A DNA stretch of 64,000 nt from Macrostomum lignano (GCA_002269645.1 NIVC01000532.1:186001-250000); one strand, 5' to 3'; positions 1 to 64,000 are shown, counted from the first letter of the stretch. Notes: generated by a model from the letters alone, not told the origin. Program-made: numbers and translations.

Positions 1-200
1 AATTGACTAAAACTTTTGTGAGCCCACAAAGGAAGCCAATTATGATTTCCCCGCATTGGGTGAGAAGGCAGTGTTTCGGAATTACCTACAGTCAGCGATC
101 TGAGAGACTTTCTCAAGACACGCGCCAGGAAGTTTCACTTCCGGTAGTAGAATTTTGTCAGAGCTTCGCTGTCATGGATTTTTAATGTTGGCGAACCCAA
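1..200 (+). repeat. Dispersed repeat, homologous to the 3' flank of lectin-PAN genes (other copies about 6050-6260 and 61865-62010)
   Basis: GACTAAAACTTTTGTGAGCC...CAGTCAGCGATCTGAGAGACTTTCTCAAGACAC...GTTTCACTTCCGG recurs at about 6050-6190 (downstream of copy A) and 61865-62005 (downstream of copy E). Confidence 0.85.
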
Positions 201-699
201 GGACTGCTTAAGTAAAGCAGAAATCTTGCGAATCTACTTTTTCGCTTGTTTTAGCCCTCTGCAGGCTATCAATATTGTTAGTAAGCTTTTTACGTCAGTG
301 AGCCTTCAAGCGTGCCTGATACTGTGTCTGTGGTTTACACGTATTCATATTTGCCCACAGAAAAGCAAACTTGTAAAAGCAAAGAGAGGCATTGTCTCGC
401 TGCATTTTTTGCTAGGAAACTTTCTATTAGTGAAAAAGAGAAATTGTTAAGATTAATGAAAGAATTAATTAAATGAAATTAAAGCATGAACTACTAATTT
501 AGTTAAACCCATAAAACGATTTCAATATTAGAATTTAAAGAAACTAAAAACACAAAGCCAATCAATCGTCAGTCAGGAGTATTGCCAATAAATCATCAGG
601 CAATTATTCTAGACGAGTTCCTGTACGTCTCTCTTCCCTCGTCTTCACTTTTCTCGTTTCTCTTACTGTCTCAAAAAATTGACTGGCGCTCTGCCGTGA

Positions 700-1491
700 A
701 TGAATAAAACCATGGTTTGCTCGTCTGCCTTAAATCTTGGGGTAATTTTGCTCCGAGAAGCCCCCGTTTCCCATCGATTGGCTAACTGAAAATTCTTTAG
801 TTGTCTATGGTAAAAACGTTGCAGCTGCAGTGAACTCATTGTACTGGGTGATTGGTAAATATCTGGACATGGTTAGTTTTTGCTGTAGACAAACTGTTCT
901 CCGCAACGCAATCCACTACCCTTTGCGTCACGGGTACTCGGCTTTTTTGAAGCATCTAGCGCACGTAATTGAGTTCCACGTCCTTCCAGAGGCTCCATGG
1001 CTTTCCGCATTCGCTGACCAAGTAGTATTGCAGCATGCTGAAAAAATCCTTCAACGTAGAAGCACCATAACGATCACCACGCTTATTTCGGATCTCTAAG
1101 ATAAACCATTCAAGAACGTAGCTGAGATCGCGCTTGCTCATCTCGGATAGGTTGGCCAACACTATCGAACCGGTCTACGTTCTGCCTTAGCCAATTGAGC
1201 CTTCTTCTCGTGTCACGATCGAAATATTTCTACCAATCCACTTACACCTTTTCGTTGCAGCTTCTGGCGCAACAGACACAATTATTTCGTTCAGTCTCTG
1301 CATGCTCATCTTCGCTGTAGTCGGTTGCGAAAGCCAATGGCAAGTCACTCAAGAAAGCTTCGACTTCGGCAAGGCTAAGTAATTCAAAACCGTCAACTAA
1401 AAACTAGCCGATTGAGCATTCTGTATAAGTTCTGTACTTAAAATTTCACAGCAAAATTTAAGGCAGGCGAGCAATCAATGATTTTATTCAT
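700..1491 (-). mobile_element. Crypton-like (tyrosine-recombinase, DUF3504/KIAA1958-ZMYM-type) non-autonomous element remnant with 35-bp imperfect inverted termini
   Basis: ORF 956..1162(-) reads LSYVLEWFILEIRNKRGDRYGASTLKDFFSMLQYY, the F..E.R...G..Y...TL motif of CryptonA-derived proteins. 700-734 and 1457-1491 are inverted repeats (31/35). Stops and frameshifts are present. Confidence 0.7.
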
Positions 1492-4273
1492 CCATCGCAG
1501 CAATGTCTAGATGTCTGAAAGGCTTTGACTACCTGTCAAGAAGGCAGAAATATAAAAATATTGTATCAGTAGCATCACTGCTACACTGCTACAACTTTCA
1601 GTGCGTTTTCTTGGGAAAATTGGTCGAAATCAATTGATTACACACGATTTTCGAAGCCTAATCCAGCATCCACTAGAACTAGCAAGAATAGAATTTACGA
1701 GTATACTACAACTTATTAAGTAATTTATATTTGTTCATTGCCTGCCCCAGCAAGCTTTGCACAGCATCGAAATATTTCAGATGACAGACGCTTTTAGCCA
1801 ATGCTAATGCTAAAAGCGTTAGCCACTTGCCCTACTTGCTGATTTACTTCTGTATATACTATAATTTACAGCAAAAAATATTATTGTCGGAAATGCGACT
1901 AGCTCGTAAAAGGCGTCATTACGACGGCGATTCGACGTCGACCTGACCGGTCACTGTTATCAGGATGATAAAAAATGCACTTTATTTAATGCATCAAGAT
2001 ATACCATTTTTTAATTTTTAGGCACAGGATATTTATCTACGATATAAAAGTAACATAGAATCCAATTTTTAAACGAAAATCTCTACGAATATCAATAGAG
2101 CCATATAAAAAGGACCAAGTCATGTCAAAGTATGAAAATTGAGTCTTTCTCCTATCAAAGACAACAAAAAATGATGTCCTGAAAATTGAAACTCCCTATC
2201 TCCGTAATGTGTTTTTCGTTAAAAAAAATTGCCTACTAAAAAATTCGAAGAAACGTTGTTTTTTTGTCTTTCTTCTACTATAGAAGTCTTAGTTTGAAGT
2301 GCCCACTATTCATGCCTTGTGGTTTGAACCTTGTTTTTATAACTTGTATTTGAACTCAAGGCAGCATGAGCATAGCGAGTCCTAAAGAAAAAAGGAAAGC
2401 TGAGATCTTAAGCGGCTTTGGTTGGGAGTTAAGATATAATAGATATAACTGTCAAGAATCAAGACTAAGATAGAAAGAACAAGTAACGGTTGAGGAGCGA
2501 TTCTTCAGGGCACAAAACCATGTATACACGAATTACCCATTCCTCGACTCTACAACGAAATTACGTACGTATGTGAACTGATTTTAGGTCAAAACTAAAC
2601 GAATACGGCTTTATAAGACATCGAAAAGAAGTCCTCAGCACGACATCATTGGCAGAAATATTTCGCGACGTCGAGACAGTTCAATGTAGTGCAAATACGT
2701 TGCTTCCACTTTGACCAGTGGGAGCAGTTGTAAATAAGTCTGATGCCAAGAGATGATTTGCGAATGGCTCCAAGCGAGCTCAATATGCTCAACGGATCCG
2801 GCACAACAGCGACTCTACCCGCTGCGAATCTCTTCAAGCAGCAGGCACTCGACCGTCTGTCTGAACTCCTCGACCGGCGCGTAGTTATCGGACTCAAAAG
2901 CGGGCACTTCAGACAGGGAGGCAGGCAGGATGATCAACGTCGGGGCAGACAGGAAGTGGGAGAGAAAACGCCGCAGGCGATGAAGTCTGAATGCGACACG
3001 TTATTCAGTGTTTTGTTTGATTAACACGATTGGGGTAGTTAACAGGCATATGCAAACTACCGTAGATCTGAAATCAGTGCAAAATTCAGGCAGCTCTGCC
3101 TCCTCTTTCTGCGGCCGCAGCAGTTCGATGCATGCATCGTCGGGTAAGATTGATTTCCGTTTCCAGTGCCGCTCCGAAAAATTGCCGCCCGCCTTGGACC
3201 GCCAGCTGCTGTCGATTTCGCATAGGCTCTCGACCAAAAGTCAGCATCTACTCGTAGATCTGCTTGAGAGTCACGTCACGAGAATCATGGGCAATATTAT
3301 AAATCGGCTTCGCTACCTTTCATGGGCAGCTTGCGCGCTTGCAGTGCAGCCTCTGTGGCTCGCAAAGAATCGAACCAGCGGTCGTGGCGCGACAGCCAGA
3401 CGCGGTCACCACTGACTTGCTCTGCCGCCACTGGTCTGCATTTCCCGCAATGTCTTCCATCACACGATTGACAACTGAGGGACATCCAACACAAGATCTG
3501 GTTGACGAGCGATTCCAACTGCCACAAATTTTGAGCAGACGTCTCACAAACTTTGGAAGGTCCGTTACATGACTGTTTTACCTGACACTGCTGTCTCGAA
3601 AGTGACCGCCGGATTGAGCTGTGCTCACTTAAGGCAGTTTTTGAATTTGTCCCTTTTTTAGGATATGAATAAAAAAATAAATCACCCAAGTGTTGTCCCA
3701 TTATAACGATAATTTTGCTTTCCTACGAGCTACTTTTAGTAGCAAGGAGTGGACACAGTGGGGATTGGGAATGCAAAAGTGGAGCATTTAGCCAACAAAG
3801 TCCATTGTTGTGCACCATTTTTTGGATAAATGTGCTTCTAGTTGAGTTTGATGAACTGTGAAATAGATGGCGACAGTAATTTTAATTAATTTTAGTGGCG
3901 AATATTCGCATACTATGTGAAGCTGTAGTGCAGTAGTTCCTTTTGAAGAGACCTAAACGTCAAGCAGAAACAGCTAGAACTTACGGTAGCCTTCGTATTC
4001 TTCCACTGGTGTTTCTGTCAAGCTCTTTAGTCTGCACTGACTGATTGTGCGTTCATAGTCAGCTTGAGAAGTTCAAACATCCCAAGCACCACGATAGGGC
4101 CCCTCATCCGACATGGCAGGCTTCTTTCTCTCCGCTCGATTAATCAACTGGTTCAGCATGAAAGCATGGATAAATGCAAGCTCAAGCATTTAGCATAGAA
4201 TCGATAAAATTTGTGCGCAGCTTAGCAGCAGACGGTCCAATGGCCAATGCAAACCAACGACAGTCTTCACTGA

Positions 4274-4278
4274 CCAAT
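4274..4278 (+). promoter_or_regulatory. CCAAT box in the upstream region shared by lectin copies A and D
   Basis: TGACCAATCAGAGTCTGCC is conserved about 100 nt upstream of the ATG in copy A and copy D (about 51428-51446). Confidence 0.4.
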
Positions 4279-4372
4279 CAGAGTCTGCCATGCTGCGAAC
4301 AAGTTAAATAAAGCAATTTTCATGTGAATGATGAAGCCCGCACAGCTGAAATACTGCTGGTTTACCACAAGG

Positions 4373-5273
4373 ATGTCGACTCCAAGGGCGCTCCTTCTCG
4401 CCATGCTGAGCCTCGCCTGCCTGCGCAGCCTGCAGTCCTGCCAGCCGCCCTACCAGCCCGAGTCCGGCTTCTGCCTGCTCGTGAACACCATGCACAGCCG
4501 CAGTCGGCTGGTGCCAGGCAGCTCGTCTGTGCCAGGCCGTCGGAGGCGAGCTGGTGATGGAGCCAGCCGCCATCCGGGCAGCTGCACCGTTCGCCAAGGG
4601 CTCGGTGATGCTGTGGGTCGGCGTCACCGACATGCTGGAGGAGCGGCGGACTAACAGGTGAGGCAAAAAGAATCTAGTATCGATTATTTCTGCACACAGC
4701 AAATTTGATTGCATTTTGTGCTGAACAAAGAACTCTGAAAATCTCATCTGAATGCTCATTCATTAGCCTTTGATGAGTAAATATGCTAATTATGTAGATA
4801 ATATTAGGAGGTCCTCACTGATCTGATATTCTCCTCTTCTCAGGAGCGGCTGGCGCATGGCCAATGGAAGCGAATTTGTTGCCCCAAACTCTGACTGGGA
4901 ATCTGGCTACCCAAACAACATCGACAACTCGGACGACATGCTGGCTCTAAAAAGCGGTCTACTGGTCGACTTGATCTCATCAAACCTGATCGGCTTCGTC
5001 TGCCAGCCCGTGGCGACGCCGAACAGCGGAACCTTCCGTCGGACCAGCTTCCTGCAGCTGGGCGACATCACGCCCTACTACTGCTACACGGAGGTGCAGT
5101 CGGTGCAGCCCAGGCTGCTCTGCGTTCGCCAGTGCGCTGCCCGCTGGGAGTGTCGGGCGGCTCTGTTCAACCGGGCCGAGTCTCGCTGCCGCATGCTGGA
5201 CTTCGCCGACGCGAGCGCGGGCGACGCCATCGAGAAGAGCGGCGCTTGGGAGAAGTTCGTCAAGGTCTACTGA
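4373..5273 (+). pseudogene. Secreted C-type lectin + PAN/apple gene, copy A; exons 4373-4657 and 4844-5273; frameshifted
   Basis: Signal peptide MSTPRALLLAMLSLAC, CTLD WVGVTD motif and PAN CxxxC...C...C. GT-AG intron 4658-4843. A 4-bp insertion (ATGC after GTGAACACC, about 4490) relative to the other copies shifts exon 1 out of frame. Confidence 0.85.
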
Positions 5274-6342
5274 GAAAAACAGCGGTTAAAAATACCAAAT
5301 GGCCACTGAAGTTAAAAGAAACTCTTAACTTACAGGAAAACCAACTTTAACCAAAACTAGTAGAAAATCAACTCGACAGCAAGTCATATCGTGAGCAAAA
5401 CAATGAAAGACGGCCACATTCAAAACTCCTAGAAGACTTGTTACCTCTGAAAAATCCCAGAAAATAAATTCTCCTTTTTTTGCGCCAAAGAGTTTAGAGA
5501 TTCGGGACTTTCTTGCATCTACCCTGAAAGTATAAAGCTTGTTGCTGTTTCTGTCCTCAATTTAATCTTTCTACTATTACGTCTCAGTCAGAAGCATTGA
5601 AAAACGAATATGTTTGCATTGTAACTTAGCATGGCCTAATATTGAAATATCAAGCTTTTGCTGAGGATCCTATATTTGAAGTTAATAACCAAAACACTCC
5701 TTTTCTTTTCGATGTAGTCTATTGTTTTTTCAAATACTTGTTGGGCATACTCTCTGCTTTACGAATATTTGTGGCAACTATATCTATTTTCCAAATATTA
5801 CAAATCTGTATCGAATTTTCTTCTGGAATTTACACGAGATTGTGCAGGAGCCCCGGAATCCGGATGTTTCATTTTGCCTGAGTAGCAACGCAAGGCGCTA
5901 CTCAAGTTCCGAAGCAAGCCGATGAGGAGTTTGCTTTCAATGTTGTTAAGGAAGATGAGACGCAGGCTTCACTTCCGTCATTCTTTCGGGAGCGATGGGA
6001 AAGAGGCCAAGGCATTGCCATGCCCCGTTTCCTTCCTAGAAAAACCAACTGACTAAAACTTTTGTGAGCCGACAAAGGAAGCCAAACATTGATTTCCCCG
6101 CATTGGGTGAGAAGGCGGTGTTTCGGAGTTACCCACAGTCAGCGATCTGAGAGACTTTCTCAAGACACCCGCGAGAAAGTTTCACTTCCGGATGTAAAAT
6201 ATCGTTAGAGCTTTGCTGTCATGGATGTTAAATGCTGGCGAACACAAGGACTGCTAAATTAAGACAGCAATCTTTGTTTGTAGTCCTTAGGCTGGTACCT
6301 AAGATCATATATACTTTACAAAACCTTTGCTTTACAAACCTT

Positions 6343-7791
6343 TCAGTGTAGTTGAGAAAGCTCATGGATCCACCTAGATGTCGGTAGCAGAAACACCGCC
6401 AGCTTTACGAACCATTTGTGCGCTCGGCGACATGCGCTGTAAGGCTGGGCTGCGGCATCCATCCGATCCACACCTCCCATGTTCTGATTATATTGCAACA
6501 CCGAGTTGGGCTTCAGCATCTGCTGCTCCACACCACCTCGCAGTACCCGGCTAAATAAAGAGCTAGCAGCTGTTGAAGAAGATTCCAACAGATAGACAGT
6601 CTTTGTTCCTGAGCTTCGCCTGTCAACCAGCTTCACAGCGAGGATGTCACCATGTCGGGCAAATACTTGGTGTTTGCAAGAGCATATCTCGCAGAATCGG
6701 TGGGACGCCTCGTTCTTTGCGAACGGTCCCAGTTAAGGTTGTTCCTCTGGTCAGTAGGAACTTGGCCAGTCGCACTGATGAAAACCAACTGTCGCAAAAG
6801 ACCCGATATCGAAGGTCCAGAATGTCGCAACAAAGTCTACGACGACTCTCTCACTGACTGAGAGTTCATTCGCAATGGTGGATGAATGTATCAGACAGTT
6901 CCACATGTAGCCTGTAGAAGACTCTGCAAGGCAGTACAATTTGATTCCAAACTTGGCTCTCTTGTTGGGCATGTACTGCTTAAAAAGCAGCCTCTCTTTA
7001 TGGAGGAGCAGCACTTCATCAACGGCAATGCTTTGACCAGGCAGGTAGCTGTTCCTGCAAACTGTCCAGACAATGTCTTAGAACGGCCTGGTCTTGCACA
7101 AGGGATCATCAGCGTCGAAGTCAAGACAGTCATAGCAACGCAGCCATGTCATGATTTGTTGAAACCGTTAGCGGGGGAGCATCTTCATGCTTTGAAAGTA
7201 GGGATGGAAGTAGAACGGGTCCGTGGACCAGTAAGCCGTCAGCTCCGGTTTCTGTACAACTTCAGTATAAAATATAACGCCGATCACCTTCTTCATCTCA
7301 GAAACAGTGCAGGGCTTCCACGTTCTGAGCCCGTAAGGTAGTTCAGCATCTCGGTGTTCTTTTTGAAACTTGGCAATATCCAGCTGTGCTCTCTTGTTTG
7401 TCCACACGCACATCTGAAGCAGAAAGTCATCGGGTAAAAATTGCTCGAAAATGACTGTGCAGCCATCGTCAACATCAGCAGGTACAGAGAATCTCGGATT
7501 GACTTCGCTTGCCCCGAGGAACTCGGGAAGAGAATTAGCTCGAGCATCGGTCTCTGGAGTTACTGATCTCTAATCATCGTGCATCATTCCCTGATCGTCT
7601 TCCTCCGGTCCATCGTTGCCTGCTTGATCTTCGCCACCGTCCTCTCCCTCGCTCTCAGCAGTGACCAATGATTCATCGCTCGACTTATCGCTCGATTCGC
7701 TGTCGAGGCCCAAATTTTGCAAGGCTAGCTTGGCTGCTTGTCGTTGCAGTCTGACCGCTTGCATTGTAAGGAGGCACGAGTAGAAACTCAT
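6343..7791 (-). mobile_element. piggyBac (PGBD4-like) transposase pseudogene, 3'-truncated
   Basis: Fragments read: acidic N-terminus (7570-7791), WKPCTVSEMKKVIGVIFY...YWST, KQYMPNKRAKFGIKLYCLAESSTGY and YNQNMGGVDRMD...KWFVKL. There are multiple stops and frameshifts. Confidence 0.9.
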
Positions 7792-8194
7792 TCAGGTAAC
7801 TTTCATGCTTGTATTTTCTCTCTCTTGACTTTTTCTAGCTTGTAAAAAACTGGGATAGACAATTCTCCAGTCAAAGATGTCACTTCTCCTGTTGAGAAAG
7901 TTTTTTTCTTGCCTGTGCATAATAGAGCAACTGTTTTGGGATTCGAAGTGTACAGCGCAGAATAAAAATTGTCTATGGCATGCATTGCTTGCCGTCTGGT
8001 AAGATAGAGATATGGGGGGGGGATTCTGTCGTAGACAAGTGGTTAACCACTTATGTGGCCATAGAAGCTAATGTTAAAATTTTGCTACTTGCGACAGTGC
8101 CAAAATCAACTACTGAACTCAATTTTGTCAGTAGTCTCTGCAGTTCATGAATCATTCTTAGTTTGATTGAGTAGCTTTTTATTTAACTTAACTT

Positions 8195-10090
8195 ATAGTG
8201 CAAACTGTATTAAGTATTGTTCCCTTCTGTCTATGGCTGGGATAGTGCAAACTGTATAAGTATTGTTCTCTTCTGTCTATGGTTGGGATAGTGCGAACTG
8301 TATAGGTATTGTTCTCTTCTGTCTATGGTTGGGATAGTGCGAACTGTATAGGTATTGTTCTCTTCTGTCTATGGTTGGGATAGTGCGAACTGTATAGGTA
8401 TTGTTCTCTTCTGTCTATGGTTGGGATAGTGCAAACTGTATAAGTATTGTTCTCTTCTGTCTATGGTTGGGATAGTGCGAACTGTATAGGTATTGTTCTC
8501 TTCTGTCTATGGTTGGGATAGTGCGAACTGTATAGGTATTGTTCTCTTCTGTCTATGGTTGGGATAGTGCAAACTGTATTAAGTATTGTTCCCTTCTGTC
8601 TATGGTTGGGATAGTGCAAACTGTATTAAGTATTGTTCTCTTCTGTCTATGGTTGGGATAGTGCAAACTGTATTAAGTATTGTTCCCTTCTGTCTATGGC
8701 TGGGATAGTGCAAACTGTATTAAGTATTGTTTCCTTCTGTCTATGGCTGGGATAGTGCAAACTGTATAAGTATTGTTCTCTTCTGTCTATGGTTGGGATA
8801 GTGCAAACTGTATTAAGTATTGTTCCCTTCTGTCTATGGTTGGGATAGTGCAAACTGTATTAAGTATTGTTCTCTTCTGTCTATGGTTGGGATAGTGCAA
8901 ACTGTATTAAGTATTGTTCCCTTCTGTCTATGGCTGGGATAGTGCAAACTGTATTAAGTATTGTTTCCTTCTGTCTATGGTTGGGATAGTGCGAACTGTA
9001 TAGGTATTGTTCTCTTCTGTCTATGGCTGGGATAGTGCGAACTGTATAAGTATTGTTCTCTTCTGTCTATGGTTGGGATAGTGCGAACTGTATAAGTATT
9101 GTTCTCTTCTGTCTATGGTTGGGATAGTGCGAACTGTATAGGTATTGTTCTCTTCTGTCTATGGCTGGGATAGTGCGAACTGTATTAATTATTGTTCTCT
9201 TCTGTCTATGGTTGGGATAGTGCGAACTGTATAAGTATTGTTCTCTTCTGTCTATGATTGGGATAGTGCGAACTGTATTAATTATTGTTCTCTTCTGTCT
9301 ATGGTTGGGATAGTGCGAACTGTATAAGTATTGTTCTCTTCTGTCTATGGTTGGGATAGTGCGAACTGTATAAGTATTGTTCTCTTCTGTCTATGGCTGG
9401 GATAGTGCGAACTGTATAAGTATTGTTCTCTTCTGTCTATGGTTGGGATAGTGCGAACTGTATAAGTATTGTTCTCTTCTGTCTATGGTTGGGATAGTGC
9501 GAACTGTATAAGTATTGTTCTCTTCTGTCTATGGTTGGGATAGTGCGAACTGTATAAGTATTGTTCTCTTCTGTCTATGGTTGGGATAGTGCGAACTGTA
9601 TAAGTATTGTTCTCTTCTGTCTATGGTTGGGATAGTGCGAACTGTATAAGTATTGTTCTCTTCTGTCTATGGTTGGGATAGTGCAAACTGTATAGGTATT
9701 GTTCTCTTCTGTCTATGGCTGGGATAGTGCGAACTGTATAAGTATTGTTCTCTTCTGTCTATGGTTGGGATAGTGCGAACTGTATAAGTATTGTTCTCTT
9801 CTGTCTATGGTTGGGATAGTGCGAACTGTATAGGTATTGTTCTCTTCTGTCTATGGTTGGGATAGTGCAAACTCTATTAAGTATTGTTCTCTTCTGTCTA
9901 TGGTTGGGATAGTGCGAACTGTATAAGTATTGTTCTCTTCTGTCTATGGTTGGGATAGTGCGAACTGTATTAGGTATTGTTCTCTTATGTCTATGGTTGG
10001 GATAGTGCGAACTGTATTAGGTATTGTTCTCTTCTGTCTATGGTTGGGATAGTGCGAACTGTATTAATTATTGTTCCCTTCTGTCTATGG
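8195..10090. repeat. 46/47-bp minisatellite, about 41 copies
   Basis: Unit CTGTCTATGGTTGGGATAGTGCGAACTGTATAAGTATTGTTCTCTT, head-to-tail with no spacers. Confidence 0.97.
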
Positions 10091-10874
10091 GACAGAACGG
10101 GGCTCTAGCATCCTTCAAAAGCAGTTCGGGGTAAGAGTTCGCCCTGGTGACCTCGTCTCCGAGGACCCTGCAGCAGGTCGTATAACGGCTCGCAGCAGCG
10201 ACTCTCTGACCGACAGACGTGGCCAGCCGGTCAGAGATTTAGACAAATCAAATCGTTGATGTCATAGACAAATCGTTGTCACGTGCTGCGACCGCTGATT
10301 ATTTGCATTGTTTTTCTGTTTGACGATTCGACAGACAATGCATTGTCTGTAGTAATAGAATGTTCTGCATTAAAAATGTGAATAATGATCGTCAAATTGC
10401 TAAACAATGCAAATATCTATAGGACAATGGATGTAGGTATACATGTACTCACACAACGGCTCAGTCTTGTCAGTGCGAAAAAGTGATGCGATGCAAATGT
10501 TAATATTTAGATTCTTGAGTAAAAATAAGAAACTTTTTTAAATCGAGCGAGATTGCTCCCGAAATAAGGTAAAATTAGGAAAGTTAGACGTCATTTTTTT
10601 CAGTGACAAAACCATCGAACATGATATTTATGAAACGATTGGTATGCGATTTGTAAATGTTTGAATTGAAATTTCTCTTGTTACATGAAGTAACTTTTTA
10701 GTTCAATGCTAAGTCGAACAGAGCCGTGGACGAATCAGGCCGTTTAAATGGAACAATGGGAGATGAAGTGAAGCCCCGTTGGCTGTTGAGAGCAGCTATT
10801 TAACAGCTTCGCCTTCGAAAGGCGTCGCTTTAAGCACTGGAACCCAAAGAACCGCGATTTCATCAATTGTATCG

Positions 10875-11830
10875 ATGTCGACTCCGAGGGCGCTCCTCCT
10901 CTCCCTGCTGAGCCTCGCCTGCCTGCGCAGCCTGCAGTCCTGCCAGCCGCCCTACCAGCCCGTGTCCGGCTTCTGCCTGCTCGTGAACACCACAGCCGCA
11001 GTCGGCTGGTGCCAGGCAGCTCGTCTGTGCCAGGCCGTCGGAGGCGAGCTGGTGATGGAGCCGGCCGCCATCCGGGCAGCTGCGCCGTTCACCACGGACT
11101 CGGTGAACTTGTGGGTCGGCGTCACCGACATGCTGGAGGAGCGGCTCACAAGCAGGTCGGAATTCCAGCAAAGTTCTAGAAAATGAATGCGTTGAAAACT
11201 GCCCATACTAATCAATTAACAAAAAAATTGCAATTGCTATACCACTTCTTGTCGTGCACTGAATTCTGAAGGACGCAACTTGAACGAGAATTGAAAATAA
11301 CGATCAGACAAACCGAAAACCAACTCTGCAAACTGATAATAAGCCTTCTAGTGGTTCGTCGTTCAATTTTCTCTTTTAACTGAAATTTCCATCTTCTCAG
11401 GAGCGGCTGGCGGATGACCAATGGAAGCAAGTTTGTTGCCCCAAACTCTGACTGGGGATCTGGCTACCCAAACAACTATGACCACTCGGATGACATGCTG
11501 GCTCTAAAAAACGGTTTGCTTCTCGACTTTGTCTCATCCAATCTGGTTGGCTTTGTCTGCCAGCCCGTGGCGACGCCGAACAGCGGAACCTTCCGTCGGA
11601 CCAGCTTCCTGCAGCTGGGCGACATCACGCCCTACTACTGCTACACGGAGGTGCAGTCGGTGCAGCCCAGGCTGCTCTGCGCTCGCCAGTGCGCTGCCCG
11701 CTGGGAGTGTCGGGCGGCTCTGTTCAACCGGGCCGAGTCTCGCTGCCGCATGCTGGACTTCGCCGACGCGAGCGCGGGCGACGCCATCGAGAAGAGCGGC
11801 GCTTGGGAGAAGTTCGTCAAGGTCTACTGA
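10875..11830 (+). CDS. Secreted C-type lectin + PAN/apple protein, copy B; exons 10875-11155 and 11401-11830 (236 aa)
   Basis: Signal peptide, CQPPY...FCLL...WCQAARLC...WVGVTD...GYPNN...FVC and PAN domain. Phase-2 GT-AG intron. 281+430=711 nt in an intact frame. Confidence 0.88.
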
Positions 11831-13364
11831 GTTGTGAGACTCAAAAGTTATGAATTGGAAAATGCCAATACACTTTACTGAGAAAGACGTCTGCAATCAG
11901 AAGTAAGCAGCCTAACATGTTCTCGAATGAGTTCACCCCTCGCTGAAGCAATGTGCAAATTTCACGCAAATAAAGAAGAAATCTTTATGCAATAACATCT
12001 TCTGCATGAAGTCATGTTGCGTATCTGTGGATTTTAACAGCAGATGTGGAAAAAACCTTTGAGCGTATTTTTCGCTTCGTGGAAAGCGTGTCACCCAATT
12101 AAAACATTCGTTTTTCAGTCAATTTAGTCTTTTCCTGGCTCATAGAACTAGAATTTTTGACATGCATTTGAAACCAAGCAAGTGTTTTTCCGAAACTTTG
12201 CGATTGAAGCATCGTTTTTAATGGCATTGGTAGTGACTGCTTCTGCTTTTGAGTATACTTTTCTTGTGTCTCAGTCTCCCTCCCCGGTTAATGAGCTAAT
12301 TAAAGTAAGTCATCTTTCTTAAAATTTCTGTGGGAAATTTCTCTGATGTACCGAAAGGCAAAGGTTTATGCATACAACGGCATCAGAATTTTTTATGTTT
12401 CATATCTCAGTGTGTATAAAAAGTTGAAGAGCATTCTTCATTTTTAGAGACAGTAGCAAAACCTGCTTTAATTACCTTTAGGGCGTTTTTTGAACCAAGG
12501 CGCACTTACTGCTACCCGACATTGTGGAGATTGGTGGAAATGGGGGTAATCACTCTTCCTATGTGCAATAGGAACTTATACAAAAGTTATACTACAGGGG
12601 TCCTTTAATTGGCCTCTAATAAGGTTTTTCGTTTTTTTTTCTTTAGCTGCACTTGCAAATTGAAGCTTTACAGTCTAGCACGTCCTAAAACAAAGTTTTT
12701 TTCGTTTGAGTTCTCCATAGAAAATAGAAATAGGTGCGCAACTCACTACTGAGCTGAGCAATTTGCGTTGTATTTCTAAGATACAATACGATTCCCAAAG
12801 AAAACAATATTATGAACGTATTTATCGTTTGATGTAGAAGATATCGATATAACAAAAGCAAAGATCACTGCAGCATACAAAAAACTGACTAAAAATTCAC
12901 ATATGTAGAAATTAAGGAAGTCAGTGCATACATCTTTGTAATATGGCTGGCGAATGCCAGCTAAAAAGGCAGTTTTGTCATTTTAATTGACTGAGTAGAC
13001 AGCCAAAACTCGCTTGAAATTGGACTCTAGCAGGATAGACGCAGCTGAATTTATCAGAAGAAACGCTGAACATGCTCAAAGTAAAAATTAAAATTTGATA
13101 GATTTTTGGGTCGGCTATGGCTCTTGTAAATGGCAAGAACTTTCTATGCTTTTGTTGTCTTTTTAACTGTGCCCTCAGTTAAAAGTATTTTCTTATATTT
13201 TATTTATAACATTATTATTCTCTTTATTCGTAATGATGAAACGTAATGATGAAACGTTACTAATTAATTATGGTATTTACTAAGCATCTGTATATATTAT
13301 AAATAACGTGTGCCAGCCCATCCTTATCTATACATTAACTACGACATGCAAACTACGAGCTATA

Positions 13365-15032
13365 TCACAGCGGTGTCTCGTAGCACCCTGTGCTGGTTGA
13401 CCTTTTCATTCGTGTCTCTGTCTCTCCGTGCCGCCGTCTTCGTCGAGATCGATGCTGCTGCTGCTGCTGCTGCTGATTCTGCTGGTACAGCCTCTGCTGC
13501 TGCTGTTCTTCAGGCTCACTTTCTGGTTTCCCTGTTGAATTCGAGTCCAGTTCATCTACGGAGCTGTGCCTCACCTTCAGAATGGACTTCAGAGCCCCGC
13601 CTCCAACGCTGCCAGCTGGCTTCTGTCGATAAATCGCGATGGTAGGATAGTACACGCAGTACAAAGTGTACTTTACCTGCGGACAACGGTAGCCCGAGGA
13701 CATGGGATTTGACCGCTTTGAATTAAATGAGGCCAAGAAGCTGCCCCTAGAGTTGCGTCGCTGTTGTTGCTGCTGCTGCTGCTGCAGCGGTTGAACCTGC
13801 GACTGTTGGCTGTTGGGAATGGCGCAGTTAATTGCTTCAACGAATGATGCCTCAGGACAGGGCATCGGGATACCCGGTTGCAGCTTTGGCACAGTGCCAA
13901 TGAGGATCGGACAGCCTAGTGTCACGTCTTTCACAGGTACATGGGAAAAACCGAGAGTGACGCACATCTGAATTGCGTACTCCACTGCAATTGGGTGTTG
14001 GAAGTGGCTATTCGGCAGAGATGTCGCTACCACGCCCGGAATGTGTAGCTTGTGCTTCGCCGACCAGAAGCGCTCCGGTTCCTTTCCAGGACCAAGAGAA
14101 GCCACCTGCTCCTGCAGCACAACCTGGTTGCGGCTGCCAAGTCGACGCTGGTTGCTCCCGAGAGCGGTGGCTCGCTGCACCAACTTTAGGACGATTCGCT
14201 GCACTGGTAACGTACTGGAGGAGCAGTGCACGCTCAGATGGCAGTTGACGTCTTCACCTGGCACGTATGCGTCCTTCTTTAGCATCATTGAGGTTTTCAC
14301 CTCGTCTTTCAGCAACTTATTGATAAGGCGATCAACACTGGTGCACGAGGTCTCGTCAAAGGTGCAACGCTGGGCCACAGCCGGCGCATTGAGATCAACA
14401 TCCTCGATCAAGGTGAAAAACTGCGTTGCTTCAATTCCATCGGCCTCGTCCAAGGAGAAGGTGACAACGGCGCGGCAGCAGTAGCGCACGCAGCCGAACT
14501 CCTGACACTCGACTGAGTGCGGCAGCCAGCGGGGAAGCTGAAACTCGAAGCTGCGTTTCTCAACCAATCGGCTGCCTGGCAGAAGGTTTTCCTCGATGGA
14601 CAGGTGACGCCGGCAGACCAGTCTCTGTTTCGAAACGCCGTTACTGGTCTCGGGAGGCAACTCGGAATAGCCGACGCACTCGATCTTGTAACCTGTCGCA
14701 TAGACCGGTCCGCGCGTCTCGACGGTCACCCAGCCGGCGATGCGGTCTCCGCTGCGGAAGACCCGACGGCCGCCGCTGAAGCAGACGTCAAAGAGAAGCA
14801 GGCGACTCTTGGCCGATGCTGTGGCCAGCGCCGACAGGCTGGGCGCCTGTGCTGGCGTTGTCGACGGGGAAAGCGCCGGCGATGAGGTTCCCGACGAGCT
14901 GGCAACAGAGTCGTTGGCGTGCAAGATGACGAGCGACGGCGTCTCTTTGGTCATGCTCATGAGCCCGGGCGCCCCTTCTAGGCGTCTCTGTGAGTTTAAC
15001 AAGGGGTTTTCAGCTAAAGATAAAGCTGACAT
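13365..15032 (-). CDS. Alpha-arrestin (arrestin-domain-containing, ARRDC-like) protein, intronless, 555 aa
   Basis: Arrestin_N hallmarks (VFRSGDRIAGWV, FEFQLPRWLPHSVECQEFGCVRYCCRA) and Arrestin_C (KDAYVPGEDV, IAVEYAIQM, CPILIGTVP), with a polyQ C-terminal tail. Confidence 0.9.
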   Translation of the reverse strand: MSALSLAENPLLNSQRRLEGAPGLMSMTKETPSLVILHANDSVASSSGTSSPALSPSTTPAQAPSLSALATASAKSRLLLFDVCFSGGRRVFRSGDRIAGWVTVETRGPVYATGYKIECVGYSELPPETSNGVSKQRLVCRRHLSIEENLLPGSRLVEKRSFEFQLPRWLPHSVECQEFGCVRYCCRAVVTFSLDEADGIEATQFFTLIEDVDLNAPAVAQRCTFDETSCTSVDRLINKLLKDEVKTSMMLKKDAYVPGEDVNCHLSVHCSSSTLPVQRIVLKLVQRATALGSNQRRLGSRNQVVLQEQVASLGPGKEPERFWSAKHKLHIPGVVATSLPNSHFQHPIAVEYAIQMCVTLGFSHVPVKDVTLGCPILIGTVPKLQPGIPMPCPEASFVEAINCAIPNSQQSQVQPLQQQQQQQQRRNSRGSFLASFNSKRSNPMSSGYRCPQVKYTLYCVYYPTIAIYRQKPAGSVGGGALKSILKVRHSSVDELDSNSTGKPESEPEEQQQQRLYQQNQQQQQQQHRSRRRRRHGETETRMKRSTSTGCYETPL

Positions 15033-17590
15033 CTAAATAGCTGCTCTACTGGAATAAGTCTTTATAGAGATATGCGCGAATCCAGCGCTTTGCTAGAGCT
15101 TTCTTGATGGAAAGAGTCGCACGATTCAAGCAGACTATGCTGTACACTCCAGATGTGCATGTCGGTTAAGACGGGCACACAAGATAGTGGTTGGCTATTG
15201 TTTGATCAGGTTACGAAGTAGAAAAAAGCACGGACCTAGCAAGCGACAGAATGAAAGAATGAGTTCTCTTGCCAGGTTGGGACTGGAATTTTCCAGTGAG
15301 AGCAGAATAAAGTAATAGTAACTTCAATGGAGTACTGATATTTCTATAGACTCTGGAGTCTGGATGCTGACCGTTAACCAAAAAATCAACTTACATTGCA
15401 TGTACGGTAGCTTCAAAAGTACCCGACGACTTTTTGCTTCGTGCAATATAAATATTTCCGTTATCTTGATGGTGGCAAGAAAAACAAGTTTGCTTTTTTG
15501 GTAAAATTAATTGGTTTAGTGAAACGCAGGCTAAAGGGATAGTTGTTCACTCGGTCGATTTTGTAATATTGTAATAAAAAACTGAACGCTGGTATAGGCG
15601 AAATACACGGTGCAATTCCTCTCTCTCTTTCCCTCTGTCTCTGAGCCGCTGTGTCCATACAGTCTGTACTTGAATTGCGTAGGTGAGGCGGTCGCTTGAG
15701 CAAGGTCTGTTACAGTACAAGGCTTGGCGATACGGAAATGACTCGCGGACTAAGCTGAGCAAGACAGACCTGCCCAAGTCCATAGCAACTGTACTGTGCT
15801 GTACAGTACAGACAGAGCGGGAGAGGGGGCAGAAAATGAATGAAAAGCTAACAACACTGGGAGAGAGAAAATATCGGGCGTTTCACCTTTGGGCATTGAG
15901 TCCGGAGCAGGGCAGGGAGGAGCAGCTTGGCGAGAATGTGAGCTCTGCACAGCGCGTTGCCAAACCGCGAGCAAGCAATCATTTTCTTTGCTCTTGCCGC
16001 TCAACGAACCTAAATGATTTTATTGGCCAACGGGAATATAATGGCGCAGATTGTATAACTACACACTCGTATATAATTTTATCTTTTGGCTTCTCACAAT
16101 CTATATTTTTATGCTGCAGTATTGTGCAAAGTCATTTCCCACACACTTGTCTCGCCTTCTTGGCTTTGGCAGAAGGTTAACTAGATTATTTCCAAAAATA
16201 CGCGTAATTTGTACAAACTATTCTTGCTCAACAAAGCGCGCGCGTTTCATACATTCACATGTACATATACCATTGCGAGGGGGGCCAGTAGACAAATATA
16301 GACGCTTTCTGAGTCGAGTCTATATGCTCTATCAACCACAGTGTGGCGCTGTATCACACCGTATACGAATATCACATATGTATGTAATTTATATAACGTA
16401 TATGTATATAACGTATATATATGTGAAAAATTCGAAAGGCCGTTGGCCATCGCATATATAACATATGTGATGGAATAGAAAGATCCAGGGGGAAAGAATA
16501 ATTACAAGTATATTTCTATGAAATTAAAAGTCAGATATGCCTCCAGCTCTCCATTTCTGCAAGCCTAACACGGACCAGCCAAGATGCATTTACATGTATA
16601 GCAAAACATGCAGTGGTGAACTTGAAAATTCAGTGATGGAACCGCGAGATTTCCTAAAATTATATTAGACAAGTCGTTGCGTTGCTGTGCTTAACTTTTT
16701 TCATAACGCTATATAATTGTCTCTGCAAAAAAATAAAATTTCACATCATTATTGACCAATATAAATGCTGTGGCGCGCAGGCCCTCAAAAGTCAAAATGC
16801 TATACAGAATGAACGATTTACATGTAATGAAACACAACTAGCTAGCTAAATGTATGGGATATGGATAGAATTATCAAGGATGAATTTAGAAATGTCTACT
16901 CTATTAGTCTACTTAAAATTAACTAAGGGATCCATCCAATTGGCATATTCAATAAGGCATAAAAGTAATTTACAGATGTAAAATTGTATACTAACGGCTT
17001 GATGTATATAGTTTACAAAAAATCACTTTTTCTCGCAAAAAAACAAATAAAACAAAACCTTTACTATTAAATTTCCTTTAACTGCTGGAAAAAATACAAT
17101 TAAAAATAAAAAAATTGATACAAAAACTTTCAAAGCATACTACAAAGCATAACATGCGTCTCAACTTTTTTAAAATTCAATTGATTCTTATGATGATAAC
17201 TCATTTGAGATTGAAGTCGCGCGCCGCTCGATGGTACCTACCCTGCTCGCTTGCTTGATTGTAATTAGAAGTGGCTGTTCTTTTTGTTAGCCTTTTGTAC
17301 TGTTCAAGCGCACCTTTCCTGTTATCCTTAAGCTTTTATTCTACGAAATATGATTAAGCTGTACCTTGACATTTAGAATTAGAATATTTTTGACTTAAGT
17401 AAAAAGAGATCAATAATCGGCCGCATAACCTCTCTTTGCCGTTGGCTAACACCTAAGATTTAAATATCTAGTTAGTGCAACTACAGTTGAGTTTTCGAGT
17501 TGCTTTTTAGCTAGGCCTAAAGCAATTGACTCATTGAGCCTAAACTATCGATTTTTCACAAAAACTTACAAGATTTAATCTATTAAACCT

Positions 17591-20500
17591 ATGGCTTCTC
17601 GTGGTGCTAAAAGATCAGCTCAAGGAAATTTATTGCAGCAGATTGACGATTTTCTAAAATCTGCAGATGGATTGCTTGGTGCAGAATCAAGCGAAACTGA
17701 AAGCTTTTCTATTTCGACTAGTGCAATGAATAGACCTAGTCAGCCTAGACAAGACAGACCTTTTCGAAATGTTCCTATTCCAAAAGAAACTTCAGGCAGC
17801 AAAACAGGAAGAGTAGCTACATCTTCGAGGCCTGATAGGCCTATGGAAAGATTGTTATCAGCTTACCAAAGACAAAGTAATACTCCAACTTTTTCTACTT
17901 CTGAAGATTCTGATTCTGAAGAAATTAAGCAAAGAGGTCCATATGCAGGTGGGTTTTTAAAATCATTTTTGAGTTTTGTCTTTTTTATTATGCCTATTGA
18001 ATCTAATATTGTCAATGTTTTTTTTTAAATAGTTAGTTATTTTATTTAATGCACTAGCCACTGGTTTATATACTAATTTGTAGCATTGCCATTGTTAAAT
18101 TTAGAATCACATAATAACTAAATTTTTATACAAGTTTTAATGACTTGTTTTGGTATTAAATTATTATTTCTGATCAATAAATGCCAGGGTGTACTTTATA
18201 TATCAAATGCACAAAATATTTACAGATTTTGTTTGCTAGAAAAGTATATGGTGAAATCCAAAAATCAGGGGCAAATTTTTTTGAAAATTCGTTTTTTGGC
18301 AATTTGAAAGCAATAAAGCTATAAAATAAATTTATTCAAGTTTTTAAAAGGTAAAAAAGTCTATTAAAGCACAAATTATTTTTGTATAGCTTTATTTTTA
18401 ATAAAATGATTTGTTAAAACGGTAAGTTTAATTACGACCTAAAATGAGTCTAATGAAAATGATAGAAAAGCTATAATAATGCATTTTAATAACTTTAACT
18501 ATCTTATAATGTTACACTCTATAATTCTACAACATATTTAACATTATTTTCAAGGGTTTATTTGTTTATCACTTGCGTTACTCTTGACAATGTGTATTTT
18601 GTAGAGTTCGTTTGCAATAAATAGTGTTCAATGTAAGTTTATTATTTAAACATACAAATTCCCGTAAGGATTGGAAAATTGCATTTTACTCAGCTTCTAC
18701 TAAAGCGATTTGGAAAATTCTTTTTTCCTACATACACGCCGCGATGATACATGTTTTAGTGTAATTTCATTGTTCTTTGTCGCTTAATGAGCATACAGTA
18801 AGCATCTGATTTGGAAGCCAGGTAACACACTGGAATTCCCATAAGGATTGGAAAATTGCATTTTACTCAGCTTCTACTAAAGCGATTTGTAAAATTCTTT
18901 TTTCCTACATACACGCCGCGATGATACATGTTTTAGTGTAATTTCGTTGTTCTTTGTCGCTTAATGAGCATACAGTAAGCATCTGATTTGGAAGCCGGGT
19001 AACACATTGGAATTCCCATAAGGATTGGAAAATTGCATTTTACTCAGCTTCTACTAAAGCGATTTGGAAAATTCTTTTTTTCCTGCATACACGCCGCGAT
19101 GATACATGTTTTAGTGTAATTTCATTGTTCTTCGTTGCTTAATGAGCATACAGTAAGCATCTGATTTGGAAGCCTGGTAACACATTGGAATTCCCATAAG
19201 GATTGGAAAATTGCATTTTACTCAGCTTCTACTAAAGCGATTTGGAAAATTCTTTTTTCCTGCATATACACCGCAATGATACATGTTTTAGTGTAATTTC
19301 ATTGTTCTTCGTCGCTTAATGAGCATACAGTAAGCATCTGATTTGGATGCCGGGTTCATATTTTGTGGTACCATTTTTTACCCAAAATTTTTAAGTCTAA
19401 AAATAGGCATATTTCAAATACTAATACTATGCAAGTTAATATTCAAATGAAAGAAAACAACTTGAAGATTATTTTGCAGCAAGGAATTAGCAATATATTT
19501 ACTTTTAGAGAAAGATGTTTGCTGGCAAACTTTGCACTTTATATTAGTATGAATTTTCGCGAGTTTATATGGTTTTAGAAAAACTTTGAAATCCTTAGAA
19601 ATACTTCATCTTTTTGAATTGAATAAAAAGTAAAACACAGATTACTTTCTGTTTTGTAAGTAGTAAAAAAATTAGCCTTCTCTAAGGCCTACAAGTCTTA
19701 AAATTAATTGTTTAATAATTAAAAAAATTGAAACAAAAAATTGCAAATCGGTCAACTTGGACTTTCAAAATGATTTTTTGTGGTTTTTTCTTATTTATTC
19801 AACAATATAAAGCATGAAAACAATAGTTTTTATCTAGAACTATTTTCTAAAGACCTATCTATCTTTCAAAAACCTTTTTTAGATACATTACTTTCCATCG
19901 AATGTCTGCAGATTTGTTTTACCGTTTTATCCCACGTTTTTGGATTTCGCCATATATATTGTTGGATTTAAATGTAATATAGCAATGATAACAATAGCAT
20001 TAATATTATTTTATTAAAGCTCTCTCAAGACCAAAAAATCTTTATTGAAGTTTTATGTATACATATTATATTTTTTTACTTTCTATACAGAATGTGTAAT
20101 TTTTTGGGATGAATTTCAACCTGGCATAAAGGATCAATTTTATATTTGGTAAAATTTTAATTTATAGTCTATCTATAGGCTACCTAAAAAAATAAAAACT
20201 CTATGTATATATATGTGTCTATGGACAATTTTGTTTACTATAGACTCCCAGGGTCTTAGTCATTTCGTCAACTGGCCATTTTGTCAACTTAGTTTTTGCA
20301 TTGGTTGTTTTGTCAACTAGCCAATGAAGCGGTCTCAAACCTTAGTCACTTCATCAACTGACCAATGGAGAGTTCCCCAACATTGGTCACTTTGTCAACT
20401 ACCAATAAACTACCCCCCATGGCCGTAAAACAACTAAAACTGAACCCTAAAATGACTAAGTCAATAGGCTAATTAATATATAGATACCCTTCTATACAAC

Positions 20501-23500
20501 ATCTGCTGGCTTCGATCGATGCATCTCTGACTATATATTAACAAACAATAATTCACTCAGGTGTTTGAAATGTGTGTAGTATAACGCAGTTGATACCCCA
20601 TGTTACACATTTGCATGACAATTTTTAGATGTACATGTAGAAATTCATTACAGAGTAGTTGATGAGTACTAGACCAAAAATAATAATGCTTGAAATGGTC
20701 CACTCTACATGGTACATTTTAAAAATATATATATAAAAAGCATTCCAAATTAACCATTACATTTATGGTCATATCGATGTCAATCATGCTCACGCATTAA
20801 AATTTATATAATAATATATTTTTTGCACACACTATATTTAAAACCTATATTAAGTATTAAGCACAATCGTACTGCTATTGTAGTGCGATTTCTGTATGGT
20901 AAGTGGTAATATGGTACTAAATGCAGACAAAAGAAAAATATATTATTTTAAGAAAATTGCAATATTAGGACATCTTGGAAACTGTACATTACGTTACAAT
21001 AGCATATGGTTCATGTACAAAGTGCAGACAGAAAAAAAATAAAAAAAATAAAATAATATATAGTGAATGTTACATATATAATCAGGTAAAAACAAGTTGT
21101 AAAACAGTCCAATTAATGAATTATAAAGTCTTATACTTAGCTGCACTTTTATTGTTGCTGCTGCTGCTATTGTGCCCTGCTGTGTGCAAAATGCGGAATG
21201 TGGCCAAGTCTTGTGCAGCTGAGCAGGAATGCACGAATCGAAAGCGCGCGGCTACAGTACTGCGCCCAATATCACTCTACTTGCACTTGCAGCCGCTCGT
21301 ACCACGCCCGATGCTGCCACTCTTGTACTCCTTGTTGCACCAGCGTGGCGTGCACAGGTACCAGCAGTACCTCCGTATGGAGCAGTTGAATGAGAGGGTA
21401 CAGGGTGAGTTTGACTCTCTCAGCCCGCTGCTTCAGTCGCCAATGCCAGCCTTTCACCTTGTTGTTTGTCCGAATGGACTGGCCATAAACGCTTATTTCA
21501 GCAGCGCTGGTCAGCCACGTACTGTTGACATACTCAGCCAGGTCCAGTAAAAGCGGCGCTTGCACTCCAGTGACAACTTGTGCTAGGCCGTCGTTCATGT
21601 GCTGGTATGGCAGGTAGGGCAGGTCCATCAGCATCCTGGTGAAATTCTTCGTACCTGGTCTATCAGGTAGGCCTGTTGCAATCCTATATACTGAATGCGA
21701 CGAAATATTGCCTGTGCATAGTGAAAAAGGCAGCCTTGAAGCCTGACCATAGGGAAGACAGCTCGCAAGGCCTGCCAAACAGCAGCCTCAAAGTCCATTA
21801 TGCAGACTTCAGGTGTTGTGTTGCTGATTGCCTCCCGCAGCGATTGAAATACAGCAGTATAGTTGTTGACAGCCTTGCCTGACATTATAGCAAATGCTAG
21901 GGGCACTTGTTTGACTGTTGTTCCTTGCCGGATGTAGCAGTGCACAGAGTAGAGTTGCTTGAATGGTGCATGGATGACATCAAAAGTGCCGTCTAGAAAC
22001 CATAGCTGACGGGATGCCAGCAGCTCAATTTGATTTGTAGTAAAAAGCAGCAAATGGTGTTTGCCAGTTCCTTCAACTTGGATGTCAGCCCGAACAAAAT
22101 CTGGAGAGATACGGTCCATAGCCAGATAAAACTGGAGGTCAGATGGGGGCATTGGATGCTTAGCTTCCCAAGCTCTATTTGCAATCCGCACCAGTTGACA
22201 AATAGCTGGTACTTCCTGGCCAAAGTCAGTCACGCTTTGGTCTAGCAGCTTCAACTCCACGATTGCAGCAGCTGATCAAAAGCACTGCCGCTTTGCTTCA
22301 TCCTTGACCAGAGCGACAATGCAATGCTTCACTCCTTCGCCACAATGACTGCAGGCAGGTCATGAGGCTCCAGACCCTCCATCGAGACCTCAGCCATGCG
22401 AGCTGGTTCTTTGAATGGCCCTGCATGTGATGATGACAAGATATTATAGTCAATGTTTTGTGGATGTTTTTTTTAACCTATTACCTTTAACCTTTAACCT
22501 TTAACCTACAACCTTTTACCTCCATTTTTACAAATGTGGGTTAAGGCACTAGTAAAGTATGAAGATGCCTGCCCCTTTAATACTCTCGTAGGTATGGCCG
22601 TGGTGTAAAGAGCAATGTGAAGGTGAGTGAGTGAGCTGAGTGAGGGAGAGAAGAGAAGAGAGAAAAAGGAGAAGAGAAAAAAGGAGAAAAGAAAGGGAAG
22701 AGAGTACAGAGAAGAGAGATGAGAGTGAAGAGAGTAGAGAAGAGAGCTGAAGAGGGGGAGAGAAGAGAGGAGAAAGAAAGGAAAAGAGAAAAGAGGAGAA
22801 AGGAGAGAGGAGAAAGAAGTGAGAAGAGAGGAGACAGAAGAGAACATAGAAGTTTCAAAGGACACAAAAGGGTCTCAACAGCTTGTAATATTGTATATAC
22901 GCTCAGCTCACTCACTCACCTGAACAGGGTTTTAAATGTACATCCCTCCTATGTACAGCTAGCTGCTCATCAGTTTTATCAGACTGAGAAAAATAAACTT
23001 AAAAGACAAACTTGCATTGCATTACATACTAATTTTTGGACTGACAAAGAGCCCAGGGGCTTAAAACTGGTAGCCTATATACTCATACTAAATTTTAACA
23101 CTCTTCTCTCTCTCAACCTCTCTCTCTCCCCCTTCTCTCTCTCTCTCTTTCACTTTCTCTATATCTCTCTCTTATATCAGGCACTTACCAGCATTGGCAG
23201 CATACAATTCCTCTAAAAGACCTTGTTCATCCCCCTCTGCTGGCTCTGCGACCAGAGCTGGTGCTGTCTGTGCAACTAGAGCTGGTGCTGGATCTGCGAC
23301 TGGAGCTGGTGTTGGCTCTCCGACCTGAGCTGGTGCTGGCTCTGCAACCGTAGCTAGTGCTAGCCTTGCGACTGATAGAGCTGCTGGTCCTGGTACATTT
23401 TTAACAGGTTGAGTGAGCCAAGAGACAAATTGCAATTTTTACCTATTTGATATTCTTTAGTTGCCTCTGGTGTCTCTAGACATGTGCCAAATGACCACTC

Positions 23501-26500
23501 AAATGCGTCCATGCGCATGAAGTGTCTATACTCCGCAATCGACACATTCGTTCCACAAGCACAATGCTGCCATTGCTTGCATTTATCACACTGCAGAGCC
23601 TGTTGTTGCAGTCAAACACGTTCGCTGCAGAAAATGCAGCTATCAGCTATAGCCTGCTGCATGATCGGTAAATTATATATGTAATATTGAGGAAACAAAC
23701 TGATTAAATTATGACTTTGACAGGACTTCCATTTATATAGGCTCATTCCATATAAGCATGGTCGTAACATGACAGGTTATTTTTACTTATAAAATGAAAT
23801 CTAATAATAGAATATTCTAAACCAATATTTTAAATGAAGATTATTTTGTCTAGAATATATTTATAGAGTTTCATATAGATATCATCATTAGTATAGATGC
23901 TATTAAACCTTAAATGACACTTATGGTTGTAACGACAGGATTTTTGACATATAGAAACTAAAAGGTAAAAGTCTTATAACATTTTTCATTTTTGATATTT
24001 TGCAATACATTTTTAAAATTTGACTAAGAACATCTTTAGAAATCATACTCTTTTATTAGAATATATAAACTCAAAAGGCAACAAAGATACAAAAGAAAAG
24101 GCAGCCTTATGGTTGTAACATTATGGTCGTAACATATTTTTTTCTGTCAATTCAGTAACTTTGAGGTACTAATACATTAAAAATATAATAGATTATTTGG
24201 TCACCAATGCTTTTATCTGATGATGCAAGTACTATACTTTTATCTATAGTTTGTTTCAACCTTCAAAAGCTTTCTATTTGTTTTTAAAAGGTACAAAATC
24301 TTAATGATGTCTTTTGCTTCGAAAAATGTCCAAATTTTTACAAAAATGACTTTTTGCCAATTGATAACATACTAATCCAACATTTTACCATTCCTTTATT
24401 CTTAGATTGTATATATTGCACAATATAAACATTTGGTAAAAAAAATAGGCTAATTAGGCAATGGCAAGCAAAAATATTGACTTTTTTCTATTTTCCAAAT
24501 ATGTCCATCTTATATGGAATGAGCCTATAGCAGTTTAGATCATTAGGGTGGGGTGGCTTTGGAACTAGTGGGGTGTAAAGGACTTAACACTGGCTTAGCA
24601 CTTTAGTATTAAGCATGACAGGGAGTAAAATGGCTTACAATATGGCATGATATGCGTGAATCGTGCATGATATTCTTTGAGAGCATTCCCAGATATCAAG
24701 ATTTGCTATGGGGGATAAGCTTTGGTTGACTGCACTCAGCAGGGTGGAGGGGTGAGAAGGTGCATGCTGCAGTCCACTAATTTTCACGACTCCACAGGGG
24801 ACTATTAGCAGTCCTCCTGATGTGTTTTGATAGTATGAATGCCCACTGCACCATGTACTATATGGATACATGTACTGTATGCAGATTGCATAAAACACAA
24901 ATGCTCAAGATTCATTGACGCCCCGATGCATATGGGTATAAGTGTACATAGGTGACACATTTGCATCTAGAATATTTGTACCGGAACATTTAACCTATCG
25001 AATACATGTATAATGGGCATGCAGTTAACATATATATACTGTACACTGTAACAAAATTGAAAAGTTTGATTGTTTCAAATAATATTAGGTAATTATTAAA
25101 ACAAATTCATCGATATAACAATTATTGTAAGCTACACTGCTGTATGAACTACATATCATTCATATAATGACAATTTTGGTCACTTCATCAACAAGCAAAT
25201 GGGAAGGACCTAGGCATTGGTCACTTTGTCAACCACCAGTAAAGTCGCCTTAACACTTTGGTCACTTCATCAACCAAGTTGACAAAATGACCATCACCCA
25301 ACTCCCAAACCACGCAACCAAATTATAATAAATTTTATACCCACCCTAAACTCACTATAGAGAATGTCTTAGACTACTTTAAAATATCCTACTTAAAATT
25401 AAGTCTTCCTACTTTAAAGTGCAAAAAATTTCTCAAAAAGCTCTACTTTTTTACTAAATTTTGTGATTGTGATGGGAATTAATTAGCCATTTTAGTTCAT
25501 AGATATGGCAGTTTACCTATATAATATGAAAACATACATTCAATTCAGCTATAAGTTAGTAAAATTGACATAGTTTTCTTTTAAATATAGACAAAACTTT
25601 TTAGTAATTTTAAGTATCCAAGGCATCATTTTAAAGTTAAGACATGCATAAATATATAACTGATATTTAGGACTTAGAGACAAAAAAATCAACACTGTGT
25701 AGCAACAAAAATATCTAATGTAATATTGAGGCCTTTTTAATTTCAGTCTAGACACACTTCAAGTGCAATTTTTGCCAAGTATAAACATTGACTAGGAGTG
25801 CTCGCAATGTCAGTTAAAAATTAAATGATGCATAAGCTTTAGATTAAAACTTAACTGATGACAAGCAAATATTTTTAGCAGAGCAAGAGTTTCTTTTTTT
25901 TACTTAGAGTTGAGCAGGAAATATGCAAACATGCTTTAAACACAAAAATGTCCATAGAGTCAATACAATATTATATGTGGCACATATTGTTGCTGGGATG
26001 GGCATAATGGTATAGAAATTATTTTTTATTCAAAAAGATCTTTATTAAGTTTGAAAATTCCTTTCAAATTTAAAGCAAAGTAGTAAAACTAAACTTTTGT
26101 GTTGCTAAACCATAGTTTTTTATGTTTTTCTTTAATTTGACCATAAAAAACTTTTAAATGAAAAGAAAGCTTAAAGATGCATAAAAAGATGAAAAAAATC
26201 TGCAATAAATATCTTTGTTAAACAGAGCACTCATTTATTTGAATAATCTATCTATTAAATATCTATCAGGAAATCACTATATTTTTGTTGTTTGTTCAAA
26301 AACCTATTTGGCTTTAGCTAAAGATATAGCTATGGGAAGTTATGAATGTGGAGGTTTTTAAACAAAGCATATGGATATATAGTTACAGGAACACATACTT
26401 CCTATATCTAGTAATGTCATCTAACTGAGACTTAAAATACTAATGGGGCTGTTGATTTGATGGGGTTAAGGGATAAATGAATGTTGCCAGTTTCAAAATG

Positions 26501-29500
26501 AGGGAAACTCCCAAGTCCTTAGAATTTAGGACTTAAGCAACAGATTTCAGTGACATGTCCATGTTGTGGTTGTGGTGGTAGGGGCTTAAGTTAAGATGTT
26601 TTTAATTTCAAAGGGGAGTTCTTAAGTCCTTGCATGGATTTTGGAATTATTCAATAGAGAGTCTTGATGCCATATGCACATTGTGGTTGGGTGGTAGGAG
26701 CAATGTTGAGATAAATATTTTACTTTCAATACAAGGGGAGCTCTTAAGTCCTTGGGGTTGGGAACTAGACAACTTAACAATGAGAAAAGCCTTTAAACTA
26801 CCATATTTTTACATTTGTAGTAATTACAGCAATTTGCTTGTCTGTAGACAGTATTTCATAGTCATAATTACAGTTCTTTAACACCAATTTCTTACTAAGC
26901 TAGTCATTGAGTTTTGTCCATCTATTTACAAGTATTTTTAAGATAATGGTCCTATGCTTGGATTATGTGAAGGACCTAATATTCATTGAATCTATCAGAG
27001 GGTCAGATTTAGAGTAGCCCATAGAGATTGTGTTTTTTTTCAAATTAGACTCTACTAATAGTAGTAAATAAATATTACTAAATTGGCAGATGCCCGAATG
27101 CGAATGGGCCGCGAATACCAGGCCGTTCCGCCTAGTCTGGTTGGCCGCCCCGGCAGCCGGTGCCAGTCGCCTGACAGGGCTCTCTGCGTGTGGAAGCCTT
27201 TGCCAGAGGCTGGGTCTGATGAGGCGGCTGTCTCACTTACCGATGACCAGGTTGGTCTTATGCCTGATTCATATTTGGGAAGAAAAATGGGGATTTGGGA
27301 TTTCAGATGACACGGAATTTAAATTTAAGATGTTTGATTTTGGGATTTCGAATTTTCGAATCGGATTTGGATTTCAGATAATCGCAGTTTGGGATTTCAG
27401 ATTATCAGGATTTGGATTTCAGATTATCAGGATTTGGATTTCAGATTATCGGGATTTGGATTTCAGATTATCAGGATTTGGATTTCAGATTATCAGGATT
27501 TGGATTTCAGATTATCAGGATTTTGATTTCAGATTATCAGGATTGGGATTTCAGATTATCAGGATTGGGATTTCAGATTATCAGGATTGGGATTTTAGAT
27601 TATCGGGATTTGGATTTCAGATTATCGGGATTTGGAATTCAGATTATCAGGATTTAAATTTCAGATTATCAGGATTTGGATTTCAGATTATCGGGATTTG
27701 GATTTCAGATTATCTGGATTTAGATTTCAGATTATCAGGATTGGGATTTTAGATTATCGGGATTTGGATTTCAGATTATCGGGATTTGGAATTCAGATTA
27801 TCAGGATTTAAATGTCAGATTATCAGGATTTGGATTTCAGATTATCGGGATTTGGATTTCAGATTATCTGGATTTAGATTTCAGATTATCAGGATTGGGA
27901 TTTTAGATTATCGGGATTTGGATTTCAGATTATCGGGATTTGGATTTCAGATTATCTGGATTTGGATTTCAGATTATCAGGATTCGGATTTTAGACAATC
28001 GGGATTTGGATTTCAGATTATCGGGATTTGGAATTTTTTTGGACTCGCTTGGGTACTCCCTAATGAAATGTCACCTGTGCTCATTTCAAGGTGGCGAATT
28101 TCGTAGACCTGGCCCGGGATCGATTCGGCTACACTACTGAGCAGGCGCTGGGCATGCTCTACTGGCACAAGCACAACGTTGAGCTGGCCACGGCCGACCT
28201 GCCAAATTTCATTCCATACCCAGACGAATGGACTAACGAAGAGAAGGTCGTGTTCGACCAGGCCTTCAGCTTCCAGGGCAAGCAGTTTCACAAGATTATC
28301 CACGCCCTGCCGGACAAGACTGTGCCGCATCTGGTGCGGATTTTTTCAGGAATTATTCCTTTGTACTAGTTGTGTCAGAGTTCGTCTACTGATAAGTAGA
28401 AAGTATAGAATTTTTTTTCGCGAAAAGCTTGCATGTTGGGAAAATAAAAACGTAACAAAGTATCTAATCTAGATAGGCCGCTTGATGAAGCAGATGTCGG
28501 CGAACTCCGGCCCGCAAAGCCTCTCTATCCGGCCCTCGGGTCCTTTGAAACTTTACAATAGCAATCCGGCTCGCTTAAGGTTTGCGTCTGTTCTCAGCAT
28601 GCTCACTAATGAGCTGCATTGACTCCTACTAATCCTACACAGGTGAAATACTATTACCAGTGGAAGAAGAACAGAGCCAAAACCTCGCTGATTGAACGGC
28701 GCGGTGGTCAAGGCGGCAGCGGTAACGGCCAAGGCGGCCAAGGCGGTGACGATGAGACCGGCTCCGAGTGCTCCGACGGCGAGTTGCCCGAGCTGCGGCC
28801 AGGCGGTCGTCGGGTTCGCCAGAAGCAGCAGCAGTCGGCTACGCAGAAGGCCAACAAGCAGCCGTCATCGCAGCAGCAGCAGCATCACAAGCGCAAACTG
28901 CCACGAGGAATTTTCCTTGACTACGACGGTCTGCTGTCCATGTCCGCCCAGGGTGCCGGCCGCGCCTCCGTCGTCGTCGACGCCCTAGACGCTCAACTGG
29001 CCTCAGCCAGGTCGCGCGTACGAAGAAATCGTGCTCAGCTCACCCAGCGATGGGAGTCCCTGCTGAGTGAGATTCAGGTGAGATTTTATCTGTGCTAGGA
29101 TGACGGTCTCGACACTCACGACTAGGAGGCGATTGCCTCTGAGTCCCAAAAAAATCGCCTAAGTTTCAGTAAGAATCCCCCCTGAGTTTCAGTAAGAATC
29201 GCCCTTAAGTTTCAGTAAGAGTCGCCCCTAAGTTTCAGTAATAATCGCCCCTGAGTTTCAGTAAGAATCGCCCCTAAGTTTCAGTAAGAATCGCCCCTGA
29301 GTTTCAGTAAGAATCGCCCCTGAGTTTCAGTAAGAATCGCCCCTGAGTTTCAGTAAGAATCGCCCCTAAGTTTCAGTAATAATCGCCCTTAAGTTTCAGT
29401 AAGAATCGCCCCTAAGTTTCAGTAAGAATCGCCCCTAAGTTTCAGTAAGAATAGCCCCTAAGTTTCAGTAAGAATCGCCCCTGAGTTTCAGTAAGAATCG

Positions 29501-30049
29501 CCCCTAAGTTTCAGTAAGAATCGCCCCTGAGTTTCAGTAAGAATCGCCCCTGAGTTTCAGTAAGAATCGCCCCTGAGTTTCAGTAAGAATCGCCGCTGAG
29601 TTCCAAAAAGAACCGCCCCTGAGTTCTAGTGAGAATCGCTGCTGAGTTCCAGTAAAAATCGCCCAGCTGAGTTGTAGTAAAAATCGCCCTGCTGAGTTCC
29701 AGTAAAAATCGCCCAGCTGAGTTGTAGTAAAAATCGCCCAGCTGAGTTCTAGTACGAATCGCCCCTGAGTTTCAAAAACTCAGCGCCACTGTCGCACCTC
29801 AACCCACACTACCAGGCCTACCAGGAGCCGGATGCAGAGGGCCAGATCTCGTACAAATGGACCGACGAGGAGCTGCTGTTGGCTGTGCAGGGTGTCCGCC
29901 GTTACGGCAAAGACTTCCGTTCGATTGCGCAACTAATTGGCAGCAAAACGGAGAATCACGTTCGCTATTTCTTTGCTCAGTACCGATCGAAATTCGGACT
30001 GGACTCTGTGCTGGCCGAGTACAATCGGGAGTCCGCTGGAAAACAGTAG
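17591..30049 (+). CDS. RCOR: REST corepressor (CoREST) ELM2-SANT-linker-SANT protein; exons 17591-17948, 27090-27250, 28091-28333, 28643-29077, 29816-30049 (476 aa)
   Basis: ELM2 MRMGREYQAV; EQALGMLYWHKHN...LPNFIPYPDEWT...FDQAFSFQGK; VKYYYQWKK; KLPRGIFLD; SANT2 KWTDEELLLAVQGVRRYGKDF. All introns are GT-AG with matching phases (1,0,0,0). The exon-1 link is inferred from phase and the acidic SEDSDSEE lead-in. Confidence 0.9.
18657..19355. repeat. 177-178-bp tandem repeat, about 4 copies (CoREST intron 1)
   Basis: GGATTGGAAAATTGCATTTTACTCAGC starts at 18668, 18845, 19022 and 19200. Confidence 0.95.
21160..23640 (-). pseudogene. MULE transposase pseudogene, spliced, with frameshifts and stops
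   Basis: WFLDGTFDVIHAPFKQLYSVH...MDFEAAVWQALRAVFP...GCLFHYAQAIFRRIQ (21628-22260) continues after a frameshift as RTNNKVKGWH. The upstream exon ends at a G|GTAAGT donor (23189) and resumes after an acceptor at 22421. Confidence 0.85.
22621..22921. mobile_element. 301-bp MITE-like insert with 20-bp perfect inverted repeats around a purine-rich tract
   Basis: AGGTGAGTGAGTGAGCTGAG (22621-22640) is the reverse complement of CTCAGCTCACTCACTCACCT (22902-22921). Confidence 0.55.
27386..28030. repeat. 22-bp minisatellite (CoREST intron 2)
   Basis: Unit GATTTGGATTTCAGATTATCAG/CGG. Confidence 0.97.
28491..28590 (+). mobile_element. hAT(Charlie)-like MITE end fragment in CoREST intron 3; second copy about 34871-34985 in FCHO intron 1
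   Basis: CGAACTCCGG...CTCTATCCGGCCCTCGGG...AAACTT.ACA...TCCGGCT.GCT is shared by both sites and resembles hAT CAG....GGC.AAC..CGGCCC termini. Confidence 0.5.
29158..29770. repeat. 23-bp minisatellite (CoREST intron 4)
   Basis: Unit AGAATCGCCCCTGAGTTTCAGTA. Confidence 0.97.
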
Positions 30050-30124
30050 CAACTGTGTCTTCTGGGTGCTAATATTGATCAGCTGTTTTTTTGTGTCATC
30101 GTTGCTATGGCAATGAATTTGCTG

Positions 30125-31192
30125 TTGTCAGTGTTTAGCGTCATGGTTGCTATGGTGATAAACCAGCTGTTGTCGGTGTTTAGCGTCATGGTTGCTATGG
30201 TGATAAATCAGCTGTTGTCATTGTTTAGCGTCATGGTTGCTATGGTGATAAATCAGCCGTTGTCATTATGTAGCGTCATGGTTGCTATGGTGATAAATCA
30301 GCTGTTGTCATTGTTTAGCGTCATGGTTGCTATGGTAATAAATCAGCCGTTGTCAGTGTTTAGCGTCATGGTTGCTATGGTGATAAATCAGCTGTTGTCA
30401 TTGTTTAGCGTCATGGTTGCTATGGTGATAAATCAGCTGTTGTCATTATGTAGCGTCATGGTTGCTATGGTGATAAATCAGCTGTTGTCATTGTTTAGCG
30501 TCATGGTTGCTATGGTGATAAATCAGCCGTTGTCAGTGTTTAGCGTCATGGTTGCTATGGTGATAAATCAGCTGTTGTCATTGTTTAGCGTCATGGTTGC
30601 TATGGTGATAAATCAGCCGTTGTCAGTGTTTAGCGTCATGGTTGCTATGGTGATAAATCAGCTGTTGTCATTGTTTAGCGTCATGGTTGCTATAGTGATA
30701 AATCAGCTGTTGTCAGTGTTTAGCGTCATGGTTGCTATGGTGATAAATCAGCTGTTGTCATTATGTAGCGTCATGGTTGCTATGGTGATAAATCAGCTTT
30801 TGTCAGTGTTTAGCGTCATGGTTGCTATGGTGATAAATCAGCCGTTGTCAGTGTTTAGCGTCATGGTTGCTATGGTGATAAATCAGCCGTTGTCAGTGTT
30901 TAGCGTCATGGTTGCTATGGTGATAAATCAGCTGTTGTCATTGTTTAGCGTCATGGTTGCTATAGTGATAAATCAGCTGTTGTCAGTGTTTAGCGTCATG
31001 GTTGCTATGGTGATAAATCAGCTGTTGTCATTGTTTAGCGTCATGGTTGCTATAGTGATAAATCAGCTGTTGTCAGTGTTTAGCGTCATGGTTGCTATGG
31101 TGATAAATCAGCTGTTGTCAGTGTTTAGCGTCATGGTTGCTATGGTGATAAATCAGCTGTTGTCAGTGTTTAGCGTCATGGTTGCTATGGTG
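30125..31192. repeat. 45-bp minisatellite just 3' of the CoREST stop
   Basis: Unit TCATGGTTGCTATGGTGATAAATCAGCTGTTGTCAGTGTTTAGCG, about 24 copies. Confidence 0.97.
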
Positions 31193-31799
31193 AGGTTCAT
31201 TCACAACCAGTTCAGCTGAATCAAAAAAGTTTTAATCGTTATTTTTGCGAACCGTTTGACATTTATAGGTAGAAAGTGTACTTCAAGTGTGACTGGGTCG
31301 TTGTTGAAAATTTATATATCTGTGTAAAACCTTAAATATATTTTGTTATTTGCTACTCATTAGTAGTTTAGGGCGAAGAAAGTACTAGTCACTGATAATT
31401 AAATGCTATTTCTAATCTCAAATTCATTAGGATTAGCATAAAAAACCGGCTATAAAAATCAATGTAAAAAATTCTTCCCATTTTGTGCAATGATTTTCAT
31501 TTCTCAATGTACTTTATCGTGTGTAAATAATGTTTAACAATTGTCGGTAGTTATATTCTCGCGCAGTTGTGGTTTAAACTTGCACACAATCATACGGCCA
31601 TGCATTGATATAATAATTGTACCAACTTCGCGTGTTAAACGCATTCTACGATCGATAACTTCTTTAGTGCTTCAAAATTCCAAAACTAATTTTATTTTTT
31701 TTTTGGTATTTTTAAATAGAAAATCTGTTAATATTGCCCTTGTGTGTTATTAAGAATCCCTTCTAAGTTCATTTCATGACTTCATTGATGCCCCCAAAA

Positions 31800-33863
31800 T
31801 CCATCTAGAATCGCTTCAAGATTCAATTTAGAATCGCCACTACAATCCATTTAGAATCGCCCCTACATTCCATTTAGAATCGCCCCTGCATTCCATTTAG
31901 AATCGCCCCTGCATTCCATTTAGAATCGCCCCTGCATTCCATTTAGAATCGCCCCTACATTCAATTTATAATCGCCACTACAATCCATTTAGAATCTCCC
32001 CTAGATTCCATTTAGAATCTCCCCTCTCTTCAATTTAGAATCGCCCCTCTCTTCAATTTAGAATCGCCCCCCTCTTCAATTTCGAATCGCCCCTCTCTTC
32101 AATTTAGAATCGCCCCTCTCTTCAATTTAGAATCGCCCCTCTCTTCAATTTAGAATCGCCCCTGCATTCCATTTAGAATCGCCCCTCTCTTCAATTTAGA
32201 ATCGCCCCTCTCTTCAATTTAGAATCGCCCCTCTCTTCAATTTAGAATCGCCCCTGCATTCCATTTAGAATCGCCCCTGCATTCCATTTAGAATCGCCCC
32301 TGCATTCCATTTAGAATCGCCCCTGCATTTCATTTAGAATCGCCTCTGCATTCCATTTAGAATCGCCCCTGCATTTCTTTTAGAATCGCCCCTGCATTTC
32401 TTTTAGAATCGCCCCTGCATTTCTTTTAGAATCGCCCCTGCATTTCTTTTAGAATCGCCCCTGCATTTCATTTAGAATCGCCTCTGCATTCCATTTAGAA
32501 TCGCCTCTGCATTCCATTTAGAATCGCCCCTGCATTTCATTTAGAATCGCCCCTGCATTCCATTTAGAATCGCCCCTGCATTTCATTTAGAATCGCCCCT
32601 GCATTTCATTTAGAATCGCCCCTGCATTCCATTTAGAATCGCCCCTGCATTCCATTTAGAATCGCCCCTGCATTTCATTTAGAATCGCCCCTGCATTTCA
32701 TTTAGAATCGCCCCTGCATTTCATTTAGAATCGCCCCTGCATTTCATTTAGAATCGCCCCTGCATTCCATTTAGAATCGCCCCTGCATTCCATTTAGAAT
32801 CGCCCCTGCATTTCATTTAGAATCGCCCCTGCATTCCATTTAGAATCGCCCCTGCATTCCATTTAGAATCGCCCCTGCATTTCATTTAGAATCGCCCCTG
32901 CATTCCATTTAGAATCGCCCCTGCATTCCATTTAGAATCGCCCCTGCATTCCATTTAGAATCGCCCCTGCATTCCATTTAGAATCGCCCCTGCATTTCAT
33001 TTAGAATCGCCCCTGCATTCCATTTAGAATCGCCCCTGCATTCCATTTAGAATCGCCCCTGCATTCCATTTAGAATCGCCCCTGCATTTCATTTAGAATC
33101 GCCCCTGCATTTCATTTAGAATCGCCCCTGCATTCCATTTAGAATCGCCTCTGCATTCCATTTAGAATCGCCCCTGCATTTCTTTTAGAATCGCCCCTGC
33201 ATTTCTTTTAGAATCGCCCCTGCATTTCTTTTAGAATCGCCCCTGCATTTCTTTTAGAATCGCCCCTGCATTTCATTTAGAATCGCCTCTGCATTCCATT
33301 TAGAATCGCCTCTGCATTCCATTTAGAATCGCCCCTGCATTTCATTTAGAATCGCCCCTGCATTCCATTTAGAATCGCCCCTGCATTCCATTTAGAATCG
33401 CCCCTGCATTCCATTTAGAATCGCCCCTGCATTTCATTTAGAATCGCCCCTGCATTTCATTTAGAATCGCCCCTGCATTCCATTTAGAATCGCCCCTGCA
33501 TTCCATTTAGAATCGCCCCTGCATTCCATTTAGAATCGCCCCTGCATTCCATTTAGAATCGCCCCTGCATTTCATTTAGAATCGCCCCTGCATTTCATTT
33601 AGAATCGCCCCTGCATTCCATTTAGAATCGCCCCTGCATTTCATTTAGAATCGCCCCTGCATTCCATTTAGAATCGCCCCTGCATTCCATTTAGAATCGC
33701 CCCTGCATTTCATTTAGAATCGCCCCTGCATTTCATTTAGAATCGCCCCTGCATTTCATTTAGAATCGCCCCTGCATTTCATTTAGAATCGCCCCTGCAT
33801 TCCATTTACAATCGCCCCTGCATTTCATTTAGAATCTCCTCTGCATTCCATTTAGAATCGCCC
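31800..33863. repeat. 23-bp satellite, about 90 copies, intergenic (CoREST-FCHO)
   Basis: Unit AGAATCGCCCCTGCATT(C/T)CATTT. Confidence 0.97.
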
Positions 33864-33974
33864 AAAAATCTTTAATAACTTGAGCAAACGCAAAAATTAT
33901 ACTATAAGTAGCACATCGCACATTAATAATAAAATTCGCCGGCACTCCAGCTGACCCAGCGGCACCGTTAGAGC

Positions 33975-34566
33975 ATGTCGCGCAGCGGCAGCACGGTCGC
34001 CGGCGGCCTATTTGTGGCCAATTATTGGGGCGAGAAGCACAACGGCTTCGATGCTTTGTATTCGAATTTCAATGCCCAGAGCTGCCAGGCCACCGCCGAG
34101 CTGCTGGCATTTATGCGCGACTATCAGCAGCTGGAGGATGCGCACCACAAAGGCCTGGTAAAGCTCAGCAGAAAGCTGGCCTCCTCCAAGTCTCTGACTG
34201 GCGGCACCGGCAGCTTCACGCCCTGCTGGGACGTCCTCCTGGCTGCTGTGGACCAGATGGCCACGGCCTACTCTGACCTGGCCTCCAACAGCCAGACCCT
34301 GCTGCGGGACATTCAGAAGCACAGCGAGGAGCAGCAGCGGGCGACTAAAGGATTCAAGGACAGCGAGCACCAGCGGACCATGAATAACTGCGCCGCTGCC
34401 AAGACCTGCTTCGGCATGGTGCAGAGCAAGAGGCAGGCCTGCCAGACCCGGCATGCTGAGGCTAGAAAGGTCAGCTGTCTGTCTGTCTGCCTGTTTGTCT
34501 GCCTGTCTGTCTGTCTGCCTGTCTGTCAGGTCTGTCTGTCTGCCTGTCTGCCTGTCTGTCTGTCAG

Positions 34567-34625
<59 letters not shown>

Positions 34626-34656
34626 AGGTCTGTCTGTCTGTCTGTCTGTCTATCAG

Positions 34657-34703
<47 letters not shown>

Positions 34704-34716
34704 AGGTCTGTCTGTC

Positions 34717-34748
<32 letters not shown>

Positions 34749-37700
34749 ATCTGTCAAGTGTCCGTTTGTATCGACTGTCCGTGTCTATTTTCATAAATTT
34801 GTCTCTATTTAACACTATCTATCCGCCGGGTATATCTTTCTTATCAATATATCTACGTACATCTAGCGACATCACGGATGGCCGAACTCCGGACCGAAGG
34901 CCACATTCGGCCAACAGTCTCTATCCGGCCCTCGGGTTCGTTTAAACTTCACATTTGCATTCCGGCTGGCTCAATGTTCAGCGCTCTTCTCTCTATCTAA
35001 TCTCCTCTTTTCTCCTCTCCTCTCTCCTCTTCCATTGGCTGACCCTGATCTACATCGCATATAACAATTTACCCACACACCACTCTAAACGTGCAAGATG
35101 CTCCCAATTCTCGTAGGCCGCAACGCAACAGCAGCCTACTAACCCCACCCCCCCGCTCCAATCGGCCAGGTGGTGACTAGCGACTCGGCCTCGGAGAAGG
35201 AGAAGAAGAAAGTGATGTCCAAGCTGGAGGCCGCCATCAAAGATTTCAGATTCAACGTAGAAAAATACAATCACGTGCGCAACGCATTCGAGGAGGGCAT
35301 GCGCAAGTCGTGCGCCTATTTCGAAGAGACCGAAGTTCGCCACCTCGAAGCCATGCTGGGCTTCGTTGGCCGCTTTGCCCAGCCGCTGGGCTCGGCCGGG
35401 CATCAGCTGACTGAGGCTCAGGCCGCCGTTGACAGGCAGCTGGAGGCGACGCACTCGGTTGATCGCCTGCTGGCTCTGTTTGTTGAACGAACTCGAACTG
35501 GCGGCTCGGTGCCTCGGCCAATCAGCGACAGCAGCGACCAGTTCCTTGACTTCAGTGCTCCGCTGCCAGACGGTGCTGCAGCAGGCAGCGGCGGCGGCCT
35601 GACAGCGGGCGGTGGCAATGTGTATTCGACAGGCTCGCAGCTGTCAATAGACCGGCTGTCGCATCATTCCGCTTCGATTAGCGGCGGCGGCGGAGCAGCG
35701 TCGGTTCGTCAGTCGGCCGAGCCCGACCTGATGTCGATGGAGCCGGTGTCGCCGCCGCAGCCGTCCTTGGCGATGTCCGCCGCTTCGGGTGAGCAGCAGC
35801 AGCCGCGAGACGACGCGACGGCAGGCGGCGGTGGCGGCGGCAAAACGAAGCGCGGCGGCATTATTGGCAATATTCTCAATCACGGTCGGCGGTCTAGGAA
35901 TCGAGGTGAATCACTGAGTGGCCCCCAGCCGGGGTTTTAGAAATCATTCTAATGCTCAGAACTGATGTACTTGAACCAAGGGATTTTAGTGGCATCAAAT
36001 GACACGAGGCAGGTCAGTTGGCCATAATCTGACGCCAAATTCCTAATTTTAATAAGTTGCAAATCCCAAGCACTGCCCAACAACTCAAAAACAACTCACT
36101 GGTGACTCTAGCGATTCTGAGGCAACTCGTGTGACCTTTTAACGACACAAACGACTGTAAATACGACGGAGATGCGACTGCTAAGTCTGGAGCGCATCAC
36201 GTGATACAATAGTCGCAAAAAAAGTCTTCCAAAAGGTCGTTTTGTCTTAGCGCTTCGAGTAGACAAAATAGAGTTGTTATAAATGCGATTCTAATTCATA
36301 AAGCGATGCAGAGGCGCTTTGCATCCGCAACTCTAGCGCGGCTCAGATACCGACTCTACGGCCCCAGAGTTCATCCTGTGGTCGCGTGATAATCCTTAGC
36401 CAATTGTTTAATATAATCTTGCAGTTTGTAAATTGAATTGGTGCGTTCTACAAACCTCGCAGACGCCAGCAGCTCCGTTGTGTCCAGCGGAAGCGGCGGT
36501 GCAGCAGCGGCAGCGGCAGCCCCAGCCGAGACGCTGCTGTCGGGCTCGTCGAACGCGCCGGAGCCGCGAGTAGACGCAGAAGGCTTCACCATTCGCGATG
36601 ACGAGGATCACCCGTGGCGGAAGAAGAATAATAAAAGCAGCAGCAGCTCTTCTGGTTCGGACTCAGACTCAGATCAGGAGAAGAAAATCGATGTGAGCTG
36701 TGCAAGGATTGATGACTATCGTGTTTAAGAGGGGGCAGAGTGACACTAAGAGTGACAAGTGGGGTAGCGTTTGGAGTGACATATCGGCGAAAGTGACGAA
36801 TGCTGTGACGGTGAGTGATAAATCGGGAGTGACGGTGAGAGTGATAAATCGGGAGTGACGGTGAGAGTGATAAATCGGGAGTGACGGTGAGAGTGATAAA
36901 TCGGGAGTGACGGTGAGAGTGATAAATCGGGAGTGACGGTGAGAGTGATAAATCGGGAGTGACGGTGAGAGTGATCGGGAGTGACGGTGAGAATGATAAA
37001 TCGGGAGTGACGGTGAGAGTGATAAATCGGGAGTGACGGTGAGAGTGATAAATCGGGAGTGACGGTGAGAGTGATAAATCGGGAATGACGGTGAGAGTGA
37101 TAAATCGGGAGTGACGGTGAGTGATAAATCGGGAGTGACGGTGAGTGATAAATCGGGAGTGACGGTGAGAGTGATAAATCGGGAGTGACGGTGAGAGTGA
37201 TCGAGAGTGACGGTGAGAATGATAAATCGGGAGTGACGGTGAGAGTGATCGGGAGTGACGGTGAGAATGATAAATCGGGAGTGACGGTGAGAGTGATAAA
37301 TCGGGAGTGACGGTGAGAGTGATAAATCGGGAGTGACGGTGAGAGTGATAAATCGGGAGTGACATTGAGAGTGAAAAATCGGGAGTGACAGTGAGAGTGA
37401 TAAATCAGGAGTGACGGTGAGAGTGATAAATCGGGAGTGACAGTGAGAGTGATAAATCGGGAGTGACATTGAGAGTGATAAATCGGGAGTGACATTGAGA
37501 GTGATAAATCGGGAGTGACGGTGAGAGTGATAAATCGGGAGTGACGGTGAGAGTGATAAATCGGGAGTGACGGTGAGAGTGATAAATCGGGAGTGACGGT
37601 GAGAGTGATAATTTCTCACTAATTCCCAGGTGCGAATCACCGAAGAGAAGAAGCCGGTGGCCAACGCAGACGAGATCGAGCGGGTTGCAAATTCCATTAA

Positions 37701-40700
37701 GCTTTTCGGCCCCAGCCCGTCTGCCGCCATGTTCCGGCCCGCCTCCAGAGCCGGGGTCGGCGGCGGCGGCGGCTCTTCGATTACGGCCTCGTCGACCGAC
37801 TTGAATGGCGGCGTTGAGCGGCCGCCGTCTCGGGCGCGGCCGCGGCCAAAAACGCCCGACTGGAGTCGCGGCTTTGGCGCCAGCGGCGGAGGGGGCTTTC
37901 AACAGCAGCGTCAGCGGCGTCAGTCTGTTGACCCGTTCGACTTTGGCGCCGCCTTTGGTGGCTCTCAGCAGCAGCAGCAGAAAGATCAGGAGCAGCAGCC
38001 ACCGCCAATGCCTTCCATGCCGCCGCCGCTTCCGCCGCCTTCGGAGCAGCCAAATGCCTCCTCATCTTCGCCGCCGTCGCAGCCTCAACCTTCGCTTCCA
38101 CCGCCGCCGCCTCCATCGGGTTCGGCGCCGTCGCCGGCTTCGCCAGCGCGTCCGCTGGACCATCGGGGCGACGGGAGGCTGCGCCACTCAACGCTCTCCT
38201 GACTGAGACCATCCACTGCCGCTGGTCCGGCGAGCAGTGCAAGTTCCGGGTGCAGGGCAGCCTGACCCTGTCCTTCCCGGCTACTCAGCTGCTGTCCAGA
38301 CTGTCGCAGCCGCTGCCCGGTTTGCTGTTTCGCCTGTGCGACACCGGCCTGCTTGGCCAGCACAGGTCATCCAGCCGGCTTGTTAAAGAGTGAGAGACTG
38401 GCTAGCTTTGTCGTGAAGTCTTGATATCATTATCTTGCTCATTAGCTCGTGAACTCTCACGTTGACAGGCTTCGACTCACCCACGAAGTCACGTTTGAAG
38501 TCACTCATACCGTGGAGTCACTTACTGATGCGGTCACTTACTCATGGAGTCCCTCACTCATTGGAGTCATTCACTGATGAAGTCATTCACCGAAGAAATC
38601 ACTCACTCATAAAGTCATTCACCGATGAAATCACTCACTCATAAAGTCATTCACTCATGAAGTCACTCACTAATATAGTCACACACTCATGAAGTCATTC
38701 ACTGATGAAGTCAGTCACCGATGAAATCACTCACTCATAAAGTCATTCACTCATGAAGTCACTCACTGATATAGTCACACACTCATAAATTCATTCACTC
38801 ATGAAGTCATTCACTCATGAAGTCAGTCACCGATGAAATCACTCACTCATAAATTCACTCAACTCATAAAGTCATTAACTCATAGTCACTCACTCATAAA
38901 GTCATTCACTCAAGAAGTCACTCACTCACAGTGTCGCTTACTAATAAATTCTCATAGTCATTCACTGATGTAATCACTCTCTGATAAAGTCACACACTCA
39001 AAGTCATTCACTGATGAAGTCATTCACCGATGAAATCACTCACTCATAAAGTCATTCACCGATGAAATCACTCACTCATAAAGTCACACACTCATAAATT
39101 CATTCACTCATGAAGTCATTCATTGATGAAGTCATTCACCGATGAAGTCATTCACCGATGAAATCACTCACTCATAAATTCACTCAACTCATAAAGTCAT
39201 TAACTCATAGTCACTCACTCATAGTCATTTACTCATGAAGTACTTCACTGATGAAATCACTCACTTAAAAATCACTCACTCGCGCTCCGTGGCGCTCCAC
39301 CTCAGGGAGTTCCCCGAGTCCAACGGTCTCCAGCTCACCATAGACCCGGCCGCCCTCGCCGACGAGCTGAAACGGCTGGCCAGAGAGCGGCCCGGCATCC
39401 AGTTCCTGAGCATGGAGGTGCTCACTTACGATCTGCAGTTGCCAATAGTCACACCAGGGCCCGTGTTTATCCGGGCCTGCTGGAACTGCGAACAGGAGCA
39501 TACGGACCTGCGGGTGGAGATTAGCAGGCACCCAACATCGTCTCTGCTTGTCGGGAAAGTGTCCGTCTCCGTGAGTTATCTACTCGAAAATTTCGGTGTT
39601 ACAATTTAAGACCAAGTCTAAAATAGAGTAAAGTCAAATTTGTACAAAGTTAAATTTGTAGGCTCATGACCTTTCTTGATCTTTTTACGATCATGACCTC
39701 AATGAATGAACTTTGTGTGGTTACGAACTCAGTGAATCTACTTTTTAGGGTCATGGTCTTAGTAGGTCTTATTTATAAGTTCATGACCTTATTGAGTCTA
39801 CTTTGTAGGATCATGACCTCTATTAATGGGTTTTGTAGGGTCACGACCTCAATTAATGGATTTTGTAGGGTCATGACCTCTGTTAATGGGTTTTTTAGGG
39901 TCATGACCTCTATTAATGGGTTTTTTAGGGTCATGACCTCAATTAATGGGTTTTATTGGGTCATGACCTCTATTAATGGGTTTTGTAGGGTCATGACCTC
40001 TATTAATGGGTTTTGTAGGGTCATGACCTCTATTAATGGGTTTTGTAGGGTCATGACCTCTATTAATGGGTTTTATTGGGTCATGACCTCTATTAATGGG
40101 TTTTGTAGGGTCATGACCGCTATTTATGGGTTTTGTAGGGTCATGACCTCTATTAATGGGTTTTGTAGGGTCATGACCTCAATTAATAGATTTTTCAGGG
40201 TCATGACCTCTATTAATGGGTTTTATTGGGTCATGACCTCTATTAATGGGTTTTGTAGGGTCATGACCTCAATTAATGGGTTTTATTGGGTCATGACCTC
40301 AATTAATGGGTTTTATTGGGTCATGACCTCTATTAATGGGTTTTGTAGGGTCATGACCTCAGTTAATGAGTTTTTTAGGGCCATGGCCTCTATTAATGGG
40401 TTTTTTAGGGTCATGACCTCAATTAATGGGTTTTATTGGGTCATGACCTCTATTAATGGGTTTTGTAGGGTCATGACCTCTATTAATGGGTTTTGTAGGG
40501 TCATGACCTCTATTAATGGGTTTTGTAGGGTCATGACCTCTATTAATGGGTTTTATTGGGTCATGACCTCTATTAATGGGTTTTGTAGGGTCATGACCTC
40601 TATTAATGGGTTTTATTGGGTCATGACCTCAATTAATGGGTTTTATTGGGTCATGACCTCTATTAATGGGTTTTGTAGGGTCATGACCTCAGTTAATGAG

Positions 40701-41445
40701 TTTTTTAGGGTCATGACCTCTATTAATGGGTTTTGTAGGGTCATGACCTCAATTAATGGGTTTCGTAGGGTCATGACCTCAAAGAATCAACTTGGTAAGG
40801 TCATGACCTCAAAGAATCAACTTGGTAAGGTCAATGACCTCAAAGAATCAACTTGGTAAGGTCAATGACCTCAATGAATCAACCTGGTAAGGTCAATGAC
40901 CTCAATGAATCAACCTGGTAAGGTCATGACCTCAATGAATCAACCTGGTAAGGTCATGACCTCAATGAATCAGCTTAGTAAGGTTATGACATCAATAAAT
41001 GGATTTTTTATAGTCGTGACGTCACTGAGTCTAATTTACAGGGTCATAACCTAAACAAGCGTACATAAGGTGTCAGGACCATGATCATAAATGCACAATG
41101 TCCCCTCTGAACAAATGAAACGACCGCCAGGCCGAGGTCTCTGGCGGCGTCCTTGACATGCAGTCCCTGCCGGCCGGTCGCTGGCTATCAGACACCCGCC
41201 TAGCCATCTGGGAGGTGGCTGTCCCGGCCAATCCGGCCGACAAGACGGTGGTGAAAGCGAAATTCCTGCTGGGCTCCGGGCCTACGGTGCCCAGCCCAGT
41301 CCGGGTGCAGTTCATGCTGGACAACAGCAGCTTCTCAGACTGCAGCTTCGCCCTGATCGGTGCCAACTACAGGCTGGATGTCAATAAGCGCAGGATCATC
41401 AGCGGCCAGTACAGCGCTGAGCCTAGCGCAGTGGCACCCCTGTGA
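33975..41445 (+). CDS. FCHO: FCH-domain-only (muniscin) endocytic adaptor: F-BAR + linker + mu-homology domain; exons 33975-34469, 35170-35905, 36463-36692, 37630-38389, 39306-39570, 41131-41445; one apparent frameshift in exon 4
   Basis: YWGEKHNGFDALYSN (F-BAR start), VEKYN, VDAEGFTIR, LTETIHC...GSLTLSFPA and GGVLDMQSLPAGRW...KAKFLLGSGP...VQF...YRLDVNKRRIISGQY match FCHO1/2. Splice phases 0,1,0,2,0 are consistent, but the total of 2801 nt is one base short of a whole number of codons. Confidence 0.9.
34474..34750. repeat. (CTGT)n microsatellite (FCHO intron 1)
   Basis: Direct reading of the sequence. Confidence 0.97.
36803..37609. repeat. 26-bp minisatellite (FCHO intron 3)
   Basis: Unit GTGACGGTGAGAGTGATAAATCGGGA. 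The array ends about 20 nt before the acceptor. Confidence 0.97.
38475..39280. repeat. Composite CACTCATAAAGTCATT/CACTGATGAAGT minisatellite (FCHO intron 4)
   Basis: Interleaved 13-17-bp related units. Confidence 0.9.
39810..40990. repeat. 30-bp minisatellite (FCHO intron 5) grading into a second 30-bp variant
   Basis: TCATGACCTCTATTAATGGGTTTTGTAGGG up to about 40770, then TCATGACCTCAA(A/T)GAATCAAC(T/C)TGGTAAGG. Confidence 0.97.
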
Positions 41446-42434
41446 GGTCGGTTATAAATAACTATTATAATCAGAATAATTGCAAAGCGACATTCATACA
41501 CCTGCGCGTCTGTCACACAAGCTGTTTCCGTATTGTTTTTAGTGATTGGATTTATTAAAATAAAAAAATATTTATGCAATATTAATCAATATTCCGCAGA
41601 TACTATACTTAGCTGACTTTTAACGCAGCAAACTGGAATAATGAAATAAGTTATGAAGATCCATCCATATGTTATAGTATCTGTGTGGATTGCGGCATCC
41701 TGTATTCCAGTTGTACTAATACAGTACCTAGGAATTCTGTACGTGTACAATAGTTTTCTAATCATTCTATTAACCAACTAATATGAGTGCCCTGTTTCTA
41801 ATGTAATTGTCCTGGTCACTAGTTTTTACCAGCGCACGGCCCTGCGAAACTGTTCTAATTAAGTTATTATCGATACATATCGTCGGATGGGAAATATTAC
41901 AGCTAATTATGCTCACTAACATAAAAATTCAAACAATGGATCAAACTGACGCAATGAGCTTCTTCATCAGTAGCCAGACTCCCCTTAAGACAATGCCTCT
42001 CTGTCCGAGTCAATTTTGTGATAATTCTGCATGCCGAGCAATATGAACGAGAGTATTTATAATTCATATTTGATTGCTATGATAAAAGATTAACCGATGG
42101 TCAATATTGCCTGTTGGTAATTGCTTGTTTGTTCTCTGTATTTTTACTATGTACTGTTTTGCTATGCATCAATACAGATTGTTACTATTTACTAATGCTA
42201 TGAATTATCCTTTTTATTATTAATTATACTAATACAAGGCGCGAACGCATGCCTTTTTGTTGAATGCTCTGTGAAATATGGATTTGCATATTATTATGCG
42301 GTATTGGATGATGAGTTATTGATTTGTTAATCTTCTTACGCTCGTATTTAGCTGATGACCGGCCTTCTTCGCTGTCGATTCATCATATAGGCTATATACA
42401 TGTTAGCAGTAGTATTAGCAGTAGTAGTAGTATC

Positions 42435-43005
42435 CTGATGGCCCTCGAACAAGGCCCCTCGGGGAAGCCACTGCCACCGGAGACGCCTGCTGGCAACTCC
42501 TGGCCAACAGCAGCACCGCCGTTACCTTCATTTGGGTGCCAGGCCACGCAGGAATTGACGGCAACGACGCAGCAGACACCGCCGCCGCCGAGGCAGCCTC
42601 AGCCTTCAGACAGCACGCACCGCCATCCGCCGAGACCGTCGCGCCCTTGACGCTCAGGTCCTGGGCCCTTCACTTCGCCCGACCGAGTCAGGCCGCAGCA
42701 GGGAGGAGTTCATCGCCACGAACCAGCTCCGTGCTGGCGTCAGCACCCTCTCATCCGCGCCCGCATCGGCCTCCAGGAATCCGACGCCTGCCCCGACTGC
42801 GGCGCCCCGGATACCGTTGACCACCTCGTTCGCCGCTGTCCCCGAGGGGACGCCGCTCGCCTCCGCCTGTTCGGCAGCGACGACCCGTTGGAGGATCAGC
42901 ACGGTCGCCTCTGCCCTCCTTCGCAGCATGGGCGTTAACCCCCGCCTCTCTTAGCACCGCAGTATTAACGGCGAGCCGAGTAGAAGAAGAAGTAGTAGTA
43001 GTACA
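42435..43005 (+). mobile_element. 5'-truncated non-LTR retrotransposon (I/Nimb/Ingi-like) 3' end: RNase H + CCHC
   Basis: VTFIWVPGHAGIDGNDAADTAA (RNase H), then CPDCGAPDTVDHLVRRCP, ending in an (AGT/AGA)n tail. The site is (AGT)-rich on both sides. Confidence 0.8.
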
Positions 43006-43019
43006 TAAAGTAGTAGCAA

Positions 43020-43330
43020 TAGACTCGCTAGCAGTCAGGTTCAGGACGCGCAGGTCGTCAAAAAAGTGTCAATGAAGGTCGTGGTGCCAGCTTGTCCTCG
43101 GCGAAATCCCTCCTGAGGTGGGTTGGCAACTACGGCTGTCATCGGGTTTGGCTTCTCCCCGTCCCGTGCCTCTGAGCACATGTCCGAGGAGTCTCAGTCT
43201 GAGGGTGTCGCTCAGCGGTGGCCTCGGTGTTAGGCTTTGCATTTTGACGTGCGCTTGCAGTCTCCGGCCGAAGATCGCAAGACAAATGTGACTCTGCTTT
43301 GCGATCTCCAGTAAAAGTCGTGCCTTGCGT
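43020..43330 (-). mobile_element. RTE-like LINE C-terminal fragment
   Basis: RPPLSDTLRLRLLGHVLRG...PRTSW resembles the RLRxxGHVxR motif of RTE-clade ORF ends. Confidence 0.55.
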
Positions 43331-43879
43331 TTCCCCTGATTTGAGATCTCCGGGGGTAAAAATGTACATGAGTGGTGTACAGCCACGCGGCTAAAACTCT
43401 GCCAAATAATTATTGGTTGTAGGGACTCACGGCCATACGTGCAAACAGCTAACATTTATGTGTACTTAGCAGGGTGAGCTCTTGCTGAATTGTCAGTGTA
43501 ATTGCGCAATGTACTCGTATACTTTATTCTCTGATGCTCAGTGTATTTTGAATTTCGAATTAGGAACTTAGAAGCCTGCAAATGTGACTGAGGTACTTGT
43601 ATTTTCAAGTGGAGACAGACATGGCAAAGGCGACTTTAAACCAAGTGTTATTTTATTCATTGAACAACGAGCACGTCGAAATTCCCTGAGACTTGCCGGC
43701 CAAAGTGAACAACAATTTCAAGCCAAAAATTCGAGAAATAAGTAAAGCCCTTTTCTTCCAAGACATTCAATTGTTCTACAAAGTGAGAACCAGAACTTCA
43801 GCAAGAAAAGGCGCCCAGAACAGCCGCGGCGTACGCTTTTTACGAAGGGTGAAGTCAGGGAAAAGATCAAAACACTGCA

Positions 43880-45520
43880 CGTCGAGTCATGTCACATGGG
43901 AATAAAGAGCATCGGCCATTGGCCTCTTTACCGCCCGATTCTACAGCGATGTGCCTGTTGAACATCAATTGTAGAGTCGGTAGTAAAGTGATGCAAGAGG
44001 TGAGAATAGATGTGAGAAGACTAACAAGAAGTTCACCAGCAAACAGCGTGAAATACATCCGATTGAGGTGCCTACTGACGCTCAACGATTGTCCGGCTTC
44101 CTCTGCTTGGATTGCGTTACAATGCCGACCACAACTGAGAGGGAGCTCGTTGTTATCCTGACTATATGTTGCAAATTCACGAAATTTGCAGATTTTCGCG
44201 GCCGATACCAAATGTACGAGCCGGCACGATCGCTCGAGAACTGAAGAGTCTGTTTGGCCTTTTTGGCTGGCCTCGCATTCTTCTGAGTGATCAAGGCAGG
44301 GAATTCTGCAACTCCATCATCGAGGCTGTGCTACAGGAGGGCGGTACGGAAAGTCGAGTAACGAGTGCCTACCATCCTCCACAGACCATATAGAATATAG
44401 ACTGCGAATCTCGGGGGCCTGCCCAGGCGCGTTGTGGGACAAAAAAGCAACACAAAAAATGGTCCTTCCCCCAAAGCCTCAACTTCGATCGATATGTGGG
44501 ACAAAAAATGGGCAAGTGCAAGTTTTTCAAGCGGGCCAGTGCTTGAAATTTACTTACCAGTATTATAAAGAGTTTTAAAACCCCAGGGAGGCAAAATAAA
44601 TATTTCCTTGCAAAAATATCCCGCAAAAACCCAATTACCAATCATTCTTATCCATGCAGCCAGCTTCTAGTGTATCAAGAAAAGAGAAAAGCGCCAGAAA
44701 GTGTGGCAACTATTGCTGTGCTCAGGGCGCTGAACAAGAAGCACCAGCGACTGAGGGTGCGGTCGAAGTCACTGACTAAAATTGTGAAAGTGCTGCAGGC
44801 AAAGAATATTGTGGACGAAGCTGCAGCATCCCGTCTGCAGTTTCTGCATTCATTTTTGAGCTGTCTTGTTGATCAATTTTTCTTAATCTGTGAGAGCTTG
44901 GACTTTGAAGGACATTTCGGGGTTAGCAGCTTAAATTTAATTACTTTTTATGTATTTGATTTTCGTGGCGTTTTATGTGAAAAATAGGAAAAATGTATCT
45001 CAATTGCATGTGTCCAATAGGAGCACAATGGAAAAGAGGCCCGCCCTGTACCACATCGATCGAGCTGGGGTGGGTGAGAGGGATATGGCCCACTTTTTTC
45101 TTCACTTTACTGGTCATATTCCAAATGGTCTGTGATCGGCACCTGGACGCAATCCAACTTGCTTACAACAGCAGACGCAATTCGACAACTCTGGCTTCGC
45201 CTTTCAGAGCTGTTTTTGGTTTTGACCTGTTTTTTGGCTTTTTTGGCTGGCTTTCGGCCAGAATCAAAATTGCCCAGCAGCGAATGCGGGAACGTCACTC
45301 GAGGATTGCCAAAGAAGTGGAGACAATCAAACCTGGCATGCTTGTTAGACTTCCCAATTTACCGTCGCGATGATCGAAAAGGCGGAAAACTTCTGTCCAC
45401 TTGGAGCGACTGCACGCACTCAGTGCGCAGATTCGTGAGGCGAAACGTCTACCAATTGGCTGGCCTACCCTAAAGCGCTGGTGTCAATGGAGTACATCTG
45501 AAGCGATGCAGGACGCAGGC
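43880..45520 (+). mobile_element. Gypsy integrase remnant interrupted by an insertion at about 44390-45120
   Basis: HMG (H2C2 start); RPIPNVRAGTIARELKSLFGLFGWPRILLSDQGREFCN...TSAYHP; resumes DRHLDAIQLAYNSRRNSTTLASPFRAVFG and GGKLLSTW...NVYQL. Confidence 0.8.
44660..44900 (+). mobile_element. Possible THAP9/P-element transposase coiled-coil fragment nested in the Gypsy remnant
   Basis: LRALNKKHQRLRVRSKSLTKIVKVLQAKNIVDEAAASRL resembles the region that follows THAP domains. No catalytic motif is visible. Confidence 0.35.
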
Positions 45521-46194
45521 CGAACCTTATACTCGTAATCAAAGTGCTTCCCCAATATTCTGGTGACTTTAACTAATTGAACTAACTAATTAATTTACCT
45601 AACTACTACCTAACTACTACTAACTACATGTAACTACGCTCGTAATTTAACTAATTGATTGAAAATACCAACAACAATTGCGTCTTAGAATTTTTGACAA
45701 TTTGGTAGTTATTGCTTCTTTGCCTTGAACATATTAAATTGAAAAATCGTTCTTTGACCCGGACTTCAAATTCCGGATATCGCAAAGCAAGCCTTAGTTT
45801 TTCGGCCGGATATTTCAACCTGCTTGTGACTTCCGGGGGGAGACTGCAAGTCTCGGAGAACGCAAAGCAGCTTGAGATATCCGGACCGGATACTTAAAGA
45901 TGCTTGCAATATCCGGGGGGAGATCAGAAAGTACTTGTACTATCTGGGCGGACAAAAAAAGACACGGATATCCGAAAGTATAACACCGGTTTTCGGCGAC
46001 ATCTGGAGCCAGAGTTGTCAAGCTCGGGTTCTTGTCAAGGACCACAGTATATACATGTAACTGTTATATACAGTGGTCCTTGGTTCCAGTTTGCTTCCGG
46101 TGTTGTTAAATCGCATTGAGACCGGCCAACCCCGTTATTCTAAAGCCTGAGCAAGCTAAAGGTGTGACACTGGAAAAGTCAGTGTTGCATTCTT

Positions 46195-46237
46195 ATTGGC
46201 TGAGAACATGGAAGGTGAAATCCCAGATGCTATAAAA
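46195..46237 (+). promoter_or_regulatory. Reverse CCAAT (ATTGG 46195-46199) and TATA box (TATAAAA 46231-46237) upstream of lectin copy C
   Basis: Canonical motifs about 98 and 62 nt upstream of ATG 46293. Confidence 0.5.
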
Positions 46238-46292
46238 TGGCTGTAGCAGTCGCCTCCTCCTGCTCAGCAAGTTCTCCGAATCTGAAGCAAGG

Positions 46293-47181
46293 ATGTCGAC
46301 TCTGAGGGCGCTCCTCCTCTCTCTGCTGAGCCTCGCCTGCCTGCGCAGCCTGCAGTCCTGCCAGCCGCCCTACCAGTCCGTGTCCGGCTTCTGCCTGCTC
46401 GTGAACACCACAGCCGCAGTCGGCTGGTGCCAGGCGGCTCGTCTGTGCCAGGCCGTCGGAGGCGAGCTGGTGATGGAGCCGGCCGCCATCCGGGCAGCTG
46501 CGCAGTTCGCCACGGGCTCGGTGATGCTGTGGGTCGGCGTCACCGACATGCTGGAGGAGCGGCTCACCAGCAGGTGAGGCAATCAGCATCTAGTATTTCT
46601 GCACACAGCAAATTTGATGCCACCTTTTGCTAAACAAAGAACTTCAAAAATCTCATCCGATGCTCATTAATTAGCCTTCGATAAGTACAGATGCTGATTA
46701 TCTAGATAATATCAGGAGGGTCTCACTGAACTGCTATTTTCATCTTCTCAGGACCGGCTGGCGCATGGCCAATGGAAGCGAGTTTGTTGCCCCAAACTCT
46801 GACTGGGAATCTGGCTACCCAAACAACTATGACCACTCGGATGACATGCTGGCTCTAAATAACGGTTTGCTTCTCGACTTTGTCTCATTCAATCTGGTTG
46901 GCTTTGTCTGCCAGCCCGTAGCGACGCCGAACAGCGGAACCTTCCGTCGGACCAGCTTCCTGCAGCTGGGCGAAATCACGCCCTACTACTGCTACACGGA
47001 GGTGCAGTCGGTGCAGCGCAGGCTGCTCTGCGTTCGCCAGTGCGCTGCCCGCTGGGAGTGTCGGGCGGCTCTGTTCAACCGGGCCGAGTCTCGCTGCCGC
47101 ATGCTGGACTTCGCCGACGCGAGCGCGGGCGACGCCATCGAGAAGAGCGGCGCTTGGGAGAAGTTCGTCAAGGTCTACTGA
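46293..47181 (+). CDS. Secreted C-type lectin + PAN/apple protein, copy C; exons 46293-46573 and 46752-47181 (236 aa)
   Basis: Same architecture as copy B. Intact frame with a GTGAGG...TTCTCAG phase-2 intron. Confidence 0.9.
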
Positions 47182-48279
47182 GATGAACCCACTGATCAAG
47201 AATATTTGAGCAAATAGCAAAAAACTAATTTTACACCAACTAAACACAAACTCTAGTCTCTCTGGTGACTCTCTTTCTGGCCAGGGAGAAAGTTTGATGC
47301 TTGGATGGAAGCATATACGTAGTACCTGTGTGGCAGGTAAGAAAGTTATTGGTAAAAGGCAAAATCAATGCAAATTGACTGACACACAGAATAAATACAA
47401 AGTAAGCGTTAAAGACCCGCATTGTTGATAGCATGTGTTTGGAACTGATGAAGTTTACAAAATTCTTGGAGCACTGCAGGTCAGGAAACTATGCTTGCGA
47501 GCGAAGAGAAGAAAGTCAGAACTGAGTTTACTTCAGTTCATTACGGCTCATTTGAAGGACATCTTGGCTGTTTACATGTAGGTTCTTTTGTTGTAGAAAA
47601 ACTTGCGAGTCCATGCAGCTCAAGTCTCTTGAAAGCGTGGTGTGCTGTTTCCTCTCTCACTAAGAGACTCAAGACAATCAATGGAGACGCCTTCCGCTAT
47701 TGTCTTGAAGAGAAACAAAGAGAAAGTAGAATGAAAAAACGAAGTTGATGGGGTCAAGAAGCTGCTTGAGCAAATCCGCCACCTTTTCATTGGTGTCCTT
47801 GAGCTGAGTTTTCTTCTTTTTCAACTGCCACTGTATGTTGTTGTCTCGACGATTACCATCAAGGAGCGCATGATTTTGCTGCGCGACACGTGATCCTGCG
47901 TAGCTGAGTCAGTGCTGGAGTGCTTCTCTAGGCAGGGACTTCTTCTTGTGATGAAGTAAAAAAGCAGATGAATCTGGCAAACAAACAAGTTTCTATCTTT
48001 TCCATGATGTGCGCTCGTATTTGGATTTTTCATTCACTTTCAAAATGCAGCACCGCATGTACGAATTCGGACAGATTCTGTCCGAACTAGAGAGCTGCGC
48101 CATGGACAACTGAGGTATCGAATAGAAGGACTCCCGTACTCTCGATTCTCTTTGAAATGAGAAACAGGATTTTCTCGACAAAATTTGTCTATGGCGAAAC
48201 CCCGTTCTCGAGAGCATACAAAATGGCTGCTGGCCGCTCAACAGAAGTATATGTTATTCCCCACTTGTTTTATTTATTT

Positions 48280-49138
48280 TGGTCGTAAGCGGCTGAGGAT
48301 GCGTTTATTGGCCGAGGCGAAGCCGAGGCCAAATACACGCGTCTGAAGACGATTACGACCATAGATAAGTCAAAAAAGTGGGGATTGATGTATTTATTAC
48401 TCAGTTCGTGTCAAGCAAGAGGAAAGTTAAGATAAAATCCTGCAACGTACTTACCAACGACTTATCCAACCAAAAAGCCACAATAAGATTTTAATCTTGT
48501 GCTCATGGTGGCCGAAGGCGACAAACAACGTGATGGAGTGGTTTCGAGTCGGCATGCGATGATGAACGAGTTGGAGTTGTATTTGAAACTGAATAAAGCG
48601 ACACCTGAAAATACTAAAAAGAAGGCTGATTCGATCGTTGGCGTATTCAAGCATTGGCATGAGCAGAAGAAGACTGCTTGATCAACGGGTGGTGGTCCAT
48701 CGTTAATAGTCCTGAAAGATCTCTCGGAGATGACGAAGCAAGATCTGAATTATCTTCTGAAGTACTTCGTTATGGAAGTACGCAATCAGGATGGAGAACG
48801 GTACACTTCCACCACTCTGAAAGACTTTTTGTCCGTGATTCAATGGTACTGGCGCCGTTAACTCCGAGAGTCCTAGTCCTACGAAGATGCGAATCGAGAT
48901 CTGTGGCGAATCGAATAAGGTCACCATTAATTTCGATTAACAATGCTTGTTTTTCGAGAACTTAATGACGAAAGTGCAGTTCTTCGTTCGTTCTTCGTTT
49001 CTTACACGTTATTTCGTTCAAAATGAAATTCTAAAGTATTCGAGCTAATAAATAATTTATTGGCCCGGCCAAATAAATTTCTTTCGCATCAAATAAAGCT
49101 TGTCTTAGTCTATGACCGGGCCTAACTGGGTAATAAAT
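48280..49138 (+). mobile_element. Second Crypton-like remnant with terminal hairpin and 15-bp inverted repeats
   Basis: NKATPENTKKKADSIVGVFKHW (48499-48681) and DLNYLLKYFVMEVRNQDGERYTSTTLKDFLSVIQWY (about 48743-48850). ATTTATTACTCAGTT (48392-48406) and AACTGGGTAATAAAT (49124-49138) are inverted (14/15). A GGCCGAGGCGAAGCCGAGGCC stem-loop lies at about 48311-48331. Confidence 0.7.
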
Positions 49139-49191
49139 GTGATTGAAAGCAGCTTTCTGAATTTTATCTAAACACTACAGAAATGTATGTA

Positions 49192-50558
49192 CGAGGGATG
49201 TTCCATAAGTACTTATACTTTTGCATGCTGCTCAGGAACTACGCAACCAATCATTGTAAGTTTTATGTCGCTGGAAAGCGGCTTTACTCATCTTTAATCT
49301 GTCGCCAAAATCATTTCGTTCTGTCAACTATGTCAAAAGTTACAACAAAAAACGTAGTCAAAGGTCACCCATAGACTTACAAGAAATTTTCAAAATCAAA
49401 ACTTCAAAGTTCAGCACGCAGAGTTATTTTGGATTCTACATAATGCATTCTTTTTTGCTTCATAAGCGAATGCCACACCCTTTTCGTCTATGGAAAATAC
49501 TGGCCTAAGCTTTCACAGCATCTTAATCTTAAGATCACAGCATCTTAATCTTGTAAAGTTTCACCACCTTGGCTGCTGCTGCATCACCATGGATGTGAAC
49601 TCAAGGGAAGGACAGCGCGCTGCAATTTTTACCCTCTGGAAACTCGGAAAAAAGCGATCAGAGATTTATGCGGATTTATGCAACATTCATGGAGCTAATG
49701 CGGTGAGCAGGATGACCGTCTACAACTGGGTTGAGCAGTTCGAAGCAGGAAGGACCAATCCTCCGGTAAAAGCTCAAAGGGACGCACATGGAAAGAAGAT
49801 CATGCTGTCTCTGTTTTTCGACTGCAATGGTCCTCTAACTGTCGAGTTTTTGGAGCCAAACACTACAATAAACTCTGAGCGCTACGTTGAAACGCTAACA
49901 AAGCTGCATCATGACATCCAGAACAAGCGTCGTGAAAATCCCAGACCTTTCATTCTTCATCATGACAATGCAAGGCCTCATACAGCACAAAAGACAGTCG
50001 AGGCAATCAGCAAGCTGAAGCTCCATCTTCTACCTCACCCTCCTTACTCTCCAGACCTGGCACCAGCAGACTTTGCTTTATTTCCAGAGTTGAAGCGCCA
50101 TCTGAAAGGACGCGTGTACGAGACCAGGAACCAGATCGAGGAGGAAGTCCGCAGAATTCTGCTGTATGTCATCCCCCGACAGCTGTACGCAGAAGCCATC
50201 AAAAGCATGTTTAACAGGTGGACCAAGTGCATCAACTCCGGTGGAAACTACGTTGAGAAGGTGTCGGTACCGACTGAGGATGAGTGACAAAGAAGTCAAA
50301 CTTTCTGTCATCAACAACGCGCCTCTGTTTTCATGCTTGCCATTGTAGTTGTTGCTCTTTAAATTTCTTGTAAGTCTATGGGTGACCTTTGACTACGTTT
50401 TTTGTTGTAACTTTTGACATAGTTGACAGAACGAAATGATTTTGGCGACAGATTAAAGATGAGTAAAGCCGCTTTCCAGCGACATAAAACTTACAATGAT
50501 TGGTTGCGTAGTTCCTGAGCAGCATGCAAAAGTATAAGTACTTATGGAACATCCCTCG
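49192..50558 (+). mobile_element. mariner element, 1367 bp, with 198-bp perfect TIRs and TA target duplication
   Basis: TA|CGAGGGATGTTCC...GGAACATCCCTCG|TA. 49192-49389 is the exact reverse complement of 50361-50558 by eye. Confidence 0.95.
49589..50287 (+). CDS. Internally deleted mariner transposase (232 aa; first HTH + D34D C-terminal half)
   Basis: VSRMTVYNWVEQFEAGRT joins directly to AQRDAHGKKIMLSLFFD. HHDNARPH...YSPDLAPAD gives D34D. WVPHEL and the first catalytic TxDE motif are missing, and the frame stays open. Confidence 0.85.
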   Translation: MDVNSREGQRAAIFTLWKLGKKRSEIYADLCNIHGANAVSRMTVYNWVEQFEAGRTNPPVKAQRDAHGKKIMLSLFFDCNGPLTVEFLEPNTTINSERYVETLTKLHHDIQNKRRENPRPFILHHDNARPHTAQKTVEAISKLKLHLLPHPPYSPDLAPADFALFPELKRHLKGRVYETRNQIEEEVRRILLYVIPRQLYAEAIKSMFNRWTKCINSGGNYVEKVSVPTEDE

Positions 50559-50931
50559 TACCTGCGACTGCGTACCTCAAAAGGTACGGAATGGATTTTT
50601 GCTGATAACGAGCACAGTTTCGAAGTGAAGACTATCGGAGTCCATTCAGGCAAATTGAAAAAGTTTTTACACAAGTTTTTTAGCAATGTACTTTCTTTAA
50701 TTCAAAAGCATAAATTAGTATTGGCTAATATCTGAATAATGCCGTTAAAAGATTAAATAATCTAACAAGTTTAAATTAGTTAGAACTGTTTGGCACATTA
50801 AGGTTTCACGCCTGGAGCTGGTCAAATAGAGCCAGGGGTCAGCTTTGATGGCAACTATACGAGCGTACTTTGAATTACATGTAGTTATATAATTCCCGTA
50901 AAATTTAACATTAAAGTACATTGTTTGTAGG

Positions 50932-51012
50932 ATGTCGATTGACGACTCCGACGGCGTTCCTCCTCTTATTTGCTGACATCACCGACATGCTGCAGGAGCG
51001 GCTCACTAGCAG
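50932..51012 (+). pseudogene. Lectin-PAN exon-1 relic with an internal deletion of about 200 nt
   Basis: ATGTCGA..GACTCCGACGGCGTTCCTCCTCT joined to ATCACCGACATGCTGCAGGAGCGGCTCACTAGCAG|GT. Confidence 0.75.
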
Positions 51013-51533
51013 GTTTGTTCAGAACTTAAAATCATAATCGAGCTGATATATCAATCATATTTCCAGTCTGAAGCGCTGAGCTTAATGTATCAACAATTGT
51101 GGTTTGTTAGACAATTATAGAGACATTCTGTTTCTCGTAGTGCCTACGGTTCACGCCCACGATCGTATTGCTTGGCTAATCCCTAAATAAGTCATCAGAA
51201 ATCGGGAAACCTAAATCATTTTTTACAGTTTTAAAAAATTAGAACTATAGATTTACAGTGCAATGCCATGTGGCATTAACTCTGTCAGGGCGATTTGAAC
51301 ACGAAATATAATTTTATTAAAAACTGCTCAAATTGACTCAAAATTGTAAAAAAGCTAATTCGAATCCAAGAGTATGTGCTACTCGTAAGCAGCAGACGGT
51401 CCATTTGCCCATGCACCTGAGCAACATGACCAATCAGAGTCTGCCAAGCTGCGAGAGGTTAAACACCGGTATAGCAATTTCCATGCGAATGATGAAGCCC
51501 GCACAGCTGGAAAGCCGCTGGTTTACCGCAGGG

Positions 51534-51689
51534 ATGTCGACTGCAAGGGCGCTCATCCTCTCCCTGCTGAGCCTCGCCTGCCTGCGCAGCCTGCAGTCCT
51601 GCCAGCCGCCCTACCAGTCCGTGTCCGGCTTCTGCCTGCTCGTGAACACCACAGCCGCAGTCGGCTGGTGCCAGGCAGCTCGTCTGTGC
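51534..51689 (+). pseudogene. Lectin-PAN copy D, 5' half of exon 1
   Basis: MSTARALILSLLSLAC...WCQAARLC, then homology stops abruptly. The upstream region matches copy A. Confidence 0.9.
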
Positions 51690-52166
51690 TCACGCGTAAT
51701 ATGCACGTGACTGACACTCGTGAAACACGTTTTGTGTCCCTTCTTTACGCGAATATACGCGTGTAAGAATACGCACAGAATACACGAGTGAGTTACGCGC
51801 TCAAAAAGCGCGCTTTACACACATTGAACATGAATAATACGCGCAATAAACGGATAGAAAGTTGTCGGGGCAGCGCTGACAGCGCAGACAACAGGAGCCT
51901 CGTCGATAGAGTAGGACCCGGGATTAGGCCAGAATTGGGAAAACTTCTCCGTACTCGATTCAGTGGTTTCTTGACCGGTTCTTTCATATTTCCTATCTGC
52001 CGCGCATCACAGGACGGAGTGATTAAATCCAAAACAGGAAAACTGACGCAGGAGTGCCAGAAAGCACAAACATATAGAATTCGCCTGGCTAAATTCATAC
52101 TACGAGTATGAGTCTTATAAGCTCAGGTCCTCGTCAAAAAAGGTCCTCACAGCCCTCAGTTTGCTC

Positions 52167-52431
52167 AGTATGGCGCCCCTGTAGTGTATAATATGGCGCC
52201 CCTGTAGTGTATAATATGGCGCCCCTGTAGTGCATAATATGGCGCCCCTATAGTGCATAATATGGCGCCCCTGTAGTGTATAATATGGCGCCCCTGCAGT
52301 GTATAATATGGCGCCCCTGCAGTGTATAATATGGCGCCCCTGTAGTGTATAATATGGCGCCCCTGTAGTGTATAATATGGCGCCCCTGTGGTGTATAATA
52401 TGGCGCCCCTGTAGTGTATAATATGGCGCCC
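52167..52431. repeat. 23-bp minisatellite
   Basis: Unit TATAATATGGCGCCCCTGTAGTG, about 11 copies. Confidence 0.95.
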
Positions 52432-52974
52432 CACTCTTGTGGTGAAAATACGCCCCCCTTATTTTTTTATTTCTAAATCCGCCTCTGGCGAACAGTGTTT
52501 TAAATTAATAGAATAAACAATAGCAATTCAGAGGTCTACTAACAGAGAGGGTATAGAAAACGCACGATAGATGTATATCAGCCTGAAATTCAGTGAATTG
52601 ATAAGCCCATTAACAGACAGCTGCTGTAACGGCTTCCGCTGCCTGGATTTCCTGGTATTTTCAGAATGAATCTAAATAACAAGCCGTAGATCGTTGCTCA
52701 GCGTCACATGAGAAGAGACAGATCTGCTTCTTTTATCGTATACCAATCAATCGTCATGGAATGTTTTCCTTACATCTCTGCTTCCATTGCTGCTTTTGTG
52801 TGCTATAATTTACTGTATTGATTAAAAAGCATTGTAAAACACGGATAATGGGTATGAAAAAACAACTGAATTTTTAGGTTAGAATTAGAATGGCCCTGTC
52901 GAACATAAAAGACTCATTGGAGAATTGCTAAGATGTTAAGGATTACAGGGGCTGCTGAGAATCCAAGGGTCAAT

Positions 52975-53400
52975 TTCAATTTATCAATTCAATTCCGCGT
53001 CATGCCATTGAATGTTAAAAATGCGCCTGCAAACAGTTAAACGTCTCATGGACATGGTGTTGCGCGGACCTAAATGGGAAGCCTGTCTTGTATATGTAGA
53101 TGACATTGTAGTCATGGGCAGGTCATTACAAGAGTATAATAAGAACCTTGAAAAAGTCCTAAAACGTCTTAAAGAGGCTAATGTTCGTTTAAAGCCCAGT
53201 AAATGTCTCCTTGCCTCGAAATCCCGGCCATAAATATACTAAGCTATAAAATACTCCAGGTGGTATTGCAGTCGACGAAGAGAAGGTACAAGTGATTACT
53301 ACTTGGCCTCGACCACGAACTGTGAAAGAGGTGCAAAGGTTACTAGGGCTTGAATCTTACCATCGCAAATTAATACAAAACTTTTCCTCATTAGCCGAAA
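52975..53400 (+). mobile_element. Gypsy reverse-transcriptase remnant
   Basis: QFRVMPLNVKNAPA...RLMDMVLRG...CLVYVDDIVVMG...RLKEANVRLKPSKC, then frameshifted GGIAVDEEKVQVITTWPRPRTVKEVQRLLGL. Confidence 0.85.
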
Positions 53401-54309
53401 TGTAATTTCGAGTTTTTGGAAAATATGAATTAATGCGTATTTTACCAACCCAATTCATTATTTGTTTTTGACTCAAATATTGCAATATTGTCACACAGCT
53501 TTGATGTCCTGAAATGTAATGAAATGAAATGAAAAAACTTGATAAACTTGATAAACCTCCAAATAATTACGCTCGTATTAAACATTACTGATATCCATCG
53601 AAGTACAGTGTAAGTTACGCCAAATTCTATAAGTATCACATTGACTGAATATTTCTATGATTCTACTGTAAGTAGCATCATAGTTATTTCGATACTGTTA
53701 CTTTAGTTGGTACTTTGTTACTGCATGTGGACGTACGTACGTCTTACATAAGACAGCTCATATGTTCCTTTTGCAACGATCCCTTGTGAATTCGTTATTC
53801 CCGGGGTATCCGCTTATAAGCGCCTCTGCCCACCCACCTTTTCGGTTGTGTGTAATTGTGAGCGCCTCTTGAGCTGATATACGAAGGATTTCAAGTGGGT
53901 TTCCCGAGTACCTGTGTATTTTGTGGTTGATACATGTGTTAAGCATGTTTTGTAGTAGAAAAATTATCGTTGTTTGTAATCCTGATGAGTATTTTTTTAG
54001 TTGGAGAGTAAAGTATTTTTGTACTGTATAGCGTCTAGTGTAATCTAGTCAACAATGAGGTCAATGCGTTTTCGTAGTAATGATGTTACAGTGTGGTTTG
54101 TTAAAGGCATGTATCATATCGTATTTCATTATTTCGCGCGCATAACCGTACTACTTGTAATCATTCATTCATTTTAACAATATTCTATATGTAATGCGCT
54201 TATGCTCCTTTTGTATTTGTGGATATTTGTCGCCTCGCATGTATTTATTATATTATTTATATTTTATGCACAACGCCATTACACGCGTAATTCGTACTGC
54301 GTCAGAGAC

Positions 54310-54426
54310 TCGGAGGCGAGCTAGCTGGTGATGGAGCCGACCGCCATCCGGGGAAGCTGCGCTGTTCGCCATGGTGAACCTGTGGGTCGGCGATACCGAC
54401 ATGTTGGACAAGCGACTCACCGGCAG
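54310..54426 (+). pseudogene. Lectin-PAN exon-1 3' half (probably the continuation of copy D)
   Basis: TCGGAGGCGAGCT[AGCT]GGTGATGGAGCCG...TGGGTCGGCGATACCGACATGTTGGAC...CAG|GT, with a 4-bp duplication. Confidence 0.8.
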
Positions 54427-54639
54427 GTATGGCTTTTAACGTCAACAGTAGGATTTTAATTACAACTGTTATTGTAAACTTTTGCAAACATTATTAGGGA
54501 GTATCAACACAATCCAGCGATCTGTTTTTAGAAAAAAACTAGCAATCTACGCCCCCCGTTGGGGAGCCAAAGAAATGCAATACACGTATTTTTAATAAGC
54601 TACATGTAGCCTTGAAATCTTAAAAAATCTCCTGTCAAA

Positions 54640-55620
54640 ATTCTAACCCTAACCAAAACCCTAAATTCAATATTTTGTCCATGAGTTTTTGCATGATCGA
54701 TGCTTCTATGATTTTTGGCATGACGCTTCCATTGTTTTTGCATGACGCTTCCATTATTTTTGCATGATGCTTCCATGATAAACATTTTTAATAAGCTAAA
54801 TGAGTTAAGTTATAAGCTACCCTAACCCTAACCCTAACCCGAATCTTAACGCAATTACCCTGAACCTAACCCTAAACCTAAACCCTAATACCAACCCTAA
54901 CACTAACCCTACAGCCTGACATCTGCATAAGTTTGTGAAGAGCTAGTAGTATTTTTTAGCTTAGTATCTTAGCGTTAGGGAGCCAAAAATACAGTACAAG
55001 TTTTGTAATAAACTACATGTAGCATCTCTTTGCAATATACCTCAGAAGTCCCTTGTAAGCCTTGAAATGTCAGTAATTCCCCCCACAAGCTTTAACAAAT
55101 CAACTCCCCCCTTGACATCTCAGCGATGCCCCAAATAAGCCTTGAAGTCTAAAAAAATCTGTCAACCTTCTAACCCTAACCCTAGCCTAACCCTAACCCT
55201 AACCCTAGCCTAACCCTAACCCTAACCTAACCCTAAAGCATTGAAATTTCAGTAATTCTGAGTCATTATAGCACTACTACAGCGTTATAGCGATTCCCTG
55301 CAAGCCTCGACATCGTAGAGATTCCCAAATGAATCTCTTCGCTTCGACATGAAGCTTCTTTTATTTTTTACATTATGCTTTTTCTATCAGTGAGCCCTGA
55401 GGAGCCAACAAAAAATGTAATAAAAAGTTTTCATTAAACTACATGTAGCTTCTGACTTTAGCCTTGAAATCTCATTTATACCCCCGTGAGCCTTGACATC
55501 TCAGCTATTCCCCCCCATAAATCTTGAAATCTAAAAAAATCCCCTGTTAACCTTGAAACCCGATAAAATATAACCCTCAACCCACACCTGACCTAAACCT
55601 AACTTTAACCCAACCTAAAG
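54640..55620. repeat. Patches of degenerate (TAACCC)n telomere-like repeat within a dispersed repeat
   Basis: CCTAACCCTAACCCTAAC runs at about 54645, 54820-54910, 55170-55235 and 55570-55600. Confidence 0.8.
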
Positions 55621-56149
55621 CCTTGAAATCTCAGCAATTCTTCTCCCCTAAGCCTTGGCATTTTAGTGATTCCTTCTTTAAGAATCACAGCACTATAACG
55701 ATTTCCACCAAGCTTTGACATTGTAGCAATTCCCAAATTAATCTTTTAACTTCGACATGACTTTTCTTATATGTATACATAGTGCTACTTTTATTTTTTA
55801 CATGACTCTGCTTCTATCAGCGCCCCCCCCTGTGGCGAGCCAACAATGAATGTAATAAAAATTGAGTAAAGTACATGAACTTTGAAGTAGCTTCTGACTT
55901 TTGCTTTGACATCTCAGAAACCCCCCCCACCTGTAATCTCAGTTATCCTCTGTGAGCCTTGACGTCTCAGTAATTCTCCCAGCACAGCACTGTACTATAG
56001 CTTCATTTAATTTTTATATGACACCTTTCATGTCTGACATGGCGCTTCTTTTGATTTTTACATGACGCTTCTTTTATTCTTCCATTATTCTTCTTAATTT
56101 TTTAAATGACACTTTCATTAGTTTTTATATGAGGCTTCTATGATTGTTT

Positions 56150-58790
56150 GCATGACGCTTCTATGATTTTACCATGACGCTTCTATTATTGTTTGCATGA
56201 CGCTTCTATGATTTTTACATGACGCTTCTATGATTGTTTACATGACGCTTCTATGATTGTTTACATGACGCTTCTATGCTTGTTTACATGACGCTTCTAT
56301 GATTTTTACATGACGCTTCTATGATTGTTTACATGACGCTTCTATGATTGTTTACATGACTCTTCTATGATTGTTTACATGACCCTTCTATGATTTTTAC
56401 ATGACGCTTCTATGCTTGTTTACATGACGCTTCTATGGTTTTTGCATGACGCTTCCATGATTTTTTACATGACGCATTAATGGTTTTTTCATGTCACTTC
56501 TATGATTTTTTCATGACGCTTTTTTGACTTTTACATGACGCTTCTATGATTTTTTAAATGACGCTACTATGATTGTTTGCATGACGCTTCTATGATTTTT
56601 ACATGACGCTACTATGATTGTTTTCATGACGCTTCTATGATTTTTAATGACGCTACTATGATTGTTTACATGACGGTTCTATGATTTTTACATGACGCTT
56701 CTATGATTTTTTCATGACGCTTCTATGATTTTTTACATTACGCTTCTATGATTTTTTCATGTCACTTCGATGATTTTTATGACGCTTCTCTGATTTTTTA
56801 TGACGCTATTTTGACTTTTACATGACGCTTCTATGATTGTTTACATGACGCTTCTATGATTTTTTAAATGACGCTACTATGATTGTTTGCATGACGCTTC
56901 TATGATTTTTACATGACGCTACTATGATTGTTTTCATGACGCTTCTATGATTTTTAATGACGCTACTATGATTGTTTACATGACGGTTCTATGATTTTTA
57001 CATGACGCTTCTATGATTTTTTCATGACGCTTCTATGATTTTTGCATGACGCTTCTATGATTATTACATGACGCTTTTATTATTTTTTCATGACGCTTCC
57101 ATGATTTTTTCATGACGCTTCTATGATTTTTTATGACGCTTTTTTGACTTTTACATGACGCTTCTATGATTGTTTGCATGACGCTTCTATGATTGTTTAC
57201 ATGACGCTTCTATGATTTTTTCATGACGCTTCTATGATTGTTTACATGACGCTTCTATGATTTTTTACATTACACTTCCATGATTTTTATATAACGCTTT
57301 TACGATTTTTACATGGCGATTCTATGATTGTTTACATGACGCTTCTATGATTTTTTACATGACGCTTCTATGATTTTTTCATGACGCTTCTATGATTTTT
57401 TACATGACGCTTCTATGATTGTTTACATGACGCTTCTATGATTTTTTACATTACGCTTCTATGATTTTTATATAACGCTTTTACGATTTTTTACATGGCG
57501 CTTCTATGATTGTTTACATGACACTTCTATGATTTTTTACATGACGCTTCTTTTTAAAAAGTCTTTTAGTTTTCCTGATGTTGAAAAGCTTTAATTAAAA
57601 AAATTATACTCTATGAAAATTCGAACCATCGTCGCTGCATTTGGCAGTTCAGTTTGTTCACCTCTAGGCTAGCTCTCATCGTTTTGATAACATCAAATTT
57701 TGCACTTATATAATTCAACACTTTAAAATCCAAGCATAGAGTAAATCACACGAAGCAGTTATGACATAATCAGTTTCTCAGTCAGTCAGTATCAGTTAAC
57801 AATATGGTTACGCAATTTAAATCAAGTCTGGTGCTACGCTTCCACACTGCATTTTCAATTCAAGTCGGAGTTACAATTCAGTGATGATGCAATCTATTTC
57901 AGAATCAGAATTCAACCAGTCAGTTTTTTCTCTAGCATTCTTACAATGCATTTCAAGTCGAAAAGTTTGCTTGACCTTTGCAAAAAAGCATGTTTTTCGA
58001 ATATTTAATGCCTTTAGCATCGAGCAATTTCTTAGCCACGATGCATGTACCGTCACGGGAAAATTTCTGATCGAACAGTGCAAGTCTCATGAAAATCGGT
58101 CCAGCCATTTTTTCTCTAATCGATTGCGTACAAACAAACAAACAAACAACTCATTTTTAGTATATAGGATTTCATGACGCTTCTATGATTTTTAATGACG
58201 CTACTATGATTGTTTACATGACGGTTCTATGATTTTTACATGACGCTTCTATGATTTTTTCATGACGCTTCTATGATTTTTGCATGACGCTTCTATGATT
58301 ATTACATGACGCTTTTATTATTTTTTCATGACGCTTCCATGATTTTTTCATGACGCTTCTATGATTTTTTATGACGCTTTTTTGACTTTTACATGACGCT
58401 TCTATGATTGTTTGCATGACGCTTCTATGATTGTTTACATGACGCTTCTATGATTTTTTCATGACGCTTCTATGATTGTTTACATGACGCTTCTATGATT
58501 TTTTACATTACACTTCCATGATTTTTATATAACGCTTTTACGATTTTTACATGGCGATTCTATGATTGTTTACATGACGCTTCTATGATTTTTTACATGA
58601 CGCTTCTATGATTTTTTCATGACGCTTCTATGATTTTTTACATGACGCTTCTATGATTGTTTACATGACGCTTCTATGATTTTTTACATTACGCTTCTAT
58701 GATTTTTATATAACGCTTTTACGATTTTTTACATGGCGCTTCTATGATTGTTTACATGACACTTCTATGATTTTTTACATGACGCTTCTT
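56150..58790. repeat. 22-23-bp minisatellite ACATGACGCTTCTATGATT(G/T)TTT (56150-57550 and 58171-58790)
   Basis: Direct reading of the sequence. Confidence 0.95.
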
Positions 58791-59407
58791 TTTAAAAAGT
58801 CTTTTAGTTTTCCTGATGTTGAAAAGCTTTAATTAAAAAAATTATACTCTATGAAAATTCGAACCATCGTCGCTGCATTTGGCAGTTCAGTTTGTTCACC
58901 TCTAGGCTAGCTCTCATCGTTTTGATAACATCAAATTTTGCACTTATATAATTCAACACTTTAAAATCCAAGCATAGAGTAAATCACACGAAGCAGTTAT
59001 GACATAATCAGTTTCTCAGTCAGTCAGTATCAGTTAACAATATGGTTACGCAATTTAAATCAAGTCTGGTGCTACGCTTCCACACTGCATTTTCAATTCA
59101 AGTCGGAGTTACAATTCAGTGATGATGCAATCTATTTCAGAATCAGAATTCAACCAGTCAGTTTTTTCTCTAGCATTCTTACAATGCATTTCAAGTCGAA
59201 AAGTTTGCTTGACCTTTGCAAAAAAGCATGTTTTTCGAATATTTAATGCCTTTAGCATCGAGCAATTTCTTAGCCACGATGCATGTACCGTCACGGGAAA
59301 ATTTCTGATCGAACAGTGCAAGTCTCATGAAAATCGGTCCAGCCATTTTTTCTCTAATCGATTGCGTACAAACAAACAAACAAACAACTCATTTTTAGTA
59401 TATAGGA
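56933..59407. repeat. 1238-bp apparently identical tandem duplication (56933-58170 / 58171-59407)
   Basis: Identical ORFs are offset by 1238 (57871 vs 59109, 57881 vs 59119). Confidence 0.95.
58085..58170 (+). mobile_element. Helitron/HINE-like 3' terminus (duplicated at about 59323-59407)
   Basis: GAAAATCGGTCCAGCC...(ACAA)n...TTTAGTATATAGGA resembles the ends of invertebrate non-autonomous Helitron/Helentron elements. Confidence 0.45.
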
Positions 59408-59894
59408 CTTTCGCTGTTCGATAAATTTAGAACAAGGATGACATGCTGGCTCTACAAAGTGTTCTCGAGCACCGCAGGCAGGATGAGCGACGTCTGGGCA
59501 GGACAGGCAGAGAAGTGGAGGAGAGCGTTGCAGGAGATGGAGTCCTCACGTGACGCTTCACTCAATTTTCACTCAAAAATCTGACCCACTGGCAGAATTG
59601 TTGAATATCTCAACTGTCCGGAAAACTGACGACTTGATTCTTGTTTAATAAGGTTTGCAACGAGACCAAGGAACACAGCAATATAGTAAGTTAGATTCTG
59701 CCGAATTCTATTAGCGTTGTGCTATATCAGCCAATCAGGATGAGCGATACGGGTGACAATGAGGAAAGTGTTTCTAAGCCGAATTCAATTGGACATTGGG
59801 GTTTCCAATGGAATTTGGATTTAAACAGAAGCCCGATACGCTTTCAAGGCTGCAGAGTCTCCTGAAGTTTTTAATAACATTTAACTCTGAAGTG

Positions 59895-60778
59895 ATGTCG
59901 ACACCAAGGGTGCTCCTTCTCGCCCTGCTGAGCCTCGCCTGCCTGCGCAGCCTGCAGTCCTGCCAGCCGCCCTACCAGCCCGTGTCCGGCTTCTGCCTGC
60001 TCGTGAACACCACAGCCGCAGTCGGCTGGTGCCAGGCAGCTCGTCTGTGCCAGGCCGTCGGAGGCGAGCTGGTGATGGAGCCGGCCGCCATCCGGGCAGC
60101 TGCGCAGTTCGCCACGTACTCGTGGCTCTGGGTCGGCGTCACCGACATGCTGGAGGAGCGGCTCACCAGCAGGTGAGGCAATCAGCATCGAGTATCTAGT
60201 GTTTCTATCTTAAAGCTAATTTGGTGCTACTTTTGCGGAATAAAAAACTCTGAAAATCTCATCTGAATGCTCATTCATTAGTCTTCAATGCGTAAAGATG
60301 ACTATAGCTTAAATTATAATAGCTGATCTGATATTCTCATCTTCTCAGGAGCGGCTGGCGCATGACCAATGGAAGCGAATTTGTTGCCCCAGACTCTTAC
60401 TGGAGATCTGGCTGGCCAGATAATGGAGGCAGCTCGGATGACATTCTGGGTCTAATCAATGGTCTGCTTTACGACTTTGTCTCATCAAACGCCATCGGCT
60501 TCGTCTGCCAGCCCGTGGCGACGCCGAACAGCGGAACCTTCCGTCGGACCAGCTTCCTGCAGCTGGGCGACATCACGCCCTACTACTGCTACACGGAGGT
60601 GCAGTCGGTGCAGCGCAGGCTGCTCTGCGTTCGCCAGTGCGCTGCCCGCTGGGAGTGTCGGGCGGCTCTGTTCAACCGGGCCGAGTCTCGCTGCCGCATG
60701 CTGGACTTCGCCGACGCGAGCGCGGGCGACGCCATCGAGAAGAGCGGCGCTTGGGAGAAGTTCGTCAAGGTCTACTGA
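59895..60778 (+). CDS. Secreted C-type lectin + PAN/apple protein, copy E; exons 59895-60172 and 60349-60778 (235 aa)
   Basis: Intact frame with a one-codon deletion in exon 1. Most divergent ligand loop (WRSGWPDNGGSSDD). Confidence 0.9.
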
Positions 60779-61020
60779 GAGAAGCAGCGATGGCTAACAT
60801 GGCTATTTGAATTAAAACAACTCTTGATCCACAGGAGAGCAGCTTAACCAAAACTGGCAGAAACTGAACTCGAGTGCGCAATGTTAGCTCGAACGTAGTA
60901 GCAAAATACCACAAGCTTACTAAAGGCAAAAAACCGTATTCACAACTTCTAGATTGTTTGTTCCAACAGTAAATTTTTATTTTGATCTCAAATTTATCCC
61001 CCACTTGTCCCAGTCAAATA

Positions 61021-61120
61021 AGTCTATGGTCCAGTGTTGAAGCATTTATTTGTCCGGGACGAAGAAATATTTATTTGTCCCGGACGAAGAAACGATATAT
61101 TTATTTCCGTTTCGATCAGA
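61021..61120. mobile_element. 100-bp MITE-like element with 10-bp TIR
   Basis: AGTCTATGGT...ACCATAGACT with internal direct repeats TATTTATTTGTCC.GGACGAAGAAA. Confidence 0.4.
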
Positions 61121-64000
61121 ACCATAGACTGTTGAGCTATAGTTCTTTTTTTCCACAAGACCGAGCCAAGTTGTGGAAAAATACTATCTCTCCCGTTTAT
61201 TCATTTATCTGAAGGAATATCAACCTTCTGCTGGGGAAGAAGGCACTTTGTGAATATTACTCTAAGTGCCTCAAACTCAAACTGAGTAAGTTTTTCTTAC
61301 TCAAATGCGCGCGCATCTTAGACTTGGACTCATAGTTCAGACTAGTTTAGATGAATGAATCAAAGAGACGAGTGCATTTGTATTTTACGCTTGATATTCT
61401 CATGCAGTTCTTTGTTAGTTTCCGAATTTCAGTCTCGGTGAGGATGTAAAAGTATTTAGAAAATGAAGTTTCAAAGTTGTTGCAATTTGCTGTTTTCACC
61501 TGAAACGATGTAGTTGTGCAATTACGTTCGCCCATAATTTAGATCATGCTTTGGACATTAAAAAAGTTTAAGAGCTATCAGTTGATTGTTTTTAGTACCC
61601 CTATACCCCAGCCTTGGCTTGTTGAGCACACGGCCTGCTGTATCTGTGGCAGCTTTCTCTAATTTCCAAATATTTGCACGAGTACCATGTCGTGTATCGA
61701 ATTTTCTTCTAGAAGTTTCATTGTGCCTGGGTACCAGCGCGAGGCATCACTCAAGTTTAGCAGTAAGCGGATGAGGAGTTTGCTTTTCTACTTTTTTACG
61801 GAAGCTGAGGCTCATGCTTTACGCGATGGCAATGAGGCAAAGACATTGTCATGGCGTGAATAATCGCTAAAGCTTTTTTGAGCCCACAGAGGAAGACAAA
61901 TATTGATTTAATTGCACTGGGTGCGAAGGAGAGTTTTCGGAGTCAACCACAGTCAGCGATCTGAGAGACTTTCTCAAGACACTCGCCAGGAAGTTTCACT
62001 TCCGGTAGTAATATGTTGACTCAGTGTTGGTGTTATAAACGCAGTAGTGTAGCTGATTGAGTATATTTCTTAGTCAACAAGCAACACAGTTAAGAGAGGA
62101 TGAAGCCAGAGGGCGAAAGCGATTTGATCGCTATAGCAGTTTCAGACATTGACAAAGGCTATACAGCATCGTCCGAGAAAAATCTAGAATTGGGGAAACT
62201 AAAGGCAGTCACTATAATTAGCATAGATACGAACTGCAATTTACAATTAATGGCTGGCACAAGCATGAATTCGCTCTATTTCTTCTGGGGTAGGGCGATG
62301 CATAGACATCAGCAATCGGTAGCGTGCAACAAACGAAACGAAAATCAACAGGGAAAGTCGACGAATGCGTTGAATCGTCAGCAATCACTCTTCTTGAGAC
62401 CGAAATAGTAGTAACGTAGGTATTCGTAGAGCTTCCACGAGTCCATAATGACGCAGTCGTCCTCCGTATGCTCCCATTAGAGAGGACTTGAAGTATCCAC
62501 CGTGGCGCATCATCTGCTCTTGAGTCGTCTTTGGCAGAGACCTTAACTCCACGGCGTCCAAGTCAATTGTCGCATGTTCAACTGGAAGCTCCGGCAATGG
62601 TCCATATCACCAGGTTTGGTCAGCCATTAGATAAAGTTGAAAAGCACCGCGTCATCCTGGTGGTCATCCTGGTCATCCTTGGCACTCAGTTCAGATATCA
62701 GCTGGCTTAACTCACTACTTGTCACACTGTGAGATTGGCCCCAGTTGATGAGAGCCATGTTTAATAAGAATAGCTGAGACGTAGGAGAAGCTCTCGCATA
62801 GATCTTATATCAAATCACCGCTTCTTGGAATGAATGGTTCCCATAGACTCAATGGTTTTGCTGGGTGCCACTGAGTGGCCTATCTTGTGTATATAAAATC
62901 TATGCTCTACACTAAGGTCTCTCTCGTCTATCTGTCTTCCTAGCTAGCGCCTCCCTCCATCATCTTTAGGCCCCACCCACAGAACTTACACAGAATGCTC
63001 AGTCAGCTTTTTTTTAGAATAGAACTGAGTAGAAATAGATGCGCGCTCACACTACTTTGTCGATGAAGAGGAATGAGTAGCCATAGGTTTGTCTATGGCC
63101 AAAACCTCGGGGTTTCCGCGAGCGCCTATGAGGCGAAGGCTTAGTATGTTGCGAGAGTCAAAACAAAGTTACCCGTCTAGATAATACAAAATCTGTGCTT
63201 TGGACTGCGTGGCTTTGAGTATTAAGAGAGGAAGAAGAATTTTTGCTAAGCAAAATGCTGAGATGTGGCGGTCCACTGCCGCCAACTTATTAACATAATG
63301 CGGACTGCAGAGCTTTGCCTAAATGCCTCTCTTACTTTTATATCTATGGCCCAAATAGACGCTCAAATTGAGAAGCCAGGCCGAACTTGAGGCCTGGCAA
63401 GTGGACTTTCTTTACTCGCTCGCACAGCCTTAGGCGAGCCGCTACAGAGAAGCTAATTGCTTTATGCCATCTGCAAAATCACGGACACAGTGCGCAGCCT
63501 ACGGCTGCCCAAACTGCACTTTTGAATGTCCACCTGGAACACGATTCCACAGGTTTCCATCAGACCGTGATCGGTGAGTTGCAGATTGCGAAATGACCAA
63601 CTTCGTCATTCTTTCTGTAGAAGCCTTCGTACTTTTCGTACCTTTATCTACATTTAGCAACTGCGACTGATATAATTGAAATTACAGGTGTGAAGATTGG
63701 GCTCGACGGATATTCCGAGCTGACCTTATAGGCAAGAAGCTGTTCGAGCACAAATGGGCGAATGCTGTTGTATGCAGTCAGCACTTCGAGGACCACATGT
63801 ACATGTGTCCGAAAAATTGTCACGAGGTTCACAGTCGACTTGCTTGGAATGCAATTCCTACGCAAAAAGCTCTACAAGCAAGCCGTAACAAAGCAAATAC
63901 ATCGGCTGCCTCCAAAGCAGAGAACTGATTCTCCAGCATCTCTGCATCAAACTCGCGGAAGTGGTAAAGTGCAAAACGAGAATGAAGTTCCTTTTATGAG

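What the first reader, a model, noticed from the sequence alone, without database searches (positions are those of the whole stretch)
4844..60778. Variable/constant secreted lectin family: divergent C-type-lectin ligand loop fused to a near-invariant PAN domain
Four complete exon-2 copies (A 4844, B 11401, C 46752, E 60349) show a sharp boundary at the last CTLD cysteine (FVC|QPV). Seen: the 273-nt PAN part differs by only 1-3 nt between copies, silent sites included. The preceding 156 nt differs at about 22 positions between A and B. A vs E differ at 17 of 52 residues there, against 1 of 90 in the PAN part. The changes fall on the long loop and the WND-equivalent strand (GYPNNIDN / GYPNNYDH / GWPDNGGS; LLVDLI / LLLDFV / LLYDFV). 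Established: these are the positions that form the CTLD binding site. A second variable patch precedes WVG in exon 1 (PFAKGSVM / PFTTDSVN / QFATGSVM / QFATYSW-). Inference: this is a diversified recognition system (immune, microbiome, adhesion or reproductive) with a constant interaction module.
Basis: partly seen in the sequence, partly recalled or inferred. Interest (0 to 1): 0.85.

Follow-up and report, generated by a model that had tools for sequence, protein, structure and literature searches.

The report
Lectin gene cluster with patchwork homogenisation
An unidentified animal genome carries a cluster of small secreted lectin-like genes whose "variable binding loop, identical tail" pattern is real, but copy-correction between the genes (gene conversion) explains it better than a proven diversity-generating recognition system.

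Summary
Four two-exon copies (A, B, C, E), all on the + strand, encode about 236 aa: signal peptide, C-type-lectin-like domain (CTLD), PAN/apple domain. In five of six pairs the first 157 nt of exon 2 differ at 21-35 positions and the last 273 nt at 1-3 (Fisher p 1e-7 to 1e-14). B-C is the exception (7 vs 4). The contrast is just as strong at silent sites: dS is 0.28-0.45 in the variable part, intron divergence is 0.18-0.28, and PAN dS is 0-0.016. dN/dS in the variable block is at most about 1 on all branches with enough changes to estimate it. A dead copy (D) keeps a 95.5-97.4% identical 5' piece while its other piece has decayed to 75-80% with frameshifting indels. Against the nearest outside relative, PAN is 51% identical and the CTLD about 40%, and PAN synonymous sites do change. 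Close pairs in other species differ uniformly along the protein. The best reading is a birth-and-death gene cluster in which segmental interlocus gene conversion homogenises both ends of the coding sequence and an older central block escapes. The CTLD lacks the canonical EPN/WND calcium-sugar site. Copy A is frameshifted. Selection that preserves loop diversity remains possible but unproven.

The parts
4373..5273 (+). Copy A: exon 1 4373-4657 (4-nt insertion ATGC at 4490-4493 causes a frameshift), intron 4658-4843, exon 2 4844-5273. Variable patch V1 4587-4610, variable CTLD part V2 4844-5003, PAN part 5004-5273. Probable pseudogene.
10875..11830 (+). Copy B, intact, 236 aa: exon 1 10875-11155 (V1 11085-11108), intron 11156-11400 (245 nt, unrelated to the other introns except its last 21 nt or so), exon 2 11401-11830 (V2 11401-11560, PAN 11561-11830).
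46293..47181 (+). Copy C, intact, 236 aa: exon 1 46293-46573 (V1 46503-46526), intron 46574-46751, exon 2 46752-47181 (V2 46752-46911, PAN 46912-47181). Its V2 is nearly the same as B's.
50932..51012 (+). Relic D0: internally deleted exon 1 (start codon plus the last 45 nt or so of exon 1, followed by GT).
51534..54426 (+). Pseudogene D. The 5' exon-1 fragment 51534-51689 is 95.5-97.4% identical to the intact copies. A 2620-nt insertion occupies 51690-54309. The 3' exon-1 fragment 54310-54426 is 75-80% identical with three indels. No exon 2 follows.
59895..60778 (+). Copy E, intact, 235 aa: exon 1 59895-60172 (V1 60105-60125, 3-nt deletion), intron 60173-60348, exon 2 60349-60778 (V2 60349-60508 with the most divergent loop, GWPDNGGS / LLYDFV; PAN 60509-60778).
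4274..4281 (+). CCAATCAG box about 100 nt upstream of A's ATG. The same octamer lies upstream of D (51430-51437) and E (59731-59738). These are 3 of the 4 matches in the window.
   Evidence: A and D share 175 nt of 5' flank at 74% identity

Best explanation
This is a lineage-specific cluster with at least four full-length copies and two relics within 56 kb. All copies lie on one strand and are interspersed with unrelated genes. The genes encode small secreted two-domain proteins: signal peptide (residues 1-22), long-form C-type-lectin-like domain (23-147), PAN/apple domain (148-236). The cluster evolves by birth-and-death plus segmental interlocus gene conversion. Conversion tracts have recently overwritten the 3' 276 nt of the coding sequence (the PAN domain), and somewhat less recently the 5' 210 nt (signal peptide and the beta0-beta1-alpha1-alpha2 scaffold). 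The central block has not been overwritten and keeps the older divergence (silent K about 0.2-0.45). This block comprises the end of exon 1, the intron and the first 155 nt or so of exon 2, and it encodes beta2, the long-loop region and beta3-beta5. Tracts stop where donor-recipient homology stops: at the start codon, at the stop codon, and at the edge of the diverged block. Once established, that last edge reinforces itself through heteroduplex rejection. The paralogues therefore differ almost only in the ligand-facing half of the CTLD. On function (inferred, not shown): the products are soluble binding proteins whose non-canonical CTLD site differs between the A, B/C and E types. That site lacks the EPN glutamate and the WND asparagine, so it is probably not a classical calcium-dependent mannose/galactose site. 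The PAN module is a shared carbohydrate- or protein-binding or oligomerisation unit. It may be tied to the CTLD by a disulfide between Cys46 and Cys174, both invariant across the family.
For: (1) Silent sites show the mosaic. dS is 0-0.016 in PAN and 0.28-0.45 in V2 for five of six pairs. On synonymous counts alone, Fisher p is 1e-6 to 1.5e-4. Intron divergence among A, C and E is 0.18-0.28. The A-E 3' flank is 71-73% identical. Neutral background divergence is thus about 0.2-0.4, and PAN is more than 20-fold below it. (2) Homogenisation acts on dead DNA. Pseudogene D keeps CDS 2-156 at 95.5-97.4% identity, while its fragment beyond a 2.6-kb insertion is 75-80% identical with frameshifting indels. 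Frameshifted copy A has a PAN part 1 nt different from E. (3) PAN is not intrinsically frozen. It is 51% identical to the nearest outside relative P0005, against 40% for the CTLD halves. Codons differ at 38% of the conserved residues. (4) Close pairs in other species show uniform divergence. (5) B and C have nearly identical exons (dS 0.035) but unrelated introns and flanks. This requires exon-sized sequence transfer. (6) Homology between copies begins at the ATG and ends at the stop codon. (7) GC3 is 0.81-0.91 in the homogenised blocks, 0.57-0.68 in V2 and 0.66-0.81 in neighbouring genes. This is compatible with GC-biased conversion. (8) Domain identities: Pfam PAN_1 in 22 of 23 and Lectin_C in 20 of 23 family members. 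AF2 model pLDDT 80.7, pTM 0.76. Foldseek returns CTLDs with TM 0.66-0.73, and only PAN/apple modules for the C-terminal domain.
Against: The 5' edge of the PAN tract lies within about 15 nt of the CTLD/PAN domain junction in all lineages. A purely mechanical process does not predict this, whereas selection against chimeric CTLDs or for loop diversity does. In the 8-codon V1 patch every change is nonsynonymous, and the E branch has omega of about 1 over 77 codons while keeping all family-invariant structural residues. A subset of sites could therefore be positively selected. P0005 also has higher GC3 in PAN (0.81 against 0.62-0.65), so the GC3 signal is not specific to conversion. Only four copies from one haplotype were available. 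No donor-recipient polarity or tract could be dated. Function is entirely inferred.
Confidence: 0.7

Rival explanations
1. First reader's model. This is a diversified recognition repertoire. Selection actively maintains different CTLD ligand loops, by diversifying or balancing selection or by selection against converted or chimeric loops. The PAN module and N-terminal scaffold are kept identical so that every variant fits the same partner. Gene conversion is the tool and selection sets the boundary.
For: The variable residues map to the EPN-equivalent loop and the WND-equivalent strand. The breakpoint coincides with the domain junction at CDS 423-450, against the cysteine codon at 439-441. V1 changes are all nonsynonymous. 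B-C differences in V2 are 6 nonsynonymous to 1 synonymous. Omega is about 1 on the E branch with the structural residues retained. Three intact copies have their own CCAAT/TATA-like promoters.
Against: dN/dS is below 1 for five of six pairs, and no branch shows a significant nonsynonymous excess (binomial p>=0.46). There are only three loop haplotypes in four copies, and B/C share V2 through transfer, so V2 is not protected from conversion. Codons with three amino-acid states number 5, against about 4.6 expected under a Poisson model (own calculation). The outside relative shows V2 no more diverged than the N-terminal half of the CTLD (40% each). Close pairs in other species are uniformly diverged. 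One of the four copies is frameshifted.
Confidence: 0.2
2. The copies are very recent duplicates. The CTLD loop region has since been accelerated by targeted hypermutation or intense positive selection, while the rest simply has not had time to diverge.
For: Near-identity of PAN (1-4 nt of 273) and of much of exon 1.
Against: Introns are 16-23% diverged among A, C and E, and B's intron is unrelated. Flanks are unalignable or 71-74% identical. V2 synonymous divergence equals intron divergence. The old pseudogene D has a fresh 5' block. The substitutions involve all base classes, so there is no single-base mutational signature.
Confidence: 0.03
3. Assembly or polishing artefact. Reads from different paralogues were cross-mapped, and consensus polishing made the GC-rich PAN and 5' regions artificially identical.
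For: Near-identical paralogous segments are the classic substrate for polishing errors. A's 4-nt frameshift could also be an assembly error. This cannot be tested without reads.
Against: Each copy sits in unique flanks, and the identical runs are only about 120-165 nt long and interrupted by copy-specific differences: B 563, C 450 and 504, and AB|CE at 548. They are easily spanned by reads. The same pattern appears in the separately placed D fragment. The boundary is sharp at silent and replacement sites alike.
Confidence: 0.05
4. Nucleotide-level constraint. The PAN-coding DNA is conserved at silent sites because of extreme codon bias or an overlapping functional element such as an RNA structure, an antisense transcript or an exonic enhancer.
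For: GC3 is 0.9 in PAN, and it is also raised (0.81) in the relative P0005.
Against: Between B and P0005, 16 of 42 conserved PAN residues use different codons. No Rfam family matches anywhere in the window. The pseudogene D 5' block shows the same homogeneity without coding function.
Confidence: 0.03

Closest known systems
'Merohomogenization' of clustered NK-receptor CTLD genes (KLRC/NKG2, KLRA/Ly49, KLRB/NKR-P1, KLRI), Fossum et al. 2011, PMC3210942
   Same: Clustered paralogous genes with C-type-lectin-like domains. Concerted evolution by gene conversion is restricted to part of each gene, giving a sharp mosaic of homogenised and diverged segments.
   Different: In those families the ligand-binding CTLD is the homogenised part and the signalling part stays distinct. 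Here the polarity is the reverse. Those are vertebrate type II membrane receptors. These are small secreted CTLD-PAN proteins of an unidentified invertebrate-like metazoan.
MHC class I/II and immunoglobulin-type V/C organisation (own knowledge)
   Same: Multigene clusters in which conversion or concerted evolution keeps the non-binding parts similar while the binding-site codons stay diverse.
   Different: In MHC the binding-site codons show dN>dS and many alleles. Here dN/dS is at most about 1, only three loop types are seen, and silent sites are as diverged as replacement sites.
Canonical calcium-dependent C-type carbohydrate-recognition domains (Endo180 CRD2 9qy1, mincle 4zrw/8h4v, DC-SIGN 1k9i, CD23)
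   Same: Same fold (Foldseek prob 1.0, TM 0.66-0.73 on the target). Long-form N-terminal hairpin cysteines. WIGL-type strand (LWVGVTD). Outer disulfide alpha1-beta5.
   Different: EPN is YPN in A, B and C and WPD in E. WND is LVD, LLD or LYD. The inner beta3 to post-beta4 disulfide is absent in the window copies. There is an extra invariant Cys46 in alpha1. Sequence similarity is only marginal (E 0.002-0.04).
PAN/apple modules (HGF N domain, plasminogen PAp, fungal copper-oxidase PAN, Sarcocystis SML-2 and Toxoplasma MIC4 apple lectins)
   Same: The C-terminal 90 residues fold as beta-beta-alpha-beta-beta-beta with the core cysteines. Foldseek top hits are exclusively PAN/apple (TMq 0.56-0.60). 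The family profile hits HGF and plasminogen by sequence.
   Different: Five cysteines instead of four or six. Fused directly after a CTLD. No paper in the searched library holds both 'CTLD' and 'PAN domain'. Its ligand is unknown.
Snake-venom C-type lectin-like proteins (snaclecs) and other fast-evolving secreted CTLD families (own knowledge)
   Same: Tandem duplication of small secreted CTLD genes with divergence concentrated in the loops.
   Different: Those families show accelerated exon evolution with conserved introns and UTRs. Here the introns and flanks are more diverged than the exons.

Membership tests
C-type lectin-like domain (CTLD) superfamily | CTLD fold: beta0-beta1-alpha1-alpha2-beta2, long-loop region, beta3-beta4-beta5 | tested here: met
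   AF2 model pLDDT 80.7. Foldseek against PDB gave 103 hits with E<=1e-3, and the listed top hits are all CTLDs (TM on target 0.66-0.73).
C-type lectin-like domain (CTLD) superfamily | Sequence match to Pfam Lectin_C at the curated threshold | tested here: inconclusive
   Window copies score 18.7 and 15.0 bits against a cut-off of 22.6. However, 20 of 23 members of the wider family match at E<=0.01, with a best E of 1.4e-11.
C-type lectin-like domain (CTLD) superfamily | Conserved cysteines: outer pair (alpha1-beta5), inner pair (beta3 to post-beta4), and the long-form N-terminal pair | tested here: inconclusive
   The outer pair (C52, C147) and the long-form pair (C23, C34) are invariant. The inner pair is present in distant members but lost in the window copies and in P0005.
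Calcium-dependent carbohydrate-recognition domain (C-type lectin in the strict sense) | EPN or QPD tripeptide plus the WND motif and a loop glutamate forming calcium site 2 | tested here: not met
   In the alignment to mincle, GEPNN corresponds to GYPNN (GWPDN in E). The beta4 motif is LVD, LLD or LYD instead of WND. About 3 of the 5 ligand positions are retained: N118, D125, D136.
PAN/apple domain | Pfam PAN_1 at the curated threshold | tested here: met
   Copy B scores 22.2 bits against a cut-off of 21.4. Copy E is marginal at 21.1. 22 of 23 family members match.
PAN/apple domain | PAN fold with the core disulfide-bonded hairpin | tested here: met
   Domain-only AF2 model pLDDT 79. Foldseek top hits are HGF N domain, plasminogen, fungal PAN and SML-2 (prob 0.97-1.0). 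The profile matches HGF N and plasminogen by sequence (E 4e-4 to 5e-3).
Concerted evolution by interlocus gene conversion | Silent-site identity inside the tracts much higher than in adjacent silent or non-coding sequence | tested here: met
   PAN dS 0-0.016 against V2 dS 0.28-0.45, intron K 0.18-0.28 and flanks 71-74% identical.
Concerted evolution by interlocus gene conversion | Homogenisation independent of coding function (pseudogenes included) | tested here: met
   Pseudogene D: 5' fragment 95.5-97.4% identical, 3' fragment 75-80% identical with indels. Frameshifted copy A has a PAN part 1 nt different from E.
Concerted evolution by interlocus gene conversion | Paralogues group by species in the tract but by orthology outside it | not testable with these tools
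   No sister-species locus could be retrieved. Protein and metagenome searches found no close relative other than P0005.
Diversifying-selection recognition repertoire (MHC-like, FREP-like and similar) | dN/dS>1 at binding-site codons | tested here: inconclusive
   Regional omega is 0.24-0.75 for pairs. Terminal branches: A 0.45, B 0.39, E about 1.0. None shows a significant nonsynonymous excess. V1 has 0 synonymous changes but only 8 codons. Four sequences give no power for site models.
Diversifying-selection recognition repertoire (MHC-like, FREP-like and similar) | The pattern recurs in relatives, and many distinct variants exist | tested here: not met
   Three loop haplotypes in four copies. 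Close pairs in other species differ uniformly: N 11/78, V2 6/60, PAN 7/98 in one pair and 6/79, 5/51, 9/94 in another.
Diversity-generating retroelement-type CTLD variation | Adenine-specific substitutions templated by a nearby repeat and reverse transcriptase | tested here: not met
   The substitutions involve all bases and include the intron. No template repeat of V2 exists in the window beyond the paralogues themselves. The context is a eukaryotic gene with introns.

The most novel reading that the evidence does not exclude
The cluster is a germline-encoded variable/constant lectin repertoire of a previously undescribed CTLD-PAN family. Selection removes conversion tracts that enter the ligand-facing half of the CTLD, which is why the tract edge sits at the domain junction. 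The A, B/C and E loop types are thus kept as distinct specificities. Conversion keeps the scaffold and the PAN module identical. The PAN module may be disulfide-locked to the CTLD, so all variants would engage one common partner.
Probability: 0.2. Interest if true: 0.65.

Novelty: new member of a known kind. Interest (0 to 1): 0.35.

Why it matters
This is a clean, compact example of partial-gene concerted evolution. Conversion erases divergence in two blocks of a 711-nt coding sequence and leaves a central block untouched. A disrupted pseudogene in the same cluster serves as an internal control. The case shows why a 'hypervariable loop next to an invariant domain' pattern read from protein alignments alone can mislead: here the contrast comes from homogenising the constant part, not from accelerating the variable part. 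The CTLD-PAN architecture, with ten invariant cysteines, is represented in public data only by unnamed sequences on short contigs. If the paralogues prove to have different ligands, the family would be a small new entry among invertebrate-type soluble recognition proteins. As it stands, both the mechanism and the domain types are well known.

Tried and rejected
Searches that led nowhere:
- The word-index protein search with copy B found nothing.
- The same search with the family alignment found 14 distant, unnamed relatives.
- The same search with P0005 found only P0005 itself.
- By my own mistake, the single all-against-all HMMER job was sent with exon 1 only. It still recovered the family.
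- The metagenome scan with back-translated PAN motifs gave 600 pattern matches, none confirmed.
- Exact look-up of the neighbouring arrestin-domain protein found nothing on record.
- The organism could not be identified. Rfam found nothing in the window, and the accession numbers of relatives appear in no paper. Interstitial (CCCTAA)n and the gene content only say 'TTAGGG-type metazoan'.
- Literature searches for the CTLD+PAN architecture returned plant receptor kinases and parasite proteins, or nothing.

Ideas rejected:
- Targeted hypermutation or recent duplication, because the introns and flanks are equally or more diverged.
- Clustering of multiple hits at particular codons as evidence of selection: 5 three-state codons against about 4.6 expected.
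- GC3 as decisive evidence for biased conversion, because the outside relative shows part of the same gradient.
- A transposon origin for B's odd intron: it has no other copy in the window.
- Terminal inverted repeats for the 2.6-kb insertion in D: none were found.

Not possible: mapping the variable sites onto 3D coordinates, because the model coordinates are not exposed. Only secondary-structure mapping was done.

Full report
**Anatomy**

The window is metazoan DNA. It contains GT-AG introns, an arrestin-domain gene, a CoREST-like segment, an FCH/F-BAR gene, mariner and MULE transposases and many minisatellites. Interstitial (CCCTAA)n runs are also present.

A blastn of the first gene against the window finds four full-length copies on the + strand and several fragments.
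- A: exon 1 4373-4657, exon 2 4844-5273.
- B: 10875-11155 and 11401-11830.
- C: 46293-46573 and 46752-47181.
- E: 59895-60172 and 60349-60778.

B, C and E translate to 236, 236 and 235 aa. A carries a 4-nt insertion (ATGC, 4490-4493) that shifts the frame and leads to a premature stop, so it is a probable pseudogene.

Two relics lie between C and E.
- D0 (50932-51012) is an internally deleted exon 1.
- D is an exon 1 split by a 2620-nt insertion (51534-51689 and 54310-54426), with no exon 2.

**What the protein is**

Pfam gives weak but concordant hits: PAN_1 at 22.2 bits (cut-off 21.4) and Lectin_C at 18.7 bits (cut-off 22.6). PDB sequence search finds only CTLDs, namely Endo180 CRD2 and mincle, at E 0.002-0.03.

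A full HMMER scan with exon 1 recovered a family of 230-260-aa proteins with the same architecture. They sit on short contigs from metatranscriptomes, a Tara metagenome, SRA assemblies and one NCBI assembly, and none is named. My query was exon 1 only, by mistake. The closest member, P0005, is 45% identical.

Ten cysteines are invariant across the family. Of 23 members, 22 hit PAN_1 and 20 hit Lectin_C.

AlphaFold2 with this alignment gives pLDDT 80.7 and pTM 0.76. The long-loop region spans residues 81-125, and beta3, beta4 and beta5 lie at 126-130, 133-137 and 143-149. Foldseek returns CTLDs. A domain-only model of residues 146-236 returns only PAN/apple modules: HGF N domain, plasminogen, fungal PAN and the Sarcocystis SML-2 lectin (the sequence profile agrees).

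The canonical sugar/calcium motifs are not present. GYPNN (GWPDN in E) aligns with mincle GEPNN, and LVD, LLD or LYD replaces WND. The window copies have also lost the inner CTLD disulfide.

Cysteine bookkeeping leaves Cys46 and Cys174 unpaired within their own domains. I therefore infer an interdomain disulfide. This is inference only.

**The mosaic is real**

For five of six pairs, exon 2 differs at 21-35 of its first 157 nt and at 1-3 of its last 273 nt (p 1.7e-7 to 1e-14). B-C is the exception, at 7 versus 4. Maximum chi-square breakpoints fall at CDS 423-450, around the last CTLD cysteine codon at 439-441.

The site table shows that the variable region is one contiguous block, CDS about 211-435 plus the intron. 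It is flanked by a 5' block (1-210) with 13 variable sites and a 3' block (436-711) with 4.

**Why it is mosaic**

The decisive point is that silent sites behave like replacement sites. Nei-Gojobori dS is 0.28-0.45 in V2 and 0-0.016 in PAN, and 0.035-0.11 in the 5' block. dN/dS in V2 is 0.24-0.75, except for B-C with 6 nonsynonymous and 1 synonymous changes. The synonymous-only contrast is significant, with p from 1e-6 to 1.5e-4.

The introns of A, C and E are 16-23% diverged, and B's intron is unrelated apart from its last 21 nt or so. Flanks are unalignable, with two exceptions: A-E share about 900 nt of 3' flank at 71-73% identity, and A-D share 175 nt of 5' flank at 74%.

The neutral age of the copies is therefore about 0.2-0.4 substitutions per site or more. 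The PAN block is more than 20-fold younger than that.

Four further controls point the same way.
- **Pseudogene D.** Its 5' fragment is 95.5-97.4% identical to the live copies. The fragment beyond the insertion is 75-80% identical with three indels. Homogenisation therefore does not depend on protein function.
- **Outside relative.** Against P0005, identity is 40% in the N-terminal half of the CTLD, 40% in V2 and 51% in PAN. PAN is only ordinarily conserved.
- **Codon usage.** At residues conserved between B and P0005, 38% of PAN codons differ. Synonymous sites are not frozen by codon bias or by an overlapping element.
- **Other species.** Close pairs (P0045/P0084 and P0068/P0085) differ uniformly along the protein.

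B and C have near-identical exons but unrelated introns and flanks. This requires exon-sized transfers and shows that V2 itself can be converted.

GC3 is higher in the homogenised blocks (0.81-0.91) than in V2 (0.57-0.68) or the neighbouring genes (0.66-0.81). This fits GC-biased conversion. However, P0005 shows part of the same gradient, so I give it little weight.

**Is there selection for diversity?**

There is no statistical evidence for it. Terminal-branch omega in the 77-codon variable block is 0.45 for A, 0.39 for B and about 1.0 for E. None shows a significant nonsynonymous excess. Three-state codons (113, 120, 122, 130, 135) match the Poisson expectation.

Three things keep the idea alive.
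- The tract edge coincides with the domain junction in all lineages.
- The V1 patch has only nonsynonymous changes, plus an in-frame deletion.
- The E loop (W116, D118, G120, G121, S122, Y135) changed radically while every family-invariant structural residue was kept.

A self-reinforcing boundary, in which mismatch-driven rejection stops tracts at already diverged sequence, explains the sharpness without selection. It does not explain the placement at the domain junction.

**Comparison with known systems**

The closest described phenomenon is the partial-gene homogenisation ('merohomogenization') of clustered NK-receptor CTLD genes (PMC3210942). The polarity there is the opposite. The V/C analogy with MHC fails on dN/dS.

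The CTLD+PAN fusion was not found in the searchable literature. Its relatives in the databases are unnamed. The family itself therefore appears undescribed, although it is built from two very well known modules.

**Verdict**

The domain assignment and the location of the variable residues are confirmed. The inference of a diversified recognition system is not established.

The best explanation, at confidence about 0.7, is a birth-and-death gene cluster with segmental gene conversion of both ends of the coding sequence. The residual probability, about 0.2, is that selection on loop specificity shapes the boundary. An assembly artefact is unlikely but cannot be tested here.

Noticed in passing
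window 49189-50561: Tc1/mariner-like element with 228-nt terminal inverted repeats (95% complementary). It encloses an open 265-aa transposase ORF (49490-50287; HTH_48 + Transposase_1/DDE_3) and lies between lectin copies C and D. It looks young.
   Followed up: partly
window 54640-54910 and 55170-55235: Interstitial telomere-like (CCCTAA)n runs just downstream of pseudogene D, where exon 2 would be expected. They suggest a TTAGGG-type metazoan and a rearranged or broken region.
   Followed up: no
window 8195-10090, 27363-28032, 29158-29774, 30095-31193, 31800-33863, 36805-37611, 39655-41000, 56037-57551, 58173-58789: Unusually many long minisatellite arrays with units of 22-46 nt (up to 90 copies, 84-96% matches). 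They create spurious long ORFs. The two arrays upstream of copy E share the unit CATGACGCTTCTATGATTTTT.
   Followed up: no
window 13365-15032 (-): Single-exon 555-aa ORF with Arrestin_N and Arrestin_C domains and polyglutamine runs. It separates lectin copies A/B from C/D/E. It is not on record by exact look-up.
   Followed up: partly
window 33975-35940 (+), 28619-29098 (+), 21628-22260 (-): FCH/F-BAR (GMIP-like) gene exons with a (CTGT)n microsatellite at 34475-34747, a CoREST-like helical-region ORF, and a MULE transposase ORF. These are unrelated genes and mobile elements interspersed in the lectin cluster.
   Followed up: partly
window 51690-54309: The 2620-nt insertion that splits pseudogene D has the motif CACGCGTAAT near both ends and an internal 23-nt tandem array (52169-52432). 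No terminal inverted repeats were found and there is no other copy in the window.
   Followed up: partly
window 4274, 51430, 59731: Three of the four CCAATCAG octamers in the window lie 99-164 nt upstream of the ATG of copies A, D and E. TATA-like boxes lie 60-80 nt upstream of A, B and C. Promoter logic seems kept although the flanks are otherwise unalignable.
   Followed up: partly
L002 (NCBI GCA_046766455.1 contig) and L004 (Tara metagenome scaffold): Distant family members are encoded as uninterrupted ORFs on genomic or metagenomic contigs. The intron seen in the window may therefore be lineage-specific, or these contigs may derive from cDNA.
   Followed up: no
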